This document shows positions 1 through 64,000 of a stretch of 64,000 nucleotides of DNA, piece after piece. This stretch comes from Fibrobacterota bacterium. GTDB lineage: Bacteria > Fibrobacterota > Fibrobacteria > UBA11236. A program made the translations under genes and the position numbers. The number at the start of each line of letters is the position of its first letter. Position 1 is the first letter of the stretch. The DNA lies in assembly GCA_947466585.1 (NCBI GenBank), contig CANIEU010000001.1, positions 48,414 through 112,413 on the forward strand. The letters run 5' to 3'. The notes beneath the pieces were generated by a model. That model searched no databases and had not been told where the DNA came from. It worked only from the letters and a program-made list of their open reading frames with translations.

Positions 1-1
1 C

Positions 2-679
2 TTGCCCGAACCTCCGGAGTTGGAGCCGATCGAGGACGCTTTTCCCGAAGCCGGAGTCGGCGAGCCCGCGACCCCCAGCAAAACTACCGCAAAAACCGAA
101 GCGAAGGCCGCACCCACCGCATCGACCGCTTCGACTCAAACTGTTTCCAAAGCCGCATCTTCCACACCTGCCGCCCCTGCTGCAAAGCCTGCAGTTCAAC
201 CTGCGGCCCCCAATCAGGGGATCGTCAAAACCGGTGCATACACGCTGCAAATCGGCATTTTCAACAGCGAAAAGCAGGCGAAAAAGCGCGCCGGTGCCTT
301 GGTCGCGCTCGGTCTGCCCGCTTATGTGACCCACGTGCAAGACCCCAAGCCCACCATGCCGGGATCCTACTATCGAGTTCGCGTGGGCTCCTTCGCCAGC
401 AGCCAGGCGGCCAAGGGCTATGGCGCCACCAACCTGACCCCCGCAGGCATCGACTTTTGGGCCGACCTGAAGGGTCGCGACACGGCTCCCGTGCAGCAGG
501 TGTTCAAGGCCCCGCCGGCCTCTCCTAAGATCGTTCCCGCCCCTGCGGCCACCGAAACGCCTGCGGCAGCGCCTCAAACGCCTGCGGCAGCGTCTCAAAT
601 GCCTGCGGAGCCCGCGAAGCCCTCGACCCCTGCCGCTCCGGGCGACTCGCAGCCGGCCCCCAAACTTCCCGACTGGTAG
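2..679 (+). CDS. SPOR-domain (peptidoglycan-binding) protein, 5' end cut by window edge; Ala/Pro-rich linker plus C-terminal SPOR fold
   Basis: ORF 2..679; segment YTLQIGIFNSEKQAKKRAGALVALGLPAYV...YYRVRVGSFASSQAAKGY fits the SPOR repeat pattern; no start codon in window. Confidence 0.55.
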   Translation: MPEPPELEPIEDAFPEAGVGEPATPSKTTAKTEAKAAPTASTASTQTVSKAASSTPAAPAAKPAVQPAAPNQGIVKTGAYTLQIGIFNSEKQAKKRAGALVALGLPAYVTHVQDPKPTMPGSYYRVRVGSFASSQAAKGYGATNLTPAGIDFWADLKGRDTAPVQQVFKAPPASPKIVPAPAATETPAAAPQTPAAASQMPAEPAKPSTPAAPGDSQPAPKLPDW

Positions 680-780
680 TCTGGTAAGTACCTTTGACAG
701 CCCCCTTTTGAACGTCTCTCTACCCGCTTTTAAAGCGTCCGGAGCGACTTTCAGAGGCGGATGAACCGAAGGACCGACCT

Positions 781-2154
781 TTGCCCAATGCAACGACTAA
801 AAGCAGAGCGCGCAAGCCCGCCCATTCCCCCACCGCGATCCCCGTCCGGGACCGCAAGGTGCGCATCGTCAATTTGGGTTGCTCCAAGAACCAGGTCGAC
901 AGCGAAAACATCTTGGGTGAATTCGGCCGCGCAGGATTCACCCTCGCCGCCGACGGCGACCGCTCCGCAGTCACGGTGATCAACACCTGCGGCTTCATCG
1001 AAGCCGCCAAGGAAGAATCGGTCAACGAAATTCTGGCCGCGCTCGGCAACCGCAACGACGGTGAAAAGGTCGTGGTGGCAGGCTGCCTGTCGCAGCGCTA
1101 TCTCGGCGAACTGCACAAAGAAATCCCCGAAGCCGATCTGCTGGTGGGCACCTATCAGCCCGGCGAAATCATCGAGCGCCTCGGCCTCACGTCGACCCTG
1201 CCTTCCGATTGCATCGCCGGCGCCGGTCCGCGCGCGTTGATGGGCGAAGAGCCGCATCACGCCTTTCTGAAAATCGCCGAAGGCTGCAACCGGGTGTGCG
1301 GATTCTGCGCCATCCCCGGCATGCGCGGCAAACAGCGCAGCCGCACGGTGGCCGACATCGTCGCCGAAGCGCAACAGCTCGAATCATGGGGCATTCAGGA
1401 AGTCTCGCTGATCGCTCAGGACCTCACGTTTTTCGGTCGTGAAAAGAACGGCACCGAAAATCTGGAAGGGCTTCTCCGCACGCTGCTTCGTGAAACCGGG
1501 ATTCCCTGGATCCGTCTCATGTACGCCTATCCGGCGTTTCTCACCGACGGCCTCCTCGATGTGATGGCCACCGAAAAGCGCATGTGCAAATACCTCGACA
1601 TGCCCGTGCAGCACGCCAGCGACCGCATGCTCAAGGCCATGCGCCGCAACTACACGGGCGAAAGCCTGCGCCAACAATTACGGGGCTTGCGCGCCGCCGT
1701 GCCCGGCATCGCGCTGCGCACCACCGTGGTGCTCGGCTATCCCGGCGAGACCGAAGAGGACGTCGAGGAACTGCTCGCGCTGATGGAAGAGACACGCTTC
1801 CGTCATCTCGGCGGCTTCACCTACTCCGACGAAGAAGGCACACACGCCTTCGATCTGCAACCGAAGGTTCCGCAAGAAGTGATGGAAGAACGTCTTGGCC
1901 GCGTGATGGATCTGCAGCGTGAGATCGCCACCGAGGACAATCAGGCGCGTGTCGGATCAACGGTCGAGGTGATCGTAGATGCGGTGGCCGAGGGCGAGAC
2001 GCACCACTTTGTGGGCCGTACCCAAGGCGACGCGCCCGAGGTCGACGGCCGCGTGTTGATTCATGGTGCCGAAGACGCCGAAGTCGGAACCTTCCGCAAG
2101 GTGTTCGTCACCGGCGCGACGGATTTCGATCTGGAAGGAAAATTCGCCCTGTAG
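781..2154 (+). CDS. rimO: Ribosomal protein S12 methylthiotransferase RimO (MiaB-like radical SAM + TRAM); true start may lie a few codons downstream
   Basis: VRIVNLGCSKNQVDSE MTTase N-domain, CxxxCxxC radical-SAM motif (AEGCNRVCGFCAIP), C-terminal TRAM-like domain. Confidence 0.85.
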   Translation: MPNATTKSRARKPAHSPTAIPVRDRKVRIVNLGCSKNQVDSENILGEFGRAGFTLAADGDRSAVTVINTCGFIEAAKEESVNEILAALGNRNDGEKVVVAGCLSQRYLGELHKEIPEADLLVGTYQPGEIIERLGLTSTLPSDCIAGAGPRALMGEEPHHAFLKIAEGCNRVCGFCAIPGMRGKQRSRTVADIVAEAQQLESWGIQEVSLIAQDLTFFGREKNGTENLEGLLRTLLRETGIPWIRLMYAYPAFLTDGLLDVMATEKRMCKYLDMPVQHASDRMLKAMRRNYTGESLRQQLRGLRAAVPGIALRTTVVLGYPGETEEDVEELLALMEETRFRHLGGFTYSDEEGTHAFDLQPKVPQEVMEERLGRVMDLQREIATEDNQARVGSTVEVIVDAVAEGETHHFVGRTQGDAPEVDGRVLIHGAEDAEVGTFRKVFVTGATDFDLEGKFAL

Positions 2155-2160
2155 GGACAA

Positions 2161-2235
2161 CGTTGTTCAATGGAACAATGGAAGGCCTGTCACTAAATAG
2201 CCTGCGTTCATTGCTCTATTGCTCTATTGTTCTAT
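2161..2235. repeat. Imperfect palindromic intergenic element (caatggaacaatgg ... ctattgctctattgttctattg)
   Basis: Inverted-repeat arms visible directly in sequence between rimO stop and next gene. Confidence 0.4.
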
Positions 2236-2244
2236 TGTCGTGCG

Positions 2245-2736
2245 TTACCGTGCGAACGTTGCCTTGACCTCTTTCGGCGGCAGGCACTGCGAGTCGTTGC
2301 AGGCCTGATACCTCAAGGTCACCGAAGAATTTTCGAGCGCGGCCGCCAACACCTTCGGGTCGGTCTTTTTCTTTGTGGCACGCGCCGTGACGCGAATGTC
2401 CAGGGTATCTTCGAACAGGGCGACCTTGCCTCCCAGAGCGTCGAGTTCCTTAACGACGGGTTCGGGAAACACGGGCTTTCCGAAACACAGCCCTTCGCCA
2501 GAGGCCTTGACCTCGGTGGGAATCAGGTATTCATCGAGCGGGGCGTTCGACTGAATGTGCCAGCCCTTGGGAATGATCACCCGCACGCGGGCCACCGTCG
2601 AGTCACCCTTAAAGCCCTTCGCGTCGGCCCGAAAGGTGACAACCGGAACCGGAGTGGCCGCGTATGCGGTTTGTGCGGCTCCCGCAAAAATGACGATCGG
2701 GAGGGCAAGGAGCAAGGAGGAGGTCGAGAGGCGCAT
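2245..2736 (-). CDS. Secreted DsbD N-terminal-domain-like (thiol:disulfide interchange) protein
   Basis: Signal peptide MRLSTSSLLLALPIVIFAGAAQTAYA; C-terminal YQACNDSQCLPP motif typical of DsbD alpha domain; start at internal Met 2736..2734. Confidence 0.5.
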   Translation of the reverse strand: MRLSTSSLLLALPIVIFAGAAQTAYAATPVPVVTFRADAKGFKGDSTVARVRVIIPKGWHIQSNAPLDEYLIPTEVKASGEGLCFGKPVFPEPVVKELDALGGKVALFEDTLDIRVTARATKKKTDPKVLAAALENSSVTLRYQACNDSQCLPPKEVKATFAR

Positions 2737-2798
2737 AGGCGGGTAAAATACGAAGTTCACCGGAGGTCGAGTCCACCCCAAAGAGGTAAATTGCCATC

Positions 2799-4157
2799 AT
2801 GTCCAACACACCCTCTAAATTGATGCGCTCTGTCTCGGGGATCCGCGGCATTGTCGGCCCCGATTTCAATCCCGTCCTCATCGCGAAATACGTCAACGCC
2901 TTCGTCCAGATCACCGGCGCCAAGCGGGTGGTGGTGGGTCGCGACACCCGGCCCACGGGTTTGATGGTGGAGGGCTGCGTGGCCGCCGCGTTGCAGGCTG
3001 CCGGCGCCGAAGCGGTGCTGCTCGGCGTAGCATCGACCCCGACGGTGGAAATGGAAGTGGTGCGGCACAAGGCCGACGCCGGCATCATCGTCACCGCCTC
3101 GCACAATCCGCTGGAGTGGAACGCGCTGAAGTTCCTCGACCGCGAAGGGATTTTTCTCGACGAAGCCGCTGTGCAAAAACTCTTCGCACTCGTGGACGGC
3201 GATGCGATGGTGTGGCTCGATCACGCCGGGACCGGCCGCGTGTCGAGCGAGTCGGGAGCCGATGCGGCCCACATCGCTGCCCTACTGGCCCTGCCCTGCA
3301 TCGATGCGGAGGCGATTCGCGTGCGCGGCTTCAAGGTGGCCTATGACGCGGTGAACGGTGCCGGCAGCCTGATCGTGCCCGATCTTCTGCGCGCGTTGGG
3401 CTGCGAGGTATGCGCCATCCATGTGACTCCCGACGGGATCTTTCCGCACGGCGCGGAACCCACGCCCGAGAATCTGGCCGACTTGGGACGCGCGGTGCGC
3501 GAGAACGGTTGCGATATCGGTTTCGCCACCGACCCAGATGCGGACCGCTGCGCGCTGGTGAACGAGCGCGGCGAGGCCGTGGGCGAAGAGTACACGCTCG
3601 CCTTGGCGGTGGATTCGTACCTGCGGCGCAATCCCGGGCCGGTGACGGTGAATCTCTCGACGAGCCGGATGAGTGCGGACCTCGCGGCGCGGCACGGGGT
3701 GCCCTTCGCGCGCGGCAAGGTGGGCGAGATCAATGTGACCATGGAAATGAAGCGCAACGGGAGCGTGATCGGCGGCGAAGGCAATGGCGGGGTGATTTTG
3801 CCCGACCTGCATTACGGCCGCGACGGTATTCTGGCCGTGGCGATGATTTTGCAGTCGATGGCGGAGCGGAACCTGCCGGTTTCGGCCCTGATCGCGGGAA
3901 TTCCCGCCTATCACATCGACAAGCGCAAATTCGAACTGGGATCGACCTCCCTCCCCGATGTGTATGCCCGGCTCGAAAAAACCTTTTCCGGAGCAGAAAT
4001 GGATCGGCGCGACGGCCTGTGGTTCGGCTGGGAGACGGATCGGAGCTGGGTGCATGTTCGCCCCTCGAACACGGAACCGGTGATTCGAGCCATTGCCGAG
4101 GCCCCCACGGCGGCCGAAGCCGCCCGTTTGTGCGAAGCTGTGGCGGCATTGCTCTAG
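2799..4157 (+). CDS. glmM: Phosphoglucosamine mutase (alpha-D-phosphohexomutase family)
   Basis: SGIRGIVG N-terminus, active-site TASHNP loop, directly upstream of glmS. Confidence 0.8.
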   Translation: MSNTPSKLMRSVSGIRGIVGPDFNPVLIAKYVNAFVQITGAKRVVVGRDTRPTGLMVEGCVAAALQAAGAEAVLLGVASTPTVEMEVVRHKADAGIIVTASHNPLEWNALKFLDREGIFLDEAAVQKLFALVDGDAMVWLDHAGTGRVSSESGADAAHIAALLALPCIDAEAIRVRGFKVAYDAVNGAGSLIVPDLLRALGCEVCAIHVTPDGIFPHGAEPTPENLADLGRAVRENGCDIGFATDPDADRCALVNERGEAVGEEYTLALAVDSYLRRNPGPVTVNLSTSRMSADLAARHGVPFARGKVGEINVTMEMKRNGSVIGGEGNGGVILPDLHYGRDGILAVAMILQSMAERNLPVSALIAGIPAYHIDKRKFELGSTSLPDVYARLEKTFSGAEMDRRDGLWFGWETDRSWVHVRPSNTEPVIRAIAEAPTAAEAARLCEAVAALL

Positions 4158-4260
4158 GGCCAGCCCCCGTGACGCCCGGGGTCACCCCCCGGCATAAACA
4201 CGGGCGCCCTCCCCCCCTCTTTTTTAACTTCACAGCGGTTCACCCCCGGAGATTTCTTTC

Positions 4261-6087
4261 ATGTGCGGAATTGTAGCCTACACGGGAAAATGCCAAGCGG
4301 TCGGCATCCTCATCGAGGGGCTCCGGAAGCTGGAGTACCGCGGCTATGACAGCGCGGGAGTCTGCCTCCAAGACGGCGGCAAGCTGACCACGATTCGCGC
4401 CAAAGGACGGCTTTCGGAACTGGAAGCGGCCCTGCACGGACGGCCCAAGCTGGGCACCACGGGCATCGCCCACACGCGCTGGGCCACGCACGGCGCTCCG
4501 TCCGAGAAAAACGCCCACCCCCACATGAGCATGAACGGCGAATTCGCGGTGGTGCACAACGGCATCATCGAGAACTACGCCTTGATCAAGGCCGGCTTAC
4601 AGGCCGAGGGCGTGGTGTTTCAATCGGAGACCGACACCGAAGTGATCGCGCATCTGGTTGCGAAGCTTTACAAAGACAGCCTCGCACAGGCCGTTGCCGA
4701 TACGTTGGCACACCTCGAAGGCGCGTTCGGCATCGTAGTGATTTCGGCGCGCGAACCCGGCGTGCTGATCGGCGCGCGGCGCGGTAGCCCGCTGGTGCTC
4801 GGCGTGGGCGAAAGCGAATGCATTTTGGCATCGGACGCCTCCGCCATTGTGGAGCACACGCAAAAAGTCGTGTACCTCGATGAGAACGACATGGTGGAGA
4901 TCAATGGCGGCGAGTACCGCATCACCAACCAGGCGCGCGCCGAAGTGCGCCGCGAGATCCAGAACATCGGGTTCAGCGCGGATCAGGTGGCCAAGGGCAG
5001 CTTCGAGCATTTCATGCTGAAGGAGATTTTCGAGCAACCCGAGGCGGTGATCAATTCATTGCGCGGCCGCCTGCTGCTCGACTCGGGCACCGCCAATCTG
5101 CAGGGTCTCAACCTAGTGCAGCAGGAATTACGCGGCATCAAGCGCATCATCATCATCGCCTGCGGCACGTCGTTTTATGCCGGCAAGGTGGGCGAATATC
5201 TGATCGAGGAACTGGCGGGCATTCCGGTGGAAGTCGAGTACGCTTCTGAATTCCGCTACCGCAACCCGATTCTCGAGGAGAAGACCATCGTGTTCGCGGT
5301 CTCGCAATCTGGCGAAACCGCCGATACGCTGGCGGCGCTCCGCGAAGCCAAGCGCAAGGGCGCGACCGTGCTGGGCATCTGCAACGCAGTGGGCAGCTCC
5401 ATCGCCCGCGAGACCGACGGCGGCGTCTACCTACACGCGGGTCCCGAGATCGGCGTGGCCTCCACCAAGGCTTTCACCTGCCAGGTCACTGTGCTGACCT
5501 TGATCGCGTTGTTGCTCGGCCGTATGCGGCGGGTCAGCGCGGACGAAGGCCTCCGCATCTGCAAGGCCTTGCAGGCCATTCCCGGACAGATCCGCGAGAT
5601 CCTCGCGCAGAACGATCAGATCCGTGAAATCGCGAAGCAGTACGTCGACAACCGCAACTTCCTGTATCTCGGCCGCGGGTTCAACTACCCGGTCGCGCTC
5701 GAAGGCGCGCTCAAGCTCAAGGAAATCTCGTACGTGCACGCGGAAGGTTACCCTGCCGCGGAAATGAAGCACGGTCCCATTGCCCTGATCGACGCCGACA
5801 TGCCCACGGTGGTGGTCTGCCCCACCGATGCCCTCTTCGACAAGGTGATTTCAAACATGCAGGAGGTGAAGGCGCGCGGCGGGCGCATTCTCGCGGTGAC
5901 CGACTCCGAAAACGGACATCTCGACGGCATCGCCGACCACGTGATCCGCGTACCGAAAACGTTGGCGCCGCTCACGCCGCTGCTGCACGTGGTTCCGCTG
6001 CAACTGCTCGCCTACCACATCGCCGTGCTGCGCGGTTGCGACGTCGACATGCCAAGGAATTTGGCGAAAAGCGTGACGGTTGAGTGA
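4261..6087 (+). CDS. glmS: Glutamine--fructose-6-phosphate aminotransferase
   Basis: MCGIVAY N-terminal nucleophile, 608 aa with two SIS domains, ends ...DMPRNLAKSVTVE. Confidence 0.95.
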   Translation: MCGIVAYTGKCQAVGILIEGLRKLEYRGYDSAGVCLQDGGKLTTIRAKGRLSELEAALHGRPKLGTTGIAHTRWATHGAPSEKNAHPHMSMNGEFAVVHNGIIENYALIKAGLQAEGVVFQSETDTEVIAHLVAKLYKDSLAQAVADTLAHLEGAFGIVVISAREPGVLIGARRGSPLVLGVGESECILASDASAIVEHTQKVVYLDENDMVEINGGEYRITNQARAEVRREIQNIGFSADQVAKGSFEHFMLKEIFEQPEAVINSLRGRLLLDSGTANLQGLNLVQQELRGIKRIIIIACGTSFYAGKVGEYLIEELAGIPVEVEYASEFRYRNPILEEKTIVFAVSQSGETADTLAALREAKRKGATVLGICNAVGSSIARETDGGVYLHAGPEIGVASTKAFTCQVTVLTLIALLLGRMRRVSADEGLRICKALQAIPGQIREILAQNDQIREIAKQYVDNRNFLYLGRGFNYPVALEGALKLKEISYVHAEGYPAAEMKHGPIALIDADMPTVVVCPTDALFDKVISNMQEVKARGGRILAVTDSENGHLDGIADHVIRVPKTLAPLTPLLHVVPLQLLAYHIAVLRGCDVDMPRNLAKSVTVE

Positions 6088-6112
6088 AATCAGAAATCAG
6101 AAATCAGAAAGA
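6087..6112. repeat. Tandem heptamer (gaaatca)x3 immediately after glmS stop, upstream of scpA
   Basis: gaaatcagaaatcagaaatcagaaag read directly; related reverse-orientation copy at 56475-56504. Confidence 0.6.
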
Positions 6113-6211
6113 AACGCAAAAGTCATTTTTGGCCTTTGAACAGGTTTTGGATTGCCCCATGCTTTCTTCTTCCTTTCATATTTCCAATTTCATATTTCCG
6201 ATTTCCCTCGT

Positions 6212-7537
6212 ATGACCCAGCTCCAGCAAGTTCTCGATCTCGGCTACGAGGTGAAGCTTCCCGTTTTCGAGGGGCCGCTCGACCTGCTGCTGTACTTGGT
6301 TGAAAAGAACGAGCTGAATCCGCGCGATGTCTCGATCGCCACCATCACCGATCAATATCTCGAGCATCTTGATGCGCTGCAGAAAACCGATCTCGGTGCG
6401 GCGGGCGAATTTTTGGTGATGGCCTCGCGGCTCATGCGCCTCAAGGCGCGCGAACTGCTGCCCGCCGACGACAAGGATCCGCTCGAAGAGATGGAGTATC
6501 TGCTCGACCGGCAGGCCCTGATCGCGCAGATGCTGGAGTACCGGAAGTTTAAGGAAGCTGCGCGCTCGCTGCGCGACATCGAGGCCAAAAACTTCGGAGC
6601 GTTTCCGCGCGGGCGTTCCGAGAAGCCATCGGCCGCCGCACTGGCGGCCTTGTTCGCCCAACAATCCGCACAACAAGGCGGCGCGGAGGCGCTTCCGCTG
6701 CCCGAAGAGAACCTCTACGAAGAAGATGAGAACGGCGAAAGCGAAGCGGGCATTTACGATCTGCTCGCCGCCTTCAAATCGGTGCTGGCCTTGCGTCCGC
6801 GCATTCCCGTGCACGAAGTGGAGATCGACGAAGTTACCATCGAAGACCGCATGCAGCATGTGGAAACCGAGCTCATCAGCGCGGGCCGCATTTTGTTCGA
6901 GGATCTTTTCGGCAACGATCCGCGTCGCATGGCCAAGGTGGTGACCTTCATGGCCTTGCTTGAGCTGTGCAAGCTCGACCGCATCGTGGTGCGGCAGAAC
7001 CGCGCGCTCGGCACCATCTGGGTGTATCGCAAGGATTTGGAAAAGCCCGCCGCAAATAATTCGCAGGGTGGGAACAGTGGGAACGGTGCGGACGAACGCG
7101 CCCAGGCGATGGCCGAAGAGCTCGCCGCTGCAGACGCTCAGGCCGAGCCCGAAGAGACGGTGATCGAAGTGAAGCCGGGTCTGGTCGAATGGGTGCAAGA
7201 GCAGATTTTGCAGCGCAAAGCGCGCACAGCGCTCGACCAGATTCTCACAGATCTGGAACGCGAACTCAAGGAAGAGGATCGTGCGGCAGCCGCAGAGGCG
7301 CAGACCGCAGCCTCCGAAGGTGCCGAAGGCTCAGAAGGAATGGAAGGAACGGAAGAAACCGAGGCCCAGGAAACAGCCGAGGGTATCGAAGGGGTGCTGG
7401 AGGAGGACGGATCGATCTCTGCGTTGTCCACTCCCGAAATCGAGTCTCTGGCGGCGGCCACCCTGGACTCGGGGGCGCCCGACGTTCCCGAACGCTCGGC
7501 GCTTGCCGAAGAGCCCGAACCGGACGACGAGCCTTGA
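6212..7537 (+). CDS. scpA: Segregation and condensation protein A with roughly 200-aa acidic/Ala-Glu-rich C-terminal extension
   Basis: LPVFEGPLDLLLYLVEKNELNPRDVSIATITDQYLEHL ScpA core; start chosen at MTQLQQ (6212) in ORF 6152..7537 frame. Confidence 0.85.
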   Translation: MTQLQQVLDLGYEVKLPVFEGPLDLLLYLVEKNELNPRDVSIATITDQYLEHLDALQKTDLGAAGEFLVMASRLMRLKARELLPADDKDPLEEMEYLLDRQALIAQMLEYRKFKEAARSLRDIEAKNFGAFPRGRSEKPSAAALAALFAQQSAQQGGAEALPLPEENLYEEDENGESEAGIYDLLAAFKSVLALRPRIPVHEVEIDEVTIEDRMQHVETELISAGRILFEDLFGNDPRRMAKVVTFMALLELCKLDRIVVRQNRALGTIWVYRKDLEKPAANNSQGGNSGNGADERAQAMAEELAAADAQAEPEETVIEVKPGLVEWVQEQILQRKARTALDQILTDLERELKEEDRAAAAEAQTAASEGAEGSEGMEGTEETEAQETAEGIEGVLEEDGSISALSTPEIESLAAATLDSGAPDVPERSALAEEPEPDDEP

Positions 7538-7641
7538 ACCGGCGTGCCCTGATCCGGTCACACGGCCGTTATTTCTAACTTGCCGGAACGGCCACTGGCT
7601 CTTAAAAAACCACGATTTTAGCCCGAAAACAAGACTTTCGC

Positions 7642-8508
7642 GTGAACGAAGAACTTTCCAGCCCCGACGAGACCGCCTCCGGCCCCGGTATGGACGCGTC
7701 TGCTTCCAGTGAGAGTCTCGTGGTCGGCTCTGGATACCCGAACGCAGGGGAAGCCGGGAATACGGACTCGACCCTCCCCGCTGCACCCGTGGAAGAAGAC
7801 GGGGACGAGGGTGAAGACCAGGCCGATCTCGCGCCGGTTTGGATTCCCGAACCCGACAAGTTGCTGCTCTCGCTGCTGTTTGCTTCGCACGAATATCTCG
7901 ATGCACGGTCGCTGCGCGAAATCATGGGCCCGGAGTGGGATACGCCGCGCCTGCGCCAGTTGGTTCGCAAACTGAATCGCGATCTGGAGGCGAGCGAGCT
8001 TCCCTTTGAAATCGCCGAGACCGAAGGCACGTGGCGCCTGCGCACGCAGCCGAAATATTTTCCTTGGACGCGCAAACTGTTCAAGGAAGGCGCGCCGCGC
8101 CGCCTGTCGCAGGCCGCACTCGAAACGCTCGCGATCGTGGCCTACAAGCAACCCGTCACCAAGGCCGAGATCGAGTCGATCCGCGGCGTGAATGTGGACG
8201 GCAGCATGAAGACCCTGCTCGACAAAAAGTTGATCGACATCGGACGCCGTTCCGACGCGCTCGGGCAGGCCTTCACCTACCACACCACGCGCGACTTCAT
8301 GCGCTATTTCGGCATCAGCCGCGTGCCCGACGACTTGCCGCGCCTTTCGGAGTTCGAAGGCATCCTGAACGCACAGTCGCTGATTCCCCAAATGGGGCCA
8401 GACGGTGAGGTGCACGAGGTGTCGCGCCCGGATGAAGACGGGGAGCAGTTGACGCTGGGGATGGAGTCTTCCGTGTCCGAATCTTTGGACACGGAAACCG
8501 AAGACTAG
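7642..8508 (+). CDS. scpB: Segregation and condensation protein B with acidic N-terminal extension (GTG start)
   Basis: LETLAIVAYKQPVTKAEIESIRGVNVDGSMKTLLDKKLI winged-helix ScpB core; follows scpA. Confidence 0.85.
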   Translation: MNEELSSPDETASGPGMDASASSESLVVGSGYPNAGEAGNTDSTLPAAPVEEDGDEGEDQADLAPVWIPEPDKLLLSLLFASHEYLDARSLREIMGPEWDTPRLRQLVRKLNRDLEASELPFEIAETEGTWRLRTQPKYFPWTRKLFKEGAPRRLSQAALETLAIVAYKQPVTKAEIESIRGVNVDGSMKTLLDKKLIDIGRRSDALGQAFTYHTTRDFMRYFGISRVPDDLPRLSEFEGILNAQSLIPQMGPDGEVHEVSRPDEDGEQLTLGMESSVSESLDTETED

Positions 8509-9012
8509 GCTCCGGGCTCCAGGTCGCTCGCTTCAAGATCTTCGCGATCCTCGCCTTCGGGCACTTCCCCTTCTTTCCAAGGTTTGAGCGGCCGACCATC
8601 GCGGCGGCGGATCAACACTTCCGCCGAGGCAAGCGCCTCGGCGTACACGGGGCTTTCCGGCTTCAGCTTGAGCAGCCGCTCCTCCAGAATCGCCTTCGCA
8701 CTCTCGGGCTTGTCGAGCTCGTCCATCAGGATCACGGCCGTTTCCCAGAGCGACGGTTCGTGATTGGGAAGCACGTGGAGCGCGCTTTCGTAGCGCAGCA
8801 GGGCTTGCTCCCATTCGTCGAGCAGCGAGAGCGCACGGCCCCAGTAGTAGTAGCGTTGGGCATCGGCATCGGAGCCGTTCATGGCGCCCTTCAGCACGCC
8901 CGTAAAAGCGTTGAGCAGGGTCTCCGCCTCTTCCTGGCGGAAGTCCACGATCAGGTCGATGGCGTCGGCGAGAATCTGTTCGGGATCGGGGGGAAGCGGA
9001 GGAGGATTCATG
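8505..9012 (-). CDS. TPR-like repeat protein
   Basis: C-terminal part of ORF 8505..9455 from MNPPPLPPDPEQ; TPR-like helical repeats (YYYWGRALSLLDEWEQALLRYESAL). Confidence 0.45.
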
Positions 9013-9094
9013 GAGGGAAAGATAGCTGTCAGCTTTCCGTTTTCAGCTTTCAGTCCTCCGCCGTCAACGGGCGGTCCTGCCCTTCGTTGACCGT

Positions 9095-9415
9095 TTAACC
9101 CCACGCCTTCAAGCCCACCAGCGAGAACACCAACAAAGCGAGAAAAAACCACCCGGCGGGTGACAGGGTTTCGTGCAAGAAAAATGCGCCGACGGCAACC
9201 GTGCCCGCGGCGCCGATTCCCATCCAGACCGCGTAGGATAAGGTCATGGGAAGCGTCCGCTGCGCTTGAGCCAACAAATAGAGGATCGCGATGTTGGAAA
9301 AGATCACCCAGATCGACGGCAGCAGCCGGGTGAACCCGTGCGTGAACTTGAGACCCACAGCCCATCCCACTTCGAAAAGGCCCGCGAGAATGAGAAGAAG
9401 CCAAGCGGTCGTCAT
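9095..9415 (-). CDS. sugE: SMR-family small multidrug/quaternary ammonium transporter (SugE-like)
   Basis: 106 aa, 4 TM, GWAVGLK ... YAVWMGIGAAGT motifs. Confidence 0.8.
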   Translation of the reverse strand: MTTAWLLLILAGLFEVGWAVGLKFTHGFTRLLPSIWVIFSNIAILYLLAQAQRTLPMTLSYAVWMGIGAAGTVAVGAFFLHETLSPAGWFFLALLVFSLVGLKAWG

Positions 9416-10254
9416 GCCGGGGTGGGAATCTCTCCGCGGAACACTTCCACCGCATTGCCGGTCATCCTCACGGAACCCTTGCCGTCATACTCCAGCAGCA
9501 AATCGCCGCCGGTGAGATGGATGGTGAGGCGGTCATCGGTGAGGCCGAGTCGACGGCCGATGGCGGCCACAGCCGAAGCACCCGTGCCGCAGGCCCAGGT
9601 CTCCCCCGCGCCGCGTTCCCACGTGCGTTGGATGACTTCGTTGCGGGAAAGGATCTGCACGAATTCCACATTGACGCGGCGCGGGAACCAGGGGTGGTTC
9701 TCGATACGCGGTCCGATTTCGGCGACGGGAAACTCGGCGACATCGTCCACGTAGATCACGCAGTGGGGATTGCCCATCGACACCGATGAGAACTCGAAGG
9801 TACGGCCCGCGACCTCGATCTTTTGCTTCAGCACCTCGGGCGCGTCGATGATGGTGGGGATCTTGAGGCCTTCGAAGATGGGAGCGCCCATGTCGATCTG
9901 GATCAACTCCGCGTTTCCGGCGGCGTCGCGCGAGACGATGCGGGCCGTGCGCCAACCGGCACCGGTCATCAGCTTGAGCTCGTCCTTGCCGCGTGCGTAA
10001 GTGTCGTGCACGTACTTGGCCACGCAGCGGATGCCGTTTCCGCACATTTCGGAGCTGGAGCCGTCGGCGTTGTACATGTCCATTTCGCCGTCGGCGTCGG
10101 GGTACGGCTTGATCAGGATCAGACCGTCGCTGCCCACCCCATAGTGCCGGTGGGAGACCCTGCGAGCCAATTCCACGGGATTTTCAACGGGTTCGCGGAA
10201 AGCGTCCACATAGACATAATCATTGCCGGTGCCGTGCATTTTAACGAATTGCAT
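9412..10254 (-). CDS. dapF: Diaminopimelate epimerase
   Basis: MQFVKMHGTGNDYVYVD N-terminus and two catalytic Cys (CGNGIRC, ACGTGA). Confidence 0.95.
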   Translation of the reverse strand: MQFVKMHGTGNDYVYVDAFREPVENPVELARRVSHRHYGVGSDGLILIKPYPDADGEMDMYNADGSSSEMCGNGIRCVAKYVHDTYARGKDELKLMTGAGWRTARIVSRDAAGNAELIQIDMGAPIFEGLKIPTIIDAPEVLKQKIEVAGRTFEFSSVSMGNPHCVIYVDDVAEFPVAEIGPRIENHPWFPRRVNVEFVQILSRNEVIQRTWERGAGETWACGTGASAVAAIGRRLGLTDDRLTIHLTGGDLLLEYDGKGSVRMTGNAVEVFRGEIPTPA

Positions 10255-10296
10255 AGGACAAAGATAGCGAAGATGCGCCAGGGCGGCGCCCCCGGG

Positions 10297-12627
10297 TCAA
10301 AAAGTCGAAGCGGCGCTTTCGACGGCATTGTCGCTGACATTTGCGACGGCCCGATCCATGAAGTCTTCGGCTTCGCGACGGATTTCATCGGCGGTCGAAA
10401 GCTCGAGCAAGCGACCCACAAGGTCGCGGCAGTCGGGCATGGTCACGCGATCGAGCGCCTCGCGCAAGCCTTCGGCGGAGCCGGGTGCTATGCTGAGCGA
10501 GGTGAGTCCGAGCCCGAGCAAAAGCGAGAGTGCGACGGGATCGCCCGCCATTTCACCGCACACCGTCACCGGCTTGCCGGCGGCTTGCGCCGCATCGGCG
10601 ACGCGCTTGAGTGCATGCAGGAAGGCCGGATGGTAGGGGTGGTGGTATGCGGCCACGCGTTCGTTGCCGCGATCGATGGCGAAGAGATACTGAATGAGAT
10701 CGTTGGTGCCCAGGCACAAAAAATCGGACTCGGCGAGGAAGGCTTCGATCTGGATCACGGTGGAAGGAATTTCGATCATGATGCCGACGGGCGGGACCCG
10801 CAGCTTCTTGCCCATTTCGTTTTCGAGCTCGAGTGTGGCGGCCTGCAGGTGCGCTTTGATTTCGCGCAGCTCACGCAAGGTGGAAATCATGGGAATCAGC
10901 AACCGCATTTCGCCAAGCTGGGCGGCACGCAGCAATGCCCGCATGTGCGGTTTCAGAATTTCTGGACGCTGCAGCAACATGCGGATGGAACGCCATCCGA
11001 GGCTGGGATTTTCTTCGCGGCCCCAATCGAAGTACTTGAGTGGCTTGTCGCCGCCCACATCGAGAAGACGGAAGGTCACCCCGAAGTTGCCGCACCGCTC
11101 CATGACCTGACTGTAGACGCCAAACTGAGCCTCTTCGTCAGGGAAGGAATTACGGATCATGAAAAAGAATTCCGACCGGTAAAGCCCGACGCTTTGAATT
11201 CCGAAACGCCGCATGAGGTTGAGGTCGGAGAGCAGCGACACGTTGCCGGAAATGTGCACGGGATGACCGTCGCGCGTGCGGTCGCCGCCTTCGCGCGGCT
11301 TGACGGAACGGGGATGGGCGCGCGAGGCGGCTAGCAGGCGTTGATACTCGCGCACCACGTGGGCATCGGGACGGATGTAAACCAAACCCGAGTTGCCGTC
11401 GAGGATAACGCGCGTGCCCGAGGGCAGGAATTGCGTGAGCCCCGGAATGCCGATGAAGCACGGAATGTCGAGCGAGCGCGCAAGGATGGCGGCATGCGAA
11501 GTGCTACCGCCCGTCTCGCAGAGAATGCCGATGATTTTGCGAGACTGCAAATACACCAGATCGGAAGGCAGCAGTTCGAGGGCGGCCACGATCACACCTT
11601 GGTCCGAGCCGTTGCCCGGTTGGATACGGTCGTTGCGCTCGCCCAGGGCGTTCAGCAGGCGGAGCCCCACGTCGCGCAGGTCGGCCGCACGGGCGGCGAG
11701 CATGGCGATTCCCGAGTCCTGAAAGGCCTTGGCCATTTCGCGCGTGGCCACCTTGACCGCGAACACCGCTGTGGTGCGTTTTTCTTCGATATGGCCCCGG
11801 ATCGCATCGAGGTACGCTTCGTCGGCGAGGAACTGCTCGTGCGTTTCGAAAATCCGCGCGTCCATTTCGGCGAATATTTCGCCCGCGCGCTGCCGCAGCC
11901 AGCGGGATTCTTCGCGCGCGCGCGCTAGAGCCTTCTGCAGATTCGCGAGTTCTCCGGCGATGTCATCGGTTTCGGTGAAGTAAACCGTATCCCAAACGTG
12001 TTGCGTCTTCAGCACGAGCACCGAACCGTCGGCCACGCCGCCGAAGGCGGTTTGCGCGCGCAGAAACGGAGGCGCTTCCTTGGGGGCCACGCTGGCCTGG
12101 GCGCTCTCGGCGGTGGTTCTCACCGCGGCAGGCAACCGACTCTCGAGCAAGGTGCCGAGCTGCGCCGCCAAGGTGTAGGCCAAGTCCTCCACGGTGGGAC
12201 CGAAGGGCACAGCCTCCACACCCTGCAGAATGAGAACGCCGTCACCGCGCGCCTTGCCGGGCGAAATGGGAATGCCCAAAAAGCTCTCGAGCTTTTCCTC
12301 ACCCAGTCCGGGGAAAAATTTGAAGCGCGCATCGCGGCCGGGGTTTGCGATGTTCAGGATTTCGCCGCCTGAATACACAGCGCCCGTCAAACCCTCATCG
12401 GGTTCGAGCGACACTTCCGCCAGCGCCCCGCGGTTGAGGCCGTGGCCGGCGGCAAGTCGCAAGCGTCCCGCGGGAGCGTCGTGGAGATAAATGGAGCATA
12501 CTTCCACGCCCATCTTTTCGGAGATAAGGCGGGTCACGGCATCGAGCGCCGGCTGGATGTCACGCGACTCCAGAATCGTTCGGGCCACCGAACGGATGAT
12601 CTCAAATGCGATGCCGACTTCGGACAC
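10297..12627 (-). CDS. ptsP: Phosphoenolpyruvate--protein phosphotransferase with N-terminal GAF domain (EI-Ntr type)
   Basis: 776 aa; GAF region then PEP-utilizing enzyme domains (SHAAILARSLDIPC phospho-His region, C-terminal TIM barrel). Confidence 0.9.
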   Translation of the reverse strand: MSEVGIAFEIIRSVARTILESRDIQPALDAVTRLISEKMGVEVCSIYLHDAPAGRLRLAAGHGLNRGALAEVSLEPDEGLTGAVYSGGEILNIANPGRDARFKFFPGLGEEKLESFLGIPISPGKARGDGVLILQGVEAVPFGPTVEDLAYTLAAQLGTLLESRLPAAVRTTAESAQASVAPKEAPPFLRAQTAFGGVADGSVLVLKTQHVWDTVYFTETDDIAGELANLQKALARAREESRWLRQRAGEIFAEMDARIFETHEQFLADEAYLDAIRGHIEEKRTTAVFAVKVATREMAKAFQDSGIAMLAARAADLRDVGLRLLNALGERNDRIQPGNGSDQGVIVAALELLPSDLVYLQSRKIIGILCETGGSTSHAAILARSLDIPCFIGIPGLTQFLPSGTRVILDGNSGLVYIRPDAHVVREYQRLLAASRAHPRSVKPREGGDRTRDGHPVHISGNVSLLSDLNLMRRFGIQSVGLYRSEFFFMIRNSFPDEEAQFGVYSQVMERCGNFGVTFRLLDVGGDKPLKYFDWGREENPSLGWRSIRMLLQRPEILKPHMRALLRAAQLGEMRLLIPMISTLRELREIKAHLQAATLELENEMGKKLRVPPVGIMIEIPSTVIQIEAFLAESDFLCLGTNDLIQYLFAIDRGNERVAAYHHPYHPAFLHALKRVADAAQAAGKPVTVCGEMAGDPVALSLLLGLGLTSLSIAPGSAEGLREALDRVTMPDCRDLVGRLLELSTADEIRREAEDFMDRAVANVSDNAVESAASTF

Positions 12628-12636
12628 GGAAACCCC

Positions 12637-12927
12637 TCAGTCCCACTGAATGCCGGGCATCGGCGCATCGGGCAATTTGTCCTTGTTCTTTTTGGCCCAC
12701 TCGAATTTTTTCTCGAGCATGGCGAGCCGGGAATCTTCGACCCGCCGCGATTCGGCGAACTTGTCTTCCAGATCCTTCGCGCGGGTCTGATCGGCCTTCA
12801 GGAACGACTCAAGCGAAAGCGGCGCCTCCTTGTGGGGCGTCGCCTGCAGCACGCCTCCGGTCTCGGAGTCGACGACCAGCTTGGCCTTGCAGCACGGGCA
12901 TTCTATCTGGAGTTCCGGCGAAGACAT
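12637..12927 (-). CDS. Small zinc-ribbon protein (CPCC...C) of unknown function
   Basis: 96 aa ORF, IECPCCKAKLVVD N-terminal zinc-ribbon-like motif, Lys/Glu-rich tail. Confidence 0.45.
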   Translation of the reverse strand: MSSPELQIECPCCKAKLVVDSETGGVLQATPHKEAPLSLESFLKADQTRAKDLEDKFAESRRVEDSRLAMLEKKFEWAKKNKDKLPDAPMPGIQWD

Positions 12928-12961
12928 GGAATGAAAATACGAATTCTATCGGGCGTGGCGT

Positions 12962-14935
12962 CTAGAACTTTTCGACCTGAAACACCTGCATCACGGCCTT
13001 AAAAGGATTCAGTTCCACGAAGTTTCGGTCGGCCCAGGCATAGCTTTCTTCGCTGAAAACCTCGTGCACGCCGAAAATGTTCTCTCCGGCCAGGCCGAGG
13101 GCCGCGCGGTCGACGGTGATCCACCCCGCCTGGGTGGCGGCGGGGTCGAGATTGATCACGAAGAGGAGGCGGTCGTCGCCCTCCACCTTGGAGTAGGCCA
13201 ACATGTTCGGATTGTCGCAGTCGTGGAAACACAGGTTCTTGAGTTGGTGCATCGCCGGATGCTCGGCGCGCAGGCGGTTCAAAAGGCGGATGAAATCCTT
13301 GATGTGGCCGGGCTTGTTCCAGTCGCGCACGTTGTAAGCGTACTTCTCGGAGTCGTTGTACTCCTCCTTGCCCGGGTAGGGATCGTTCTCGCACAGTTCG
13401 TAGCCGTTGTACATGCCGTAGGCGCCGACCAAGGTGGAAGCCAGCGCGTGGCGGATGAGGAACATTTCGCGCGAAGCGTTCTGCAAATGCCAGGGGAGAA
13501 TGTCGGGCGTGGTGGCGAAGAAGATGGGCCGCATGTACAGCGACGGCTCCTGCTGGGTCAGATCCTCGCAGTATGCGCGCAACTCCGCTGCGGTAACGCG
13601 CCAGGTGAAATAGGTGTACGACAAATCGAAGCCGCCCTTGGCGAGACGCTTCATGATTTTGGGGCGCGTAAAAGCCTCGGCGAGGAACATCACTTCGGGA
13701 TGATCCTTCTTCACTTCGGCGATCATCCAATCCCAGAAGGCGAAGGGTTTGGTGTGCGGATTGTCGACACGGAAAACCGTCACGCCCATGTCGATCCAGA
13801 AATCGATCACCGATTTCAGCTCGCACCAAAGGGCCTCACGGTCATCGCAGAAGAAGTTGAGCGGATAGATGTCTTCGTAGCGCTTGGGCGGATTCTCCGC
13901 ACAACGGATGGTGCCGTCGGCCTCGCGATAGAACCAGTCCGGATGATCTTTCGCATACGGGTGATCGGGCGAACAGTTGAGTGCGAAATCGAGCACGACC
14001 TCGAAGCCTTCTTGACGGCAGCGGTCGAGAAAGTGGCGGCAGTCGGCCAGAGTTCCGAGTTCCGGATGGACCGCCTTGTGTCCACCGTCCCCGCCCTTGC
14101 CTTTCAGGCGATAATTCCCAATGGCATAGGGCGAACCGGGTTCCCCGGGTTGCGCGGTGAGCCCGTTGTTGCGGCCCTTGCGCTTGGTTTCGCCGATGGG
14201 ATGAATCGGCGGCAGATAAATGGTGTCGAAACCGAGATCCTTGACATAGGCGAGACGACGCTCCATGTCGGCAAAGGTTGCGCTCTTGCCGGTCACCGTG
14301 CCTTGCGAACGCGCGAACATTTCGTACCATGCGGCGAACTCGGCAGCTTTCGGATCCACGCGCAACAACCCGTAATGCGGATGCAGATACGGTTCTTCAA
14401 AGGCCGCGTACACGGCATAGCCTTCGCGGTTCAGCGTGCGCGCTTCGAGAGTGAACTCCCACTCGCCCAACGCATCGGGTTCGAACTCCCCGGCCCACGC
14501 GTCGTTATCAACAAAGCGCATCGGCGTGGTGCGCCATACCGTCTCGCCCTTGCGGCGGAACAACAGATCGGCCTCGCACTTTTCATGCCCGTCACGAAAG
14601 ATGTCGGCAGTGACGGTGACCGTTTCACCCAGCACGGCCTTGACGGGAAACAACCCGCCCTCGACCTGCGGCATCAAGTTTTCCACCACGGCGTGGGCGG
14701 TCAGGCGAGCCTCGGGGATCGCCGGTTTTTTCAGATCGATTTTGTTCGCGAGCTGTCGGGGCGCAGCATGCTGCGCCCTTTCGGCCTTCTTCGCAGGTGC
14801 CGGTTTTTTTGCCGACTTTGCAGCAGGCTTTGCGGCCTTCTTCACGACCTTCTTCACGATCTTCTTTGTGGCCTTCTTAACGACCTTCTTCACGATCTTC
14901 TTTGCAGGCACAGACTTCTTTTTCTTCGCGGGCAT
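12962..14935 (-). CDS. glgE: Alpha-1,4-glucan:maltose-1-phosphate maltosyltransferase GlgE (GH13) with about 50-aa Lys-rich histone-H1-like N-terminal tail
   Basis: GlgE N-domain signature FPVKAVLGETVTVTADIFRDGHE, GH13 catalytic core; start at MPAKKKK (ATG 14935..14933) overlapping upstream stop as TAATG. Confidence 0.8.
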   Translation of the reverse strand: MPAKKKKSVPAKKIVKKVVKKATKKIVKKVVKKAAKPAAKSAKKPAPAKKAERAQHAAPRQLANKIDLKKPAIPEARLTAHAVVENLMPQVEGGLFPVKAVLGETVTVTADIFRDGHEKCEADLLFRRKGETVWRTTPMRFVDNDAWAGEFEPDALGEWEFTLEARTLNREGYAVYAAFEEPYLHPHYGLLRVDPKAAEFAAWYEMFARSQGTVTGKSATFADMERRLAYVKDLGFDTIYLPPIHPIGETKRKGRNNGLTAQPGEPGSPYAIGNYRLKGKGGDGGHKAVHPELGTLADCRHFLDRCRQEGFEVVLDFALNCSPDHPYAKDHPDWFYREADGTIRCAENPPKRYEDIYPLNFFCDDREALWCELKSVIDFWIDMGVTVFRVDNPHTKPFAFWDWMIAEVKKDHPEVMFLAEAFTRPKIMKRLAKGGFDLSYTYFTWRVTAAELRAYCEDLTQQEPSLYMRPIFFATTPDILPWHLQNASREMFLIRHALASTLVGAYGMYNGYELCENDPYPGKEEYNDSEKYAYNVRDWNKPGHIKDFIRLLNRLRAEHPAMHQLKNLCFHDCDNPNMLAYSKVEGDDRLLFVINLDPAATQAGWITVDRAALGLAGENIFGVHEVFSEESYAWADRNFVELNPFKAVMQVFQVEKF

Positions 14936-16173
14936 TATGCTTCCACCTTGTTGCGTGCAACCAGTTCCTTGTAAAACGTCAACGTCTGCGCGGCCACGCT
15001 CTCCCAGGAGAAACGTTCCTCGACGCGCTTGCGGCCCGCCGCGGCAAAGGCCGCGCACTTGGCCGGATCTTCCACGAGTCCCGTGATCGCATCCGCGAGG
15101 CGGCGCGCAAAGTCGGCGGGATCCTTCGGCTCGAAATCGGTGCCACCCACGGGATCCGTGTCGACGAGGATTCCGGTTACACCGTCGGCCACGGCCTCGG
15201 GAATGCCGCCCACGCGGGAGGCCACCACGGGCGCTCCGCAGGCCATAGCCTCCAGGTTGATGATACCGAAGGGCTCGTACACCGAAGGGCACACGAACAG
15301 CGCCGCATGCGAATACAGGTTGATGACATCTTCGCGCGCGACCATGGCTTCGATCCAAATCACCGCGAGGTCAGGACGCTGTGCGCGCAGGTCGGCGACC
15401 CGTTGGCGCATTTCGGCACCGATCTCCGGAGTATCGGGTGCGCCGGCGCAGAGCACGATTTGCGAACCTTGCGGCAAATGCGCGAGGGCATGCAGCAAAT
15501 GCAGGATGCCCTTCTGCCGCGTGATGCGTCCGACGAAAAGAATAAAGGGCTTATCGGCATCGATGCCGTGTTTCTTGAGCAGCTCCGGATTCGGCTTGTT
15601 GCGGTATTCGTTGACGTCGATGCCGTTGGGAATGACGCGGATATTGGCGGGATCAACGCCGTACAGTTCCTGCACGTCGCGTTTCATCGATTCGGAAACC
15701 GCGACCACGCCGTCTGCGTTTTGATAGGCGGTTTTCTCCAGCCACGACGAAGCGTGGTAGGCGTTGCCGAGTTGCTCGACCTTCCACGGGCGGTGCGGCT
15801 CCAAGGAGTGTGTGGTGAGCACCAGAGGAACGCGCAGCAGTTGTTTCACAAGACAGCCTGCAAAGTGCGCATACCACGTGTGGCAATGCACGATGTCGGA
15901 GGCCGTCACGGTGCCGGCCATCATCAAGTCGCGGGCGAGCGTATCCATGAGTTTGGCATGCTGCGCGTTCTGGTTGGGCAAGGTGAAGTCGGGGGTGAGT
16001 CCGCGGGCGGTGATGTCGCCGTCCTGCTCGTTTTGCTTGCCGAAACAAAGCACTTCGACGGGATTTTTACCCGGTTCGAGGCCGGCGAGGGCGCGGCTCA
16101 AATACTCGACATGGACGCCTGCGCCGCCGTAAACGTGCGGCGGATATTCATTGGTCAAAAGGGTAATGCGCAT
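14935..16173 (-). CDS. glgA: GT4 glycosyltransferase of the actinobacterial GlgA/GlgM (alpha-maltose-1-phosphate synthase / glycogen synthase) type
   Basis: MRITLLTNEYPPHVYGGAGVHVEYLSRAL matches the GlgM/GlgA N-terminus; GT4 fold; coupled to glgE. Confidence 0.8.
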   Translation of the reverse strand: MRITLLTNEYPPHVYGGAGVHVEYLSRALAGLEPGKNPVEVLCFGKQNEQDGDITARGLTPDFTLPNQNAQHAKLMDTLARDLMMAGTVTASDIVHCHTWYAHFAGCLVKQLLRVPLVLTTHSLEPHRPWKVEQLGNAYHASSWLEKTAYQNADGVVAVSESMKRDVQELYGVDPANIRVIPNGIDVNEYRNKPNPELLKKHGIDADKPFILFVGRITRQKGILHLLHALAHLPQGSQIVLCAGAPDTPEIGAEMRQRVADLRAQRPDLAVIWIEAMVAREDVINLYSHAALFVCPSVYEPFGIINLEAMACGAPVVASRVGGIPEAVADGVTGILVDTDPVGGTDFEPKDPADFARRLADAITGLVEDPAKCAAFAAAGRKRVEERFSWESVAAQTLTFYKELVARNKVEA

Positions 16174-16229
16174 CGTAGTCGGAATTGTAATTCCTGAGCG
16201 CGAAACGCGGAGGAAGCCGAAAAAAGGGG

Positions 16230-16262
16230 GACGGCGATACCGCCCCCGAAGACCCCACCCAT
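16230..16262 (-). terminator. Hairpin + T-run on minus strand downstream of the deacetylase gene
   Basis: minus-strand reading gggggcggtatcgccgtccccc followed by tttttt. Confidence 0.45.
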
Positions 16263-16292
16263 CCGACCTTCCGACGATCCCTTAACGTTCAA

Positions 16293-17579
16293 CTAAGGCA
16301 GGATGGTGACCGGAACCTTGCGGGCATTCCCGGAGAACCCGGGGGTCAAGGTGATCTGATAGAGGCCCGCGGCGGGTGCGGTGTGCAACGATACGGCCTG
16401 TTCCGCGCCGCCGCCCGTGCGGAAACGCCCCTTCTCCACCAAGACTCCCGTCACCGAATGCAGTGCGAGCGTATAGGTGCCTTCGGGCAGGCCCTTGAGA
16501 CGAACGATGCGACCCGTGACGCGCGCCTGCAGGGAGGAGTTCCGGAAGCGCACCGACGGGGCCACGGCCACCGTGCCCTTGGGATAAACGTCCATCTGCA
16601 ACTTCATGAAATCGACCACATAGGAGCTGTCGGCCTGACGCAGAACATAAGCGTTGTTCTGCACCACCACGGCGGAATCCCCGAAGGTCGCTTGGTCCAG
16701 CTTGACCTTGAGCAACAAGGACTTGGGCAACTTCGCATGCGGCGCGACCCACTGGATCTTCCAGCCGTTGCCGTTCACAACCGCCTTGGCGGTATCCATG
16801 GTGAAGTGCGCACGGTAATAGGAGCCGACCCGCTCGTAGGTATCGATCCACACGCCTGCCGAGATGGCCGCGTCGAGCATCGTACGGTTGTTCGCCGGCG
16901 TCATGCTGTATTGATCCGGGCTCGTGGGGGTGACATCGTGAACGATGGTGACATACCAACGATTGTTGGTTTTCGCGGTGTTGATTCTTGTCACGGCAGT
17001 GCTGGCACTCGTCGGGCCGAGAATCTCGCCGGGGATTGCCATCCAGTCGCTTGGCTGGGTTCCCCAGTTCAGGGTCGGATTCGCGCAACTGCGCGCCATG
17101 AAGTTCTCGGCGCTCACGCCGTTCTTCGCCGTGGCGTTGGCCGTCAAATTGCAGTTCGGATAGGCGAACGTCAGCGACTTGACCGTGCTATCGACCTTGC
17201 GCAACGTATCCGCCATCGCCTTGACCACCTTCGTGACGGAATCCCCGTTGGATCCGTTCACGTTTTCGTGGAAGTAGGTGTGGTTCGTGAGTTCCTGGCC
17301 GTTGCGGGCCGCCTGAATCCATTGAGCACGGCGGGCATTGAAATCTCCGATGTTCTGAATCGAAATAAAGAAGGTCGCCTTGATGCCGAGCGAATCGAGC
17401 TGGGGAATCAGGTAGGGAATCTGACTTGTGCGCGCGTCGTCGTAGGTAAAGCTGACCGCACCGGTGTGCCCGTTCCACGGCACCGTGGTGACGGGAGCGC
17501 CACCAGCCTGCAAAGCCAACACCAAGGAAACCGCAGGAACCGCAATGACGGCGCGAAGATGTTTTTGGATAAAAGTCAT
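16293..17579 (-). CDS. Secreted polysaccharide deacetylase (CE4/NodB-like) with possible T9SS-type C-terminal domain
   Basis: Signal peptide; GAVSFTYDDARTSQIPYLIPQLDSLGIKATFF NodB motif region; C-terminal beta-rich tail. Confidence 0.7.
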   Translation of the reverse strand: MTFIQKHLRAVIAVPAVSLVLALQAGGAPVTTVPWNGHTGAVSFTYDDARTSQIPYLIPQLDSLGIKATFFISIQNIGDFNARRAQWIQAARNGQELTNHTYFHENVNGSNGDSVTKVVKAMADTLRKVDSTVKSLTFAYPNCNLTANATAKNGVSAENFMARSCANPTLNWGTQPSDWMAIPGEILGPTSASTAVTRINTAKTNNRWYVTIVHDVTPTSPDQYSMTPANNRTMLDAAISAGVWIDTYERVGSYYRAHFTMDTAKAVVNGNGWKIQWVAPHAKLPKSLLLKVKLDQATFGDSAVVVQNNAYVLRQADSSYVVDFMKLQMDVYPKGTVAVAPSVRFRNSSLQARVTGRIVRLKGLPEGTYTLALHSVTGVLVEKGRFRTGGGAEQAVSLHTAPAAGLYQITLTPGFSGNARKVPVTILP

Positions 17580-17593
17580 GTCGGATTCTTTCG

Positions 17594-19102
17594 TTATCGC
17601 GTAACGGTTTCGGTTTTCTTCGTCGGCTTCAAATAGACACCGGGGGCGAGCACGCCCTGCGAGGCCGACTTGCCGTCCACGGTTTTAACGCCTGCATCGC
17701 GTGCGGTGGCCTTAGTGGATTCGATCCGCACGGTCTTCACGGCACGAACGGCCGGTCGCGCCGCTCGTGAGGCCTTGCCGGGCGATGCGGCGTGGATGGA
17801 GGTCACGATCGGCAGCATCGTACGGTAGATGACCTTCGCCATACTGTCCTGTCCCGCCGCATTGGGATGCACGCCATCGGAGGCGTAGGACTGTGTGGGG
17901 CCTGCGAACGGCGTATACAGGTCGACCACTCCCGCCACCTGCGTCGGCCGGGAAGCCGCGATCACGTCGATGGCCGGCCCGAGCGAATCCCGAATGATGT
18001 CTCCGTTGATTCCGTTTTCGGCGGCAGTGTAACCGCTGTTGGAATAAGCCCAGTTACCGCTGACCTTCCACGCCGGGTAGGCCTTGAAGGGGAGGAACTT
18101 CGGCTTGGGAGTCATGTTGTTGTACAACGTATCGATGAAATACTGGTAGTCGGCGATGAAGCGGGGCGTCTGCCAGAAATTCACCCGCGCGTCGTTGGTG
18201 CCGAGCTTGATGGTGATGAAGTGCGGCTTGCGCATGAACAGCGTGTCCATCAGGGGCTTGTCCGTGACATAAGACTTATAAGAGGAGCTCGCACCGGGCA
18301 ACTGGGCCCGCTGCATCCACCAGCCGCTCTTGCCGCCGTTCCAAACCCAATAGCGCTTACCGAGCATCATGTTCAACCGGTAGGTATACCGTTGCTTGAT
18401 GCTGCTGGAGGTCGCTTCCGTGATGCTGTTTCCCACACACATCACACGGATCGATTGATCGAGGAATGCGTTGAAGACGTGACGACCCAAGGAATCCTGT
18501 CCCGCGGTCGTCGAGGTGGTGATGCTGTCCGCGAAAAGCGTTTGCCGGGTGAGTAGCGGCGCATGCAGGTTGGCGGTATCCGCGCCTTTGTCCTTGGCGA
18601 TCTGACGGAGCATCGGCACGATGGAGTTTGCGATCACCGACCCGCGGCGCAGCCCGGGAGCCTGCGGCTCGGCTTCGTTCTTCCACACCGGTGTGGGATA
18701 GACGACGATGAGGCGCGGTGCCGAAGGCATGGAGGCGAGGGTGTCGAGGAGGGCCTTGTAATCCTTCACGAAGTTCGCGCTGTCGGCCCAGTTGACGGAC
18801 TTGGAATCGGCGGAGCCAAGCTGGATGCTGATGATGTCGGGCTGGTAGGCGAACACCTGCGCCAGCTTGCCCGAGGTCCAAAAGCTCGAATCGCCGCTGC
18901 GCAGCGCCGTGCCGCCGGCATAGCCGTAGTTGATGATGCTATCGGCGGGGAGGCGCCAAGCGGTGCGCGCCGGCCAACCCGATACGGTCACGGCTTCGCC
19001 GATGGCCGCCCAGCGCAAGGTACGCGCGGTTTGTGCCGGCGTACTGATGGACGCGATTCCGATTGCGCCGAGGAACATCGCGGAACGAAGCAGGAATTTC
19101 AT
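17594..19102 (-). CDS. Secreted tandem SGNH/GDSL hydrolase (two lipase/esterase domains)
   Basis: Signal peptide; two GNSIT/GTND-type SGNH blocks (MCVGNSITEA; IKLGTNDA; QLGSADS). Confidence 0.7.
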   Translation of the reverse strand: MKFLLRSAMFLGAIGIASISTPAQTARTLRWAAIGEAVTVSGWPARTAWRLPADSIINYGYAGGTALRSGDSSFWTSGKLAQVFAYQPDIISIQLGSADSKSVNWADSANFVKDYKALLDTLASMPSAPRLIVVYPTPVWKNEAEPQAPGLRRGSVIANSIVPMLRQIAKDKGADTANLHAPLLTRQTLFADSITTSTTAGQDSLGRHVFNAFLDQSIRVMCVGNSITEATSSSIKQRYTYRLNMMLGKRYWVWNGGKSGWWMQRAQLPGASSSYKSYVTDKPLMDTLFMRKPHFITIKLGTNDARVNFWQTPRFIADYQYFIDTLYNNMTPKPKFLPFKAYPAWKVSGNWAYSNSGYTAAENGINGDIIRDSLGPAIDVIAASRPTQVAGVVDLYTPFAGPTQSYASDGVHPNAAGQDSMAKVIYRTMLPIVTSIHAASPGKASRAARPAVRAVKTVRIESTKATARDAGVKTVDGKSASQGVLAPGVYLKPTKKTETVTR

Positions 19103-19104
19103 GG

Positions 19105-20250
19105 TCAGTCTTTCTTTTTTTCTGCCACGGGAACGGCAAATACCGGACCCACGGGATGATCGGAAACGCGGCCGCGCGCGTCGGGCTGACGATAGGGAAG
19201 GAGCGCCTGTGCCGGGATGCGTGCACGCACGCGGCCAGGGCGGATGGAAGTCGGCGTAAAGTACCCATTCAGATTCATCCAGGTACGCAGGCTGTCGAGC
19301 TTCACCGTGTTCGAACCATGTGTACCACCGGGAACCACCACGGTTTTAACGGAGACGCCCTTGGACTTCAGCGAATCCCGATACGCCCCACTGTTGAGCG
19401 TATCCACAGTGGCATCGGCCGTTCCATAATTGAGAAAGGCGGGGGGTGTTTGCGCCGTAACCTGTTTTTCATTCGAGGTGTAATCGACGAGTTGCTGCGT
19501 GGGACTGGTACCGATGTAGATGTCGCGACCCGCTTTATAGGCGTATGCCCGAGTTCCCGCTCCGGGAACATATTGCACCATCGTGATCATCGGGTACACG
19601 AGGCCCTGGAAATTGGGTCGACTTGAATAGAGGTCGATGGAGTCCTTCGGGCCCGGATACCAGTGTGATCCATTGGTCGCATTGGAGTCCGAAAGGCCCG
19701 CGTCGAAATGCGTCGCAACGGTGGAAGCCACATGACCACCGGCGGAAAAGCCGAGAACGCCGATACGGTTCGGATCAATGTTGTATTTGGCCGAGTTGGC
19801 ACGGACCCAGCGCACGGCGCGCTGTACGTCCCACATCTGATGAGGGTAGCCGTATGGCTTGACGCGATACCGGAGAAGGAAAACCGTGATGCCGTAACCA
19901 TTCAGAGTCCCCGCTGCCGGGGTTCCTTCGCTGGTCCACGGAGAAAGGTTGTCGTACCCTCCGCCCGGAATGACGATCAGGGCGGCGCCGTTGGGACTCG
20001 AGGCCGGATAGGCGAGCAGCCAGGAATTGCGGACGCTGTCCGTCGGGCTATAGACCGTCGTATCCGAAATGCCCGAGGGTCGGGGCGAGGCGATGGGAGC
20101 CCGGCGGGATCCCCACAAGAACAAACGGGTTTTTGATCCCACGTCCTGAGCCGGTGCCCGATCTGGAAGAATCAAACAACAAGCCGCCATGGCGAAAACC
20201 GCACCGATATTCCATCGACCCAAGGATCCCCTGTAACCCATTATCTGCAT
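19105..20250 (-). CDS. Secreted alpha/beta-hydrolase esterase/lipase
   Basis: GFSAGGH nucleophile elbow (GxSxG), HGW/PGGGY oxyanion-region, signal peptide. Confidence 0.75.
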   Translation of the reverse strand: MQIMGYRGSLGRWNIGAVFAMAACCLILPDRAPAQDVGSKTRLFLWGSRRAPIASPRPSGISDTTVYSPTDSVRNSWLLAYPASSPNGAALIVIPGGGYDNLSPWTSEGTPAAGTLNGYGITVFLLRYRVKPYGYPHQMWDVQRAVRWVRANSAKYNIDPNRIGVLGFSAGGHVASTVATHFDAGLSDSNATNGSHWYPGPKDSIDLYSSRPNFQGLVYPMITMVQYVPGAGTRAYAYKAGRDIYIGTSPTQQLVDYTSNEKQVTAQTPPAFLNYGTADATVDTLNSGAYRDSLKSKGVSVKTVVVPGGTHGSNTVKLDSLRTWMNLNGYFTPTSIRPGRVRARIPAQALLPYRQPDARGRVSDHPVGPVFAVPVAEKKKD

Positions 20251-20341
20251 GTGAATGATCCTTCGAGAAAATTACGGGAGATCCCGTCAGCAGTAACCGT
20301 AAACGTATCGCCAAACGCCTCTATACGCAATCGTTTCCTCG

Positions 20342-20355
20342 TTTCTTCGAAGAAA
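20342..20355. promoter_or_regulatory. Perfect 14-bp palindrome TTTCTTCGAAGAAA, candidate operator upstream of 20525 ORF / RNase R
   Basis: read directly from sequence. Confidence 0.3.
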
Positions 20356-20524
20356 TCGCAGGTGTTGGCCGGGATTTTGTGAGTTATCGGAGCTTTTCAG
20401 TCGATTTGCCCGCACCGAAACCCGAACACGGTGTGGTCCGGGAACCGGTCCCTCGACCAACTTCTATATTCTGGCCAAATTCAAGGGGCGCCTGTTGCGT
20501 CCGTTGCGCGTGCATCCGGAAAAC

Positions 20525-20854
20525 ATGGCATTTTCAGAAGAAGAAAAAGACCTCGTCGTTCAGTCGCTCCAGTTTTACCTGCAGCAGGCCGGGGCGCAAC
20601 TGCCTCCGCAAGCCGTGCAGCAACTGATGACCATGGCCAAGAGCATTGTCACCAAGCTGGATCAACCCGGCGCAGGTGGAGAAGGCCCCAAGGCCGGGGA
20701 ACCTCCTCCCGGAATCTCGCAGGATTGGTACGACCACGTGTGCGTCACCTGCCCGCAGCTCAAGGGCTCCACCTGCTTGGACAAGATCACCGTCAAGTTC
20801 CCGGGAAAATGCGATCCCATTCTGCTCTTCGAGCGCCAAAAAACGGCGGCCTAG
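20525..20854 (+). CDS. Small conserved hypothetical protein with C-terminal Cys cluster (CVTCPQLKGSTCLDK...KCD)
   Basis: ORF 20495..20854 frame, start at MAFSEEEKD. Confidence 0.4.
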   Translation: MAFSEEEKDLVVQSLQFYLQQAGAQLPPQAVQQLMTMAKSIVTKLDQPGAGGEGPKAGEPPPGISQDWYDHVCVTCPQLKGSTCLDKITVKFPGKCDPILLFERQKTAA

Positions 20855-20927
20855 TGCCGCAGATTCCAACGCCGCATCCATTTCAATACGGGGGCTCGTT
20901 GCCTCTGTTGTTCCCCAAGGGCAGCCA

Positions 20928-23066
20928 ATGACCATACGCGTGCCCTCCGAAAAGGCCATCCTCGACATCGTCCGCGCCTCCGCCACGCCGGTGGGCTGGC
21001 CGCAATTTCTTGTCGCGCTAGCAAGCAGCGCTGACGAAGAGCGCGCGCTCAAGCGGCTGCTGAAAAAAGCCGCGGCCGCAGGTCTGATCCTGAAGCTCAA
21101 GGGTAAACGCTATATGATGCCTCCTCCAGTCGCTTCAGTAGCAACGGGAACAGTTGGGGCTACCGGTTCTGGAGATGCCGCCACAAAGGTTTCTCCCTAC
21201 ACGGGACTTCCCGTACGCCAAAAGGGCGCGACAGCTGCGACAGCAAATTCGGATTCCGCCCCAGGTTCCGAACCCAGGGTCAAACCACCTGCGGGCGAAG
21301 GGATTTTGGCGCGCGTTGTGCGCGAGGGCAAATTCCTGTTCGCCGTCACCGGTGAGGGCCGCAGCCGACTGAAATACGTGCTCCCCAAGGGAGAATCGGG
21401 CAACGTCAAGGCGGGCGCCATGATTCGTATCAAATCGCTCGACCGCAAAGGCCCGTTCGGCTATACCGCCGCCAAGGTGGTGGCCGCCGCGCGCGAAGAA
21501 CTCGACTTCGCAGAAGTCTCCAAAGGATTTTTCAAGCGACATGGGATTCCCGCAGGGTATCCGAAGCGCGCGCTCGCGGAGGCTGCGGATCAACCCGAAC
21601 CGGTGTGGGAAAACCACAGCAAACGGCGCGATATGCGCGACGAATATATCGTCACGATCGACCCGGCCGATGCGAAGGACCACGACGACGCGCTTTCGCT
21701 GGAGAAGCTTCCCGACGGGAGCTGGCATCTGGGCGTGCATATCGCGGACGTTTCGGAATACGTGGCGCTCGACGGCGCGCTCGACGAAGAAGCGCTGCAT
21801 CGCGGGTATACGCAGTATCTGCCCTGGACCGCCGCACCCATGCTGCCGCAGCGGCTGTCGGGCGATTTGTGCAGCCTGCTCGAAGGCCGCGACCGCTTGG
21901 CCTTTTCGTGCTTTATGGAAGTCGCGCCCGATGGTGAATTGAAGAAATACTCCTTCGAAGAAACCTTCATTCGCGTGTCGCGCTTTCATTCCTATGAAGA
22001 GGCGCAAGGCCTGAAGGACGAGGGCGAGCCGCATCTGTGCCTGCTCGCCGAGTTCACCGATGCGCTGCTCGCCAAGCGCAAGCGCGACGGTTATCTCGAT
22101 TTCCAATTGCCCGAACCGCGCGTGGCGCTCGATGATCAGCGCCGCCCGGTCGACATCTATCCCGGTAAACGATTGGCCTCGCACGGTTGGGTCGAGGAAT
22201 GCATGCTGCTGGCCAATCAGGCCACGGCGCGGCATTTGCACAAGCTCAAACTACCCGGCCTGTATCGCGTGCACGAGCAGCCCGACATCGAGGTGGTGGC
22301 GGAACTGTGGTCGGGTCAAGCCGAACTAGCGGGTCGCGTCGATGAAAAAGGCGGAGCGGACGCCCTGAAAAAGCTACGCGAAACCTCGGGATTCCTGAAT
22401 CCGATGATTCAACAGTTTTATGTGAAGCTGCTCGACCCATCGCGCGGTGCCCTCCCCCCCGCCGTGCAGCGCAAAATTCTTCAAAGCATGAAGAAGGCGC
22501 AGTATTCCGCCAGTCCGCTCGGGCACTTCGCGCTCGGTTGGCAATACTACGCGCACTTTACCTCGCCGATCCGCCGTTATGCGGATTTGTGGACGCACCG
22601 CATGATGAAGCTGCATGCGCGCGGCAAAAAGATTCCGCGCATTTTGGCGACGCGCGCCATCGCGGTGGCGGAGGAAATTTCGGGGCGCGAAATCGATGTG
22701 GTGAAAACGGAACGCAAGGCCATGCGCACCGCCACCGCATGGATCTTCCGCAAACTCGTGGGCCGCGATTTTCAGGGTGAGATCAGCGGTGTGGAAGGGT
22801 TCGGCATGTTCGTCACGGTTTCGAACCCCTACGGCGAAGGCATGATTCCGGTGGCGCGCATGCGCGACGACTATTACGAGAAAGATCCGGAGACGGGTCA
22901 TCTCGTCGGCAAGCGTTCGCGCCGCCGTTTTGAACTGGGTATGAAAATCCGCGTGCGCGTGATCAAAAGCGACCCCATGACGGGTCACGTCGATTTCGAC
23001 CTGCTGGGAACCGTGCCGAGCGCATCCGAGGCGCAAAGCGTGCGGGAGACAAAGGATTTGGTGTGA
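20928..23066 (+). CDS. rnr: Ribonuclease R (RNB family 3'-5' exoribonuclease with S1 domain)
   Basis: RNB catalytic region (IDPADAKDHDDALS), C-terminal S1 domain; start at MTIRVPSEK inside ORF 20646..23066. Confidence 0.9.
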   Translation: MTIRVPSEKAILDIVRASATPVGWPQFLVALASSADEERALKRLLKKAAAAGLILKLKGKRYMMPPPVASVATGTVGATGSGDAATKVSPYTGLPVRQKGATAATANSDSAPGSEPRVKPPAGEGILARVVREGKFLFAVTGEGRSRLKYVLPKGESGNVKAGAMIRIKSLDRKGPFGYTAAKVVAAAREELDFAEVSKGFFKRHGIPAGYPKRALAEAADQPEPVWENHSKRRDMRDEYIVTIDPADAKDHDDALSLEKLPDGSWHLGVHIADVSEYVALDGALDEEALHRGYTQYLPWTAAPMLPQRLSGDLCSLLEGRDRLAFSCFMEVAPDGELKKYSFEETFIRVSRFHSYEEAQGLKDEGEPHLCLLAEFTDALLAKRKRDGYLDFQLPEPRVALDDQRRPVDIYPGKRLASHGWVEECMLLANQATARHLHKLKLPGLYRVHEQPDIEVVAELWSGQAELAGRVDEKGGADALKKLRETSGFLNPMIQQFYVKLLDPSRGALPPAVQRKILQSMKKAQYSASPLGHFALGWQYYAHFTSPIRRYADLWTHRMMKLHARGKKIPRILATRAIAVAEEISGREIDVVKTERKAMRTATAWIFRKLVGRDFQGEISGVEGFGMFVTVSNPYGEGMIPVARMRDDYYEKDPETGHLVGKRSRRRFELGMKIRVRVIKSDPMTGHVDFDLLGTVPSASEAQSVRETKDLV

Positions 23067-23794
23067 GTCTTCGCAACGCGCTCGCCTACCTGACCACCCT
23101 CCGTATTCCACCGCGCGCCCGCACCCCGCTGGCGCATTCGGTGCATTACTTCCCGTGGGTGGGCGCGGCGATCGGCAGCCTGAACATTCTCGCCTTCCTT
23201 GCGCTTACGCGCATCGTGCCAGCGCCCGTAGCCTGCTTCGTGGCGGTGCTGCTCCCGCAGGCGCTCACCGGCTTCTCGCCGCTACGGGGCGTGATCGAAG
23301 CCGAGCGCGGCACGCACACATTGCCCGGTCACGGGTTTCCTCCAGGCTTTCGGCTCGATGTACGCGGCGCAGGCATCGCCGCAGCATTTTTTTGCGTGAA
23401 GTGGGCTTCGTTACTGATGCTCTCGGCCGATTGGCGGGTGCGCGCGGTGTTTCTGTTCCCCATCTTCGGCATGTGCGCCCGCACCACCGCCTTTCTGATG
23501 GAGCCGCCGGCGCGCAGGCCGCGCGGCCCTTTCGCTGCCCGGCGCCGCCTGCGCGCGGCTTATCTGAGCGGCCTGCAATTGTTTTTGGCGTTTCTGTTCC
23601 CGGTGCGTGCGGCGCTTTTCATTTTGGTCGCCGGCGCCGGTGCAACCTGGTGGGCTTTGCGCATGGGACAACGCCGCAGTCACGGTCGCGTTGCCGGCCT
23701 CACGTTGCAAACCGCGGCGGTGCTGTCCGAAACCGCAGAGGCGGTTGTGCTGGCCGGGTTGGTAATCGCGAGGCTGGTCTTGTTTCGGTGGTAA
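23063..23794 (+). CDS. CobS-like (adenosylcobinamide-GDP ribazoletransferase family) membrane protein, divergent
   Basis: N-terminal ALAYLTTLRIPP resembles CobS FLTRLPVP motif; multi-TM; unusually Arg-rich so low confidence. Confidence 0.4.
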   Translation: MSLRNALAYLTTLRIPPRARTPLAHSVHYFPWVGAAIGSLNILAFLALTRIVPAPVACFVAVLLPQALTGFSPLRGVIEAERGTHTLPGHGFPPGFRLDVRGAGIAAAFFCVKWASLLMLSADWRVRAVFLFPIFGMCARTTAFLMEPPARRPRGPFAARRRLRAAYLSGLQLFLAFLFPVRAALFILVAGAGATWWALRMGQRRSHGRVAGLTLQTAAVLSETAEAVVLAGLVIARLVLFRW

Positions 23795-23835
23795 CGGAGA
23801 GTTAACCGGTCACTCGCCGCGAGGTGCTTCTTCCT

Positions 23836-24177
23836 CTACCCTTCCACGTCGTAAATCAGAATCTTGTCCCACGACCCGCCAATGCGTTTGCGGATGACGT
23901 CGTGTTCCGGATCCGCCTGGAAGGCATCGTGGCCCGCCGCATCGCCGAGATCCAGTACGATGGCGTGCGTGTAATCACGTTCCGCAATAGCTTCACCGCC
24001 GGTTGCAGGCGTACCGAACCACGCCGCGCGCACGGATTTCAGGCGTTTGAGATCTTCGATGCCTTGGAAGAAGAGTTTACGCTGTTCTGCAGACAGATCC
24101 GGTTTGAGCCAATACAACACGTTATGCAAGAACATTGCGGCTACTCTTCGAAGTCGTAAATCTTCACCGCCGTCCAA
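23836..24177 (-). CDS. Dabb (stress-responsive dimeric alpha/beta barrel) protein
   Basis: 113 aa; FHNVLYWLKPDLS...I.KRIGGSWDKILIYDVEG. Confidence 0.65.
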   Translation of the reverse strand: MDGGEDLRLRRVAAMFLHNVLYWLKPDLSAEQRKLFFQGIEDLKRLKSVRAAWFGTPATGGEAIAERDYTHAIVLDLGDAAGHDAFQADPEHDVIRKRIGGSWDKILIYDVEG

Positions 24178-24452
24178 AGGGAATGCAGTTCCCGGAACGC
24201 GTCGTGGATCGGATCTACCTGATAAAAGTCATGCCCTGGGAGATCGTCGAAAATGAGGACGAGGCCGTAAGAATAAGTGCGATCGATGATCGGACGATCG
24301 GTATCGGCCGGTTTGCCGAGCCAGCCCTGTTTCACTGTGGAGATTCGCGTCAAGGCCTGGGCGCGTTCTACAAAGAGCGCCTTTTCGGAGGGGGTGATAT
24401 CGGGTTTGAGCCAGAAGTAGACGGAGTGGATGAACATGGGGGTGACCTTCAT
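24141..24452 (-). CDS. Dabb protein, paralog of the preceding gene
   Basis: 103 aa; IHSVYFWLKPDIT...WTAVKIYDFEE; the two ORFs overlap. Confidence 0.65.
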   Translation of the reverse strand: MKVTPMFIHSVYFWLKPDITPSEKALFVERAQALTRISTVKQGWLGKPADTDRPIIDRTYSYGLVLIFDDLPGHDFYQVDPIHDAFRELHSLWTAVKIYDFEE

Positions 24453-24462
24453 AGAGGAGGAT

Positions 24463-24598
24463 GGTTAGTGGGTAGTGGGTAGTGGGTAAGGTAAAGGAGG
24501 TAGATGGATTTAGGTTCAGATTGCTTGAACCAGTGACTGCTGAGATTTGCTTTCGTGAGTTTCCAAATCTGTGTTCCACCTACCTACTACCTACTGAC
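24463..24598. repeat. Palindromic GGTAG-unit element, variant arms (gttagtgggtagtgggtagtgggtaagg ... ccacctacctactacctactgac)
   Basis: Inverted arms around a ggttcagattgcttgaacc central hairpin between Dabb and GT4 genes. Confidence 0.55.
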
Positions 24599-24607
24599 AA
24601 CTTCTCG

Positions 24608-25945
24608 TTAAACTTCACTCTTCCACACCTTCACATACAGGTTCCAGAACGCGTTGGCGGCGGCATCGTAGGCGAAGGCGGTAGCGCGGTGCCGGGCCGG
24701 TTCGCGCCAAGCCGCGAGGCGTGCGGGATCGTTGACCAAGTCCAGAATTCCCGCACAGAGCGCGCCGGGTTCGCGGTGGCGAAAAACCGCCCCGCACACG
24801 CCGGGCTCTACGATTTCGCAGGGACCGCCGGCGTCGCTGACCAAACACGGCAGCCCGGAGGCGAGAGCCTCCACCACACTGTTGCCGAAAGTGTCGGACA
24901 GGCTTGGGAAGATGAAGAGATCGGACGAAGCAAAAGCCCGCGCCAGGTTCCCGTCCCGTAAAACTCCCGTGAAATGCGCCCTGCCGCAATCGGCGAGGGA
25001 AGCCTTCATCTCTTCGAGATAAGGACCGTCGCCCACAACGATCAGCCTGAGATCGGGACGCGTTTGCAGTGCCGCAAGAAAAGCTTGTGCTAAGGCGGCG
25101 AGGTTTTTTTCGGTGGAGACGCGTCCCACGTACAGCAGGCGGACACCATCGGTGGGTACGCCGAGACGGCTCCATACCGCGTCCTCACGCAAGTCGGGTC
25201 GGAAAAATTCGAGATCCACCCCGCGCGGCAGTTTGTGCACACGGCCCGGCACTACGCCCATGGCAACCACTTTTTCCCGGTACGCTTCGGAGGGCACGAC
25301 CACCGGGCCCGACACGCGGGTAAAAAAGCGCGTCCAAAACTGGACGAAGCGGATGCCGAGGCGACCCTTCATGAGAAGTTCACTGTAGACGATGATATCG
25401 GTGCGGTAATGCGAGAGCGTGGGAATACCCACCACCTTGGCAGTGAACATGCACAACACCGACACCGGTCCGGGCGTTTCAAACTCGATGACGTCCACCG
25501 GATGCGCGCGCAAAAAATCGAGGAAACTTCTCAGGCGCAACACCACGAGCTCGCTGTGGTCGTACCCCGCTTGATCCATGGAGAATCGCCCCGGAGCGAG
25601 CACCAACGAGCCGTCGGGGCCTTCGCTGCGCGGCGCTCGCGCATGGAACGCCGTGCCGAAGAGATAAGCCTGATGCCCCATGCGGCGAAGTTCCCGCAGT
25701 TGGATGCGCGAGGCAAGGGCGATGCCGTTGACTTCGTCGAGGTTGTCGCTGACGCAGACCACCGATGGATCGGAAGGCTCGGAGGGTGATGCGCCGCATT
25801 TCTGATGACGCCGGACCAACCGCAACCGGAGCATGGCGGGAAACTCGGAAAGGAATTCCGCGAAGAAATGCAGCAAAAACAGCAGAACACCGGCGGTACC
25901 CCAAGCCCGGTGAGGCCGGGGAACGGATGCGACGGAGTCAGACAT
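24608..25945 (-). CDS. GT4 glycosyltransferase (start codon uncertain)
   Basis: GT4 N-domain (VVCVSDNLDEVNGIA) and C-domain EX7E-type region (FPSLSDTFGNSVVEALASGLPCLVSD). Confidence 0.75.
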   Translation of the reverse strand: MSDSVASVPRPHRAWGTAGVLLFLLHFFAEFLSEFPAMLRLRLVRRHQKCGASPSEPSDPSVVCVSDNLDEVNGIALASRIQLRELRRMGHQAYLFGTAFHARAPRSEGPDGSLVLAPGRFSMDQAGYDHSELVVLRLRSFLDFLRAHPVDVIEFETPGPVSVLCMFTAKVVGIPTLSHYRTDIIVYSELLMKGRLGIRFVQFWTRFFTRVSGPVVVPSEAYREKVVAMGVVPGRVHKLPRGVDLEFFRPDLREDAVWSRLGVPTDGVRLLYVGRVSTEKNLAALAQAFLAALQTRPDLRLIVVGDGPYLEEMKASLADCGRAHFTGVLRDGNLARAFASSDLFIFPSLSDTFGNSVVEALASGLPCLVSDAGGPCEIVEPGVCGAVFRHREPGALCAGILDLVNDPARLAAWREPARHRATAFAYDAAANAFWNLYVKVWKSEV

Positions 25946-25974
25946 GGCACGAAATGTAGATCTACATTAAGCGC

Positions 25975-27042
25975 ATGATCTTTCTTCGTCTGCAGCAGCG
26001 CTCTCTTTTACGGATCGGTCTTTGGGCCGGGCTTCTAGCCAGTATTCCTGTATGCGCGGTCGCGCAATCGGGATACGAATACGGCTCCGAATCCGGTTCG
26101 AAAAGCCCCACCCTACGTTGGACACTGATGGATCTCGGGAGACTGCCTTCACCCGAAGTGGTAGCCGTCACCCGCGACGATTTCGGCAACGTCTATTACG
26201 CCACCCGCGGCGGGCTCACGACAGAAGACCGTGCGGGAAATTTCCGGATATTCACAAAGGCATTGACGCGGGGCGATCTCGCTTCGGATTCACTCACCTG
26301 TTTGGGACTCGACCGGTATCGCGACCTGTGGATCGGGACCTGCGCGGGCCTTCAGGTCTTCTCCAACGGCATCTGGAAGCGCTTCACCCGCGAGACCACG
26401 CACGATGGACTGCCCGACGACGGCGTACTGGCGCTGGCGCTCTACCGGGAGGAACGTTGGGTGGGTACCCGCAACGGCTTCGCCGTGTTGCGGGGCTCCG
26501 CATGGACGACCTACACCGGTGACAAGATCGCCGGGCGGCTCCCGCATCCCGCCGTCGCCGCCATCGCGGTGGATTCATCCGGAGACAAATGGATCGGCAC
26601 TCTCGGCGGGCTAATCCGCCTGAGCGGAGCCGTGTGGACGCGCTTCACGCCCGAGACCACCGACGGCGGGCTGCCCCACCACGGCATCACCGCCTTGTAT
26701 GTGGATGCGACCAACGCCTTGTGGGTGGGCACGCAGGCAGGAGTCGCCCGCCGCAACCCCAACGGCACCTGGATGCGCCTCGGTGCCGGATCGGGGCTGG
26801 GATCGTTGGCGAACGAACGCGTCACCTCCATCACCGGCGGACCGGATGGCGAAGTGTGGGTCAGCCTGCGCGGCGGCGCCGCGCATTTTCACGATGGAAA
26901 TTGGGAATTGTACACCCGGGAAAACGTACCCGGGTTGCTCACCTTATACGTGAACTACGTGTACGGGGGCGCCGCCGGTGAGGCCCGCATCGCCACTCAA
27001 AAAGGCGTGATCTCGCGGCTTCCGGGGGAAGTCAAGGAATAA
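25975..27042 (+). CDS. Secreted beta-propeller protein with Reg_prop repeats
   Basis: Signal peptide; repeated motifs NVYYATRGGL / LWIGTCAGL / KWIGTLGGL / LWVGTQAGV. Confidence 0.7.
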   Translation: MIFLRLQQRSLLRIGLWAGLLASIPVCAVAQSGYEYGSESGSKSPTLRWTLMDLGRLPSPEVVAVTRDDFGNVYYATRGGLTTEDRAGNFRIFTKALTRGDLASDSLTCLGLDRYRDLWIGTCAGLQVFSNGIWKRFTRETTHDGLPDDGVLALALYREERWVGTRNGFAVLRGSAWTTYTGDKIAGRLPHPAVAAIAVDSSGDKWIGTLGGLIRLSGAVWTRFTPETTDGGLPHHGITALYVDATNALWVGTQAGVARRNPNGTWMRLGAGSGLGSLANERVTSITGGPDGEVWVSLRGGAAHFHDGNWELYTRENVPGLLTLYVNYVYGGAAGEARIATQKGVISRLPGEVKE

Positions 27043-27152
27043 GGACGGACGGTAGACGGTAGTAGGTAGACGGTAGAGAAAAAATCGGCAAAAAGGTTAC
27101 CGAACATTCCATTTCTAGTGTTCGCTACCGTCTACCGATTACTGTCTATCTC
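27043..27152. repeat. Palindromic GGTAG-unit element (gacggtagacggtagtaggtagacggtagag ... ctaccgtctaccgattactgtctatc); right arm supplies stop codon of minus-strand gene
   Basis: Inverted arms read directly; fills the whole gap between convergent genes. Confidence 0.65.
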
Positions 27153-28180
27153 TTCACCATCGAGAACGCATAGATCGCGCTCATGCTGTCGTCGATCTTT
27201 GCAATGCCGCGGTAGCCCAGCACCTCACCGCCCAAATACACCTTCGCACCAAAGCGCTCCAAGCTGCTCAACTCCTGCAAAATCGAGGTGCGTTGCCGGT
27301 CCTCGGTACGCAACAGGATCACCGGCGCATGGCCCAAAAGCGAGAACTCCAGTCGCTTCGGCACTGCGAGGCCGCCCCACGAGGTACGTTCCGATGAGGT
27401 GATCGCGGTGGGCTTGAGCAAGGTCATCACGCCGTTTTCTTCCCGCACTCCGTATCCGAACACCGTGGAACCGTTTTGGAAAAAGTATCCGCCTTCGGCA
27501 CGTCCCGTGGTGACGGCGTAGCGATACCCCGCATCCATGAACTTGGTACCGAATTGGGTTTGCCGTGTGTGGTCCATCCAACCGAATCCGCGCACAGCCA
27601 CGGTGTCGCGAGCGACGGCGAGCCAGCCGCGCACGCGCGCCTTGGGAATGTGCAGAAACAATGCCGCCTGATCGCCGCCGCCGAACCGGAAAATGCCGTC
27701 GCCCCAGACCACGCCCGGCGTCATGTTCTCGAAGGTGAGGTCGAGAAAATAATCGTGCCCGCCCTTGGTGGTGGAAAACGTGACGTGGTGGGCGCGCGGG
27801 GGAAGCCCTTCGGCAAAGATGTCGTCGTGCACCGCGAGGCGCGCCGTAGCGGGATTCCAGGAAAAGTTTTTCAACGGATATTCGCGCGCCACAAAGTAAT
27901 TGCGACCCGCAAAATTCATCAGCGCCAGATCGGCGCCGCATACCGGATCCTTGAACTTGCCGAAGAACACGCGCGACAGATTCAGCTGCACCTGAATGCC
28001 GTCGTTAAGCCGCAACTGATAGGTCCAGAATTCATTGTGCGCGCGGCCCGGGCCCGGTTCAGGAGCGTAGTCGGTCAGGTTGTCGCGACGCAGCTCGCCC
28101 GTTGGGGCTGTCACCGCCGCCAGACAAGGCCGGGAAGACAGTAGAGCCAATGAAATCGCAGCCACAAACGCACGGGTCAT
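27146..28180 (-). CDS. Secreted hypothetical protein (possibly lipocalin/AttH-like)
   Basis: ORF 27146..28222; signal peptide MTRAFVAAISLALLSSRPCLAA; no confident family. Confidence 0.45.
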   Translation of the reverse strand: MTRAFVAAISLALLSSRPCLAAVTAPTGELRRDNLTDYAPEPGPGRAHNEFWTYQLRLNDGIQVQLNLSRVFFGKFKDPVCGADLALMNFAGRNYFVAREYPLKNFSWNPATARLAVHDDIFAEGLPPRAHHVTFSTTKGGHDYFLDLTFENMTPGVVWGDGIFRFGGGDQAALFLHIPKARVRGWLAVARDTVAVRGFGWMDHTRQTQFGTKFMDAGYRYAVTTGRAEGGYFFQNGSTVFGYGVREENGVMTLLKPTAITSSERTSWGGLAVPKRLEFSLLGHAPVILLRTEDRQRTSILQELSSLERFGAKVYLGGEVLGYRGIAKIDDSMSAIYAFSMVKR

Positions 28181-28289
28181 CACGGAGAATCGCATGCAGG
28201 ATAAAGTATATATGTCGCGCATGCCCCGTATTCTAAATGGCGTTCAGACGCGTTTCCATCGTACTTTGGCCGACAATCCGGTCCGTCCC

Positions 28290-29429
28290 ATGACAGTGAT
28301 TGCGACGATGGGGATTTTGCTCCTCACCGGAGGCACGGAAGCCGCAACCGCACAGAAAACCGCCGCCGACTCGACCAGCGTAACACCGACCGCTAAAAAG
28401 GCCGGTTATACGATCATCCCCGGATTGAAAATCTCTCCCGAAATCGGCATCGGCGTCGGGATGATGGCTGTCAACCCCCAATCTCCGCGCGAAGGCGCCC
28501 GCATGGAATACCGCCTGCTCTACACCACGCGCGGGCAAGCGGAAGCGCGCATCTCCAACCGCACCACCGAATTTTTCGGCTCGCAATGGGAGGCACGCTT
28601 CGAAGGCAGCTTTCAGCGCTTCCCCGACAGTTATTTCGGAGGCGGCAACAATCCCAACGACTCTGACGAAACCGAATATTCGCCGCTCGGAGGATACGCC
28701 TTTACCTATTTCACGCGCCCCATCGTTGCCGCCGTTCCGCCCATCAAATTCATCGCGGGCGTACGCGCGGAATTCTGGGACATCTCCGACATTCACAAAG
28801 CCGATGGAAGTTTGGGGGCGAGCCAAATTCTGGGCCCGCAAGTTTCCGGGTATCGTGGCGGGCTCGCCGACCTTTGGGAGAGCGGCATCGAGTACGACGC
28901 GCGCGACAGCAAGGACGTGCCCGCGCGCGGCATCCACGCCTCCCAACGCATCGGCACCTCGATCGCGGCGAAGGATGCCTTCCGCTCTTCGGAAAGCTGG
29001 ATCGCGGCGTACCAAACCCTCGGCAGACGTTGGGAAGTCGCGGGCAAACTGTGGCAGAAAACCTTGTTCGGAAACCCGGCCTTTTTTGTGGAGCCGAACC
29101 TGGGCAACGAAGATGTGCTGCGCGGCGTGCCGCATAAACGATTCCGCGACAAGAGCGCGCAGGCGGCGCAGGCCGAAATCCGCTTCGGCTTTCCGCTTGC
29201 GCTTCCGCTCATTGCGGGATGGCTCGGGAAGGATTGGCAGATCGCGACGTTCGGCGAAACCGGGCGCGTGGACAGCGACTTCGAGGAAGCCTCGCAGGGC
29301 ACGCTGCATTACTCCGGCGGCGTGGGCGGGCGGCTTGTGTTCAACAACCGCGTGGGCTGCATGCGCGGCGATCTCGGCTTCAGCGAGCACGGGGTGGCGT
29401 TCATCGTCAAATTCAATCAGGCGTTCTGA
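28290..29429 (+). CDS. Outer-membrane beta-barrel protein of the Omp85/bacterial surface antigen (D15) type
   Basis: Signal peptide then beta-strand-rich sequence ending ...GDLGFSEHGVAFIVKFNQAF; start at MTVIATMG in ORF 28080..29429. Confidence 0.55.
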   Translation: MTVIATMGILLLTGGTEAATAQKTAADSTSVTPTAKKAGYTIIPGLKISPEIGIGVGMMAVNPQSPREGARMEYRLLYTTRGQAEARISNRTTEFFGSQWEARFEGSFQRFPDSYFGGGNNPNDSDETEYSPLGGYAFTYFTRPIVAAVPPIKFIAGVRAEFWDISDIHKADGSLGASQILGPQVSGYRGGLADLWESGIEYDARDSKDVPARGIHASQRIGTSIAAKDAFRSSESWIAAYQTLGRRWEVAGKLWQKTLFGNPAFFVEPNLGNEDVLRGVPHKRFRDKSAQAAQAEIRFGFPLALPLIAGWLGKDWQIATFGETGRVDSDFEEASQGTLHYSGGVGGRLVFNNRVGCMRGDLGFSEHGVAFIVKFNQAF

Positions 29430-29466
29430 ACACGGGCGCTCTCTCACCCCTGCTATCTTTTCTTCG

Positions 29467-30072
29467 ATGCTCCGAATTTCTGAAATATTTTACTCACTCC
29501 AGGGTGAAGGGTTCCATGCAGGAACGCCTGCGATTTTCATCCGCGGCGCGGGCTGCAATCTCGCCTGTGATTTCTGTGACACCGACTTTTCTCTGAAGGA
29601 AAAGTTGGAACCGGAGGAAATCGTCGCCCGCATCGCGGAGCATCCCGCGAAGTTCGTGGTGCTCACCGGCGGCGACCCCACCATTCAGGCCGAAGGCTTT
29701 CGCAAACTCACGGAGTTGCTCCACGCTCGCGGCTATTTCGTGACGATGGAGACCAACGGAACTTCAGAAGACACGCTCGGCGTGGATTGGGTCACGGTCA
29801 GCCCCAAGCTTTCGCAGGGAGGCGACTGGAAGCTGAAAACCGGAAACGAGCTGAAACTGGTATTCGAAGGACAGGATCTGACGTTCTTCGAAGTTTCCAA
29901 TTTTTCACACTATTTCCTTCAACCTAAAGAAATCCGCACGGGGCGCTTCGGCAAGGGCGAGCGGGACCTTGCCGCGACGCGCGCCGAGTGGGAACGCACC
30001 ATCGCCGCCGCGATGGCCCGCCCGCGCTGGAAGCTCTCGTTTCAGTTGCACAAGGAACTGGGCCTGCGCTGA
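29467..30072 (+). CDS. queE: 7-carboxy-7-deazaguanine synthase QueE (radical SAM)
   Basis: MLRISEIFYSLQGEGFHAGTPAIFIRGAGCNLACDFCDT Cx14CxxC motif; in the 3' part of the overlong ORF 28726..30072. Confidence 0.9.
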   Translation: MLRISEIFYSLQGEGFHAGTPAIFIRGAGCNLACDFCDTDFSLKEKLEPEEIVARIAEHPAKFVVLTGGDPTIQAEGFRKLTELLHARGYFVTMETNGTSEDTLGVDWVTVSPKLSQGGDWKLKTGNELKLVFEGQDLTFFEVSNFSHYFLQPKEIRTGRFGKGERDLAATRAEWERTIAAAMARPRWKLSFQLHKELGLR

Positions 30073-30157
30073 TTCCCGCCGGGTAGTTCCATCCGGTACT
30101 TCCATCGGGTGATTTCGACCGGAAACTATCTTTGGGCGCAGGATAAGGGGTTTCAGC

Positions 30158-30871
30158 GTGCCCGCGCCAATCATCAAAACGAAATTGAACCGCACCGCAC
30201 TGGTCGTCTTCTCGGGCGGTCAGGATTCCACCACGTGCCTGCACTGGGCGCTGCAAACCTTCGCATCCGTCGAAGGCGTTTTCTTCGATTACGGTCAGCG
30301 CCACGCTTCCGAAGAACGTGCGGCCCAAACCATCGCCTGGCGTCTCGGCATTCCTTTGCGCCGCTTCAAGCTCGACTTCTTCCGCGAGATGGGCGGCAAC
30401 GCGCTCACCGACAACTCGATGGCGATCTCCACCGAGAACGGAAGCCACGGGCTTCCCAACACCTTCGTGCCCGGCAGGAATCTCCTCTTCCTCACCCAGG
30501 CCGCCTCCTACGCCTACACGCGCAACATCCGCGACGTGGTCACCGGCGTGTGCCAGACCGACTTCAGCGGCTACCCCGATTGCCGGCACGAGACCTTGCG
30601 TGCCCTGCAGCGTGCGCTGCATCTCGGCCTTGGTTGGCCCGAAAGAGGGGGCATCTTCCGCATCCACACCCCGCTGATGTTCCGCACCAAGGCCGAGAGC
30701 GTCGCGCTCGCGCGGCGTTGGGGCGCGCTCGAGTCGCTGGCGTACAGCCACACCTGCTACGAAGGTTCCTTCCCACCCTGTGGAAAATGCCCGTCGTGCC
30801 TGCTGCGCGCGAAGGGCTTCGCAGAGGCGGGCGTGTCCGATCCGATTTTCTCACGACCCGCCGCAGAATAA
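30158..30871 (+). CDS. queC: 7-cyano-7-deazaguanine synthase QueC
   Basis: ALVVFSGGQDSTTCL PP-loop, C-terminal zinc Cys cluster (CYEGSFPPCGKCPSC). Confidence 0.9.
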   Translation: MPAPIIKTKLNRTALVVFSGGQDSTTCLHWALQTFASVEGVFFDYGQRHASEERAAQTIAWRLGIPLRRFKLDFFREMGGNALTDNSMAISTENGSHGLPNTFVPGRNLLFLTQAASYAYTRNIRDVVTGVCQTDFSGYPDCRHETLRALQRALHLGLGWPERGGIFRIHTPLMFRTKAESVALARRWGALESLAYSHTCYEGSFPPCGKCPSCLLRAKGFAEAGVSDPIFSRPAAE

Positions 30872-30917
30872 CCTGCGCACGTGCCGTCACCAGCGACCAC
30901 CGAACGGAAGAGTTGAC

Positions 30918-32516
30918 ATGGCCACCCCTCGATCCGCATCCTCCGCTGCTTCAGCTACACCCGAAACTGCGGATGCTTCCCGCGTCATCCCCACGGACCC
31001 GACGCATTACGATGTGTGCATCATCGGATCGGGGCCGGGCGGTTTTGCGGCGGCCATGCGCGGGTTCGACCTCGGTAAAAAAGTCTGCCTGATCGAAGGC
31101 GGGCACATCGGCGGCGCGGGCATCATGCACGGCGCCATGACCAGTAAAACCATGTGGGAACTGGCCAAGGACTACGCCAACGCTTCGTCCGTCGACCGCG
31201 GTTACCGCGCGGCGGGGCTCATGGTCGATTATCAGGCCGTGCGCGACACCATCATCCAGGCCGCCAAGGAGAAGCAGTACCAACTGCTCTCCCAGATCGA
31301 GACCTTCTCGCCTCCGCGCTGGCAGGGCATCGGATCGACCACGCTCAAACGCGGCTTCGCCCGCTTCCACGATGCCGACTCGGTGGACGTGTCGCTGCAC
31401 AACGGGCGCGAGGAACGCGTCACCGCCGACCACTTCATCATCGCCACCGGTTCGAAGCCGCGCAACTTCGGTGGCATCGTGGTGGACAACGAGCGCATCA
31501 TCAACTCCGACGGCGTGCTGTCGTTCCGGGAATTCCCCAAGCGCCTGCTGATCCTGGGCGCGGGCATCATCGGTTGCGAATACGCGAGCATGTTCTCGAA
31601 CTTCGCGCAGACCAAGGTGCACCTGCTCGACCGCCAACCGCGCATCATTCCTTTCGAAGACGAAGACATCAGCACCTTCGTGAGCCATAACCTCGAACAA
31701 AAAGGCGTGGTGATCCATCATAACGCTTTTTTACGCAGCATCACGCGGCATCCTGACTTTCTGGAAGTGGTGGTGGACTACGAGGGCGGTCGCAGCCAGG
31801 TGCTCGAAGTGGATGCGGCGCTGGTGTCGGTGGGTCGTATTCCCAACCTCGACATGCTCGGCCTCGAAAACATCGGCGTGTCTATCAATGCTCGCGGTGG
31901 TCTCGACACCGACTCCGACTGCCGGGTGCTCGCGACTGAAAAAGGCAACATTTACGCCGTGGGCGACGTGACGCAGCGTTCGGCCTTGTACAACGTCGCC
32001 GAAATGGAAGGTCGCTACGCGATCAAGGCCATGTTCGGCCGCAACAAATACCTGCTGCGCTACCACAACATGTCGACCATCATGTTCTTCAACCCCGAAG
32101 TCGCGGTGGTGGGCCTCAACGAGCAACAATGCCAGGCGCAAAAGATCCCCTACCGCGTGGCGTCGTATTCCAATGCGCTGGTGAACCGCGCCATCGCCAT
32201 GCGGCGCACCGACGGCTTCGTCAAAATCCTCGTCTCCGAAGACGGCCACAACCGCATCCTCGGCATGCGCGCCGCGGGCCCGCAGGCCAGCAGCACCATC
32301 ATGGTGGTCGCCAACCTGATGGATCAGGACAAGGGGCTCGAGGACATCATGAAGTCGATCCACCCGCATCCGTCGATCACCGAGGGCATTCAGGAATGCC
32401 TGCGCCTGATGATGGGCAAGTCGGTGTACAAACCGCTGGCCTTCCCCGAAGCCATGCGCATCCGCGCCTGGAGCCCTGAAAACGGGTATTCCGACGTGGA
32501 TATGATGCCGGCTTGA
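30918..32516 (+). CDS. FAD/NAD(P)-binding oxidoreductase (dihydrolipoamide dehydrogenase / SthA-like) lacking redox-active Cys
   Basis: YDVCIIGSGPGGFAAAMRG FAD Rossmann and GAGIIGCEYA NAD Rossmann motifs, C-terminal dimerisation domain; expected CxxxxC replaced by GGAGIMHGAMTSK. Confidence 0.75.
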   Translation: MATPRSASSAASATPETADASRVIPTDPTHYDVCIIGSGPGGFAAAMRGFDLGKKVCLIEGGHIGGAGIMHGAMTSKTMWELAKDYANASSVDRGYRAAGLMVDYQAVRDTIIQAAKEKQYQLLSQIETFSPPRWQGIGSTTLKRGFARFHDADSVDVSLHNGREERVTADHFIIATGSKPRNFGGIVVDNERIINSDGVLSFREFPKRLLILGAGIIGCEYASMFSNFAQTKVHLLDRQPRIIPFEDEDISTFVSHNLEQKGVVIHHNAFLRSITRHPDFLEVVVDYEGGRSQVLEVDAALVSVGRIPNLDMLGLENIGVSINARGGLDTDSDCRVLATEKGNIYAVGDVTQRSALYNVAEMEGRYAIKAMFGRNKYLLRYHNMSTIMFFNPEVAVVGLNEQQCQAQKIPYRVASYSNALVNRAIAMRRTDGFVKILVSEDGHNRILGMRAAGPQASSTIMVVANLMDQDKGLEDIMKSIHPHPSITEGIQECLRLMMGKSVYKPLAFPEAMRIRAWSPENGYSDVDMMPA

Positions 32517-32713
32517 GAAGGAGTCGGGTCGGTTTCGCATCCGCCGTATTCCCAACGTCCTCTTTCCCGCGCATCCCCGAAAAATCAGGCGATTTTTCGG
32601 CCCCGGGGAGTGCCGATATTATATTTGCCCTATCATTCATCCCCGCATAAAGCGCTGGTTCTGATCGTTTTACAAATCGATTCCCTGTGCTGTTTGCCGT
32701 TATTGGAGTCGTC

Positions 32714-34069
32714 ATGCCCGCCTTTCAACACATTCAGGTTCCCGCCAACGGTAAAGCCATCACGCTCAACCCGGCCAACGGCAAGTTGGTGGTTCCCGAG
32801 CACCCGATCATTCCCTTCATTGAGGGCGACGGCACGGGACCGGATATCTGGAAAGCCTCGCAGCACGTGATCGACGAGACCGTGCGCAAGGTTTACGGCG
32901 GCAAGCGCAAGATCGAGTGGATGGAAGTCTACGCCGGCGAAAAATCGCTTTCGGTGTACGGTGAGAACCAGTGGCTTCCCGAAGAGACGCTGACGGCTTT
33001 CAAGGAATACCTCGTCGGCATCAAGGGACCGTTGACCACGCCCGTGGGCGGCGGCATCACCTCGCTGAACGTGGCGCTGCGCCAGATCCTCGACCTCTAC
33101 GTCTGCCTGCGCCCGGTGCGCTGGTACACCGGCGTGCCCTCGCCCGTCAAGCACCCCGAGAAGGTCGACATGGTGATCTTCCGCGAGAACACCGAAGACA
33201 TTTACGCCGGCATCGAGTGGAAGGGCGGCAGCGAAGACGCCGCCAAGATGCTGGCTTTCCTCGAAAAGGAATACCCCAAGCAGTTCGCGAAGATCCGATT
33301 CGGCACCGAGAAGGCCTCGAAGGCCTGGCAGGGCTTGCTGGAATCGGTCGGCGTACCGGCCCGCACCGTGGGGGTGGACGTGGGCGTGGGCGTGAAGGCC
33401 GTCAGCCAACTCGGCACCGAACGCCTGATGTACAGCGCCATTGATTACGCCATTCGTCACAATCGCAAGAGCGTAACGATCGTGCACAAGGGCAACATCA
33501 TGAAGTTCACCGAGGGCGGCTTCCGCGACTGGAGCTACCGCGTGGCGAAGGAGTTCTTCGGCGCGGAACCCATCGACGGCGGTCCGTGGTGCAAGATCCC
33601 CGCAGGCAAGCCGGGCGCGGGCCTGATCATCAAGGACTCCATCGCCGACATCGCGCTGCAGCAGGTGCTGACGCGTCCCGAGGACTTCGACGTGATCGCC
33701 ACGCTGAACCTCAACGGCGACTATCTGTCGGACGCGCTCGCGGCCCAGGTGGGTGGCATCGGCATCGCGCCGGGCGGCAACATCAATTATCTGACGGGAC
33801 ACGCCATCTTCGAAGCGACTCACGGCACCGCGCCCAAGTATGCGAACCTCGACAAGGTGAACCCGGGTTCGGTCGTGCTTTCCGCAGTGATGATGCTCGA
33901 TCACATCGGGTGGACCGAGGCTGCCCGTGCGATCGAGAGCGCGCTGGAACAAACCATCGGCGCCAAAACGGTAACCTACGACTTCGCACGCCTCATGGAC
34001 GGCGCGAAAGAAGTGGGTTGCTTCGAGTTCGGGACGCTTGTGGCGAACGCGGTTCCCCAGTCGAATTAA
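32714..34069 (+). CDS. icd: NADP-dependent isocitrate dehydrogenase
   Basis: Prokaryotic ICDH signature [26 protein letters not shown]; start [10 protein letters not shown]. Confidence 0.9.
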
Positions 34070-34154
34070 TAGTGGGATAAGGACGAATACGGACGAATAC
34101 GGACGATCAAAAGCGAAGACGGCAACGACGGGTCAGGAAGCAAGGAGTACTCTC

Positions 34155-35342
34155 ATGGCGGGCGATGCAAACACGGACGGCAAAGAGGTTTTGTTCACGA
34201 TCACGCGTGACCACCTCGACACGGGTTTGCGAGGGTTTCCCGTGGGCACCTGTCCCATCAGCGACGTCGATCCGATCAAGGGATTGAGTTATGGCGGTAT
34301 TCCTATCGCCGAACTCGCCCACCTCGATCCGGAAGAGGTCATCCACCTCTTGCTGCGCAAAGAGCTGCCCGACGCGGCCAAGCTAGCCGTGTTCCACGGC
34401 GAACTGCTGGGCCAAGGTCCGCTGAATCCCGGTGTGCTCAAGTTGCTCGAGAGCTTCCCCCGCAAAGGCCATCCGATGAAATGGCTGCTCGGCGGTTTGG
34501 TGGCGATGGGCATGTTCGAAAACGCGGGGGATTACCGCAAGGATTGCCTGCGCGTGATCGCGCAATTGCCCGAACTCGTGGCGGCGATCTTTCGTATCCG
34601 CTCGGGCTGGGGCGCGCCGATCGCTCCGAAACCCGAATTGGGCTGGGTGGAGAATTTCGTGCACATGCTCGGCGCACCCGGCGCATCGCCCGATCTCACG
34701 CGGCTGTTGCGCGTGTTCATGATTCTGCACTTCGACCACGGCGGCGGCAACCTTTCGACCTTCGTGGGCAAGGCCGTGGCCTCGGGCCACGAAGACATGT
34801 ATGGATCGCTGGCCGGCGCCATGGCCGGCCTCGCGGGCCCGTTGCACGGTATGGCCAACCAGGAGTGCCTGCGCTTCGTGAAGGAAGTCGCTGCGGAGAT
34901 CAAGGATCCCACCGATCTTGAAGAAGTCAGCAAGTATGTGGAGAACCGTCTCGCCACCGGCGGCGTGCTGTTCGGCTTCGGCCACGCGGTGCTCCGCGTC
35001 GAAGATCCGCGCGCGACAGTGCAGTACGCCCTCGGCGAAGAAATCGCCCAGAACGATGGTCTGTTCCGCCTCGCAGTTTCGCTGCGCACTGCGGGAGTCG
35101 AAGCTCTGAAGAAGCGCCCGAAGGTCAGTAATCCGTATCCGAACGTCGACGCCGTGTCGGGGACGTTGCTGAACGCCTGCGGCCTGACCGACGAGACGTA
35201 CTATACGGTGCTATTCGGCTTGTCGCGCTGCGTAGGCATTGCGTCGCAGATCGTGTGGGAACGCACCGAGGCGCGGGGTGGCAAGGGAATGCCCATCGTA
35301 CGGCCGAAGTATGTGTACACCGGGCCTGCGGTTAAGGGGTGA
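34155..35342 (+). CDS. gltA: Citrate synthase (small, about 395 aa type)
   Basis: GPLHGMANQE and HGGGN active-site motifs; start MAGDANTDGKEV. Confidence 0.9.
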   Translation: MAGDANTDGKEVLFTITRDHLDTGLRGFPVGTCPISDVDPIKGLSYGGIPIAELAHLDPEEVIHLLLRKELPDAAKLAVFHGELLGQGPLNPGVLKLLESFPRKGHPMKWLLGGLVAMGMFENAGDYRKDCLRVIAQLPELVAAIFRIRSGWGAPIAPKPELGWVENFVHMLGAPGASPDLTRLLRVFMILHFDHGGGNLSTFVGKAVASGHEDMYGSLAGAMAGLAGPLHGMANQECLRFVKEVAAEIKDPTDLEEVSKYVENRLATGGVLFGFGHAVLRVEDPRATVQYALGEEIAQNDGLFRLAVSLRTAGVEALKKRPKVSNPYPNVDAVSGTLLNACGLTDETYYTVLFGLSRCVGIASQIVWERTEARGGKGMPIVRPKYVYTGPAVKG

Positions 35343-35498
35343 TTTTTAAGGAAATGGGTGTTTGGAAGGGGCTCTCGGAAGGGGGCCCTTTCTTTTTAGT
35401 CAGAATTCCGCGAGGTTCCGTTACGAGGTTTACGTCCTGGATATTGGGGTTCTATAATGGGAGCAATGCAATTCAGCGGAAAGGTTTAAGGTCCTAAT

Positions 35499-36053
35499 AT
35501 GACTAAGCAAATAGTCTTCCTTGGAATCCTGATTTTATCTCTCCTCAGCCTTTCAAATGCTGGGCAAAATACGGTTAGCCAAAGCGGAGCAACTGTTGAG
35601 AAATGGAAGTCCTTAGAAAACTGGCGAATGTTAAGGAATGACATGGGTCAGAAAAGTGTGAGAAAAATATTGGGGGAGCCAGAACGTATCAATGGCGGAG
35701 TAGTAGCTTTTTGGAACTATCCAAATGGCGGCGACGTTACCTTCATGGATGGCAAAGTGTCTGGATGGAGTGAGCCACTTAGATGGGATGAGGGATCAGG
35801 AAACGCCTCCTCATCAGATATTGATCCAGATAAATTAGTGCTAGGAATTTTACTGGTTGCGATTCTCTTCTATTTTACACCGATTCTGTGGGTGTTGTTT
35901 TCCAGCCGTTCAACTGGTGGGGCTAAATTCGGTTGGTTCCTTATAACCATTGTGTTTTCTTGGTTAGGATTCGCAGCCTTTTTGATTTTGACGCAAACGG
36001 CAAAGGCCCGTAAGCAATTAGAATCGAAAACATACGGAGGACAAAGTGAGTAG
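35499..36053 (+). CDS. Secreted/membrane protein: BamE (SmpA/OmlA)-like domain plus C-terminal two-TM PLDc_N-like segment
   Basis: Signal peptide; W.L..GM....V...LG.P..I...W.Y..GG.V.F.....V.GW.EP pattern; C-terminal ILFYFTPILWVLF...FGWFLITIVFSWLGFAAFLI. Confidence 0.5.
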   Translation: MTKQIVFLGILILSLLSLSNAGQNTVSQSGATVEKWKSLENWRMLRNDMGQKSVRKILGEPERINGGVVAFWNYPNGGDVTFMDGKVSGWSEPLRWDEGSGNASSSDIDPDKLVLGILLVAILFYFTPILWVLFSSRSTGGAKFGWFLITIVFSWLGFAAFLILTQTAKARKQLESKTYGGQSE

Positions 36054-36405
36054 ATATCATTTCGCAATTTTGATTTCGCTCCTTGTGTCAGCAACCCAAG
36101 CATCTTCACAAACCAGCTACGATTCCATGTCGCAACAGCTTGAAGAGAAGATCATATTACTTGAAAAACGGATTTCCACAATTGAAGATCAATTGAGGGA
36201 AGGGAAAGCACCGATTCAAGCTCCTCCGGGAAAAGCGAGCTGGCGACAGCTTAAAAAGGGCATGTCTGAGGCCGAAGTCGAAGGATTGCTAGGCAGCCCT
36301 GCCAAGATTGAAAATTATGGATCCTTCAGTATTTGGAACTATCAGAAGGGTGGTTCTGTTCAATTCAACGAGGACGCATTAGTCAAAGGTTGGTTCGAGC
36401 CCTGA
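36046..36405 (+). CDS. Secreted BamE-like protein, paralog of preceding ORF, with coiled-coil N-region
   Basis: Signal peptide MSRYHFAILISLLVSATQASSQ; shares the W..L..GM..EV..LLG.P..I...W.Y.GG.V.F....V.GW.EP pattern with 35499..36053. Confidence 0.5.
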   Translation: MSRYHFAILISLLVSATQASSQTSYDSMSQQLEEKIILLEKRISTIEDQLREGKAPIQAPPGKASWRQLKKGMSEAEVEGLLGSPAKIENYGSFSIWNYQKGGSVQFNEDALVKGWFEP

Positions 36406-36430
36406 CTCAAATTCTCTTACGCTATGACTT

Positions 36431-36593
36431 CGGTCTGATGTATGAGACGTACCACACGATGCTGTTCGGCCTGTTGCGCTGCGTGGGCATTGCGTCGCAG
36501 ATCGTGTGGGAACTCACCGAGGCGCGGGGTGACAAGGGAATGCCCATCGTGCGGCCGAAGTACGTGTACACGTGGCCGGCTGTAAAGGGGTGA
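36431..36593 (+). pseudogene. Duplicated 3' fragment of the citrate synthase gene (last roughly 50 codons) with its downstream sequence
   Basis: Translation ...YHTMLFGLLRCVGIASQIVWELTEARGDKGMPIVRPKYVYTWPAVKG closely matches citrate synthase C-terminus; similarity continues about 90 nt past the stop. Confidence 0.7.
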
Positions 36594-36893
36594 TTTTTAC
36601 AGGAAATTGGTGTGTGGAAGGGGCTCCTAGAAGGGGGCCCTTTCCTTTTTAGTCAGAGTTTTTAGAGTCCCCGTGAAGGGGTTTACGAAGTAAGAGCCTA
36701 GGTTTATACTAAAGCTCGTTCACCTAACGACTGAGGCATTTAATCTGCAGTGCTAGTCAAGGTTATTACCACTAGACCAATTTCTGGCCAGATAACCCCG
36801 TAAACACAAATTATCAAAGGCGCCCATCCAATTTGTTGGTTTCGGCCATATGGCAAACCCTACAACTACTCAGAATATGACAGGCAGGCGGAA

Positions 36894-37808
36894 TTGATGA
36901 AGGCAATACAGATATATAAGCCTGGCTATCTCTATGTACTAGTTCACCCATCTAATCCAAATCTCTATAAGATCGGAGTAACTGTCCTTCAACCTGAGAA
37001 GCGATTGGCCCAGCATAACAATCAACACAACAAATACGCGGGCAAGATCGTCAAAGAGTCGGGTCAAAAATGGGAGCTTAAGGCACACATTTCCGTCCCC
37101 GACCCATATTGGGCTGAAAGTGCCTTTTGGGGAGCTACGCATTTCCCGGAAATTCCTTATCGAAAAGGCATCGAAATCGAAATAATGACTTGGGATTTGG
37201 TGCAAATTGGTTTGGAGGCGGCAAAACAGGCCGGGGTTCGACCAACCCCAGCGTCTTACCCTGATTATGTGTATGCCTATACGGCGTCAGTCCAAAAACG
37301 ACTGGAAGGCAGAGGCATTTCCCTCTTAGGATACGTGCGAAGCATGGTGAGCGGAAGATCCGATTTCCGATGCGAAAATGGACACGAATGGCACACGACT
37401 CCTAAACTCGTAGCTGATGGAGAGGGTTGTCCCATTTGTGGGATTGGCACACAGAGTTTAACAGAGATCAGAGAGCGTATTAAGGCCGGCGTTATATTCT
37501 TACTGACACATGAAGGTAGGCCTGGATATTTTAAAATTGGGCTGCATTTAGGCGCTATCGAAAATGCTTTCCAAAACTGGCCTTTTGGCGATTGGCAGTG
37601 TCATCGTTATAGGAATGTGGAGGAAGTCGAACTAGCCATTACAGTTATTTGGGAGTTACTAGGATTGCCTCTTCCCCATGACCAAGAAGCATTCATGATG
37701 GATAAAAAGGAAGCGGAAAAAGCTTTCAGAGATTTGACTTACGTTATCCAGGAACGGACTGCCGCCACCGGGAGGGTCAAAGAGAAACCCAATGACTCCA
37801 ATCGCTAA
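36894..37808 (+). CDS. Tandem T5orf172/MUG113-type GIY-YIG-superfamily protein with an internal zinc ribbon
   Basis: GYLYVLVHPSNPNLYKIGVTVLQPEKRLAQHN matches T5orf172 N-terminal consensus; degenerate repeat GVIFLLTHEGRPGYFKIGLH; CENGHEWHTT...CPICG between them. Confidence 0.55.
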   Translation: MMKAIQIYKPGYLYVLVHPSNPNLYKIGVTVLQPEKRLAQHNNQHNKYAGKIVKESGQKWELKAHISVPDPYWAESAFWGATHFPEIPYRKGIEIEIMTWDLVQIGLEAAKQAGVRPTPASYPDYVYAYTASVQKRLEGRGISLLGYVRSMVSGRSDFRCENGHEWHTTPKLVADGEGCPICGIGTQSLTEIRERIKAGVIFLLTHEGRPGYFKIGLHLGAIENAFQNWPFGDWQCHRYRNVEEVELAITVIWELLGLPLPHDQEAFMMDKKEAEKAFRDLTYVIQERTAATGRVKEKPNDSNR

Positions 37809-38235
37809 ACAAACCGCCCCTTCGGTCAAATCCTTCCTCGCCTCGCTCGACGACGAACAGACCCAAGCGGATGCGAAAATGCTCGTCGCTCTGATGAAGC
37901 GCATCAGCGGGAAAACCCCAAAGATCTGGAACGTCGGCACGATCGGCTTCGACACCTACCACTACAAGTACGACAGCGGACGCGAGGGCGACAACGCCGT
38001 CCTCAGTTTTTACCCCCGCAAGGGCAAGTACACCATTTACCTGATGGACGGCTGCGCACGCCATTCCAAATTGTTGGAAAAACTCGGGAAGCACACCACA
38101 AGCCGCGTTTGCCTCTACTTCAAACGACTCAGCGATTTGGATTTAACCGTCCTGGAAAAAATCCTGGAACAGTCCTACGCCTACATCAAGGCGCAAGACG
38201 GGAACATGGGCCAAGTGCAAGAGGGATGGCGATAA
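37792..38235 (+). CDS. DUF1801 (YdhG-like) domain protein, overlapping the preceding gene by 17 nt
   Basis: 147 aa; pattern consistent with DUF1801. Confidence 0.55.
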   Translation: MTPIAKQTAPSVKSFLASLDDEQTQADAKMLVALMKRISGKTPKIWNVGTIGFDTYHYKYDSGREGDNAVLSFYPRKGKYTIYLMDGCARHSKLLEKLGKHTTSRVCLYFKRLSDLDLTVLEKILEQSYAYIKAQDGNMGQVQEGWR

Positions 38236-38294
38236 GGGCCATCAAGCGCTCGAACGCAAACGAATCGTCGCAGACAATTCTGCGCTGACTGGAT

Positions 38295-38457
38295 CCCGGC
38301 CTTCGCCGGGATGACAGCGTTTGGGGCAAAACACAGGTCATTCCTCCAGGCCGGAGTTTACCCCCGCGAAGGCGGGGGCCGGGATGACAGCGTTGGGAGC
38401 AAAACTCGAGTCCTTCCTTCGGACCAGAGATTACCCCCTTCCGCTCGAAGGATGGGG
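38295..38457. repeat. About 2.5 degenerate tandem copies of an approximately 70-bp unit, each starting with a GC hairpin followed by gggatgacagcgtt(t)ggg(g/a)gcaaaac
   Basis: cccggccttcgccggg / cccccgcgaaggcggggg / ccttccgctcgaagg hairpins read directly; at island boundary. Confidence 0.45.
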
Positions 38458-38600
38458 AGTCGGCGATAGACCTCGACCCCTATAAACCGTTAAATTCCCC
38501 TAAAAACCGCTGTTCAAAAACCACTTGCGCAATTGATCGGTTGCGCTTATATTTGCTACCGAATGGTTGCTGATAACATATCGCGACCCGAAGGAGCCCC

Positions 38601-38978
38601 ATGAGACGAGACATCTTCCAGGCTATTGCAGACCCGACGCGGCGGGCCATTGTGATGCTGCTCGCCGTGCACGCGATGACGCCCAACGCCATGGCCGAGC
38701 ATTTCGACACCAGTCGGCAGGCCGTCTCCAAACACATCCACATTCTGCTGGAATGCGACCTACTCGATCAGGAACAACAAGGCCGGGAAATCCGCTATCA
38801 CCTAAGGGCCGACAAGATGAAACAAATCGAACAGTGGCTCGAGCAATTCAAAGCCTTGATGGCCGCGCGGTTCACGCAACTCGACGAGGTGCTGGCCCAA
38901 CTGAAATCCCGAACCAACACTCAAACTCCAACCAACCCCACCACCCTCACTACCATTACAAAAGCGAGAAAGACATGA
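38601..38978 (+). CDS. ArsR/SmtB-family winged-helix transcriptional regulator
   Basis: IFQAIADPTRRAIVMLLAVHAMTPNAMAEHFDTSRQAVSKHIHIL HTH region. Confidence 0.8.
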   Translation: MRRDIFQAIADPTRRAIVMLLAVHAMTPNAMAEHFDTSRQAVSKHIHILLECDLLDQEQQGREIRYHLRADKMKQIEQWLEQFKALMAARFTQLDEVLAQLKSRTNTQTPTNPTTLTTITKARKT

Positions 38979-39478
38979 GCTCGGAAAAAATCTTTAACTT
39001 CGTCGTCGACAAAGACAATCTCCGCGTCACCATCGAACGCTCCTTCGACGCCCCCCGCGACCTCGTGTGGGCCGCATGGACCGAGGCCGAACTGCTCGAT
39101 CAATGGTGGGGGCCCAAGCCGTGCCGCGCGGAGACGAAATCCATGGACTTCTCCGAAGGCGGACGCTGGCTCTACGCCATGGTCATCCCCGGCGTCGGAA
39201 AGAAATGGGACTCGAAGAGCTTCCTGAAGATCGACCCCAAGGACAGCTTCACGTATCGCAGCGCGTTTTGCGATGAAAACGGAATCGTGGCCCCGGAGAC
39301 GAAGAGTTCGGTGTGGGTGAATTCCTTCACAGAGCGCGACGGAGTCACCGTGGTCACCAACGTCATCACCAACGATTCGCTCGAACGCCTTGAGCTCATG
39401 ATTCAGATGGGCTTCAAGGAAGGCTATACCGCGGGTCTCGATCAGCTTGAAGAGTTGCTGGCGGACCTTCAGAAATAG
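38975..39478 (+). CDS. SRPBCC / AHSA1 (activator of Hsp90 ATPase homolog)-like protein, coupled to ArsR gene (ATGA overlap)
   Basis: RVTIERSFDAPRDLVWAAWTEAELLDQWWGPKP N-terminus typical of AHSA1/SRPBCC proteins paired with ArsR regulators. Confidence 0.7.
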   Translation: MSSEKIFNFVVDKDNLRVTIERSFDAPRDLVWAAWTEAELLDQWWGPKPCRAETKSMDFSEGGRWLYAMVIPGVGKKWDSKSFLKIDPKDSFTYRSAFCDENGIVAPETKSSVWVNSFTERDGVTVVTNVITNDSLERLELMIQMGFKEGYTAGLDQLEELLADLQK

Positions 39479-39526
39479 GGAACATCCGAAAGCCCAATAA
39501 CCAGCGGCGGGGAGACTCGCCGTTGG

Positions 39527-40786
39527 TTGCGGACATGGGCTACCTTTCCCTCGATGCCCCCCGCCTCGAAATCAGAAGTCCATCCCGCCCGCACCGAATC
39601 TCCAGTATGGGGTGCAGGCTGGGTGATGTTCCTCAGCTTCGCAGGCCTCTCCGCAACGCAGTTCCACGGCTACCTCTTTGAAGGCAAAGGCTTCTCGCCC
39701 TTGCAGATCGGCTTCCTGCTCGGTGCCGGATACGCCGCAGGGCTGCTCGCACCGGCCGTGCAGGTCAACGCCATCCGCCGCCTGCGGGGCCCGCGCATCC
39801 CGCTCGCCATCGTGCTCGCCGGGGCCGGCACCGCCATGGCCCTGTTGCCGTGGGCCAACCACTTCGGCTCCGTGCTCTTCCTGTTTTTCTGCACCCTGTT
39901 TTGCTCCGCGGGCATCCACCCCCTCACCGCCGCCTGCGCGCTCGAGGCCACGCGCACGCGCGGGCAGGGCACCTACTTCTTGATCCGCAGCCTCGGCACA
40001 GCGGGATTTTTAGCGGGATGCATCGCCAGTTTCTTTCAGCCGGGCGTCGACAAACTGCCGTGGTTGTACTTCGGATTCGGCGCGGCCTTTTGGTGCACCA
40101 TTCCCCTTGCGCTCAACCGTTTTCGCCCGAGCGATCCGCGTCAAGCGCCCGAAGACATCCTCGTCACGCCGCTCCCGCGCCGCACTCCCGGATTCGGCCG
40201 CGCGTTGCGCCTGCTCTCCGCCCCGCGCGCCAAGCGTTTGTTATGGACGCTCGGTGTGATGAATTTCGCCAACGCCATGGCCACCCTGGTGCAAGGCAAC
40301 TATCTCGTCTCGCGTTTCGACGGCGGGCAAAGTTCCATCAGCTTCGCATGGATCGTGGCGACCACGGTGGAGATACCGCTGATGTTTTTATGCGCCTGGA
40401 TGGTGCGTCGCTTCGGCCTGCGCACCGTGATCGGATTCGGGCTGCTCGGCACCACCATCAAGCTGGCATTGCTTGGAGCGGCCGACAGTTACGGCGTGTT
40501 TCTCGCCGGACTGGCCTTCCACGGCTGTTTCTTCTCGGGCGCGCTCGTGGGATTCAATCTCTTCATCGACAAACATTTCGCCATCGCCGATCGCCCTTCG
40601 TTGCAATCGCTGGGCGCTCTCTTTTATACCGGATTGCCCTCGGCATTCGGCGGACTCACCGCAGGGGTGCTCTGGCACTTCTTCGGCTTGCGCTCGGTGT
40701 ACGTGTTCACGGCGCTGGTGGCGATCGGGGCGGGAGCGTACACGCTCAGGCTGCTGCCGATGCTGCCGGGACGGGAGAGACGGTAG
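39527..40786 (+). CDS. MFS transporter (12 TM); start may be downstream; last codons and stop lie in repeat arm
   Basis: multi-TM hydrophobic profile across 419 aa. Confidence 0.7.
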   Translation: MRTWATFPSMPPASKSEVHPARTESPVWGAGWVMFLSFAGLSATQFHGYLFEGKGFSPLQIGFLLGAGYAAGLLAPAVQVNAIRRLRGPRIPLAIVLAGAGTAMALLPWANHFGSVLFLFFCTLFCSAGIHPLTAACALEATRTRGQGTYFLIRSLGTAGFLAGCIASFFQPGVDKLPWLYFGFGAAFWCTIPLALNRFRPSDPRQAPEDILVTPLPRRTPGFGRALRLLSAPRAKRLLWTLGVMNFANAMATLVQGNYLVSRFDGGQSSISFAWIVATTVEIPLMFLCAWMVRRFGLRTVIGFGLLGTTIKLALLGAADSYGVFLAGLAFHGCFFSGALVGFNLFIDKHFAIADRPSLQSLGALFYTGLPSAFGGLTAGVLWHFFGLRSVYVFTALVAIGAGAYTLRLLPMLPGRERR

Positions 40787-40888
40787 ACGTTAGTAGGTGG
40801 ACGGTAGAGAACTCCGAATAAGAAATTTTGAAACCAAGTACAAGTTGATGCGCTTTGTTTTTGCTACCGTCTACCGACTACCGTCTCT
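40775..40888. repeat. Palindromic GGTAG-unit element (gagagacggtagacgttagtaggtggacggtagag ... ctaccgtctaccgactaccgtctc); both arms supply stop codons to the convergent flanking genes
   Basis: TAG of MFS gene at 40784-40786 and TAG (minus) of ArsC-like gene at 40880-40878 both lie in the arms. Confidence 0.65.
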
Positions 40889-41240
40889 TTGACCAAGTTC
40901 TTCCGAACAACACCTCGTCAAACCCCACCGTCGCGCTTTTACCATCTGTGACCAAGGGACGCTTGATCAGGCGACCGTTGCCCGCCAAAAGGTCGAACGC
41001 AGCCGCGTCCGTCATGCTGCCGATCTTGTCCTTAATGCCCAAGAGCTTGTATTGCTCACCGCTGGTGTTGAACAACTTGCGCAGCGGCAACCCGGATTGC
41101 TCCAGAATCTTTTTCAATTCCATTTTGGAGGGCGGGGTTTCGGTGATGTCCGCAAAACCGTACGAGACTCCGGCGGTCTCCAGTGCCTTTTCTGCCTTGC
41201 GGCAGGTCGAACATTTCTTGTAGCCGTAGAATTTGAGCAT
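40878..41240 (-). CDS. ArsC/Spx-family (glutaredoxin-like arsenate reductase-related) protein
   Basis: MLKFYGYKKCSTCRKAEKALETAG CxxC N-terminus typical of ArsC/Spx/YffB family; C-terminal part of ORF 40878..41870. Confidence 0.75.
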   Translation of the reverse strand: MLKFYGYKKCSTCRKAEKALETAGVSYGFADITETPPSKMELKKILEQSGLPLRKLFNTSGEQYKLLGIKDKIGSMTDAAAFDLLAGNGRLIKRPLVTDGKSATVGFDEVLFGRTWSKRR

Positions 41241-41290
41241 CGGAGAAAAAGTAGTAGGTAGACGGTAGTAGGTAGTAGGTAGATGAAAGC
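41241..41290. repeat. Partial/degenerate GGTAG-unit repeat (gtagtaggtagacggtagtaggtagtaggtagatg), same-orientation units only
   Basis: read directly, adjacent to ArsC-like start. Confidence 0.4.
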
Positions 41291-41389
41291 AAAAAGTCGG
41301 AAGCTGAGGCTGAAAGGCCGAAGTCCGCCGAAGGCGGGTCGGTAGTCGGAAGTGTGAGAACGGGCGGTCGGAAAATATTTCTTCAAACC

Positions 41390-41405
41390 TGTGACCGTAG
41401 TCACA
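41390..41405. promoter_or_regulatory. Inverted repeat TGTGAC-cgta-GTCACA upstream of radC-like gene (candidate operator), followed by tacaat -10-like hexamer
   Basis: read directly. Confidence 0.3.
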
Positions 41406-41571
41406 CAAGCGGGCAGCGGAACGGTCGCCCCTCGTGTACAATGCCGTCATGAACGACAGCACACCCATTCCGTACACACTCCCCAAGCTCCTTCCTGCGC
41501 CCCTTCCCGAACCTCTGCCGCCGGCACCGACGCCGACCGAACCGCGCCCACCCGACTCCACTTGCACCTCG

Positions 41572-42252
41572 ATGCTGAAAAGCCTGGAATCCCATCTGTG
41601 GCCGCGCGAAAAAATGGGGCGAGAGGGCGCCGAAGCCCTGTCGAACCAGGAATTGCTGGCCGTGCTGTTCGGCCGCGGCCAAAGGGGCAAGGACGTGCTC
41701 GCACTCGCGGGCGAAGTCACTCTGTACCTTGAACGCGTCACCGAACCGCCTACCCTCCACGACCTCTGCCGCATCCACGGCATCGGCCACGGCAAGGCCT
41801 GCCAGATTCTCGCCGCGCTCGAGCTCTCGCGCCGCTTCCTGACGCGACGCCATCGCATCCGCATCCGCAAAGCGTCCGACGCCCTTCCCTACCTCGGCTC
41901 GTTGCGCGGGCGCCGGCAAGAATGCTTCGCCGTGCTCACGCTCGACGGCAACCATCAGGTGATCCGCGCGCACGAGATCACCATCGGGCTCGCGAACCAA
42001 AGCCAGGTGCACCCGCGAGAAACCTTCGCCTGCGCGGTGGAAGATCGTGCCGTTGGGATTCTGGCCGCGCACAACCATCCCAGCGGCTCGCTCGATCCTT
42101 CTGCCGAAGACCTCGTCTCCACACGTCGGCTCGCCGAAGCCGGACGACTGCTCGGCATTCCCTTGCTCGACCACCTGATCGTCACCGCGGAGGGGTTCAC
42201 TTCTTTGCGGGAGAGATTTCCGGATTATTTCGTGGGGGCGAGAGGGTGGTGA
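41572..42252 (+). CDS. radC: RadC-like JAB/MPN-domain protein (UPF0758); alternative upstream start at 41434
   Basis: LWPREKMGREGAEALSNQELLAVLFGRGQRGKDVLALA helix-hairpin-helix N-region and HNHPSGSLDPSAED JAB zinc motif. Confidence 0.75.
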   Translation: MLKSLESHLWPREKMGREGAEALSNQELLAVLFGRGQRGKDVLALAGEVTLYLERVTEPPTLHDLCRIHGIGHGKACQILAALELSRRFLTRRHRIRIRKASDALPYLGSLRGRRQECFAVLTLDGNHQVIRAHEITIGLANQSQVHPRETFACAVEDRAVGILAAHNHPSGSLDPSAEDLVSTRRLAEAGRLLGIPLLDHLIVTAEGFTSLRERFPDYFVGARGW

Positions 42253-42256
42253 CCAA

Positions 42257-42752
42257 CGGACGGTAGACGGTAGTAGGTAGACGGTAGAGAACCCATCTGG
42301 AGAACTTATGTCAACGACAAAGGGATACAGGCAATTAATTGTCTGGCAGAAGGCAATGGAAATGATTCCCGAAGTTTACCGTATCATCCGTGTGCTTCCA
42401 AAAGAAGAGCGATTTGGAATGGCTGAACAAATGCGAAGAGCAGCAGTTTCAGTTGTAGCCAACATGGCCGAAGGCCAAGGCAGAAACGGAAAACGGGATT
42501 TTGCTCACTTCCTCGACATCTCTCAAGGGAGCCTCTCTGAATTGGATACCCTCCTTTCAATCGCAATACAGCTGGAGTACGTGCCCGAAACTACCACCAA
42601 AGCCGTTTCGGAAAAACTCGTGGAAGTTCGGAAATTATTGTTCGGGCTTCTTAATAAGCTCAGAACGTCTTAGAATAATGAACCCCCATTTTTCTGAGTT
42701 TCCCCGATTTTCGTCTTCTCTACCGTCTACCTACTACCGTCTACCGTCTATC
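42257..42752. mobile_element. Expanded palindromic GGTAG-unit element carrying a four-helix-bundle protein gene as cargo
   Basis: Left arm cggacggtagacggtagtaggtagacggtagagaac (42257-42292) and right arm tctctaccgtctacctactaccgtctaccgtctatc (42716-42752) match arms of the empty copies at 27043 and 40775. Confidence 0.55.
42308..42673 (+). CDS. Four-helix-bundle protein of the 23S rRNA intervening-sequence protein family (Avd-like)
   Basis: 121 aa; QLIVWQKAMEMIPEVYRIIRVLPKEERFGMAEQMRRAAVSVVANMAEGQGRNGKRDFAHFLDISQGSLSELDTLLSIA is characteristic of this family. Confidence 0.75.
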   Translation: MSTTKGYRQLIVWQKAMEMIPEVYRIIRVLPKEERFGMAEQMRRAAVSVVANMAEGQGRNGKRDFAHFLDISQGSLSELDTLLSIAIQLEYVPETTTKAVSEKLVEVRKLLFGLLNKLRTS

Positions 42753-42761
42753 TTTTCTTCC

Positions 42762-43136
42762 ATGGAACCGCTTGCTTTGCTTGGTGTAGCCATCGGTGGT
42801 GCGACCGGATCGGTCGTGCGTTACGCGATTCAGTCGATGTTTCGCCTGTCGGCATTTCCCGTCGGGACTCTCCTCGTCAACCTTTTGGGATCTCTCCTGA
42901 TCGGTCTGTGCGCGGCATTTGCGGAGCGCGGCACGCCGTGGATCCGGACTTGGCTCATGGCCGGGTTTCTGGGCGGTTTCACCACGTTTTCAGCCTTCAG
43001 CCTCGAGAATTTTCGGCTGATGCGCGACGGGCAAGCCGGAATGGCGCTCGCCTATGCGCTCACCAGCCTGGTCGCGGGTATTTTGCTTGCCTTCGCGGGA
43101 TATTGGGCCGGTTCCCTGCTTTCGCGAGCGATTTGA
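42762..43136 (+). CDS. crcB: Fluoride ion channel CrcB/Fluc
   Basis: 124 aa, 4 TM, GTLLVNLLGSLLIG and GFLGGFTTFSAFSLE motifs; no fluoride-riboswitch-like sequence recognisable upstream. Confidence 0.85.
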   Translation: MEPLALLGVAIGGATGSVVRYAIQSMFRLSAFPVGTLLVNLLGSLLIGLCAAFAERGTPWIRTWLMAGFLGGFTTFSAFSLENFRLMRDGQAGMALAYALTSLVAGILLAFAGYWAGSLLSRAI

Positions 43137-43284
43137 GCCTACCTCGCGGTGTGTTCCTCCCTCTCCCTCTGGAAGAGGGCCGGGGTGAGGGCTGCGGCAA
43201 CGACAGAAGCGCGGTAAGCCAATACGGAACGCGTGGCCCCAAGCGCCCCCCGACTTGCTAATTTTACACCCTTTCTTTCTTACC

Positions 43285-45201
<1,917 letters not shown>

Positions 45202-45230
45202 GCATTTTGTCTTCTACGGCTTTCCGTCGA

Positions 45231-45270
45231 AAACAAAAAACCCCGCTGAATCAGCGGGGTTTTTTGTTTT
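45231..45270. terminator. Bidirectional rho-independent terminator between speA and convergent gene
   Basis: aaacaaaaaa ccccgctgaatcagcgggg tttttgtttt. Confidence 0.75.
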
Positions 45271-45295
45271 CGGTCCCACGGCAAACCGTTCACTA

Positions 45296-46282
45296 TTACT
45301 GAAAAATCACCGCCACGTCCACCGCGAAACCTTGGTCGCGATCGGCGTTGAATACCGTGAGATACTGCCCGCGCACCTTGAAGTTGAGTCCGTAGGTGCG
45401 GAACAGGATCAGGCCCGCCTGCCCGTTCAACGCCGGCCCGAAGTTGCGGCGGTTTGACAGCGCCGGATCTTCGTCGCCGCGAACGTAATGCAATCCGAGG
45501 CCACCGCCAAAGAACGGCGCGAAGTCGCCACCGCCCATCAGATACGCCAGATTGAGATCGCCGCCGAGCGAGCGCGCCTCGGTCCACACGCCTTCGAGAT
45601 CGAGGTGGATGTCGCGGCGGAATTCCCAGCTGTTCACCCACGACAACCGCAGCAACGCGGCGTAATCGGTGCGCGTATATCCCGCATTGGGATTGTTGGC
45701 GTCTTCCTTCAGGTAATTGAATCCGCCGTTCACCGGGATAAGGTACCCCACTCCGACGCCCATGGAATAAGGTGTTTTACGCTTGGCGCGTTCGAAGGTT
45801 TTTTCGCGCTCGGTGACATCATCCACCGAAGCCGCAAACTCGGGGGCGGTGCGGCTGATCAGCACTTCGGCCATTCGCTGCGTCACCGGTTCCAGATCTT
45901 CGACCGTCTCTACCGTCATGCGCTGGTTGTAGGGTTTCTTGCCGTCGGCGCGTACGATGGTCGACAGAAAGATCCACTTCGTCCCCAGCCGCTGCAGACT
46001 CGAATACACCACCTGATCCGACTTCTTGAGATGGGCGGCCTGGGCGGCCTCCAGCGCGCAGGCCCGCTCGCTGCAGACCGCAGACACGGAAGAAGCGGCC
46101 ACGTTCCCATGCCGGGCCTCCAACGCGTCCCGAAACAACCGGTTGACCGCAGAGAGCTCGACCGACCCCGTCTCGGTTTCACCGCCCACGGGAAGCACCA
46201 GCAAGGTGTTGGCCGACACCGACCCGGCCCCGACAAGAATTGCCAAAGCGCCCGCACCGAACAAAATCCGCGTCCAAATCAT
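45296..46282 (-). CDS. Secreted hypothetical protein, possibly outer-membrane beta-barrel (ends ...AVDVAVIFQ)
   Basis: Signal peptide MIWTRILFGAGALAILVGAGSVSA; Gly/aromatic-rich C-terminal half. Confidence 0.45.
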   Translation of the reverse strand: MIWTRILFGAGALAILVGAGSVSANTLLVLPVGGETETGSVELSAVNRLFRDALEARHGNVAASSVSAVCSERACALEAAQAAHLKKSDQVVYSSLQRLGTKWIFLSTIVRADGKKPYNQRMTVETVEDLEPVTQRMAEVLISRTAPEFAASVDDVTEREKTFERAKRKTPYSMGVGVGYLIPVNGGFNYLKEDANNPNAGYTRTDYAALLRLSWVNSWEFRRDIHLDLEGVWTEARSLGGDLNLAYLMGGGDFAPFFGGGLGLHYVRGDEDPALSNRRNFGPALNGQAGLILFRTYGLNFKVRGQYLTVFNADRDQGFAVDVAVIFQ

Positions 46283-46332
46283 GCCGACTCCTGGGTAACA
46301 ACGTTCTCAAATTAACATCCTAAATTGAATGC

Positions 46333-47961
46333 ATGACGCAGCCCGAAGCCTACTCGCACCAGCCCCTGTTTGAAACCGTTCCAGACACTACGCCGTATCG
46401 GCTGTTGACGCGGGAATTCGTGCAACAAATTCAAACGGAGCGGGGCGAGTTGCTCGTCGTGGACCGCCAAGGTTTGGTACGTCTGGCGCGGGAGGCCCTC
46501 CGCGATGTGAATTTTTATTTCCGTCCCGGTCATCTCGGCAAATTGCGCGCCATCCTCGAAGATCCCGAAGCCTCCGATAACGACCGCTTTGTGGCGCTCA
46601 CCGAATTGCGCAACGCCGTGGTAGCTGCGCAGGGACAACTGCCTTCCTGCCAAGACACCGGTACAGCCACGGTGATCGCGAAAAAGGGGCAATCGGTGTG
46701 GACCGGTTGTGACGACGAAGCGGCGCTGTCCGAAGGGATCTCCGCCGCGTATACGGAAGAGAATCTGCGCTACTCGCAAATGGCGCCGCTCTCGATGTTC
46801 GAAGAAAAGAACACCGGCAATAATCTGCCCGCGCAGATCGATGTGTATGCGGAACCGGGCGAGGCGTACAAGTTTTTGTTTCTCGCCAAAGGCGGCGGCT
46901 CGGCCAACAAGACCTTCCTGTTTCAGGAAACCAAGGCCCGCCTGAACGAAAAGGCCCTCGCTGCCTTTCTGAACGAGAAACTGTTTTCTTTGGGAACCTC
47001 CGCTTGCCCGCCCTACCATCTCGCGGTGGTGATCGGCGGCCCCTCCGCCGAGGCGAATCTAAAAACTGTGAAACTCGCCTCCGCCGGTTACCTCGACGGA
47101 TTGCCGACGACGGGCAATGCGACGGGGCGCGCCTTCCGTGATCTCGAATGGGAGGAGCGCGTGCAGCGCATGGCGTGGGACAGCCGCATCGGCGCGCAGT
47201 TCGGCGGAAAGTACTTCGTCCACGACGTGCGCGTGATCCGTTTGCCGCGCCATGCCGCGTCGTGCCCCATCGGCATCGGCGTAAGCTGCAGTGCCGATCG
47301 CAACATCAAGGCGAAGATCACGCGCGACGGCATCTTCCTTGAGCAACTCGAAACGCGTCCCGACAAATTCGTGCCCGAAGAAGGTGCCGGTGCGATGGTG
47401 CCTGCCGTAGCGATCGACCTTAATCAACCGATGGATGCGATCGTGAAGGAACTTTCGCGTCACCCGGTGAAGACGCGGCTCTCGCTCACCGGCCCGCTCA
47501 TCGTGGCGCGCGACGTGGCGCATGCCCGCATTCAGACCATGCTCGACGCGGGCGAAGAAATGCCGCAATGGTTCAAAGACCATCCGGTGTATTACGCGGG
47601 CCCGGCAAAAACACCCGAAGGCATGGCCTCGGGCAGCTTCGGCCCCACCACGGCGGGACGCATGGACGGCTACGTGGATGCTTTCATGACCCAGGGCGGA
47701 TCCCGCGTGATGTTGGCGAAGGGCAATCGCTCCGTCGCGGTGCGCGACGCCTGCCAAAAGCACGGCGGGTTCTATCTGGGTTCGGTGGGCGGCCCGGCGG
47801 CCGTACTCGCGAAGGAAAATATTCTCAAGGTGGAGACGGTCGCGTTTGCGGAGTTGGGCATGGAATCCGTGCGCCGCATCGAAGTCAAGGATTTCCCGGC
47901 CTTTATCGTCACCGACGACAAGGGCAACGACTTTTACGCCAACATCAAGGGCAACGAGTAG
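46333..47961 (+). CDS. fumA: Class I (Fe-S) fumarate hydratase, single-polypeptide alpha+beta type
   Basis: [12 protein letters not shown] Fe-S hydro-lyase alpha motif and C-terminal beta-subunit-like domain in one 542-aa ORF. Confidence 0.85.
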
Positions 47962-47973
47962 GAGAACCCCGCG

Positions 47974-48342
47974 TCAGGCGACGCGGTTTTTCGCACGCCA
48001 CATGCGCATGAAGTTCGAACGACGAAAATCGTTGCGATGCTCCATGCAATAGCGCGGATACACGAACTGCTTGGGGAACACCTTCACAGTGTACCGCTGA
48101 TCGCAGCCTTCGAGGCAGCACAGGAATTCGAGATCGAGCACTTCGGTGTAGTTGTGCTTGAACACCATATTCTTGACTTCGACGCTCTCGAACTCTTTCT
48201 TGTGCTTCGCGCGCTGTTTGATGTCGCGATGCAGATCGCAATACTTCGCGATCGGATGCCCCCAAAACTCGCGTCCGCACCCGGGTTCCTGACAAACCTT
48301 GAGCTTGATGCGTTTTTTCTTTTTGTATTTGGGCAACTGCAT
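47974..48342 (-). CDS. Small Lys-rich protein with two CxxC/CxxxH-type zinc-finger-like clusters
   Basis: CQEPGCGREF...YCDLH and CCLEGCDQRY...YCMEH; start at MQLPKYKKKK. Confidence 0.4.
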   Translation of the reverse strand: MQLPKYKKKKRIKLKVCQEPGCGREFWGHPIAKYCDLHRDIKQRAKHKKEFESVEVKNMVFKHNYTEVLDLEFLCCLEGCDQRYTVKVFPKQFVYPRYCMEHRNDFRRSNFMRMWRAKNRVA

Positions 48343-48430
48343 GGCGAAAAATCCCGGTTCAAAAAAGCGCTTAGAATCGGTAAAAATAGCAAGGCTGTCC
48401 AGTCCACCCCCCACAGAGTATCATTAGAGC

Positions 48431-49957
48431 ATGAGAAAGCCCTTTTTGCGCGGTTTCAGGCACTTCTCCCCGTTCTCGCGGGTTTCAGCCCCGCTCGCGG
48501 TGCTGGCGCTCGGCGCTTGCATTTTTTCCCCCGATCCGCCCCCCAAACACCCCTACCCTGCGGTGGAATCCACCGCCTACGACACGGTGACCACGACCGC
48601 CGCTGCGACGGTGGTGGTCGAAATGTTCGAACCGTATCGCAACGCCTCCCTCGCTGCGGGTGCGCAATCCGACCTGGCCCTGGGCTATCCGGTGCGCGTG
48701 AAGGAACACGGAACGGGACGTGTGATCGAGTACCGTCCCAGCCAGCGCGGTTACGGGACCTGGAGCCCCGAACTCGAACGGCAGCTGCACCTGTTTTTAC
48801 TGCGCGGGTTTTTTCTGCACGCAGGCGTATTTGAAGACACCGCTGGCCTCGGGACGATCGACTCGCTGTACGCGCGGGCGGCGCGCTCCGATACGCACAC
48901 GCGCCGCATCGACTCCGCGCACGCAGCCGAGTACAAAAGCCTGAGCCGCACCACCGTGCGCCCGCGCGTGATCGGCATCCAGATCCGGTTGAATGATACC
49001 GAAGACACCGTCTTTCTCGACATGGTCGCCCCCGGCTCCCCCGCCTACAACGCCGGACTCCGCCGCAACATGGCGGTGCTCGCCATCAACGACAGCAGCA
49101 TCACCGGTGACTCCGCCTTTTATCGCTTCGTGCGTTTCGTGGATGCGGACACAGTGCACGCGAAGTTCACCGTACTCACTTCCACGGGACCAGTCACCCA
49201 AACCATGACGCGCGATACGGTGAGTTTCCCGACGGTGGTGGCCGACAGCATTGGGGGCGCGGGCTACATCTCCATTTACTCATTCACCCAAACCACGGTA
49301 AACGGCGGGTCCACCGCCTCGGAATTCGCAAAGGCGCTGGAGGCCACGCGCCGCTTTCCGGCCACCGTACTCGACCTGCGCGGCAATGGAGGCGGCAGCC
49401 TGGGCGTGGTGCTGCAAATGTGCGATGCGATCATGTCACAAGGCGTGATCATCCGTTTGATCGAACGCAATCTCGAGGGCGGAGCCTCCGTGCGCACCGA
49501 ATCCGCCTATCGTGCGAGCGCGGGCGGCAAGGATGAGGGACGCTCCTTTGTACTGTTGGCCGACAGCGGTTCCGCCAGCGCATCGGAAATCTTCATCGCC
49601 GCTTTGCGCGACAACCTGAACACCCCCTTCGTGGGAACGCATACCTACGGCAAAGGTGTGGGACAGGCGTCTTTCGATACTCCCGGCGGCGAGGTCGCGA
49701 TCATGACTTACGGGACCACACTCACGGCCAACCGGCTCGACTACAACGGGACGGGACTTCTGCCCACGATTCCCTCGTCTGCGAAACCCGACGCACAGTT
49801 ACTGGAAGCCGTGAACGTCGCCGTGCCGGGTGCGCTCCCGCGCCGCGCTGCCTCCGGTTACGCACGCCGCGATACGCAAAATGCCGGACTCATCGACTGG
49901 AACCGGCAACAGGCGCTGCGGCCCGATGTATTGGAGTGGAGAACCTACGGCCGGTAA
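48431..49957 (+). CDS. S41-family C-terminal processing peptidase (tail-specific protease-like), secreted
   Basis: LDLRGNGGGSLGVVLQMCDAI and ADSGSASASEIFIAALRD S41 catalytic region. Confidence 0.7.
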   Translation: MRKPFLRGFRHFSPFSRVSAPLAVLALGACIFSPDPPPKHPYPAVESTAYDTVTTTAAATVVVEMFEPYRNASLAAGAQSDLALGYPVRVKEHGTGRVIEYRPSQRGYGTWSPELERQLHLFLLRGFFLHAGVFEDTAGLGTIDSLYARAARSDTHTRRIDSAHAAEYKSLSRTTVRPRVIGIQIRLNDTEDTVFLDMVAPGSPAYNAGLRRNMAVLAINDSSITGDSAFYRFVRFVDADTVHAKFTVLTSTGPVTQTMTRDTVSFPTVVADSIGGAGYISIYSFTQTTVNGGSTASEFAKALEATRRFPATVLDLRGNGGGSLGVVLQMCDAIMSQGVIIRLIERNLEGGASVRTESAYRASAGGKDEGRSFVLLADSGSASASEIFIAALRDNLNTPFVGTHTYGKGVGQASFDTPGGEVAIMTYGTTLTANRLDYNGTGLLPTIPSSAKPDAQLLEAVNVAVPGALPRRAASGYARRDTQNAGLIDWNRQQALRPDVLEWRTYGR

Positions 49958-51108
49958 AAGCGTTCGATGATTCCCGCGAATGCGGCAATGCCTGTGGCCA
50001 TGGCGGCATCGTTGAAATCGAAGCGCGGGTTGTGCAAACCGCCGCGCTCCATGCCGAGCCCGAGCCAGAAGTAGGCGCCGGGAACCTGCTGCAGGAAGTA
50101 CGAGAAATCTTCGCCGCCCATGCTGGGAGGCACGCTGCGCAGGCATCCATCTCCGAGGGCCGCGCGCAAGCCTTCGCGCGCGAGGGCCGCCATGGCCGGA
50201 TCATTGATGGTGGCCGGGCAGGCCTCCACCCACTCGATCGACGACGCGATGCCCAAACCCGATGCCGTGTGTGCGAGGAGCGCTTCAAGATCGGCGCGCA
50301 GTGTGTCGCGCAAGGCGGGATTCAAGGTTCGCAACGTGCCGCGGAGAAGCACCGTCTCGGGAATCACGTTATAGGTTTTGCCTGCGGCGACGTGACCGAA
50401 GGTCAACACGGCAGCGTCGAGCGGCGAAGCGCGGCGGCTCACGAGCGTTTGCGCCGCCGTGATCAGCGAGGCGGCGGCCACCACGGGGTCCCGAGCCAGG
50501 TGCGGCATGGCACCGTGACCGCCCACACCTTTTAAAATGATGTCGAAATTGTCGACCGCAGCCATGATGGCCGTGTCGGGAATGGCGAGCGTACCGATGG
50601 GCAACTCGGGCCAGCCGTGCAACGCGAAGATCGCCGCGACTTCGGGATTTTTCAGAACGCCTTCGCGAATCAGGAACGGAGCGCCGAGACCGGTCTCTTC
50701 GGCGGGCTGAAAAATCAGTTTGATGGCGCCGGGATAATGCTTTTTATTTTCGGCCAACCAGCGCGCCACGCCGAGCAACACCGCCATATGCCCGTCGTGC
50801 CCGCAAGCGTGCATCACGCCCGCATGCTCCGAAGACCAAGCGACACCGGACTCTTCGCGCAATGGCAAGGCATCCATATCGGCACGCAAGGCGATGCAGG
50901 GGCCATCGGCCGCACCGGGCCAGGTCGCCACCACGCCCATATGTCCGTCGAAGGTCTGCGGCGCGTAACCGAGCATCTTAAGGGCGGCGACCACCGCATC
51001 GCGGGTAGTGAATTCGACGCCGCTGAGTTCGGGATGACGATGAAAACCGTGACGGGTTTCACTGCAGTCAGCCGCGATGGTCTCAAGGGTTTGGAATGCG
51101 GGCTTCAT
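49945..51108 (-). CDS. M20D amidohydrolase (N-acyl-amino acid amidohydrolase / hippurate hydrolase type)
   Basis: MHACGHDGHMAVLLGVARWLAE metal-binding motif; start at MKPAFQTLE. Confidence 0.8.
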   Translation of the reverse strand: MKPAFQTLETIAADCSETRHGFHRHPELSGVEFTTRDAVVAALKMLGYAPQTFDGHMGVVATWPGAADGPCIALRADMDALPLREESGVAWSSEHAGVMHACGHDGHMAVLLGVARWLAENKKHYPGAIKLIFQPAEETGLGAPFLIREGVLKNPEVAAIFALHGWPELPIGTLAIPDTAIMAAVDNFDIILKGVGGHGAMPHLARDPVVAAASLITAAQTLVSRRASPLDAAVLTFGHVAAGKTYNVIPETVLLRGTLRTLNPALRDTLRADLEALLAHTASGLGIASSIEWVEACPATINDPAMAALAREGLRAALGDGCLRSVPPSMGGEDFSYFLQQVPGAYFWLGLGMERGGLHNPRFDFNDAAMATGIAAFAGIIERFYRP

Positions 51109-51145
51109 GAAAACTCTCTCGGGTTGGGGAACCGGATCGAAATGC

Positions 51146-52066
51146 TTACAGGGTGCGTGAGGTCGGCAGCAGGAAGGGCATCGGATCGACGCGGTCGCCG
51201 CGGATCCGCATTTCAAAATGCAAATGCGGGCCCGTTGTGGCACCGCTTTGCCCGATCCACCCGAGAAGTTCGCCGCGCGCCACGCTGCGTCCCGCCGTCA
51301 CATTGAGGCCTTCCAAGTGGGCGTAAAAGGTTTCGGCGCGTTCGTTGTGGCGAATGCGGACATAATAGCCCCACACCGGATCGTTCCCCGCCCCCACTAC
51401 CAGACCTCCGCCGGCGGCGTGCACGGGCGCTCCGGGAGGCAGGCTGAAATCAACACCGGGATGGAGGCTTTTACGCCCCGTGAAGGGGTCGCGCGCGGGA
51501 CCGAAGCCGCGCGTTACGATCACTGGCCCAGCCACGGGGGATGCTGTCGGCAGGAGCGCCGCCACATCCGCGTCGCGGGTGAGCACGAAAAGAGTGGAAT
51601 CCATGAAGTGCGACATGACCCGCACCGCCGCCAAGGGCCGCGCCACGTCACGGGCGCGCGGAACGCCCGCCGACAGGCCCGTGAACCGCAACAGGCCTCC
51701 CAAGCGCGCGTTCTGCGTTTCTCCGTCCGCTTCTTCTTCGCCCTTTTGCGGTTCGAGACCCGAGGAGATCACCACCCCGATGCGCACCGATTCGAGACTG
51801 TCGAGATTGCGACGCAAATCCCCGATCTCATTCTGAAGTTGCGAAGTCTTTTGATTGAGTGCGGAGGTTTCCCGCTCCAGCTTGGCGCGCTCCATGCGGC
51901 GCCCGGGATTTTCGCGCATCTTGCCGCTGAACACGAGCCAAAATCCCAATAGACAGAGGGGCAAAGCGGCTACCAATGCGGCGATTCCCAGGCGCCGCGA
52001 AAACACGATGGCGCGCACGCGCGACGCATCGCGGGGGAAGAAATAAATGCGGATCTTGTTATCCAT
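51146..52066 (-). CDS. M23 (LytM-domain) peptidase, membrane-anchored
   Basis: YYVRIRHNERAETFYAHLEGLNVTAGRSVARGELLGWIGQSGATTGPHLHFEMR HxxxD/HxH motifs. Confidence 0.8.
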   Translation of the reverse strand: MDNKIRIYFFPRDASRVRAIVFSRRLGIAALVAALPLCLLGFWLVFSGKMRENPGRRMERAKLERETSALNQKTSQLQNEIGDLRRNLDSLESVRIGVVISSGLEPQKGEEEADGETQNARLGGLLRFTGLSAGVPRARDVARPLAAVRVMSHFMDSTLFVLTRDADVAALLPTASPVAGPVIVTRGFGPARDPFTGRKSLHPGVDFSLPPGAPVHAAGGGLVVGAGNDPVWGYYVRIRHNERAETFYAHLEGLNVTAGRSVARGELLGWIGQSGATTGPHLHFEMRIRGDRVDPMPFLLPTSRTL

Positions 52067-52158
52067 AAAAAGGTCCCGCTCCCTGCGGGGCAAGCGGAAA
52101 TTGCACGGAGGGTGTGCGGAAGGAGCGCATCGGTGCGCGGGCGGAAATCAATCCGAAA

Positions 52159-52494
52159 TCAGCGTGCGGCTTTCTGGGTCGCCTTCGCCTCTTTCGCGGC
52201 TTTGGCATCGGCGAGACGGGTTTCCAATTGTGCGATTTCACGCTTGTGGGCGGCGGCCTCGATCTGCAATTCGGTGATCCCGGGGCGCTGAGCGAATGTT
52301 TCGATCGTGCCTTCGCCGAGGGCACGATGCGCCTCCTTGCCGAGGGCGGTGAAGGTGCGCTCCAGTTTGCGCCGCGCAGCCATCAAATCCAGATGCAGTT
52401 TCCCGGTGCGGGCCGCATCTTCGATGCGCGCTGCCGAGGATTGGGCGCCGGTGAGAACCCGGGTTTTCAAACGGTCCAGAAAAGTGTAGTCCAT
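52159..52494 (-). CDS. Hypothetical coiled-coil protein upstream of M23 peptidase gene
   Basis: 111-aa ORF, Ala/Lys/Glu-rich helical. Confidence 0.35.
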   Translation of the reverse strand: MDYTFLDRLKTRVLTGAQSSAARIEDAARTGKLHLDLMAARRKLERTFTALGKEAHRALGEGTIETFAQRPGITELQIEAAAHKREIAQLETRLADAKAAKEAKATQKAAR

Positions 52495-52692
52495 GTGAAA
52501 ATCTCCCGAGGCTCACGTTGGGCGCGCCTGATAACAGTATCAACCCGTTCGGTATGCCCGCCTCAAACTCGACGGCTGCATGATTCCGAAACAGGCGAAA
52601 ATGCATTGTCCGGCAATCTAGCAAGTTCCGGGGATTTGGTATCTTCCTAGCCTCGTTATCTCCAAAAATCGGGGATTACGGTCCTAAAAAGG

Positions 52693-54066
52693 GTGCCCAT
52701 GTCAGAATTGGCAGATTTGAAACCATCCCCGGAAATTCCGGAAGGAAAACCGGGCAACACTCGTCGCGCGGGCCGCACCCGCCGCTTGGGTGGCACCTTC
52801 TTGCGCGAGTTTGTGATTCCGGTCGCACTCGCGCTGGTATTCATCCAATTCGCCGTACAGGCCTTTAAGATTCCCTCGGCTTCCATGGAAAACTCGCTGC
52901 GCATCGGCGATTTTCTGTTGGGCTTGAAATTCGTCTACGGTTCGCCGATCCCATTCACCGATAAACGTCTGCCCGCATTCACCGAACCGAAACCCGGAGA
53001 CGTGCTGATTTTCCGTTACCCCGGCGATCCGCAATATCCCGAGGGTAAACCCGAGCGCTACGCATTCGTGGCCAATCTCTTCCTCTTCGGCAATCTCTAT
53101 TGGGACCGCACGCCGGCGGCTGATCAGCAACGCCTGGTCTGGTACGCACCCAAAGACTTCATCAAACGCGCCGTCGCGCAAAGCGGGCAAACCCTCGACG
53201 TCGAAGGCGCCACGCTCCGCATCGACGGCAAGCCCGCGCAGCTCCCGCGCGAAGGATTGTACGCCGCCGGCACGGGCGAGACGCGCGCGTTCGATCCCGT
53301 GCGCGACCGTTTGCATGTCTACCTGCCGAAGCCGGGTGAGACGGTCGCTTTCGATACGCTCTCGCTCAAGGAAGTGGCTTGGTACCGTTCGCTCGCCATT
53401 CAGGAGCACCCCGGCAGCACAGTGGAACTGCGCCTCGACCTCGCCCGCGGAGGCGCGCCTGCCAACGACTTCGTGATGCCTCTCGTGCGCGGTGACGTGC
53501 GCAGCGGCACGCAGCAAATGGCTTTGTACCTGCTCGGCTATCGACTCGATCAGGCGCCCGGCGCCGCCGGCGACGAGCTGCGGGCCCACGATGTGCCTTT
53601 CGCGCGCGTGCAGGAGCTGGCCCGCACCGGTTTCGTGCGCGCCAACGACTTCATGGCTCCGGGATCAATGGCCCCGTCGGGCCTAATGCAACGCGTCTCC
53701 CACATGTACTCGCGCGAAGAGTTCGCCGAATATTATTTGGGCAACGCCCTCGACCTGATCGGGGAAAACCTGCACGCCCTCGACACCACCCTGCGCGTGC
53801 ACGCCACGCTCGTGATCGACGGCAAGGCCTCCGATCGTTACACCGTGCAAAAAACGGTGTACTTCATGATGGGCGACAACCGGGACAACTCTTCCGACAG
53901 CCGCTACTGGGGTTTCCTCTCTCGCAACAACGTGAAGGCCAAGGCCCTCATCATCTATTACTCCTTCGAGAACGACAACAGCTCGTTCTCCTTTGCGAAC
54001 CCGCTCAGCTGGTTGACCGTTCCTTTCAAAATCCGGTGGACGCGACTCGGCCGCATCATCGAATGA
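52693..54066 (+). CDS. lepB: Signal peptidase I with large insertion
   Basis: KIPSASMENSLRIGD (Ser box), GDNRDNSSDSRYWGF box E. Confidence 0.85.
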   Translation: MPMSELADLKPSPEIPEGKPGNTRRAGRTRRLGGTFLREFVIPVALALVFIQFAVQAFKIPSASMENSLRIGDFLLGLKFVYGSPIPFTDKRLPAFTEPKPGDVLIFRYPGDPQYPEGKPERYAFVANLFLFGNLYWDRTPAADQQRLVWYAPKDFIKRAVAQSGQTLDVEGATLRIDGKPAQLPREGLYAAGTGETRAFDPVRDRLHVYLPKPGETVAFDTLSLKEVAWYRSLAIQEHPGSTVELRLDLARGGAPANDFVMPLVRGDVRSGTQQMALYLLGYRLDQAPGAAGDELRAHDVPFARVQELARTGFVRANDFMAPGSMAPSGLMQRVSHMYSREEFAEYYLGNALDLIGENLHALDTTLRVHATLVIDGKASDRYTVQKTVYFMMGDNRDNSSDSRYWGFLSRNNVKAKALIIYYSFENDNSSFSFANPLSWLTVPFKIRWTRLGRIIE

Positions 54067-55841
54067 GCACTTCTCTTCCGCGGACCGCCCGACTCCTCGG
54101 GATTGCTTGCGCGATCGGGTTCGCGATCGGATTCGGCACTCGCTGCGCGCATGTGGAACCACCCTCCGGCGGCCCCGTGGACGCAACGCCGCCGGCGGTG
54201 ATCGCGGTGTACCCGGCACCCGGGGCACTCAACGTGCCACGCGACGCCCGCGCCGTCTTCCAGTTCGACGAGTGGATCGACCGCTTTGCCGCACGCAACC
54301 AGGTGATGGTCTCTCCGCCCTACCGCACCCGCACGCATATTGAAGTCGATGGCGATCGCTTGCTGGTGCTACCTCCCGGTGGCGAAGGTCTTCGCGCCAA
54401 TACCACGCATGTGTTGACCGTACTCAGCACCTTGAAAGACTTGCATAGCAACGCGCTCGGGCGCGAGTTCACCCTGCGCTTTTCAACCGGGCCGCAGCTC
54501 GATTCCGCGGGTCTGAGCGGCACGCTTAGCGCCGACTCGCGGCGCGGTCGCTTGATGGCGGCTTTGTACCCCGTCACCGCCGACTCCACGTCGAAACCCT
54601 GGAGCGATCTGCCCGCGTGGCTGGCTGCCGCCGATTCGGCGGGCCGCTTCCGTGCCGAAGGGTCGCCGGTGGGCGACTACGCACTCTTCGCATTCGAGGA
54701 CGTGAACGGAAACTTCGCATTCGACGCAGGTTTCGAAAACGCGGCTACCGGAGCCACCCGCATCCCCCTGCGTCCGCGCGGACCTGACCAGTCGCTGCGT
54801 CTAACCGCGCTCGACACCTTGCCGCTGCGCATCGCGCAGGCTTCGTTCGAGTCGGACCTTGCGCCCGAAGATTCAGCCAAACCCACTCCGGACTATTTGC
54901 CGGGCACGGTGGCCATCCAATTCACACGCAACGCCCACCCGTTGCGCGCCGCCGAAGCCGCGCGGTACCGCATTCTTCCCGACTCCGGCGCTCCCCTGCC
55001 GGTGCGTTCGGTCAGTTGGAGCCCCACGCGCAACGTGTGGGTTTTGGAAACCCCGCCGCTGCGTGCGAACAAACCCTACCGCGTGGAACTGCGCGGACGC
55101 CCCGATTTTCCCGGACGTCCCGGTCTGACGGTGGAGGCATCCGGAGGACTCGATACCTCGGTGATCTTCCTTGCGGAACGCGCCCCCAAGCCGGCGGAGT
55201 GGAGTTTGCTTGCAATACGGGCCGCCGGCACCACCGGCCCCTCGGGACTGCCTCAAATCGCAACCGCGCTCATCCCCGGAAGCCGTTTGTTCTTTACCAG
55301 TAACCTGCCGCTCACCGAAACGCGCTGGTCCCTGCTCGAAAAGAACCTCTCCGCCCGCTTCTCGGGAGACACGGTGCCGGTGGCGGCGCGCGTGCGGCGC
55401 GCGGACAACCTGACCTTCGCTCTTGATCTCTCGCGCCCGCTGCGCGCCGGGGGCGGGCTCGAACTCAAACTGCTTGGCTCCCCGGGAGACTCGACTCCGC
55501 CGAAGGGATTGTTCGGCGGCCGCACGACGGATTCGTCTCAGAGCGGTTCCGTGCGGTTTTCCGCAGCGACTGCGAACGGAAAAACCTTCTGGTTGCGTTC
55601 CCATTCCGAGTTGGCGCCAAACGAATTCACCTTGCTGCGTGCGGGCGACAGCCTCAAAGCCGTCGCCCTACCGTCGGGCCGTTACCGCTTGTTCGCCTTT
55701 CAGGATCGCGACGGCGACGGCGTCTGGGACGCGGGCGCCCTCCGTCCATGGATCGCCCAGGAACCGTTCGAATCGCTGCTGGATTCGGTGACCGTGATGC
55801 CCGGAGAAGGCGTGGACGTGACCGGGCGTTTGAAGAAGTAA
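54063..55841 (+). CDS. Lipoprotein with Big_5/SbsA-type Ig-like domains
   Basis: ATPPAVIAVYPAPGALNVPRDARAVFQFDEWID Big_5-like module; ATGA-coupled to lepB. Confidence 0.5.
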   Translation: MSTSLPRTARLLGIACAIGFAIGFGTRCAHVEPPSGGPVDATPPAVIAVYPAPGALNVPRDARAVFQFDEWIDRFAARNQVMVSPPYRTRTHIEVDGDRLLVLPPGGEGLRANTTHVLTVLSTLKDLHSNALGREFTLRFSTGPQLDSAGLSGTLSADSRRGRLMAALYPVTADSTSKPWSDLPAWLAAADSAGRFRAEGSPVGDYALFAFEDVNGNFAFDAGFENAATGATRIPLRPRGPDQSLRLTALDTLPLRIAQASFESDLAPEDSAKPTPDYLPGTVAIQFTRNAHPLRAAEAARYRILPDSGAPLPVRSVSWSPTRNVWVLETPPLRANKPYRVELRGRPDFPGRPGLTVEASGGLDTSVIFLAERAPKPAEWSLLAIRAAGTTGPSGLPQIATALIPGSRLFFTSNLPLTETRWSLLEKNLSARFSGDTVPVAARVRRADNLTFALDLSRPLRAGGGLELKLLGSPGDSTPPKGLFGGRTTDSSQSGSVRFSAATANGKTFWLRSHSELAPNEFTLLRAGDSLKAVALPSGRYRLFAFQDRDGDGVWDAGALRPWIAQEPFESLLDSVTVMPGEGVDVTGRLKK

Positions 55842-55900
55842 GGCCGACCTCCCGGTTTTTTGTCACCGATCATCTTTCCGCATTTCTAATTTCCCCCTCC

Positions 55901-56410
55901 ATGGACGGCGGTTTCATTTCCTTGGCTTCCAGTCTCGAACGCGAGACCTTGGAGCGGCTTGAGAAGTATCTCTCGAGCCGTGGCACGCCGTGTTGGGTGG
56001 GCGCCACCGGAGAGGACTCCGACCGCTTCGCGCTCTTCGTGCATGAGGCCGATGCCGGAACCGCCCGCCGGGTGCTGCAGGATATCGTCCTCCCCGAAAG
56101 CGCGGAAGAACCGGCCGAGGAAGTGGTCGAGATTCGGTGCAATCCCGAAGAACGCGACGCCATCGCCTCCTGGCTGCAATCCCTGCTCGAAGAGCAGGAC
56201 GAAGAGGGCACCCAGGTCTTTTTCTATCGCGGGCATTACGAGCAAGCGCTCGATGCGCTGTTGGCGGAATCGCGTGCTGAAATTCCCGTGTTTCTGCTGC
56301 GCGGTTTGCACGCCTTCCTTCCCGAAGAATCGCGCCGCTTGATGATGAGCCCCGCCCTGCGGGAATTTTTCGAACTCATCGATGTGGTGAGCGAAGAAAA
56401 TGATGAATGA
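55901..56410 (+). CDS. Acidic hypothetical protein
   Basis: ORF 55748..56410 frame from MDGGFISL; no family recognised. Confidence 0.35.
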   Translation: MDGGFISLASSLERETLERLEKYLSSRGTPCWVGATGEDSDRFALFVHEADAGTARRVLQDIVLPESAEEPAEEVVEIRCNPEERDAIASWLQSLLEEQDEEGTQVFFYRGHYEQALDALLAESRAEIPVFLLRGLHAFLPEESRRLMMSPALREFFELIDVVSEENDE

Positions 56411-56474
56411 GAAATGGGCATCGAGTTCATTCCCTGACCTCCATCGCTCTTTTCATTAACTCCCTATTTTCCGT

Positions 56475-56504
56475 TCTGATTTCTCATTTCTCATTTCTGA
56501 AATT
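56475..56504. repeat. Tandem heptamers tctgatttctcatttctcatttctg, reverse-orientation relative of the 6087-6112 repeat, just upstream of a + strand gene
   Basis: read directly. Confidence 0.55.
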
Positions 56505-56509
56505 CCCCC

Positions 56510-59221
56510 ATGCTGACTTCCTTCGTCGCCGTCGATACCGAAACCACGGGCCTCGATTTCGAACACGATCACGTGATTGAACTGGCGGCAGTGCGCTTTG
56601 AAAACGGAAAGCCCGTCGCCGACTTCACCGCCCTGATCGCTCCCGGCGACCGCGCGCTCTCGCCGGTATCGCGCCTGATCACCGGACTCACCGATGCGGA
56701 ACTGGATACCGCCCCGCCGGCCGAAGAGACCTGGCGCGCCTTCCTCGCCTTCGTCGGCGAAACGCCGCTCGTGGCGCACAACGCGGAGTTCGACGCGCAT
56801 TTCGTCGGCAAGTCGCTCACGGCCGCCGGGCTTCCCCTGCCGCCGGGCGTGTGGGTGGATTCGCTGCTGCTCACACGCGTCGCTTGGCCGATGTGGGACA
56901 GCCACCGCCTCGATTCGCTGGCCGAACGCTTGCAGGTTCCCCGCGACGCCGAGCATCGCGCCCTCCCCGACGCCCGCCGTGCGGGGTATGTTTTCGACGC
57001 CGCCCAACACGCACTGCGCAACCACCTGTCGCCACAGGGTTGGAGCGACCTTACCCGCCTTGCAGAGACTCTTCCCGATTGGTGCACCGTGTTCCACGGC
57101 GCCAGCCCTTCCGAAGGCGCGTCTCCGGTAGGAGAGCATGACCGGCCCCAGGGTGTTCCATCCGCGCCGTTTGCAGAGGATACCGATGCAGGCGTGAGCG
57201 CAGGGGCGGAAGATGCGGACGAAGCCCTCGCGGACGCACTGCAACACGAAGGTTGGTTGGCGCTTGAGATTCCGCCGCGCGTGGAAGAACATGCCGCGGG
57301 CCTGCGCGCGGCATGCGCCGCCGCGAAAACCGGACAACGCGTGTTACTCGCAGTCCCCGATCTGTTTGCCTGGAATGCGCTGCGGAAATCCCTCGCATCC
57401 CTCACATCCTTTTCAACCGAATTGCAAAATGTTCGCTGCGTCGCGCTGGCTCATCCTTCGGGATATCTCAGTCGCACCCGCCTGCGGGAGCTCCTCGACG
57501 ATCCCGCACGCATCCCGGCCGAAGAACGCGCCGCCCTGCTGCCTCTGGTAGCCTGGGCCGACCGCAATCCCGATGGACCGGTTGCGGACGGGCGGGGGTT
57601 CTCACCCGAACGCGCGCGCCTCACCTGGTCTCGGGTTTGTTGCGACACCTGGGCAGACGACGCCTCCGCCCGCAACGCGCGCGAGGAGGCGGCGCATGCC
57701 GGTGTGATTCTGGTCACGCATGCCACGCTTTGTGCCCACCTCGCTTCAGAAGGCGCGCTGTTGCCGGCTTGCGACTCGCTGATCGTGACGGGCGCGCACC
57801 GTTTGCCCGAAACCCTCCAGTCTCCCGCCGGGGCCGGGCGCGCGGTCTCGCTGTCGCGCTTGCGTGAAATATTGCAGATGCTGCGCGCGGCGCCGGAGAG
57901 TGCTACTGTCAGCACTTCGGACGGTGCAGCGAACGGTGATGCCTGGTTCGAGCCCGAACGACAGCTGCTGAAGTTTCTTCAGAACGCCGGACGTCACGCC
58001 ATGCGGCAACGACCGCACGGCGACTTCCGTGTGGCCTACACCGAGCCGGCGCTCGCGGCTTTGGGTGCCGACCCAACGCCGGTGCTGGAAGCCTTGCAGG
58101 CCGACCTTGACTATCTGTCGAATCCTGTCACCGCCACAACCACCGGAATGCCTGAAGAGGCCGCGAGAGCGGAACGGCAACGCCTAAGCGCACGTTTGGC
58201 TGCGTTCCGCAACGACTTCGCGGCGTTGTGCGAAGCGGCCCGGCACGCGTTTGCCAGCGGTACGGGCTCGACCGGAAACGTCTATTGGATGGAGGACGGA
58301 TCCAATCCGCCCAAAGCCTCGTTACGATCGGCGCCGGTATCCGGTGAGCTCTTCGGCGAGACGCTGCGCGGGCTGTTCGGTGCTGGGGTCTTCCTTTCCC
58401 CCGCCCTGATCGCGGGCACGCATCCTGCGCGCGATGCGCGCTTCGTGCTGGAAGCGATCGGGATTGCGGTATCGGGACACGAAACGGATTCCCAGGATGC
58501 GCCGCTCGTTGTGCGCCGCATTTCTGACCGCACGCTGCAAGACGGCGCACCACATTTCCTGATGACGCCCGGTGCTCCGTTTTTAGGGACCGGCGAACAG
58601 GCCGAAGAGTTCGCGCGTTTTTTCGCCGAGGCGGCGCTTCCGTTCACGGCACAGGGCGTGCGCGTATTCTGCCCTTCGCAAACCGCTCTGCGCGCTCTCT
58701 ATGGTGCGCTCCGGCGACTCGTTCCCGAAGGTACGCCTTTGTGGGCGCAGCATCTCGATGGCAACCGCGACGCGATTCTGAGACTTTATGCTTCGGGGCG
58801 CGGCGGCATCGTGCTGACCGCAGAAGGGCTTCCCGGTTTGCGCGACCTCGACGGCAAGGAGCCCGCACTGTGGGCCGTGACGCGCATGCCCTTGCCGCCG
58901 CCGCGCGATCCTTTGCTCGAGGCGCGCGGCGAGGCGCTGTGCGAAGCGGGAGGAAACGCAAAACTTGATCTGTGGCAACCCGCCGCGATTCTGCGCCTCA
59001 AGCGAGACTGGTCCGTTTTCCGCAGCGCGGAAGCCACCGAAGGGACGAAGGTCATTTGGTTGCTCGACGGGCGCGCCGCGGCAGAAGGCCTCGGCAGCCG
59101 CTTTGCCGGGGCGCTGGGCCTCGAAGCGGTTGCCCCGAAAGACCTTGCGGATTTGCAGACGCGCACCGCCGAAGCGGTGCCCGGATCGGCTTTTCGACCC
59201 CTCTCCCAAGGGTTATCTTGA
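56510..59221 (+). CDS. dinG: DnaQ-like DEDDh 3'-5' exonuclease domain fused to a DinG/Rad3-like helicase-related domain with degenerate ATPase motifs
   Basis: Exo I FVAVDTETTGLDFEHDHVIELAAV, Exo II VAHNAEFDAHFV; downstream LIVTGAHRLPE in place of DEAH box and no GxGKT Walker A. Confidence 0.6.
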   Translation: MLTSFVAVDTETTGLDFEHDHVIELAAVRFENGKPVADFTALIAPGDRALSPVSRLITGLTDAELDTAPPAEETWRAFLAFVGETPLVAHNAEFDAHFVGKSLTAAGLPLPPGVWVDSLLLTRVAWPMWDSHRLDSLAERLQVPRDAEHRALPDARRAGYVFDAAQHALRNHLSPQGWSDLTRLAETLPDWCTVFHGASPSEGASPVGEHDRPQGVPSAPFAEDTDAGVSAGAEDADEALADALQHEGWLALEIPPRVEEHAAGLRAACAAAKTGQRVLLAVPDLFAWNALRKSLASLTSFSTELQNVRCVALAHPSGYLSRTRLRELLDDPARIPAEERAALLPLVAWADRNPDGPVADGRGFSPERARLTWSRVCCDTWADDASARNAREEAAHAGVILVTHATLCAHLASEGALLPACDSLIVTGAHRLPETLQSPAGAGRAVSLSRLREILQMLRAAPESATVSTSDGAANGDAWFEPERQLLKFLQNAGRHAMRQRPHGDFRVAYTEPALAALGADPTPVLEALQADLDYLSNPVTATTTGMPEEAARAERQRLSARLAAFRNDFAALCEAARHAFASGTGSTGNVYWMEDGSNPPKASLRSAPVSGELFGETLRGLFGAGVFLSPALIAGTHPARDARFVLEAIGIAVSGHETDSQDAPLVVRRISDRTLQDGAPHFLMTPGAPFLGTGEQAEEFARFFAEAALPFTAQGVRVFCPSQTALRALYGALRRLVPEGTPLWAQHLDGNRDAILRLYASGRGGIVLTAEGLPGLRDLDGKEPALWAVTRMPLPPPRDPLLEARGEALCEAGGNAKLDLWQPAAILRLKRDWSVFRSAEATEGTKVIWLLDGRAAAEGLGSRFAGALGLEAVAPKDLADLQTRTAEAVPGSAFRPLSQGLS

Positions 59222-59754
59222 TGCTCATGTCTTTGCGCGGAAATCGTAAGCTTCGGCCCGCCTCGCGTTTGCGGCTCGCCTGCATGTTGCTGCTGGCGTC
59301 GCTGACGTTGATCCTGTCGGGTTGCTACAGCTTTTCGGGCAGCACCTTGCCGCCGCACCTGCGCACGCTGCGGGTCTTTCCCTTGGAGAACCGCACGCTC
59401 GAACCCTCGATGCCCGACCGGATTTTTCTGGGTCTGCAAAACGGCTACCGCAGTCGTTCCAGCCTGCGCCCGGTGAACACCAACGCCGACGCGGAAATCC
59501 ATGGAACGTTGCTGCAGTATTCCCATCAGCCGCAGAGCACGTCGGGAGCCAACGTGACCACGTGGCGCGTCGACATTCTGTTCAAGGCGGTGTTCGTGGA
59601 TCGGGTGCGCGGCGATACGCTCTATGCCGACGACCGCATTCCCGGTTACGGATTTTACACGCCCGACGCGGGTGAAACCGAGGAGACGGGCCGTACCCGC
59701 GCGATCGAAAGCTTGGTCAAGGTGGTGTTGGACAACACCGTATTGGCCTGGTAA
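59221..59754 (+). CDS. LptE-like lipoprotein
   Basis: Lipobox LILSGCYSF followed by LptE-like N-region; TGATG overlap with upstream gene. Confidence 0.4.
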   Translation: MLMSLRGNRKLRPASRLRLACMLLLASLTLILSGCYSFSGSTLPPHLRTLRVFPLENRTLEPSMPDRIFLGLQNGYRSRSSLRPVNTNADAEIHGTLLQYSHQPQSTSGANVTTWRVDILFKAVFVDRVRGDTLYADDRIPGYGFYTPDAGETEETGRTRAIESLVKVVLDNTVLAW

Positions 59755-61068
59755 TCAGTTCTTCAGTTTCCCCAAGATCGCGTCGACGCTTTTCCGGAAG
59801 CTGTCGTCTTTGTCCATTGCCTTTTCAATCGTCTTGATGGCGTGCACCACCGTGCTGTGGTCGCGGCCGCCGAAACGTTGGCCGATCGACTTGAGCGAGG
59901 CCGAGGTGAGCTCCTTGACGAGGAACATGGCGAGCTGGCGGGCTTGGGCGACTTCCTTGGTGCCGCGCCCCTGCTCCAGAATTTTGTCGACTTCCACCGC
60001 AAAGTAATCGGCCACCATGGTGGTCACGTCCTCGGCGGTCACGCGTTTGCCGGGCCGCTGGGAACCCGTGCGGCGCACGATCTCTTCGGCAAGCTCCATG
60101 GTGATGTCGGCATGCTGGATGGAGGCCTGCAGGAGCAACTGCCGGATGGCGCCTTCCAGAATGCGGATGTTGGAGTCGATGGCTTCGGCAAGATAGGAGA
60201 TCACGTCTTCCGAAATGTCGAGATTGAGAGCCTGCGCCTTGCGCCGCAGAATGGCTTCGCGGGTTTCGCGGTCAGGCAGTTGGATGTCGACGAACAAACC
60301 CCATTGAAAACGGCTCACCAAACGGTCTTGCAGGCCCTTCAGTTCGGCCGGCGGAGCGTCGCTGGTGAGCACGATCTGCTTCTGGCTTTGGTGGAGGAAG
60401 TTGAAGACGTGGAAGAACTCTTCTTGCGTACGATCCTTGCCGCTGAGGAATTGCACGTCGTCCATGAGCAACACGTCCACCTCGTGACGGTAGAACGCCG
60501 ACATTTCGTTGATGCGGTTGTGCTGGATCGACTCCACGAATTCGCGGTAGAAGGCTTCGGATGTGACGTAGCGGATTTTTTTGCCGGGCAATTCGCGGCG
60601 CACATGATTGCCGATGGCCTGCAACAGGTGGGTTTTGCCGAGTCCCACACCGCCGTAGATCAGCAGGGGGTTGAAACGCGTGCCGCCGGGCTCCTTGGCC
60701 ACGGCGAGGGCGGCCGAATAGGCGAACTGGGAGTTGCTGCCGACCACGAATTCTTCGAAGGTGTAACCGGGATTCAAATCGATGGCGGGCATGCTGCTGA
60801 ACGGCACCGCCGGAGCGTGGTTCAGGGGGCTTTGCGGCACGGACTGGCGGCGGAAGCGGGCTTTAAGACGGCGGCCGGTGGCTTCGAAAAAGCAGTGCTC
60901 GATCAAACCCGAATAGGCCATGGCGAGATGGTCCACGTCGAGCGGGTCGGGCACGCCAAGCACCAAGGTGGAATCACCGACTTCCTGGATCTTCAGCGGT
61001 TCGATCCACTGGCCGAACACGTCGTCGGAAAGTTGTTCGCGCAGGCATGCCACGCTGGCCTTCCACAT
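59755..61068 (-). CDS. dnaA: Chromosomal replication initiator protein DnaA (alternative Ser-rich extended start at 61326)
   Basis: Walker A GGVGLGKTHLL, AAA+ box VII/sensor motifs, C-terminal DnaA-box-binding domain (HSTVVHAIKTIE). Confidence 0.9.
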   Translation of the reverse strand: MWKASVACLREQLSDDVFGQWIEPLKIQEVGDSTLVLGVPDPLDVDHLAMAYSGLIEHCFFEATGRRLKARFRRQSVPQSPLNHAPAVPFSSMPAIDLNPGYTFEEFVVGSNSQFAYSAALAVAKEPGGTRFNPLLIYGGVGLGKTHLLQAIGNHVRRELPGKKIRYVTSEAFYREFVESIQHNRINEMSAFYRHEVDVLLMDDVQFLSGKDRTQEEFFHVFNFLHQSQKQIVLTSDAPPAELKGLQDRLVSRFQWGLFVDIQLPDRETREAILRRKAQALNLDISEDVISYLAEAIDSNIRILEGAIRQLLLQASIQHADITMELAEEIVRRTGSQRPGKRVTAEDVTTMVADYFAVEVDKILEQGRGTKEVAQARQLAMFLVKELTSASLKSIGQRFGGRDHSTVVHAIKTIEKAMDKDDSFRKSVDAILGKLKN

Positions 61069-61442
61069 TCCCGACCAACTTCCGGAGGAGGCGGAGGAGG
61101 CGGCGGAGCCGGAGGATGCAGGGTTTCCGGAGGCTTCGGCCTCGGCAATGACCCGCAAGGCCGCGGGTAATTCGGTATCCGGAATGTCGGTTTCGTAAGA
61201 ACTCACGTGTGCCTCGGAAGGAGCCGTGGAGGAGCGGTCGCAGAGCCGCAGGGACCCGCGGGACCCGGAAAAGTCCGGCGCAGAATGATACAAATCCCTT
61301 GCTAACAAGAGGTTGAGGGATGGCACTTGGCGCGTGGGGCCTCGCGTACCGTATGGGCTTTTCGCGCTTCTGTCGCTGCGGCAGACCGGCTCATTTCCTA
61401 CCTTTCGCCCGGCCCCGAAAAGGCTCGAAAGCGGCGCATTTC

Positions 61443-62027
61443 ATGCAGGAACACATCCGGACGTTGTACATATTGGGGGGCGTCCTCGCCCTTCTGCTGG
61501 TCGCGCAGGCGTTTTGGGGTCTGTTTCTGGCGTATCCAACCGTTTTCGAACGCATGTTGCGGCGCGGACGCGCATGGGTATACGTGCCCTTGCGCTGGCA
61601 GGGTTTCCGCAAACTCCAGATTCTTTTCGTTTCCCGCTTGCTGGTTTTGGCCATCACGGTGACCGGTACCTATTTGGCCTCGCTGCTTTTCATTCACCCC
61701 GAAACCCGCAAGCACGCTCCCGTTTGGGTGGCTGCCGTGGTGGCGGTGCTGTATTTCGCCTCCTCGTGGCTGCAGGGTGTGTGGAGCATGCACCGCTACC
61801 GCCAGCAGGAAGACGCCTATTATCTGCTGCACGATGAATTGCGCGCGAAGTTTGAGTCGGAAAACAAGGACTACAACGAGGCCCAAATCCGCAGCCTCTC
61901 GGCCAACCAACACAAGCAAGGGCTGCTCAAGGCGGATGAAGAGGGCAAGCTCCTGATCGTTTTGCAAGCCGAGGCCCACCGCTTCCGCAAGGCCCGAACC
62001 GCAACGCCGCGCCCCCCCGAGGCCTGA
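61443..62027 (+). CDS. Hypothetical membrane protein (3 to 4 TM)
   Basis: ORF frame 61320..62027 from MQEHIRTLYILGG. Confidence 0.4.
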   Translation: MQEHIRTLYILGGVLALLLVAQAFWGLFLAYPTVFERMLRRGRAWVYVPLRWQGFRKLQILFVSRLLVLAITVTGTYLASLLFIHPETRKHAPVWVAAVVAVLYFASSWLQGVWSMHRYRQQEDAYYLLHDELRAKFESENKDYNEAQIRSLSANQHKQGLLKADEEGKLLIVLQAEAHRFRKARTATPRPPEA

Positions 62028-63281
62028 TTGCAGCCCAGTGTTTCCTCGGCCGCCTCGGCCTCCAAGGATGCCAAGGATGCCCATTGGCGCAACCGCCTGC
62101 AGGCGTCCGGTAACGCCCCGCTGACTCCCGACGAAGCCTCCGCTTTCGCGACCTTCGCGCTCGACCGCGTCTCCCGTACCTTCGCCCTGAACATCCGCGC
62201 CCTGCCTGAGCCGTTGCGCGACCAGGTGTTGCACGCCTACCTGTATTGCCGCATGGCCGATACGTTGGAGGACGACGCGGAGCTCCCGGCCGCCCAAAAG
62301 GCCGCGCTCTTGCAGGTGTTCGCCGCGCTCTTCAATCCCGAACTGCCTCCGCATCTGCGTGCAGCGATGTCCTCTGCGTTTCCGCCCATGCTTCCCGAGG
62401 AATGGCATGCCTCGACTGCGTGGGAGAAAATTCTGCTGGTGCGCACCCCCTTGCTGCTTGAGGCATTCTCGCGCGTTCCCGAAGCATCGCGCCGCACCAT
62501 CGCCCGCTGCGTGCGCTCCATGTGCGGCGGCATGGGCGATTTCGCAATGCGTCAGGAAGCGATCCAGCGGCAAGCAACGGCGCAAACCACAGCGCAAACG
62601 ACAGCCCAAGCTATCGGACAACCTGCGCGTGCGCTCATCGAAACGGTGGCAGACCTCGATCATTACTGCTGGTTCGTAGCGGGGACCGTGGGCGAAATGT
62701 TGTGCGATCTATTCATTGCGCACGGCCGTATCCCAGAGCGGCGTGCGGCCATTCTCCGCGCGCTGGGCGTATCGTTCGGAACCGGGCTGCAATTGGTGAA
62801 CATTCTGAAAGACCATGCCGAAGACGGCGCGCGCGGTGTCTCTTGGCTGCCCGGTGCGGTCGTGGCGGAACGCGGTGCCGCCGCAACCCAGCGCCTCTTG
62901 TGCCTGAAAGCTATGGATCACTTGCAGGAGGCACTCACCTACACGCTGGCGATTCCGCGCCGGCATCGCGGTTTGCGTCTGTTCTGCTTGTGGCCGCTGT
63001 TGATGGCCTCCGAAACGCTGGCTCTCATTGCGAATCATAGCGTGAGCCAAGGCGCGAACCCCGGCACAAATCCGAGTGCGAATCCGGCCGCGAATCGCTC
63101 CGAAACCCCGCTCAAAATCAACCGCGCCCGCGTGGCCCGCATTGTGGGCAGCACGAGCCTTCTTTGGTGGGCCGACGGACTCCTACGTGCAGAGTTCGAA
63201 CAATCGGCCCGTCAGGTGCGTGCCGCCTTGCAGGTTCCCCCCACCGCTCATACCTTTGCGGATACCTCAGGAGCCTTATGA
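62028..63281 (+). CDS. Squalene/phytoene synthase family protein (HpnD/CrtB-like)
   Basis: YLYCRMADTLEDD first Asp-rich motif and NILKDHAEDGARGVSWLP second motif region. Confidence 0.7.
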   Translation: MQPSVSSAASASKDAKDAHWRNRLQASGNAPLTPDEASAFATFALDRVSRTFALNIRALPEPLRDQVLHAYLYCRMADTLEDDAELPAAQKAALLQVFAALFNPELPPHLRAAMSSAFPPMLPEEWHASTAWEKILLVRTPLLLEAFSRVPEASRRTIARCVRSMCGGMGDFAMRQEAIQRQATAQTTAQTTAQAIGQPARALIETVADLDHYCWFVAGTVGEMLCDLFIAHGRIPERRAAILRALGVSFGTGLQLVNILKDHAEDGARGVSWLPGAVVAERGAAATQRLLCLKAMDHLQEALTYTLAIPRRHRGLRLFCLWPLLMASETLALIANHSVSQGANPGTNPSANPAANRSETPLKINRARVARIVGSTSLLWWADGLLRAEFEQSARQVRAALQVPPTAHTFADTSGAL

Positions 63282-63871
63282 ACCTTGTCAAGCGCCTATC
63301 CAGCCCCTGGGCACACACCGCCCTGTTTACCCTGGTGCTCCTCGTTGATCAACTCACGAAGCATTGGGCCCGGCTGCAGTTCTCGCTGCCCAACGGCGAA
63401 CCCAACTATTCCGATTCACTTCCCGTAATCAGCGACTGGTTGCATTTTAGACTCGTCTACAACTACGGCGCCGCCTTCGGCATGAAGCCGCAAAACGTGG
63501 TTCCCTTTCTTCACCCCATCGTTTTCTTCGCCCTGTTCTCCGTGGCGGCGATCGGTTTTCTCGGTATCTATTACCGCCGCCTCGGGCCGGGAGAACCCGC
63601 CGCACGTCTGGGCATCCTGATGATTCTTGCCGGCGCCTTCGGCAACCTCATCGACCGCATCAGCATGCACCGCGTCACCGATTTCATCGACGCCGGAATC
63701 CCCGGCTTGTCGCCGCGTTGGCCGGTGTTCAACATCGCCGACAGCGCGGTGTGCATCGGCATCGCACTGCTTCTCATTCCTCCGTTCTTCACGCGCAGCG
63801 CTTCCACCCGGAAGACCGCACCGCACGCAGAGCACACTTCCTCTTCCGAATCGACACCCCATGACGCCTGA
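63278..63871 (+). CDS. lspA: Lipoprotein signal peptidase II
   Basis: FRLVYNYGAAFGM, FGNLIDR, FNIADSAVCIG conserved LspA blocks; ATGA overlap with upstream gene. Confidence 0.85.
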   Translation: MNLVKRLSSPWAHTALFTLVLLVDQLTKHWARLQFSLPNGEPNYSDSLPVISDWLHFRLVYNYGAAFGMKPQNVVPFLHPIVFFALFSVAAIGFLGIYYRRLGPGEPAARLGILMILAGAFGNLIDRISMHRVTDFIDAGIPGLSPRWPVFNIADSAVCIGIALLLIPPFFTRSASTRKTAPHAEHTSSSESTPHDA

Positions 63872-64000
63872 TAAGACCACCCTCACCTCGTTTACGGTGA
63901 CGGAGGCGGATGCGGGCAAACGGATCGACCGTTTTCTCGGCGAGCAACTCGAAAACGCTTCGCGCACCCGCATCCAGAAGTGGATGGAAGACGGTGCGGT
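63861..64000 (+). CDS. rluD: RluD/RluA-family pseudouridine synthase, N-terminal S4 domain only (3' end beyond window)
   Basis: MTPDKTTLTSFTVTEADAGKRIDRFLGEQLENASRTRIQKWMEDGAV; not in ORF track because no stop in window. Confidence 0.55.
   Translation, partial: MTPDKTTLTSFTVTEADAGKRIDRFLGEQLENASRTRIQKWMEDGA

Follow-up and report, generated by a model that had tools for sequence, protein, structure and literature searches.

A predicted lysine-rich tail on the α-glucan polymerase GlgE of a Fibrobacterota clade, with REP-like hairpins in its coding DNA

We analysed a window of 64,000 nucleotides (64 kb; the whole stretch of DNA under study) from a bacterium whose named relatives are Fibrobacterota, Fibrobacteria or Fibrobacterales, in keeping with the original prediction that the genome does not look actinobacterial. 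We observed a compact block, glgM-glgE-orf96-ptsP, in which glgE opens with a lysine-rich extension whose DNA contains a tandem repeat and a perfect palindrome (Table 1).

Table 1 Features of the glgM-glgE locus, in window coordinates.
Feature	Coordinates	Strand	Basis
glgM, GT4 of maltose-1-phosphate synthase type, 412 aa	14935..16173	-	TIGR02149 and 6TVP matches
glgE, entire ORF, 657 aa plus stop	12962..14935	-	translation, Pfam, PDB match, Foldseek
TAATG, glgM stop/glgE start, one-base overlap	14933..14937	-	direct reading
Polycationic, predicted disordered N-terminal tail, residues 1-72	14720..14935	-	pLDDT, composition, clade comparison
36-nt tandem repeat (12-nt sub-period) coding (KKxVKKxxKKxx)n	14828..14905	.	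Tandem Repeats Finder
Perfect 20-nt palindrome, arms GGGCGCAGCA and TGCTGCGCCC, in-frame R-A-Q-H-A-A-P	14759..14778	.	palindrome scan, relatives
GlgE catalytic core, residues 73-657: N, reduced S, GH13 barrel, C	12962..14719	-	alignment
orf96, small conserved protein with N-terminal CxxC; downstream operon partner	12637..12927	-	synteny
ptsP-like GAF–enzyme I (PEP-utilising); ends the glgM-glgE-orf96-ptsP block	10297..12627	-	Pfam, synteny
Terminator-like hairpin plus T-run between upstream deacetylase gene and glgM	16227..16247	-	stem scan

We assign the glgE product to GlgE (GH13_3) and predict that it transfers maltosyl units from maltose-1-phosphate. The Pfam domains GlgE_dom_N_S, GLGE_C and Alpha-amylase were all found above their cut-offs (PF11896, 103 bits; PF21702, 81 bits; PF00128, 38 bits), the protein aligned to S. 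coelicolor GlgEI with 493 bits, and a Foldseek search with the predicted fold returned GlgE in all of the best 15 matches, at a TM of ~0.72. Enzymes of the GlgE family use an Asp nucleophile, a Glu acid/base and a transition-state Asp. The segments RVD391NPH, LAE420AFT and TPD478IL align with the matching conserved motifs of S. coelicolor GlgEI; we take RVDNPH, LAEAFT and TPDIL, from the crystallographic literature, to hold the catalytic Asp/Glu/Asp, and D391, E420 and D478 are invariant across 32 sequences. By alignment and in the predicted model, little is left of the helical domain S. The 179-position N/S Pfam model was matched at positions 3-86 only, query residues 166-191 (~26) face residues 107-202 (~96) of S. 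coelicolor GlgEI, and the model places one short helix, 174-179, in this region. In solved structures domain S, inserted after domain N, is part of the dimer interface. Since its reduction is common to the whole short clade, we regard it as a variant architecture and see no reason to exclude the protein from GlgE. The protein thus resembles the crystallised enzymes of S. coelicolor and M. tuberculosis in Pfam domains, fold and motifs, and has a GlgM partner as in actinomycetes; it differs from them in its Fibrobacterota host, in the near loss of domain S and in a 72-residue polycationic, disordered tail that they lack. The near-absence of domain S and the palindrome in the tail-coding DNA both go beyond the original prediction.

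The GT4 encoded upstream is of the GlgM type, the corynebacterial 'GlgA' subfamily, and is predicted to synthesise maltose-1-phosphate. It scored 491 bits against TIGR02149 (glgA_Coryne; cut-off 302) and 341.6 bits, over residues 1-404, against the M. smegmatis alpha-maltose-1-phosphate synthase 6TVP, the next PDB match reaching 126 bits; these scores support the proposal that the adjoining GT4 resembles actinobacterial GlgM. The gene pair shows that the locus encodes a predicted maltose-1-phosphate route to α-1,4-glucan, GlgE adding maltosyl units. The claim of a GlgE-pathway locus outside the Actinobacteria therefore stands, but the rarity it implied was overstated, as such pairs occur in many phyla. 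Among the matches listed, a GlgM homologue (43-56% identity) lies <10 kb from GlgE in other-phyla loci labelled Omnitrophota, Planctomycetia, Rhodospirillaceae, Accumulibacter, Azonexus, Riflebacteria, Methylomirabilota, Elusimicrobia and Hydrogenedentota. This wide spread of GlgM–GlgE pairs beyond the Actinobacteria qualifies what a recent review (PMC11046441) states. The likeness to the mycobacterial GlgC–GlgM–GlgE pathway lies in a GlgM that shares about half of its residues with that of M. smegmatis along the full length and adjoins GlgE, and in maltose-1-phosphate that would be made and then used at once. Unlike there, the two genes overlap, the block also has the small CxxC protein orf96 and a GAF–enzyme I of PtsP type, and treS, pep2, glgB and glgC are absent among the ORFs scanned in the 64-kb window.

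The predicted one-base overlap between the GT4 stop and the GlgE start was read directly (14937→14933), and an SD-like AAGGTGG (14949-14943) lies 7 nt 5' of the glgE ATG. The same TAATG is found in the relative L086, elsewhere glgM and glgE overlap by 4, 11 or 23 nt, and glgM is directly 5' of glgE in all relatives with upstream DNA visible. Comparison of gene order shows that glgM and glgE form a pair, by all appearances translationally coupled, that heads a conserved glgM-glgE-orf96-ptsP block. Such tight coupling would stop toxic maltose-1-phosphate from outrunning its consumer; in mycobacteria, build-up of this compound is harmful. No Pfam family matched orf96 at E <= 0.001; its copies (60-72% identity) keep the same position in L085, L086 and L087, and an ORF of 93-96 aa lies downstream of glgE in most other relatives. 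The ptsP-like gene carries the Pfam domains GAF, PEP-utilisers_N, PEP-utilizers and PEP-utilizers_C, and a terminator-like site at 10323-10304 is the sole one near its end. At the other end of the block, the hairpin in front of glgM has a 9-pair stem with 7 G-C pairs followed by CTTTTTT, and by its form this terminator-like site marks the start of a separate transcription unit at glgM. Genes for a polysaccharide deacetylase and esterases lie upstream of glgM; the deacetylase neighbour is not kept in L085, L087 and L175. A sigma-70 promoter scan of 10-18 kb gave no hit, with a consensus that may not fit promoters of this phylum, and an Rfam search of 12500-16400 returned no family.

The GlgE protein begins MPAKKKKSVPAKKIVKKVVKKATKKIVKKVVKKAAKPAAKSAKKPAPAKKAE and reads ...ENLMPQVEGGLFPVKAVLGETVTVTADIFRDGHE from residue 85. 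Residues 1-72 contain 25 Lys (as do the first 85), 2 Arg, 2 Asp+Glu, 2 Ser and 1 Thr. Tandem Repeats Finder gave a period of 36 nt with 2.2 copies, 92% matches and a score of 142, and in a second repeat search the family, with its 12-nt sub-period, spanned 14816-14911. The encoded KKIVKKVVKKATKKIVKKVVKK repeats strictly every 4 residues, each turn-like unit being made of two Lys and two aliphatic residues. In the AlphaFold model pLDDT is <50 at residues 1-4 and 9-67, and no secondary structure precedes residue 74. The Lys-rich, histone H1-like tail encoded by ~36-nt tandem repeats was thus found where it had been described. Its best 30-aa window holds 16 Lys, compared to 8 in the next-best of any six-frame ORF in the 64 kb, and no other ORF segment in the window passed a Lys-rich, acid-poor filter. 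Lys-rich tails as a general habit of these genomes were not seen, either in the 64 kb or in ~20 kb around four relatives; one extra Lys-rich hit around the relatives was an out-of-frame artefact within scpA. A signal peptide was also rejected, there being no hydrophobic core after the basic stretch. A literature search for GlgE with 'lysine-rich' found no paper. Four samples differed by 0-1 SNP over 3.2 kb, and the cluster at 90% contains a single member; neither informs on repeat-number variation between strains.

Coding signals make translation of the tail from the ATG at 14935 almost certain; the mechanical ORF extends to a TTG at 15358, within glgM, and ATG 14935 is the start favoured by relatives. 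In 13 sequenced tails (2,676 nt) we counted 0 stops in the GlgE frame, compared to 25 and 21 in the other frames, and GC3 exceeded overall GC. In all relatives the GlgE frame stays open as far back as the glgM stop, and the called GlgE start and the 3' end of glgM overlap in all loci whose upstream DNA could be read. Among 72 complete clade members, the N-terminus is MP in 34 and MA in 28, and fits M-x(1-3)-KK in 42. It is nonetheless conceivable that the ~87 upstream codons are untranslated, with the start at Met88 or another internal codon and the Lys-codon stretch serving as a REP-bearing intergenic leader: an SD-like GGTGGA lies 7 nt before the Met88 ATG, GTG codons in the tail could in principle start translation, and REPs at the 5' ends (annotated N-termini) of ORFs are often really extragenic (PMC3733652). 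A start at the MPQVEGG Met was also the scenario that the original prediction had set beforehand against its own reading. It is contradicted by three observations: Met88 is not conserved (ENLQP, ENMRP and ENLAP in relatives, with Q, L, R or A in its place), it sits within the first predicted β-strand of domain N (residues 82-88), and the conserved core starts 5' of it, at IPxARxTAHAVVE. With the frame-specific lack of stops, the retention of an MPAKKK-type N-terminus overlapping the glgM stop, the single codon phase of the hairpins described below, and an excess of Lys over Arg with depleted acidic residues in one frame only, an untranslated leader is, on this comparative evidence, extremely improbable.

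To describe the tail across the clade, we used the 72 complete relatives (57–100% identity) and counted tails of at least 25 aa; close relatives were drawn from exact-protein look-ups, as contig scans gave mostly distant phyla. Such a tail was present in 58 of the 72, Lys/Ala/Pro-rich, with a median length of 77 aa (range 25-178) and a net charge of +15.7 ± 5.0; the sequence itself is not conserved. No comparable tail was seen in ~65 readable other-phyla GlgE loci among the matches listed, nor in Fibrobacter GlgE or in more distant protein matches, and a tail-only search (80 aa) of 5.8 billion proteins gave no match at E <= 0.001. The orthologue comparison thus confirmed the suspected lineage specificity within this sampling, and shows the tail to be, on present alignments, a clade-wide trait of Fibrobacterota-type GlgEs. 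Catalysis does not require the tail, as 14 of the 72 have <25 aa of it; in some members just 7-20 residues are present, still starting MPxKK.

Tail and core differ strongly in composition (K 18.6% vs 6.0%, R 3.7% vs 5.8%, D+E 2.4% vs 13.9%), and the 13 sequenced tails contain A 22.8%, K 19.8%, P 13.5%, S 9.3%, T 7.6% and D+E 1.8%. The comparison shows selection that apparently holds composition and charge rather than sequence, and a tail that evolves fast, by tandem duplication of short coding repeats. Since longer tails carry more net charge (r = 0.64), any charge optimum need not be a fixed one. The same variability could also describe a translated but functionless tail, a disordered spacer inflated by AAG-rich slippage and REP insertions, its A-rich Lys codons kept only for unstructured re-initiation after glgM in a 60% G+C genome. 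Length is hugely variable, sequence turnover is complete, several tails contain tandem duplications, REP-like elements have settled in tails, the shortest tails keep MPxKK, and, apart from the hairpin, the tail mRNA shows no excess of structure over shuffled sequences (z = -0.59). Drift, however, should restore Asp/Glu and Arg, and yet D+E stays at 2.4% and K:R at ~5:1 between proteins whose cores are only 57% identical. An effect on initiation needs few codons and not 25-178, and no other gene in the 64 kb is similarly inflated. We therefore regard a functionless spacer as rather unlikely.

The palindrome within the tail-coding DNA has 10-nt arms, is unique in the 64-kb window (0.01 expected by chance) and as RNA forms a hairpin of -16.5 kcal/mol (z = -3.7). 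We tentatively assign it, by comparison with relatives, to a lineage-specific family of GTAG-headed REP-like hairpins, as a member with a degenerate head. Its head is GAAA; homologous tail copies have GTAG or GTAA in L088, L171, L172 and L086, and GCAG/GCAA in L088, L089 and L090. Hairpins occur in the tails of eight relatives, with 1-3 copies per tail at 24-270 nt from the start, and all of 13 tail hairpins share one codon phase. Their stability ranges from -14.5 to -19 kcal/mol (z -2.4 to -5.7). Stem changes are compensatory: double-sided at 6/8 pairs, with 95.8% of cells paired, a level reached by 0/500 shuffles. No stem contains G-U pairs, in a scan that accepted Watson-Crick pairs alone. 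Tails of L085, L087, L092 and L175 are without a hairpin, and that of L174 has a weak one; all are still polycationic, which makes the tail independent of the hairpins. One further copy lies within the GlgE core. Extragenic copies with a GTAG head were found in L086 (3 in 22 kb) and in L175, where 22 kb held 1 such copy and 1 intragenic one. GTAG-hairpins were present only in the loci L086/L091, L088, L171 and L175, and in none of the other-phyla loci. A dispersed REP family in the window was rejected, since neither a second copy at <=3 mismatches nor any GTAG-hairpin turned up elsewhere in it. An imperfect GGGCGAC…GTCGCCC hairpin (55643-55668) within an Ig-like-domain gene looks like chance. 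We also rejected programmed -1 frameshifting at A AAA AAA before the hairpin: the spacing is ~25 nt, a dnaX-like 6 nt occurs only in L173, and the arrangement is not conserved.

These elements resemble the GTAG REPs and Rickettsia palindromic elements surveyed by Di Nocera et al. 2013 (PMC3733652) in being G+C-rich 20-40-nt stem-loops, in some copies with a GTAG head, dispersed between convergent or co-directional genes (L086, L175) and also present in ORFs, where they are read in frame and often lie close to the N-terminus; that survey documents intragenic GTAG REPs. They differ in that the window copy has a GAAA head and is single in 64 kb, that one orthologous site is occupied across species with compensatory stem changes, that copies have multiplied by tandem duplication inside a low-complexity coding tail, that a non-exhaustive scan of window ORFs gave no RAYT (IS200/IS605-type) transposase, and that this phylum is outside the survey's list of GTAG carriers. 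The hairpins could be the main selected feature, acting in the polycistronic mRNA as a 3'-exonuclease barrier, processing site or ribosome pause that sets the GlgM:GlgE ratio, with the tail as a coding disguise. Their stability, the complementarity kept while stems differ by species, and the repeated copies in eight relatives fit this, as does the glgM–glgE overlap, which leaves no intergenic space for such an element; REPs are known to stabilise mRNA and are often transcribed (PMC3733652). Yet hairpins are absent or weak in five tails, their position and copy number vary, and less GlgE than GlgM would risk maltose-1-phosphate build-up. The lack of G-U pairs better fits a DNA palindrome, a weak point given the Watson-Crick scan. 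We consider it quite unlikely that the hairpins are what selection mainly acts on. Most probably they are passengers that this permissive region tolerates; they may have a role in mRNA stability or processing.

Two other protein-level roles were weighed. The tail might bind anionic membrane phospholipids: (KKxV)n would then be a cationic amphipathic element holding GlgE at the membrane, where the enzyme could, for instance, supply an α-glucan of the surface or capsule. This would suit the strict two-Lys, two-aliphatic period of KKIVKKVVKKATKKIVKKVVKK, the deacetylase and esterase genes upstream, and the partly capsular location of mycobacterial GlgE-derived glucan (review PMC11046441). However, the aliphatic periodicity is confined to this protein and P0004, most tails being Pro/Ala/Ser/Thr-rich without a hydrophobic face; the AlphaFold model has no helix in the tail; glgM is parted from the deacetylase gene by the terminator-like site, and three relatives do not keep this gene as a neighbour; and the block is without an exporter. 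Membrane binding is in our judgement very unlikely. The tail might instead be regulatory, as a site of phosphorylation or acetylation or as an autoinhibitory arm controlling GlgE activity. In M. tuberculosis, GlgE is down-regulated by Ser/Thr phosphorylation (PknB). Ser (9.3%), Thr (7.6%) and Lys are abundant in clade tails, which are predicted to be disordered and accessible, and the block holds a PtsP-type nitrogen/carbon signalling kinase. Against this, the tails share no conserved site or motif, the tail of the present protein is poor in Ser and Thr, and no Ser/Thr kinase was found among the window ORFs scanned, which makes a regulatory arm very improbable indeed.

As a whole, the best explanation is a real, clade-wide translated tail on GlgE that works as an electrostatic tether to a polyanion, a reading to which we give about even chances. 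The tether role is our best guess, drawn from analogy and from the compositional constraint. The tail would bind non-specifically to nucleoid DNA, RNA or polyphosphate and so hold the glucan polymerase, with the growing granule attached, at a defined site. Such placing would parallel Pseudomonas, where the H1-like tails of PhaF and AlgP bind DNA (PhaF also RNA) and space the PHA and polyphosphate granules, respectively; there is thus precedent for H1-like tails that place storage granules and bind DNA, polyP or RNA (PMC9239181, PMC12818456). Shared features are a disordered, Lys/Ala/Pro-rich polycationic region with a period-4 repeat on a storage-polymer protein, and comparable net charges, +25 for the present tail and +35 and +55 for theirs. 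Their tails, however, are C-terminal KPAA repeats on non-enzymatic scaffolds, whereas the present one is N-terminal, of KKxV/KKAx type, much shorter and fused directly to the polymerase. KPAA-type repeats are absent from this tail, whose repeats are KKxVKKxx; given this and the empty tail-only search, the tail resembles AlgP and PhaF in composition and probably in mode of action, but not through common descent. Among the window ORFs scanned, no polyphosphate kinase, phasin-like or further glycogen gene was present to suggest a partner for the tail.

In conclusion, we tentatively propose, as a possible though doubtful combination, that this lineage fused an H1-like region to its α-glucan polymerase, so that the enzyme itself would anchor granule synthesis to nucleoid, RNA or polyphosphate, and that the same segment became a landing pad for REP-like hairpins whose stems, kept by compensatory change, may tune the glgM–glgE message. 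To our knowledge, the positioning of bacterial glycogen granules is essentially unexplained. PHA and polyphosphate granules are placed by dedicated scaffolds with Lys-rich H1-like tails, and a clade with such a tail on the glucan polymerase itself would offer a simple handle on granule positioning. Tails of 25-178 aa form a natural series in which charge is kept and length varied, useful for studying selection on bacterial disordered regions. The embedded palindromes would extend translated intragenic REPs to a phylum without a GTAG listing in the 2013 survey (PMC3733652), and the hairpins are a clear case of stem-preserving evolution inside coding sequence. If both readings hold, one DNA stretch would be under protein-level selection for charge and nucleic-acid-level selection for its stem together.

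We observed that the 657-aa product of the minus-strand glgE ORF belongs to the GlgE family on the evidence of domains, fold and catalytic residues; its architecture is a variant in which domain S is all but lost and a tail is added. It carries the Pfam domains GlgE_dom_N_S, Alpha-amylase and GLGE_C, and aligns with S. coelicolor GlgEI at 493 bits, including the motifs RVDNPH, LAEAFT and TPDIL. Within these motifs, Asp391, Glu420 and Asp478 are invariant across a 32-sequence alignment, and the best 15 PDB matches of the AlphaFold model (pTM 0.79) are all GlgE structures (TM ~0.72). In solved GlgE structures, domain S is a helical insert of ~90 aa contributing to the dimer interface. It is nearly missing here: the match to the 179-position N/S model is confined to positions 3-86, and ~26 residues stand where S. 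coelicolor GlgEI has ~96. This reduction is common to the whole short clade (575-600-aa core), tail-less Fibrobacter enzymes included. The antisense ORF that mirrors nearly all of glgE was taken to be spurious, a shadow ORF of the kind usual for G+C-rich genes.

The upstream GT4 ORF is a member of the GlgM subfamily, as originally predicted, scoring 491 bits against TIGR02149 (cut-off 302) and 341.6 bits over its full length against the M. smegmatis maltose-1-phosphate synthase 6TVP (next PDB family, 126 bits). The predicted TAATG coupling was confirmed as well: at 14937→14933 the last A of the GT4 TAA also serves as the A of the GlgE ATG, and an SD-like AAGGTGG lies 7 nt 5' of that ATG. In every locus with upstream DNA, the glgE start overlaps the glgM 3' end by 1, 4, 11 or 23 nt. 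Build-up of maltose-1-phosphate is toxic in mycobacteria, which provides a rationale for stoichiometric, coupled expression of glgM and glgE.

Features of the glgM–glgE region, other parts of the window and loci of relatives (L-handles)
Feature	Position	Strand	Description
ptsP-like GAF–enzyme I gene	10297-12627	minus	downstream of orf96
orf96	12637-12927	minus	96 aa, N-terminal CPCC (CxxC), without Pfam match, downstream of glgE
glgE	ATG 14935 to stop 12962	minus	657 aa by translation
Residues in place of domain S	13400-14450	minus	about residues 166-191
Tail palindrome	14759-14778		20 nt, perfect, GGGCGCAGCA/TGCTGCGCCC
Tandem repeat in tail DNA	14828-14905		36-nt unit, 2.2 copies, 92% matches, 12-nt sub-period (Tandem Repeats Finder)
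glgM (GT4 ORF)	14935-16173	minus	412 aa, stop TAA, upstream of glgE
Terminator-like hairpin with T-run	16247-16227		between deacetylase gene and glgM
Antisense ORF	13064-14974	plus	636 aa
scpA	6152-7537	plus	~440-460 aa
Low-GC3 stretch	~35500-37810		GC3 0.43-0.45 vs 0.7-0.8 elsewhere
Second palindrome	45228-45272		45 nt, perfect, 22-bp arms, A/T runs both sides
dnaA	59755-61326	minus	~47 kb from the block
Tail hairpin, L089			GGGTGACGCACGCGTCACCC
Tail hairpin, L086			AGGGCGAGCACTAGCTCGCCCT, two copies
Tail hairpins, L088			GGGCGATGCACGCATCGCCC and two copies of GGGGCAAATAAYCATTTGCCCC
Tail hairpins, L090			two copies of GGCCGCAGCATGCTGCGGCC and GGCCGCGGCTCACCGCGGCC
Tail hairpin, L171			GGGGCGCATCGCGATGCGCCCC; foretold from peptide GAHRDAP ahead of reading the DNA
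Tail hairpin, L172			one mismatch
Tail hairpin, L173			7-bp stem
Frameshift-like site in tail, L173	2505-2541		A8 run, 6 nt, hairpin GGCGCGC-ACCGCA-GCGCGCC
Palindrome in glgE core, L175	10382-10422		41 nt, perfect, 20-bp arms, GTAG-headed
Palindrome between ptsP and dnaA, L175	17011-17050		TTTGTAGGGGCAACCCATGGGTTGCCCCTACAAA

The window GlgE begins with MPAKKKKSVPAKKIVKKVVKKATKKIVKKVVKKAAKPAAKSAKKPAPAKKAE, and canonical N-domain sequence follows from ~residue 73 on. The Lys-rich tail and its tandem repeats had both been proposed, and both were recovered: the densest 30-aa stretch holds 16 Lys, no other stretch in the six-frame ORFs of the window exceeds 8, and nothing besides the GlgE tail passed a Lys-rich, acid-poor filter over the window ORFs. 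The tail is predicted to be disordered by AlphaFold (pLDDT <50 at residues 1-4 and 9-67), with no secondary structure before residue 74. Overall, we hold it highly probable that the locus encodes an overlapping GlgM–GlgE pair whose GlgE bears a polycationic, disordered tail. An acidic counterpart in charge occurs elsewhere in the window, where ScpA has a long Glu/Ala-rich C-terminal extension; ScpA usually measures ~250 aa.

Among the 120 best protein matches considered, P0001-P0077 (57-100% identical) form one clade, and nearly all of these combine an M-P/A-x-K-K start with a Lys/Ala/Pro/Ser/Thr-rich stretch ahead of a conserved IPxARxTAHAVVE. The tail reaches at least 25 aa in 58 of the 72 clade members with complete N-termini (median 77, range 25-178), with a net charge of +15.7 ± 5.0. 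Its composition (K 18.6%, R 3.7%, D+E 2.4%) differs from that of the core (K 6.0%, R 5.8%, D+E 13.9%). We show that the tail is conserved by composition, evolves via tandem duplication and tolerates REP insertions. The named relatives are MAGs labelled 'Fibrobacterota', 'Fibrobacteria', 'Fibrobacteres' or 'Fibrobacterales', and a protein identical to the window GlgE was found on 14 metagenomic contigs of up to ~497 kb. No comparable tail was found in ~65 readable GlgE loci of other phyla, including Verrucomicrobiota, Proteobacteria, Acidobacteriota, Bacteroidota, Actinobacteriota, Nitrospirota and Planctomycetota; most of these GlgEs begin no more than ~10-25 residues before the conserved VIE motif. 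The GlgE of Fibrobacter sp., starting MAEFPEKKDNLVIEN, is also tail-less, and one Fibrobacterales cluster has a short tail (27 aa, charge +7). Presence in the Fibrobacterota-type clade without a match in other phyla makes the tail a clade-specific trait, which answers the question of lineage specificity raised by the original prediction. Within the readable neighbourhoods of relatives, the tail is specific to GlgE.

The GlgM–GlgE pair had been singled out as unusual outside Actinobacteria. It is present here but less special than implied, as at least nine other lineages have it. A GlgM homologue (43-56% identity) is located no farther than 10 kb from GlgE in L008, L011, L012, L013, L016, L045, L049, L050, L051, L067 and L069, MAG loci labelled Rhodospirillaceae, Elusimicrobia, Planctomycetia, Hydrogenedentota, Methylomirabilota, Accumulibacter, Azonexus, Omnitrophota and Riflebacteria. 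Judged from these sequences, the GlgM route seems widespread beyond Actinobacteria; in a 2024 review (PMC11046441), GlgM is still presented as a mainly actinobacterial enzyme.

The tail DNA contains a palindrome coding for R-A-Q-H-A-A-P that is unique in the window (chance expectation 0.01). Tail DNA of relatives was fetched after a loose peptide motif, [GR]-A-x-H-x-x-P, had been noticed in their tails. At the corresponding place, close relatives carry one to three G+C-rich hairpins each (stem 8-11 bp, loop 0-6 nt), which share the codon phase xGG GCN … NGC CCx. In an alignment of 12 hairpin sequences, 95.8% of cells are paired, a percentage that, like the lack of G-U pairs, is inflated because the scan took only perfect Watson-Crick stems. 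Six of the eight pairs changed on both sides (21 cells) and none on one side, 0 of 500 shuffles reached either the observed pairing or the observed covariation, and shifting the partner columns by ±1-3 lowered pairing to 35-47%. The robust observations are that most close relatives have a stem of 8 bp or more at the homologous site and that these stems differ from one another; between L081 and L090, a symmetric G/C swap is the sole difference. As a hallmark of REPs, the elements have a conserved 5' flank (…CC GTA G/A GGGC…) and with it a GTAG or GTAA head that is degenerate in some copies (GCAG, GCAA or GAAA), the window copy among them. An Rfam search of window positions 12500-16400 matched no family.

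As RNA, the hairpins have stabilities of -14.5 to -19 kcal/mol, and tail mRNA outside them is no more structured than shuffled sequence. They might act mainly at the RNA level and tune glgM and glgE expression, which would be compatible with a tethering tail and which we consider improbable. Hairpins were not found in the tails of L085, L087, L092 and L175, and these tails are still polycationic, so the tail does not owe its existence to the hairpins. A site in the L173 tail looks like a dnaX-type -1 frameshift site; the other loci do not share it, and it is probably a coincidence of Lys codons.

Several observations bear on whether the tail is translated. With tail extent set by the glgM stop and the conserved core, two landmarks that need no ORF calling, 13 tails (2,676 nt) contain no stop in the GlgE frame, compared to 25 and 21 stops in the two alternative frames, and their GC3 exceeds overall GC. 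All hairpins embedded in tails keep one codon phase. The original prediction named a start at Met88, the internal Met of MPQVEGG, as the refuting scenario. This fails, since relatives have Q, L, R or A at this position, which sits inside the first predicted β-strand (residues 82-88). Together, the tailed clade, the open frame, the glgM overlap, the variable Met88 position and the hairpin codon phase argue that the tail is translated, and untranslated tail DNA is extremely unlikely.

The palindromes also occur beyond the tail. L086 has a copy, GTAGGGGCGAATGATCATTCGCCCCTAC, between convergent genes and two further copies outside glgE, one of which, GGGGCAAATAAATATTTGCCCC, nearly equals the L088 tail copies. 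In L175 (GlgE P0026), a palindrome within the glgE core (-49 kcal/mol as RNA) is read in frame as AAVGATRRVAPTAA, within the loop that stands in place of domain S between domains N and A, and its sister copy lies between ptsP and dnaA. The glgE genes of P0024 and P0025 share the core palindrome. The core copy of L175 shows that glgE has a second site at which the REP-like family can insert in frame. A pattern-plus-stem scan found the family only in L086/L091, L088, L171 and L175, and not in any other-phyla locus or the rest of the window. Di Nocera et al. (2013, PMC3733652) described GTAG-tagged REPs, among them intragenic copies that are translated and over-represented at N-termini. The palindromes of relatives appear to fit this definition, with the window copy a single, head-degenerate relic; the type of element is known and its setting is new.

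Next, the gene neighbourhood. Polysaccharide deacetylase, GDSL lipase and esterase genes lie on the 5' side of glgM, and the immediate neighbours of glgM and glgE are not glycogen genes. No glgB, glgC, glgP, treS, pep2 or ppk was found in the 64-kb window, the rest of which holds housekeeping genes (scpAB, glmS, RNase R, icd, gltA, fumarase, speA, dnaA and others). Besides the terminator-like site ahead of glgM, none separates glgM, glgE, orf96 and ptsP, the next being at the ptsP end. This block is kept in relatives whose GlgE is 60-82% identical, with an extra gene inserted in some. Because orf96 is conserved between glgE and ptsP there (60-72% identity), it probably belongs to the same operon. 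In L085, L087 and L175, dnaA directly follows ptsP; in the window and L086, other genes (dapF, scpAB, glmS) do, implying that the block moved relative to the origin region. Elsewhere, the low-GC3 stretch carries a T5orf172-domain ORF and is probably a small foreign insertion, and the second palindrome, which separates the arginine decarboxylase gene from a convergent 328-aa gene, does not belong to the GTAG family and has the look of a bidirectional intrinsic terminator.

The tail sequence turns over fully, while Lys stays high, Arg low despite 60% G+C, and acidic residues nearly excluded. This is the pattern expected from selection for diffuse positive charge. It is unlikely that the tail is just a neutral spacer in a permissive place, with Lys codons that do no more than favour re-initiation. 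Membrane binding through its (KKxV)n periodicity is very unlikely, as this periodicity is not conserved across the clade, and a role as a regulatory modification site is marginally less likely still. Where bacterial Lys/Ala/Pro tails have a known use, they bind DNA, RNA and polyphosphate non-specifically, and in PhaF and AlgP the tail places storage granules relative to the nucleoid (PMC9239181, PMC12818456). The GlgE tail may resemble these in working, not by homology: it has no KPAA repeats, and a dedicated tail search did not find similarity to AlgP/PhaF tails. Our literature search found no paper pairing GlgE with 'lysine-rich'. By analogy with PhaF and AlgP we tentatively propose, as the best explanation, a tether, in which the polycationic tail would bind a cellular polyanion and so hold GlgE in place, and the nascent α-glucan particle would be tethered along with the enzyme.

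Follow-up and report, generated by a model that had tools for sequence, protein, structure and literature searches.

Intervening sequences (IVSs) of 23S rRNA, as in Leptospira and Coxiella burnetii (S23p), are about 430–500 nt long with GC content below that of the host; their terminal inverted repeats form a stem of about 30 bp, and they are transcribed within the host RNA (PMC4990558). Those bearing an ORF, which encodes a four-helix-bundle (4HB, S23p) protein of about 120 aa, hold it in the loop of a 28-bp stem that RNase III cuts at mid-stem, and are low in GC (PMC4990558). Neither PMC4990558 nor PMC10053308 describes IVS arms as heptamer arrays. We analysed a 64,000-nt stretch of Fibrobacterota DNA (the window) in which one cassette resembles these IVSs in its ORF, stem, length and low GC, and probably in being transcribed within a host RNA. 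The cassette differs in lying in an mRNA spacer (radC-crcB) rather than in rRNA helix 45, and in sharing its units with gene-less hairpins in other spacers. RNase III cleavage is experimental for the rRNA IVSs, whereas here it is predicted.

Intergenic heptamer repeats are also comparable, being tandem 7-nt units, often in convergent inverted pairs, near start or stop codons and at positions conserved in related species, and G-quadruplex or translational roles have been proposed for them (PMC4692102, PMC4679880). Xanthomonas genomes have about 186 GGGAATC sites each, 70–75 of them as inverted pairs, with positions 83% conserved between species and some arrays folding as G-quadruplexes; GGGGA(T/C)T is the over-represented intergenic heptamer of Nostoc (Rehm et al. 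2015, PMC4692102), and TAACTGA repeats occur in Beggiatoaceae, Cyanobacteria and Bacteroidetes (MacGregor 2015, PMC4679880). S23 or four-helix-bundle genes are mentioned 0 times in these two papers. The window units GGTAGAC and GAAATCA are new sequences relative to the published heptamers.

REPIN/RAYT systems (REPtrons) share with the window a single or low-copy gene flanked by inverted copies of an intergenic repeat of its genome, lineage specificity of the repeat, and long-term, vertical, syntenic residence. They differ in that the chemistry of RAYT, an HUH tyrosine transposase, is known while the 4HB protein is without a known catalytic motif; in that REPINs are copied whole including the spacer, while window copies share arms only and have unique loops; and in having one fixed palindrome rather than tandem arrays of short units. 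MITEs and BIMEs are likewise short, palindromic, multi-copy intergenic repeats; the window copies differ from them in having tandem-unit arms without target-site duplication or conserved internal sequence, and in being orthologous across diverged lineages with sequence changed in concert.

The cassette and its protein

The full cassette (42257-42752) occupies the whole radC-crcB spacer, with radC, the 4HB gene and crcB all in the same direction. Its left arm (42257-42291, + strand), reading (ACGGAC) GGTAGAC GGTAGTA GGTAGAC GGTAGAG AA, begins 4 nt after the radC stop codon; its right arm (42716-42752, +) is the left arm's reverse complement and stops 9 nt short of the crcB ATG. The stem arms proper, 42259-42291 and 42716-42748, are 33 nt each, 424 nt apart and 100% complementary (33/33), the order of variable dinucleotides in the left arm being mirrored exactly in the right. 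On folding, this terminal stem encloses the whole ORF (dG −186 kcal/mol, z −6.7). The ORF (42308-42673, +) is an intact 121-aa 4HB gene of the 23S rRNA IVS protein/TIGR02436 family, has GGAG 8 nt upstream of its ATG, and is 46% GC against 60.6% for the whole window. Transcription by read-through is suggested by the mere 16 nt between left arm and start codon, in which no sigma-70-like promoter was found.

The preliminary description had reported these arms around an intact 4HB gene in ordinary intergenic DNA; the arms, gene and location are as it stated, but the cassette has the anatomy of an rRNA intervening sequence. On its proposed comparison of filled and empty sites, the full copy is fixed, being present in all same-species contigs with no presence/absence polymorphism among them, and no target-site duplication is visible at the GGTAG copies in the window.

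The protein is a member of the IVS-protein/Avd superfamily, its profile matches (PF05635, E 9.5e-36; TIGR02436, E 3.8e-34) agreeing with the family first proposed for it. Its AlphaFold model has four helices (pLDDT 94) and matches PDB 2GSC with TM 0.91 and rmsd 0.8 Å; sequence identity is 40% to XCC0516 and 13% to Avd, whose fold it shares (TM 0.80). The solved relatives 2GSC and 2RLD have 5 chains each, the same pentameric assembly as Avd of diversity-generating retroelements (DGRs), which contacts structured RNA, namely an RNA duplex (bioRxiv 10.1101/2023.10.23.563531). No transposase, integrase or nuclease domain was matched by profile or structure comparison.

Gene-less hairpins of the window

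GGTAGnn heptamer arrays occur at five intergenic loci in the window, three of them full hairpins, and all loci first assigned to a dispersed palindromic GGTAG family are present. Allowing ≤2 mismatches, GGTAGACGGTAG has 23 matches in the window against 1.9 ± 1.5 expected from 100 dinucleotide shuffles, none of which (0/100) reached 23. There are 7 runs of period 7, and 0–3 of each other period from 4 to 11.

An empty hairpin at 27043-27150, with GGTAGAC/GGTAGTA arms and a unique 40-nt loop, lies between convergent genes; its arms (27043-27080/27121-27150) pair over 28 nt at 86% (dG −49.4, z −7.1), and its outer arm unit contains the TAG (27146-27148) that ends the minus-strand gene. Another (40775-40888, arms 40775-40811/40858-40888; dG −44.3, z −4.8) separates an MFS gene (+) from an ArsC/Spx-like gene (−), and TAGs of its GGTAG units serve as stop codons of both neighbours (40784-40786 TAG; 40878-40880 CTA). 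The variant empty hairpin at 24463-24596, in the spacer between two minus-strand genes (GT4, Dabb), pairs GGGTAGT units on the left (24463-24495) with CCTACCTACTACC on the right (24576-24596; z −3.0). A single GGTAGnn array (41250-41284, +) without partner arm stands in the spacer from which the ArsC-like gene and radC diverge, and folding shows no hairpin for it (z −0.5).

Empty copies outnumber full ones by 4–6 to 1 in the window, and 21/21 metagenome contigs carrying the arm are without the 4HB gene. In 12 comparisons the empty loops resembled neither the full copy's interior nor each other convincingly, the best comparison having z 3.0 and p 0.017 before correction for the 12.

A second unit family, GAAATCA/GAAATGA, forms empty, imperfect hairpins at 6086-6206 and 56394-56500. 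The former, whose left side is (GAAATCA)x3 and whose right side consists of GAAATnn units in reverse complement (z −1.9), fills the glmS-scpA spacer, its first unit overlapping the glmS TGA; the latter, of GAAATGA/GAAATCA units (z −1.7), fills a same-strand spacer. Scattered GTCGGAA/GTCGGTA units lie at 41296-41354 (+). The preliminary description listed neither these hairpins nor the GTCGGAA units.

Related Fibrobacteria

The gene order MFS-ArsC-RadC-4HB-CrcB is common to the window and two related lineages, L072 and L093; in a third, L080, a 1.5-kb contig shows only the cassette site, with a RadC fragment followed by 4HB-CrcB. The cassette and empty hairpins occupy the same three spacers in the window, L072 and L093. 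Both relatives have orthologues of the 40775-40888 hairpin, and their ArsC-like/radC spacer holds a full hairpin where the window has a single array. Neighbouring proteins are 71–77% identical among the lineages in full-length comparisons (partial RadC 85%, ArgDC 90%), and the 4HB proteins 53–59%.

The four lineages have four cassette units: GGTAGAC in the window, GGTGGAC in L072, and GTCGGAC and GGTACTG in L093 and L080. The GTCGGAA/GTCGGTA units of window positions 41296-41354 are of the type found in the cassette arms of L080. In L093 one unit is common to all three spacers, and in L072 the cassette unit recurs in the MFS-ArsC hairpin; orthologous hairpins have thus changed units in concert, lineage by lineage. 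The outermost L072 units, which give the neighbours' stop codons, retain TAG, whereas the inner units have GGTGG. The 4HB gene of L093 is interrupted by an in-frame stop and lacks an obvious start, but the three hairpins of this lineage are all long and regular, so the arrays do not require that local gene.

Distant 4HB loci

For generality we sampled about 55 distant 4HB loci, drawn from many phyla. Tandem arrays stand at 72 of 111 gene flanks (65%), in 50 cases with period 7; among control windows the figure is 129/1685 (8%). An inverted repeat scoring ≥12 surrounds the gene at 34/43 loci, compared with 34/1320 for control positions within these loci (MWU p 6e-26). Upstream and downstream arrays are reverse complements of each other, with lineage-specific units of 6–8 nt, mostly of period 7. 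The expectation that the same arms would flank 4HB genes elsewhere therefore holds for the inverted-array design, while the sequence differs by lineage. Many unit types, e.g. AGTAATT, TAACGT and AAAGCTG, are unable to form a G-quadruplex. Wherever gene calls or annotation make both neighbours ordinary genes, both are co-directional with the 4HB gene. The cyanobacterial STRR are over-represented intergenic heptamer repeats; cyanobacterial 4HB arms (GGGTGTA, GGAGTCA, AGGGCAG, GTGCGGG) differ from the published STRR consensus sequences, and the link is offered as a lead only.

Two cases tie the design to described systems. In Azospirillum lipoferum the 4HB ORF lies within LSU rRNA (Rfam), a genuine 23S rRNA intervening sequence, and its arms (AGAGGAC GGATGAC AGAGGAC GGAGGAC, 31/36 complementary) are heptamer arrays like those of the window. 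In Xanthomonas campestris the XCC0516 orthologue (that of PDB 2GSC) is located in the accB-accC spacer between arms of GGGAATC-type heptamers (33/38 complementary), with further GGGAATC arrays within the same 20 kb; these arms are the GGGAATC repeat family of PMC4692102. Stenotrophomonas has the same arrangement as Xanthomonas.

Where 4HB proteins are similar, most pairs turn out to be syntenic orthologues. Paralogues occur at unrelated loci within one MAG; in the one pair seen in a single genome, 83% identical, homology covers the ORF only and excludes the arms, which are largely different, and this weakens strict specificity between protein and unit. Homology between L001 and L002 is confined to the ORF. 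Between L016 and L029 the cassette is inverted relative to its flank, which we count as DNA-level activity of the arms. Protein clusters correlate with unit types, but each tracks taxonomy, so the correlation is confounded by descent. Similar units and proteins also recur across phyla, e.g. GTGCGGA in Anabaena and Gemmatales. Among arm mismatches, G:U-compatible pairs are not in excess on the sense strand (46 vs 52, p 0.61); the mismatches therefore do not specifically favour pairing of the sense RNA over symmetry at the DNA level.

Interpretation

We lean, if only slightly, towards a partnership of protein and repeat, in which one intervening-sequence-type cassette is accompanied by orphan hairpins of the same repeat family. 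In the cassette a 33-bp stem, built of 7-nt units with a conserved core (such as GGTAG) and about two variable bases, closes a loop that holds the 4HB gene. By analogy with ORF-bearing 23S rRNA IVSs, the arms would pair in the transcript and RNase III would cut the stem, which may free the 4HB mRNA while the host messages stay functional, as experiments have shown for those IVSs. The protein, possibly assembled as the homopentamer of its solved relatives and of the RNA-contacting Avd, may recognise the units both in its own arms and in the genome's other, gene-less hairpins. The protein and its repeats would then be a co-inherited pair, with logic comparable to RAYT/REPIN and perhaps a role for the host or for the pair itself. 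Units would be homogenised within arrays, between arms and between loci, and each lineage would therefore acquire its own. Counted against the partnership are the presence of three unit families with one 4HB gene in 64 kb, the regular L093 hairpins beside a defective gene, the largely different arms of the paralogues, the lack of a G:U excess among arm mismatches, the confounding of protein clusters and unit types by descent, and the Coxiella IVS ORF, which is apparently not expressed (PMC4990558).

That the hairpins are instead host elements (REP-like mRNA stabilisers, terminators, RNase III sites or G-quadruplex regulators) with the 4HB gene as passenger is unlikely, though to be taken seriously. 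The gene would then land preferentially in loops, making the arms its target and not part of a cassette, as the excess of empty copies, the ORF-confined homology of L001 and L002 and the persistence of L093 arrays beside a decaying gene could suggest; the arrays also adjoin or supply stop codons and fill spacers, and in Xanthomonas keep their positions between species and in part form G-quadruplexes (PMC4692102). However, machinery for insertion is not encoded, arrays at 65% of 4HB flanks against 8% of control windows would demand a very strong preference in targeting, many units are incapable of G-quadruplex formation, and the same design stands inside rRNA helix 45, where a heptamer host hairpin was not expected beforehand. 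Decidedly less probable is a classical transposon family, with the arms as terminal inverted repeats, the 4HB copy supplying mobility and the short copies as MITE-like deletion derivatives. The arms common to full and short copies, the low GC of the gene (46% vs 61%), the units and proteins similar between phyla, the paralogues at unrelated loci and the mobile-element idea of Ralph and McClelland for IVSs (cited in PMC4990558) would suit it. Of the autonomous-versus-MITE relationship first proposed, the palindrome family with one gene-bearing copy stands but the mechanism does not: the protein has none of the three enzymatic domains sought, target-site duplication and polymorphism are not seen, loops are unlike the full copy and each other, cassette and empty copies keep the same three sites although neighbouring proteins have diverged by 23–29%, most of the similar 4HB pairs are syntenic, and paralogue homology ends at the ORF, with the arms outside.

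A DGR remnant or satellite, in which the 4HB protein would be an Avd working with a reverse transcriptase (RT) encoded elsewhere, is very improbable. The fold resembles Avd, and there are weak matches to bAvd (PF22296, 37.7 bits) and the Avd equivalog NF033474 (39 bits), but both fall under the cut-offs (40 and 80 bits) and identity to Avd is far below that to XCC0516. As the preliminary description had noted, RT is absent nearby: there is none among the ORFs from 32.6 to 45.2 kb, and no TR/VR either, the sole long direct repeat nearby (35177/36428) being a duplication of the 3′ end of a citrate-synthase gene, with mismatches not specific to adenine; the RT-less radC-4HB-crcB arrangement is moreover conserved in four lineages. 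Practically no credence is left for ordinary simple-sequence repeats of independent origin, associated with the gene by coincidence. Slippage can expand tandem heptamers and the loops are unrelated, but the idea is refuted by the shuffle test (23 vs 1.9) and both flank-control statistics, and the exact mirroring of variable dinucleotides (33/33) and the recurrence of the design at about 55 loci of many phyla, as well as in Xanthomonas and an rRNA IVS, also oppose it.

The gene-in-hairpin design links this family of 4HB proteins to the heptamer repeats found in bacterial genomes.

Heptamer hairpins in the window

Sequence inspection found the contents of the hairpin loci to be as the preliminary description had them, and resolved the arms into tandem arrays of 7-nt units: GGTAGAC, GGTAGTA and GGTAGAG. 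The full copy (42257-42752) has two arms of 33 nt (42259-42291 and 42716-42748) that are 100% complementary (33/33); the 424 nt between them hold a four-helix-bundle (4HB) gene, and arms and gene together are here called the cassette. Two short copies (27043-27150 and 40775-40888) likewise have two arms, with a gap of about 40-50 nt. At 24463-24596 there is a variant copy, with GGGTAGT units, and at 41250-41284 a lone array. Allowing up to 2 mismatches, GGTAGACGGTAG occurs 23 times in the window, against 1.9 ± 1.5 in shuffled sequence. Seven runs of period 7 were found, while each other period from 4 to 11 gave 0-3. The period-7 scan also found a second unit family, GAAATCA/GAAATGA, in imperfect empty hairpins at 6086-6206 and 56394-56500; GTCGGAA units lie at 41296-41354. 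The window thus holds three unit families, versus a single 4HB gene.

Folded as RNA, the GGTAG hairpins score far better than shuffled sequence, with z-scores of -7.1 (27040-27155), -4.8 (40772-40892) and -3.0 (24460-24600, minus strand). Values for the GAAATCA-family hairpins are -1.9 and -1.7, and the lone array (41240-41365) forms no hairpin (-0.5). In the fold of 42240-42770 the terminal stem closes the whole ORF (dG -186 kcal/mol, z -6.7). Rfam gave no match in the window at gathering thresholds, and none at E ≤ 1 in 40.5-43 kb.

The hairpins occupy their spacers completely. The region reads MFS transporter (39527-40786, plus strand), ArsC/Spx-like gene (40878-41240, minus strand), then RadC, 4HB, CrcB (42762-43136) and arginine decarboxylase, all on the plus strand. 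A GGTAG unit provides the MFS stop codon, TAG (40784-40786); the stops of the ArsC-like gene (40878-40880) and of a minus-strand gene ending at 27146 are likewise unit TAGs, read on the minus strand, and the first GAAATCA unit overlaps the glmS TGA. Provision of stop codons in three frames was considered as the reason for period 7; it holds for GGTAG but fails as a general reason, since many unit types of other lineages lack stop codons. GlmS shares 89% identity with a protein of a MAG labelled Fibrobacteria bacterium and 65-67% with Fibrobacter proteins, which assigns the window to an uncultured member of the Fibrobacterota.

Several other repeats were seen in the window. A 59-nt motif occurs twice, 85% identical, at 43189-43247 (plus strand) and 61329-61387 (minus strand), directly ahead of the arginine decarboxylase (43255) and dnaA (59755-61326, minus strand) start codons; it has no Rfam match, and two copies alone give no covariation evidence for structure. 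A 61-nt sequence, GCCGGGATGACAGCG...TTACCCCC, is tandemly duplicated at 38305-38365 and 38378-38438 (82% identical, 73 nt apart) in the spacer preceding an AHSA1-family gene. At 14816-14911 lies a coding-type repeat of period 12, CTTCTTCACGACCTT with variants, whose minus-strand translation would be a lysine-rich repeat.

The 4HB gene and its protein

The ORF at 42308-42673 encodes 121 amino acids, and HMM search bore out its proposed family identity, with PF05635 at 122.7 bits (E 9.5e-36, cut-off 33.8) and TIGR02436 at 117.2 bits (E 3.8e-34, cut-off 24). The family HMM found no second such gene in the six-frame translation of the window. To our knowledge this "S23" family, with structures solved since 2006, has no known function outside diversity-generating retroelements (DGRs). 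The gene's GC content is 46%, against 60.6% for the window. GGAG stands 8 nt upstream of the ATG, and the start codon follows the left arm after only 16 nt. No sigma-70-like promoter was seen upstream of the gene, which is weak evidence, as Fibrobacteria promoters may differ.

The solved structure nearest by sequence is Xanthomonas XCC0516 (PDB 2GSC, E 1.7e-23), followed by BT_0352 (PDB 2RLD). Both entries contain five chains, and both proteins are pentamers according to the literature (including PMC4990558). An AlphaFold (AF2) monomer model, made with 32 homologues, has a pLDDT of 94.2 and helices at residues 11-28, 32-58, 62-88 and 94-120. It superposes on 2GSC with TM 0.91 and rmsd 0.8 Å and on 2RLD with TM 0.79. 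The DGR accessory protein Avd (4DWL and DGR RNP structures) also gives TM of about 0.8, with identity of only 13-15%.

Arrays flank 4HB genes in many phyla

The expectation that such arms flank 4HB genes elsewhere held for the arrangement, inverted arrays of short units being common, but not for the unit, which differs by lineage. A scan of one genome per species yielded 46 loci with 4HB genes 30-54% identical to that of the window, from Bacteroidota, Cyanobacteria, Planctomycetota, Acidobacteriota, Deltaproteobacteria, Methylomirabilota and others. Between the 250-nt flanks, 34 of 43 loci have an ungapped inverted repeat scoring at least 12; pseudo-gene positions within these loci reached that score in 34 of 1320 cases (Mann-Whitney p 6e-26). 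The arms are again tandem arrays, the one upstream being the reverse complement of the one downstream. An array was present in 72 of 111 4HB flanks, with period 7 (n = 50), 6 (n = 10), 8 (n = 3) or 10 (n = 4) and a median of 4.4 units per arm; 129 of 1685 control windows had one, and period 7 was commonest there too, which points to orphan arrays.

Lineage-specific units include AGTAATT, TAACGT/TGACGT, GCGATA, AACGCTT, AAAGCTG, AAAGGCT, GTTATTG, GTGCGGA, GTCCGAA, GAGTCTGG, AGCGGAT, GGGAGNN, GCCGNNA and CTAGTAN. Protein clusters and unit types go together, and both also track taxonomy. Cyanobacterial plasmids have the same design, with GGAGTCA in Nostoc punctiforme, GGGTGTA in Calothrix and, on one side only, AGGGCAG in PCC 7120. 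An Aeromonas 4HB gene (P0119), picked as a possible rRNA intervening sequence (IVS), was rejected as such on its location in an O-antigen cluster; it has CGACTAA/CGAATCA heptamers on both sides. Wherever both neighbours are called or annotated ordinary genes, both share the orientation of the 4HB gene. Several arrays are G3N4 repeats (L093, L081, L091, L025 and L089); G-quadruplex formation was rejected as a general basis, many unit types having no G runs.

Some individual records call for comment. On plasmid alpha of Nostoc sp. PCC 7120 (L089, 3776-4126 of the record) a CTGCCCT array is found only downstream of the 4HB gene; a transposase gene adjoins upstream and an IS200/IS605 tnpA follows downstream, suggesting that an insertion removed the left arm. 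The 4HB proteins of a Candidatus Obscuribacterales MAG and of Planktothrix sp. PCC 11201 are 99% identical, with translated flanks 95-98% identical, and the MAG contig is probably misbinned cyanobacterial DNA. Contigs with close homologues of the window's 4HB gene are mostly very short (0.5-2 kb), a length that would be consistent with breaks of short-read assemblies at heptamer arrays; if that is the cause, MAGs may under-represent both the family and its repeats.

Xanthomonas repeats and rRNA intervening sequences

Over-represented heptamer repeats have been noted in the genomes of Calothrix, Xanthomonas, Nostoc and Beggiatoa. For GGGAATC repeats a map of about 186 sites exists in Xanthomonas campestris and X. 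axonopodis; 70-75 sites form convergent inverted pairs, and 83% have the same position in both species (Rehm et al., PMC4692102). TAACTGA repeats occur in Beggiatoaceae, Cyanobacteria and Bacteroidetes, with "no mechanism evident" (MacGregor, PMC4679880). The window arrays fit these descriptions, being tandem, 7-nt, intergenic and often in inverted pairs. The terms "S23" and "helix bundle" are absent from the text of the former paper, and 4HB genes are unmentioned in the latter.

In X. campestris the orthologue of XCC0516 occupies the accB-accC spacer, in the same orientation as both genes. Its upstream arm is GGGAATC GGGAGTG GAGAATC GGGAATC and its downstream arm the reverse complement of GGGAATA GGGAGTC GAGAATG GGGAATG, the two being 33/38 complementary, and three further GGGAATC arrays lie within the gene's 20 kb. 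Arrangement and units are the same in Stenotrophomonas.

The origin of rRNA intervening sequences has been an open question since about 1990. A match on a plasmid of Azospirillum lipoferum 4B has no annotated feature, and Rfam places the ORF inside an LSU rRNA (2283-5481 of L094, the plasmid record), at the helix-45 site. Comparing its arm AGAGGAC GGATGAC AGAGGAC GGAGGAC AGAAAGG with the reverse complement of the other side gives 31/36 complementarity. The classical ORF-bearing IVS, having heptamer arms here, is thus the same kind of cassette.

In Coxiella the IVS measures 428-444 nt; its ends pair in a 28-bp stem, and the ORF of S23p, the 4HB protein of 23S rRNA IVSs, occupies the loop. RNase III cuts this IVS mid-stem, and its GC content is 36% versus 42.5% (PMC4990558). 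The window copy agrees with it point for point, location excepted: its ORF lies within terminal inverted repeats that form a long stem (33/33 bp, against about 28 in Coxiella), but it is situated between radC and crcB and not in helix 9, 25 or 45 of 23S rRNA. Rfam found no rRNA in the window. By analogy, a perfect 33-bp duplex is a plausible RNase III substrate.

The locus in related lineages

All contigs encoding an identical 4HB or CrcB protein have an identical cassette. Related Fibrobacteria lineages retain the site with other units. In L072 and L082 the unit is GGTGGAC/GACGGTG, where the window has GGTAGAC, and the 4HB protein is 53% and its neighbours 71-76% identical to those of the window. 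L080 has GTCGGAA/GTCGGAC/GTCGGAT (4HB 59%, CrcB 71%, partial RadC 85%), and L093 has GGTACTG/GGTAATG (4HB 57.5%, neighbours 74-77%, arginine decarboxylase 90%). The order MFS-ArsC-RadC-4HB-CrcB is kept in L072 and L093, and the 1.5-kb contig of L080 has a RadC fragment followed by 4HB-CrcB. In L072, L080, L082 and L093 the search for an unoccupied radC-crcB spacer found none.

Complementarity of the arms is kept in every lineage (33/33, 32/33, 41/47 and 35/38), and in L093 one unit is common to all three orthologous spacers. The units therefore changed in concert, on the two arms and, as far as the sequence permits checking, at several loci, with the sites themselves unmoved. The MFS-ArsC hairpin of L072 is a GGTGG variant whose outermost units, the source of both genes' stop codons, keep TAG.

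The L093 4HB gene (3483-3839) is decaying, with an in-frame TAA and no evident start codon, but the GGTACTG arrays there are long and regular, both in its arms and in two orphan hairpins (1716-1900 and 2290-2395). In 6 of 7 cassettes checked the gene is well below its locus in GC. Highly similar 4HB pairs in the wider set are mostly syntenic orthologues. Two paralogues in one MAG (L001 and L002, 83% identical) have only the ORF in common and not the arms. Two deltaproteobacterial genomes (L016, 12-2921, and L029, 573-3422) have the cassette in opposite orientations with respect to the conserved flank beside it, which implies recombination between inverted heptamer arrays; one array in L016 extends over about 170 nt.

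Comparison with mobile elements

The preliminary description took the full and short copies for an autonomous element and its MITEs, but the only ORF is that of the 4HB protein, which matches no transposase family. Nor did the short copies bear out an origin by deletion: alignments of their loops with the cassette interior and with each other scored about as shuffled controls, with one weak exception (z 3.0, uncorrected). By alignment, then, they are not recognisable as deletion derivatives, although an ancient origin of this kind is conceivable, as orthologous loops of the window and L072 are also unalike. No target-site duplication was found at arm ends in the window. The insertion polymorphism among close relatives expected of a transposon family did not appear among contigs with identical CrcB or 4HB, and the sites are orthologous in L072, L080 and L093. 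A metagenome scan for GGTAGACGGTAGTAGGTAG found 21 contigs (GC 48-65%), none of them (0/21) with a 4HB gene. Most have empty hairpins, in non-coding stretches beside coding-looking sequence and in several cases directly after a stop codon, and in some other heptamer arrays are nested in the hairpins. Two metagenome contigs (L060, 221-400, and L066, 1300-1460) have GGTAG arrays with GGTAAAC/GGGAAAC arrays and AGTAATT/TGTAAGT hairpins nested in or beside them; different unit families appear to stack in one spacer.

A DGR would account for an Avd-like fold, but the window protein falls short of the Avd models (NF033474, 39 bits, cut-off 80; PF22296, 37.7, cut-off 40), and no reverse transcriptase was found among the ORFs of 32.6-45.2 kb. 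A direct repeat at 35177/36428 was rejected as the DGR repeat pair (TR/VR), being a duplicated 3′ end of citrate synthase with mismatches that are not adenine-specific. Its copies (35177-35397 and 36428-36649; 172 to about 220 nt, 87-90% identical) comprise the gene end and a GC-rich terminator hairpin and bracket a 1.25-kb insert with two small ORFs, of 184 aa (no Pfam match) and 119 aa (weakly BamE-like); it looks like an insertion that duplicated the gene end. A GIY-YIG/T5orf172 gene follows at 36894-37808.

In its logic the cassette resembles REPIN/RAYT, by analogy and not homology. A gene flanked by inverted copies of a dispersed repeat is found in the window, in Xanthomonas and in L013, L019, L043 and L072, the last four having orphan hairpins of the local units within 3 kb of the 4HB gene. 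The cassette differs in lacking both homology and copying of the whole element. It resembles an ORF-bearing IVS placed outside rRNA, is no part of a DGR and does not pass as a transposon/MITE pair.

Possible mode of action

The shared orientation of the 4HB gene and its ordinary neighbours suggests that the cassette would be transcribed by read-through from radC. The arms would then pair in the transcript and be cleaved by RNase III, as in IVSs. A pentameric 4HB protein may recognise the units, as suggested by the pentamers of 2GSC, 2RLD and Avd, the contact of Avd with an RNA duplex, the unit design (a conserved core and a variable spacer) and the roughly 4-5 units per arm. Sense-strand arm mismatches in 45 cassettes gave no RNA-specific signal (46 of G:U type versus 52 of A:C type, p 0.61), and a role of the arms in DNA, through cruciform formation, recombination or homogenisation, is equally possible as one in RNA. 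For recognition by the protein, a rule of one protein to one unit is doubtful given the decaying gene in L093, the different arms of L001 and L002, and the three unit families with one gene in the window.

Significance

These results show that the 4HB gene and the repeats go together across phyla, and that the rRNA IVS and the Xanthomonas repeats fit the pattern. Heptamer repeats, 4HB proteins and IVSs have each been described already; we found no paper in open-access full text linking 4HB/S23 genes with heptamer arrays. Three old puzzles, the function of the 4HB protein, the origin of the rRNA IVS and the heptamer repeats, meet at this locus. Function is directly testable in Xanthomonas, where there are a crystal structure of XCC0516, about 186 mapped GGGAATC sites and a cassette in the well-studied accBC operon. 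The arrays also matter for annotation and assembly, since they provide stop codons of neighbouring genes, and the many very short contigs would fit breaks caused by arrays.

There is a substantial chance that the locus exposes a general protein-repeat system. We put forward more tentatively, as a serious possibility, that PF05635/TIGR02436 proteins and the over-represented heptamer repeats of bacteria form a single widespread system, each supplying one half of it, that has so far gone unrecognised. If so, a pentamer would read about five 7-nt units, perhaps one subunit per unit; the protein would be encoded within a hairpin of its own sites, with orphan hairpins scattered in operon spacers; and ORF-bearing IVSs, Xanthomonas GGGAATC repeats, cyanobacterial STRR-like repeats and the Avd of DGRs would be its offshoots.

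Follow-up and report, generated by a model that had tools for sequence, protein, structure and literature searches.

Genes and repeat copies downstream of citrate synthase

The stretch of DNA analysed here (the window, 64 kb) contains an intact citrate synthase (CS) gene. The 3' end of this gene, with its terminator, is found a second time 1.25 kb downstream of the live gene. The features are as follows.

34155..35342, + strand: CS gene, intact, 395 aa (Pfam Citrate_synt, E 3.8e-91, profile 1-357/357)
35173..35403, + strand: repeat copy A, the last ~56 CS codons, stop, 21-nt spacer and intrinsic terminator with T tail
35364-35393: terminator of copy A, 13-pair stem then T run, -22.0 kcal/mol
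35429..35458, + strand: promoter-like module P_A, toward sORF1 (TTTACG, 18-nt spacer, TATAAT)
35499..36053, + strand: sORF1, 184 aa, with signal peptide, BamE-like domain and two C-terminal hydrophobic helices (by eye)
36046..36405, + strand: sORF2, 119 aa, GTG start after a GGAGG ribosome-binding site, with signal peptide, coiled coil and BamE-like domain
36424..36656, + strand: repeat copy B, displaced dead CS 3' fragment (to 36593) and intact terminator
36616-36645: terminator of copy B, intact, 13-pair stem, -24.4 kcal/mol
36682..36710, + strand: promoter-like module P_B, toward the T5orf172 gene (TTTACG, 17-nt spacer, TATACT)
36894..37808, + strand: T5orf172/GIY-YIG-like protein with a central treble-clef zinc finger, GC3 0.45
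37792..38235, + strand: DUF1801 gene (Pfam DUF1801), conserved right neighbour of the variable slot
39626..40786, + strand: MFS transporter gene, ancestral right flank of the hotspot, directly after CS in 9 relatives

The direct duplication of the CS 3' end was first proposed in a sequence-only reading, and both repeat search and blastn self-comparison show that it is real. The repeat search aligned 35177-35348 with 36428-36599 (172 nt, 87%) and 35343-35397 with 36595-36649 (55 nt, 85%), the two blocks being offset by a 1-nt indel. By blastn, copies A and B match over 260 nt (84.6%, E about 1e-78). With the best boundaries, 35173-35403 and 36424-36656, the identity is 86.7% over 233 aligned columns. 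The identity of nine positions in ten estimated earlier is appropriate for the core 35225-35403 (89-92%) and slightly generous for the repeat as a whole. The leftmost 52 nt are only 73% identical, far below the core (Fisher p = 0.002). Past the terminator tail (35404 on), the copies have in common only the -35 hexamer (6/6) and the -10 hexamer (5/6), while the 18-nt promoter spacer is 28% identical. The drop in identity comes straight after the terminator, where the gene contents of the two haplotypes differ (Fisher p = 2e-10). Since only the promoter hexamers are shared past the terminator, the duplicated unit ends at the terminator. The promoter modules behind the two copies are separate versions that diverged long ago. 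A third copy, which tandem accretion would have left, is not found in the window with word sizes down to 7.

Independent assemblies of seven samples (ERZ27277814, ERR12084923, ERR3761204, ERR12084926, SRR6787038, ERR3761214, and ERR12084910) show the same collinear order at 100% identity (99.95% in L104), which excludes an assembly artefact. Three contigs are short and cover it in part: L047 stops before copy B, and L105 and L106 begin just upstream of copy B. Samples with an identical CS or T5orf172 protein were compared for polymorphism, and collinearity with the window was seen in every one.

Copy B contains 8 amino-acid replacements. Each affects a site at which the six closest relatives all have the same residue; the 8 sites are likewise invariant in almost all of the twelve relatives compared. 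These replacements agree with the earlier description of copy B as a dead gene fragment, and the translation given there matched. The differences between copies A and B are distributed over the three codon positions as 5/4/12, a synonymous excess, and 4 synonymous changes are derived in copy A. The codon positions suggest that part of the divergence took place while both copies were functional genes. Their synonymous divergence is about 0.25-0.3, and dN/dS on the copy B lineage is about 0.5, based on about 10 changes. The extra changes in the left shoulder are almost all B-derived and non-synonymous. GC3 is 0.79 in copy A, 0.85 in copy B and 0.78 in the rest of CS, and is uninformative as to which copy is native.

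The regulatory signals are intact at both copies. The spacers after the stop codons show 3 differences in 21 nt, and this spacer is found in no relative. JGI metagenomes scanned for the exact pattern of the terminator gave 0 matches. The promoter-like module (GGTTTACG, 17-18 nt, TATAMT) is seen 3' of the terminator also in L048, L033, and L066. Judging from these signals, both terminators and both promoters are probably in actual use; the module of copy B now faces the T5orf172 gene.

The two overlapping ORFs reported between the copies are present, and their paralogy is supported by BLASTP (34% over 73 aa, E 3e-12), corresponding to a domain of ~70 aa. Positional homologs of sORF1 are P0004 in L048 and P0003 in L063 (51% identity), and the family of sORF2 has 1458 representatives. 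Against Pfam BamE (PF04355), sORF2 scores 20.8 bits, below the cut-off of 23.2, and sORF1 gives no match at E up to 10. A Pfam BamE match is seen in 45 of 61 members of the sORF2 family (best E 4.4e-7). The AlphaFold2 model of sORF2 has a pLDDT of 88.8, and its best Foldseek matches in PDB are BamE chains, OsmE, BLIP, and BtiO, with a probability about 1.0 and E only 0.015-0.1. The BamE-like domain recognised earlier is thereby supported, with the two proteins' own scores remaining under the cut-off. Based on the model, sORF1 and sORF2 are predicted to share the helix-helix-beta-sheet domain common to BamE/SmpA-OmlA and BLIP-like periplasmic proteins (PF04355; PDB 5wam, 4dm5, 3e2l, 9uu1). They differ from true BamE in their sub-cut-off scores and in signal peptides without a lipobox cysteine (by eye, the signal regions of both contain no Cys). 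Besides, sORF2 has an extra coiled coil and sORF1 an extra two-helix membrane anchor. They are not BamE orthologs. It can be speculated that they have an inhibitor or immunity-like role. The C-terminus of sORF1 was also read as PLDc_N-like. PLDc_N (PF13396) matches it at E 0.68 and 10.4 bits, against a cut-off of 23.3. Of 7 scanned members of the sORF1 family, 6 show the match at the corresponding position (E 0.002-0.9), always below threshold, and the assignment is suggestive only.

Gene turnover and scars between CS and MFS in relatives

The gap between the CS and MFS genes is 109-660 bp in 9 relatives, while in at least 11 others it is occupied by 2.5-5.5 kb of unrelated genes. Genes for an OLD nuclease, a DpdF-like helicase and a SoFic-like Fic protein occur there, as does an integron. 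The CS-MFS interval is a hotspot of gene turnover in a Fibrobacteria lineage, and CS is its conserved left anchor. CS of the closest Fibrobacteria relatives is 85-92% identical to that of the window. Orthologs of the DUF1801 gene are present in L063 (79%), L068 (68%), and L048 (60%).

Four other relatives show scars comparable to copy B. In L063, the order is the Fic gene, the last 15 CS codons, the terminator, the promoter, the sORF1 homolog and DUF1801; the sequence that flanks this fragment is similar to its native counterpart in L040 and L048 and unlike that in the window. In L068, a 37-47-nt CS fragment with the terminator lies ahead of a low-GC OLD nuclease gene, and 34 of 37 nucleotides of the fragment are identical to the CS gene of the same genome. 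In L066, the 30-nt terminator is duplicated at 90% around a 1.7-kb insert. In L004, a 227-nt repeat (84%) of a gene for a small two-helix membrane protein brackets a whole integron (TIGR02249 at 379 bits, three 62-nt attC-like repeats). Scar length is not constant across these genomes and the window, with values of 233 nt, 37-47 nt (and a terminator in addition), 50 nt, and 30 nt. The left boundaries of copy B in the window and of the L068 fragment fall at the same CS codons, Cys-Gly-Leu-Thr-Asp, within about 6-15 nt. L048 has no repeat; here the sORF1 homolog comes straight after CS and the same terminator-promoter module.

A 25-nt match of L066 to the CS boundary lies inside a thioredoxin-like gene, is not collinear and was judged to be due to chance. 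L102 is an unrelated organism with lower GC and is uninformative as a comparison. An integron or attC origin of the cargo was rejected, as the window has neither an IntI homolog nor an attC-like repeat family.

Origin of the duplicated 3' end

The geometry was originally read as site-specific integration into the 3' end of a gene. A remnant of an integrative element of the e14/icd or ICESt1/fda type, which brought a replacement 3' end for CS and has since lost its integrase and most of its genes to leave an att-flanked non-autonomous remnant, would explain several observations. In PMC13626634 (citing Hill et al. 1989), e14 is described as a 15-kb prophage that occupies icd in E. coli, encodes an integrase and is excised precisely; icd is intact and the pseudogene icdC lies at the far end. 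Likewise, in the window the 3' end of a live TCA-cycle gene and a displaced C-terminal pseudogene copy bracket an insert as direct repeats, and the gene is functional. The common start codons of copy B and the L068 fragment, and the foreign-looking GC3 of the sORF1-sORF2 segment (0.43-0.45, with 0.43 for sORF1, vs 0.78 for CS), point in the same direction.

Unlike e14 as described there, however, the insert in the window is 1 kb and has no recombinase, the repeat includes the host terminator, and relatives carry the gene of the insert without the repeat. The earlier remark that no integrase is present is correct: Pfam scans of the ORFs from CS to MFS and Pfam annotation of 8 kb on either side revealed no recombinase in the insert or within 8 kb, and tblastn with IntI found no homolog in the window. 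The same element with the same junctions is not found elsewhere; L048 is without the repeat, and the scars of L063, L068, and L066 differ. Low GC3 is found throughout the sORF1 family, whatever the host. The homologs of sORF1 are in place without duplication in L048 and on the displaced side of the scar in L063. The presence of these 51% identical homologs at the corresponding position contradicts the idea that the piece between the copies is a foreign island confined to this genome. Both copies hold a lineage-specific chromosomal spacer and a terminator, which attP is not expected to carry. The unequal scars surround unrelated inserts, and recombinational turnover fits this better than a single site-specific element. 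What stands of the proposed integration is the duplication geometry with an intact gene; the missing recombinase and the different lengths and inserts of the scars do not agree with it, and an integrative remnant is considered unlikely.

Copy B is most likely a recombination scar, formed as alternative accessory genes were stacked, rather than the trace of an island moved by an integrase. The process responsible has about an even chance of being repeated one-sided homologous recombination combined with illegitimate recombination, of the kind proposed under the name of sequential displacement for T6SS and Rhs arrays. We infer the following mechanism and direction of import. DNA of a related strain with different genes downstream of CS would have recombined in and left copy B, which would be the displaced original or an alternative CS 3' end. 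One homologous crossover would have occurred within the conserved CS gene, and the other end would have been joined illegitimately in or near the CS 3' end of the recipient. Such a process would be homology-facilitated illegitimate recombination, that is, sequential displacement. The module stacked next to the live gene would be CS-terminator-P_A-sORF1-sORF2, and the module pushed downstream CSpsi-terminator-P_B-T5orf172-DUF1801, each with a terminator and a promoter of its own. Equally possible would be the mirror image of this event, with homology in DUF1801, an illegitimate left join and import of CSpsi and T5orf172.

Homology-facilitated illegitimate recombination was proposed for the T6SS effector-immunity arrays of V. 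cholerae (PMC5361080), and in the same paper also for the C-terminal displacement of Rhs/CDI (citing Jackson et al. 2009; Poole et al. 2011). As in the systems described there, the conserved upstream gene of the window is intact and adjoins what would be the newly arrived module, and the former 3' end and downstream genes are shifted beyond it as orphans. The pattern is repeated with different modules and junctions and without a recombinase in L063, L068, L066, and L004. In contrast to the T6SS/Rhs systems of that account, the anchor is the gene of a housekeeping enzyme with a conserved 3' end and not a polymorphic toxin tip, the cargo consists of miscellaneous accessory or defence-type genes and not of effector-immunity pairs, and a single displaced layer is seen. 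Many hotspots are without mobile elements and recombine at flanking core genes (PMC5635113). The variable region between the core genes CS and MFS resembles them in its rapid turnover, its defence-type cargo and the general lack of mobility genes. Their model is scar-free double homologous recombination, whereas the duplication here needs at least one illegitimate join.

The lineage-specific spacer, present in both copies and absent from relatives, indicates that both copies came from closely related chromosomes, not from attP. The homologs of sORF1 in the same slot of L048 and L063 would also favour displacement. L048 carries the order CS-terminator-promoter-sORF1, but its CS is only 83% identical. 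Neither a parental haplotype CS-terminator-P_B-T5orf172 nor an exact donor of sORF1-sORF2 was found in the genomes and metagenomes scanned, and protein-based scans of both yielded no relative beyond about 90% CS identity. Sliding third-position identity gave no signal of a mosaic breakpoint within CS, the relatives being too distant (0.4-0.8). Among the observations that count against displacement are the left boundary common to the window and L068, which random illegitimate joins do not predict, and the extra divergence of the left 52 nt of copy B.

The divergence of copies A and B could equally result from an old duplication in situ. Here, the CS 3' end and terminator would have been duplicated by unequal or illegitimate intragenomic recombination, followed by gene turnover in both slots, and occasional gene conversion would have preserved the similarity of the central 180 nt. 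The core of 89-92% identity between diverged shoulders (73% at the left, 28% in the promoter spacer) looks like a conversion tract. The shared left boundary is consistent with this origin, as is the resemblance of the psi fragments to the CS of their own genome (34/37 in L068). More steps are needed, however: a duplication and then two independent replacements. The native-like flank of the L063 fragment, unlike that of the window, indicates independent events, and the B-derived, non-synonymous changes of the left shoulder are a sign that B has decayed, and not of an older divergence common to both copies. Duplication in situ is regarded as quite improbable.

If copy B was left by displacement, the locus is a clean and multiply replicated case of accessory genes stacked beside a housekeeping gene without the machinery of mobile elements. 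The scar of such stacking is datable, being a gene-tail pseudogene with a predicted working terminator and promoter, and gene-tail scars could help to locate hotspots driven by recombination in uncultured groups, the Fibrobacteria among them. The locus also warns against taking each duplicated gene 3' end for an integrase attachment site. The small proteins of the BamE/BLIP fold and the scattered T5orf172 family are cargo that may have roles in defence or competition.

The T5orf172 gene and its possible activity

The T5orf172 gene matches Pfam T5orf172 at 33.3 bits (cut-off 20) and Pfam GIY-YIG at 20.6 bits, below the cut-off of 22.6. More than 500 homologs at 55-65% identity are scattered over many phyla in a patchy manner, in variable, defence-type neighbourhoods. 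The gene is horizontally acquired cargo. An origin as phage or plasmid cargo was rejected, as there is no plasmid match and the similarity to phage endonucleases is confined to the zinc-finger segment. Arrays of T5orf172 genes on marine contigs contain no attC family.

The duplication was also suggested to be mediated by this gene. As a free-standing homing-type selfish gene, it could have moved in during double-strand-break repair with the left flank of its donor, which would have consisted of the CS 3' end, terminator and promoter. Copy B lies immediately before the gene and supplies its putative promoter, the family is patchy across phyla, and the central zinc-finger region resembles phage-encoded endonucleases. 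The nearest homolog (65%) is that of L054. Here, the 3' end of the upstream DUF188 gene recurs as a 64-nt copy (89%) before a pair of a 235-aa ORF and T5orf172. On the other hand, the three other T5orf172 contexts checked (L056, L059, and L060) have no flank duplication, and the scars of L063, L068, L066, and L004 are without any T5orf172 gene. Canonical intronless homing, as of the T4 seg and mob genes, replaces flanks and does not duplicate them. With the GIY-YIG match under the cut-off, the nuclease activity itself is putative, and homing is a very doubtful source of the duplication.

In another reading, which has only a slight chance of being right, the CS 3' end and terminator are a preferred landing pad for integrase-independent insertion, with a favoured junction at Cys-Gly-Leu-Thr-Asp, and the locus is an array of promoter-equipped cassettes. 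The insertion would possibly be driven by the T5orf172/GIY-YIG nuclease, which is suggested because at the L054 locus, too, the 3' end of the upstream gene is duplicated. If so, each insertion would come with its own terminator-promoter unit and the locus would be analogous to an integron. The sequence TGCGGCCTGACCGAC may be a candidate target DNA of the putative T5orf172 nuclease.

The duplicated end of the citrate synthase gene

The 3' end of the citrate synthase (CS) gene is present twice in the window. A repeat search aligns 35177-35348 with 36428-36599 (172 nt, 87% identity) and, with a one-base offset from this match, 35343-35397 with 36595-36649 (55 nt, 85%). By blastn, copy A (the live 3' end with its terminator) and copy B (the displaced second copy, CSpsi) match over 260 nt at 84.6% (E about 1e-78), and MAFFT concurs. 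The duplication described in the sequence-only reading is thus borne out by all three comparisons, and the translation given there for copy B was reproduced. Diagnostic 28-mers of the repeat occur exactly twice in the window (0 expected by chance), and a word-7 search of the window found no third copy. Copy A is the genuine end of a full-length CS gene (34155-35342; Pfam Citrate_synt, E 3.8e-91, profile positions 1-357 of 357). The host belongs to an uncultured Fibrobacteria lineage; by CS its nearest relatives, known from Fibrobacteria metagenome-assembled genomes, are 85-92% identical. Independent assemblies from seven samples, one of them a 377-kb ENA contig, show a collinear arrangement at 100% identity (99.95% in the same-organism assembly L104), although three short contigs each span just part of it. 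The arrangement is therefore a real feature of the organism, and mis-assembly is ruled out.

Identity between the copies is uneven along the repeat.

Segments of copy A with their identity to copy B, and the promoter-like modules
35173-35224, left shoulder, coding: 73%
35225-35342, last 39 codons: 92%
35343-35403, post-stop spacer, terminator and T tail: 89%
35404-35428, terminator to -35 hexamer: 56%
35429-35434, -35 hexamer: 6/6
35435-35452, promoter spacer: 28%
35453-35458, -10 hexamer: 5/6
35429-35458, P_A, sigma-70-like TTTACG-18-TATAAT, facing sORF1
36682-36710, P_B, sigma-70-like TTTACG-17-TATACT, facing the T5orf172 gene

Based on this profile, the duplicated unit is best bounded at 35173-35403 and 36424-36656 (86.7% identity), with the terminator as its end. 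In both terminators the 13-pair hairpin and the T tail are intact (-22.0 and -24.4 kcal/mol for A and B), and the differences between them are confined to the loop. The module GGTTTACG-N17/18-TATAMT is also found after the equivalent terminator in one relative (L048) and after a Fic gene in two others (L033 and L066). It is an old recurring regulatory module, outside the recent duplication. Through its terminator, the relic at copy B would insulate the T5orf172-DUF1801 pair, which it would also supply with a promoter.

The 54 codons shared by A and B contain 21 nucleotide differences (5/4/12 by codon position), which were polarised with six relatives.

Polarised differences between copies A and B
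Derived in B: 2 synonymous, 8 non-synonymous
Derived in A: 4 synonymous, 0 non-synonymous
Lineage ambiguous: 7 synonymous, 0 non-synonymous

Copy B is a decaying pseudogene: each of its eight non-synonymous changes strikes a residue that does not vary among the six closest relatives, nor in almost all of the twelve compared. The B-lineage dN/dS of roughly 0.5 and the synonymous excess, which includes changes derived in A, suggest at these few sites that A and B diverged partly as functional genes in separate genomes. Third-position identity is 0.78 between A and B, 0.63-0.74 between A and relatives, and 0.57-0.78 between B and relatives; at these sites A and B therefore resemble each other, at best, only a little more than they resemble species-level relatives. 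A and B differ at three positions of the 21-nt post-stop spacer, and no alignable spacer was found in the relatives compared. This indicates that both copies derive from chromosomes within this narrow lineage. The extra divergence of B's left 52 nt, which the favoured recombination model (below) does not account for, is almost wholly B-derived, with seven of the ten changes derived in B; error-prone repair at the joint is a speculative cause. GC3 was tried as a pointer to the native copy and is uninformative (A 0.79, B 0.85, remaining CS 0.78).

Genes between and after the copies

Two small ORFs, sORF1 (35499..36053, 184 aa) and sORF2 (36046..36405, 119 aa), lie between the copies. They have one domain in common (BLASTP E 3e-12), in agreement with the paralogy first proposed. 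The GTG start of sORF2 has GGAGG ahead. Searching the library with a profile of the domain retrieved 1458 representative proteins. Most of them resemble sORF2 in layout, being about 125 aa long and combining signal peptide, coiled coil and domain. The sORF2-type family is large (window 36046-36405; proteins P0138-P0282), and the scan turned up no dedicated Pfam family for this architecture. The BamE-like motif first noticed by eye holds for the family, as 45 of 61 sampled members match Pfam BamE (best E 4.4e-7) and the structural model is of BamE type, but the window's own proteins stay under the cut-off (20.8 against 23.2 bits). The AlphaFold2 model of sORF2 (pLDDT 88.8) best matches BamE chains, OsmE, BLIP and the Bacteroides T6SS immunity protein BtiO (PDB 9uu1), with probability about 1.0 and E just 0.015-0.1. 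Inspection by eye shows no lipobox cysteine in the signal peptide of either small protein. Both are predicted to be BamE/BLIP-fold secreted proteins, with BamE orthology rejected. The PLDc_N-like two-helix segment at the C-terminus of sORF1 recurs at the same place in six of seven family members scanned, but as a sub-threshold match throughout.

GC3 is 0.43-0.45 in sORF1, sORF2 and the T5orf172 gene, against 0.74-0.84 in flanking genes, and is also low in sORF1 homologs in every host.

The protein at 36894-37808 is above the Pfam T5orf172 cut-off and has a treble-clef zinc finger; its GIY-YIG match is sub-threshold, and its similarity to phage endonucleases is restricted to the zinc-finger part. 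A second T5orf172-like segment is apparent by eye at its C-terminus. Its gene overlaps the start of DUF1801 by 17 nt. Its homologs number more than 500, share 55-65% identity and are scattered over many phyla, including Proteobacteria, Planctomycetota, Chlorobiales and this Fibrobacteria lineage. In the loci examined they always lie in variable neighbourhoods adjoining GmrSD, methylase and HEPN genes, and none was found among 72,556 plasmids searched.

At the locus of the nearest homolog (L054, 65%), the last ~20 codons of an upstream DUF188 gene are duplicated 285 nt downstream (2681-2744 and 3027-3090; 64 nt, 89%), ahead of a T5orf172 pair. Judged by eye, the stretch between the copies resembles part of an ethanolamine ammonia-lyase light-chain gene. 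GmrSD, NOV_C and a DNA methylase are encoded at this locus too. This DUF188 copy would favour a duplication driven by the GIY-YIG-like gene, as the sequence-only reading had considered, but three other T5orf172 loci have no flank duplication and four scars occur in relatives without such a gene, making this origin very improbable.

Scars in relatives and the origin of the repeat

The ancestral gene order is LPD, IDH, CS, MFS. MFS lies within 109-660 bp of CS in nine relatives; at least 11 more have 2.5-5.5 kb of unrelated genes in between, and in the window the two genes are 4.3 kb apart. Based on this range, the CS-MFS interval is a turnover hotspot.

Loci of relatives, with CS identity and what follows CS
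L048, 83%: terminator, promoter, sORF1 homolog (51%), DpdF-like HNH helicase, two-helix membrane protein, DUF1801; no duplication
L063, CS gene off the contig: Fic gene, last 15 CS codons, terminator, promoter, sORF1 homolog, DUF1801 (79%)
L068, 88%: terminator, about 200 nt, 37-47-nt CS fragment, terminator, low-GC OLD nuclease gene, DUF1993, DUF1801, ArsR, AHSA1
L066, 89%: 30-nt terminator twice (90%) around a 1.7-kb insert, then SoFic-like Fic gene, promoter module
L004, 85%: chromosomal integron bracketed by a 227-nt, 84% direct repeat

In at least five lineages, an insert is bracketed by diverged copies of its left neighbour, and repeat lengths and cargo differ. The L004 repeat is made up of a small gene for a two-helix membrane protein, intact in both copies. 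Of the five, L004 alone has a recombinase, and this is an integron integrase, an enzyme that does not act on repeats of this type. The insert in the window is without a recombinase, as first noted. A site-specific element like e14 in icd (PMC13626634) is unlikely, since neither an integrase nor the same element elsewhere was found. The initial reading as a decayed integrated island should shift to that of a scar left by recombination at a hotspot, now the favoured one.

The L063 fragment (L063:1070-1290), directly after the Fic stop codon, has a flank resembling the native flank of L040/L048 and looks like an independent displacement scar. The L068 fragment is identical to its own gene at 34 of 37 positions and, like copy B, begins at the codons for Cys-Gly-Leu-Thr-Asp. 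By our rough estimate, assuming about 300 nt of possible join positions, chance agreement of this left boundary is about 4%; random joins do not predict it. An old in-situ duplication followed by gene conversion would account for this boundary and for the identity profile, but it requires more steps and conflicts with an L063 scar that arose independently; it is quite unlikely. It is also very doubtful that the site is a landing pad targeted by a nuclease, free of any integrase, for cassettes equipped with promoters.

The simplest process yielding all five patterns would be homology-facilitated illegitimate recombination. DNA from a related strain, with other gene content downstream of CS, would arrive and recombine homologously within the highly conserved CS gene. 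Its other end would be joined illegitimately a short way back in the recipient, whose old 3' end, terminator and downstream genes would be kept and shifted downstream. This recombination would explain the identity collapse right after the terminator, where haplotype gene content diverges, the lineage-specific backbone in both copies, the absence of an integrase, and the sORF1-type gene on the new side in the window and on the old side in L063. The incomer could be either the sORF1-sORF2 module, anchored in CS, or the CSpsi-T5orf172 module, anchored in DUF1801.

The same process has been invoked for Rhs C-terminal displacement and for the sequential displacement of T6SS effector-immunity modules (PMC5361080). 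The proposed model also fits a general pattern, in which many hotspots are free of mobile elements and recombine at the core genes beside them (PMC5635113). The process itself is known and the instance is new; its main value lies in the comparative genomics of uncultured Fibrobacteria, and it warns that 3'-end duplications should not be equated with att sites.

Other features of the relatives and of the window

The orphan CS fragment of L068 comes with a terminator of its own and precedes the OLD-family nuclease gene (L068:2300-4342; AAA_15 and OLD-like TOPRIM; PADLOC Old, E 2.7e-54). The terminator copies of L066 are at 7224-7253 and 8927-8956, and its two inserted ORFs look RhuM-like and thioredoxin/TlpA-like, as judged by reading the sequence. 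L004 carries a complete integron directly after CS (9348-16118), with IntI on the minus strand (9648-11180; TIGR02249, 379 bits) and three 62-nt attC-like repeats (12182, 12853 and 15610) with low-GC cassettes. The record is labelled 'uncultured Bifidobacterium sp.'; the label or binning is probably wrong, because CS and gene order are Fibrobacteria-like. The hotspot in L048 holds an HNH and DEAD-box helicase gene (1162-2841; PADLOC DpdF, E 4.5e-178); a 572-aa ORF in L033 (12878-14596) may encode a protein of this type, judging by its sequence and length.

Between DUF1801 and an ArsR-family gene, the window has two tandem 61-nt units (38305-38438; period 73, 82% identical), each hairpin-capable. 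No further copies were found in the window or the fetched loci, save this strain's own contigs. The 22-nt stretch 38294-38315, just upstream of the tandem units, is identical to L033:4070-4091. A second low-GC patch at 42150-42900, where the composition profile falls to 0.47-0.51 from about 0.62 on either side, may also have been acquired.
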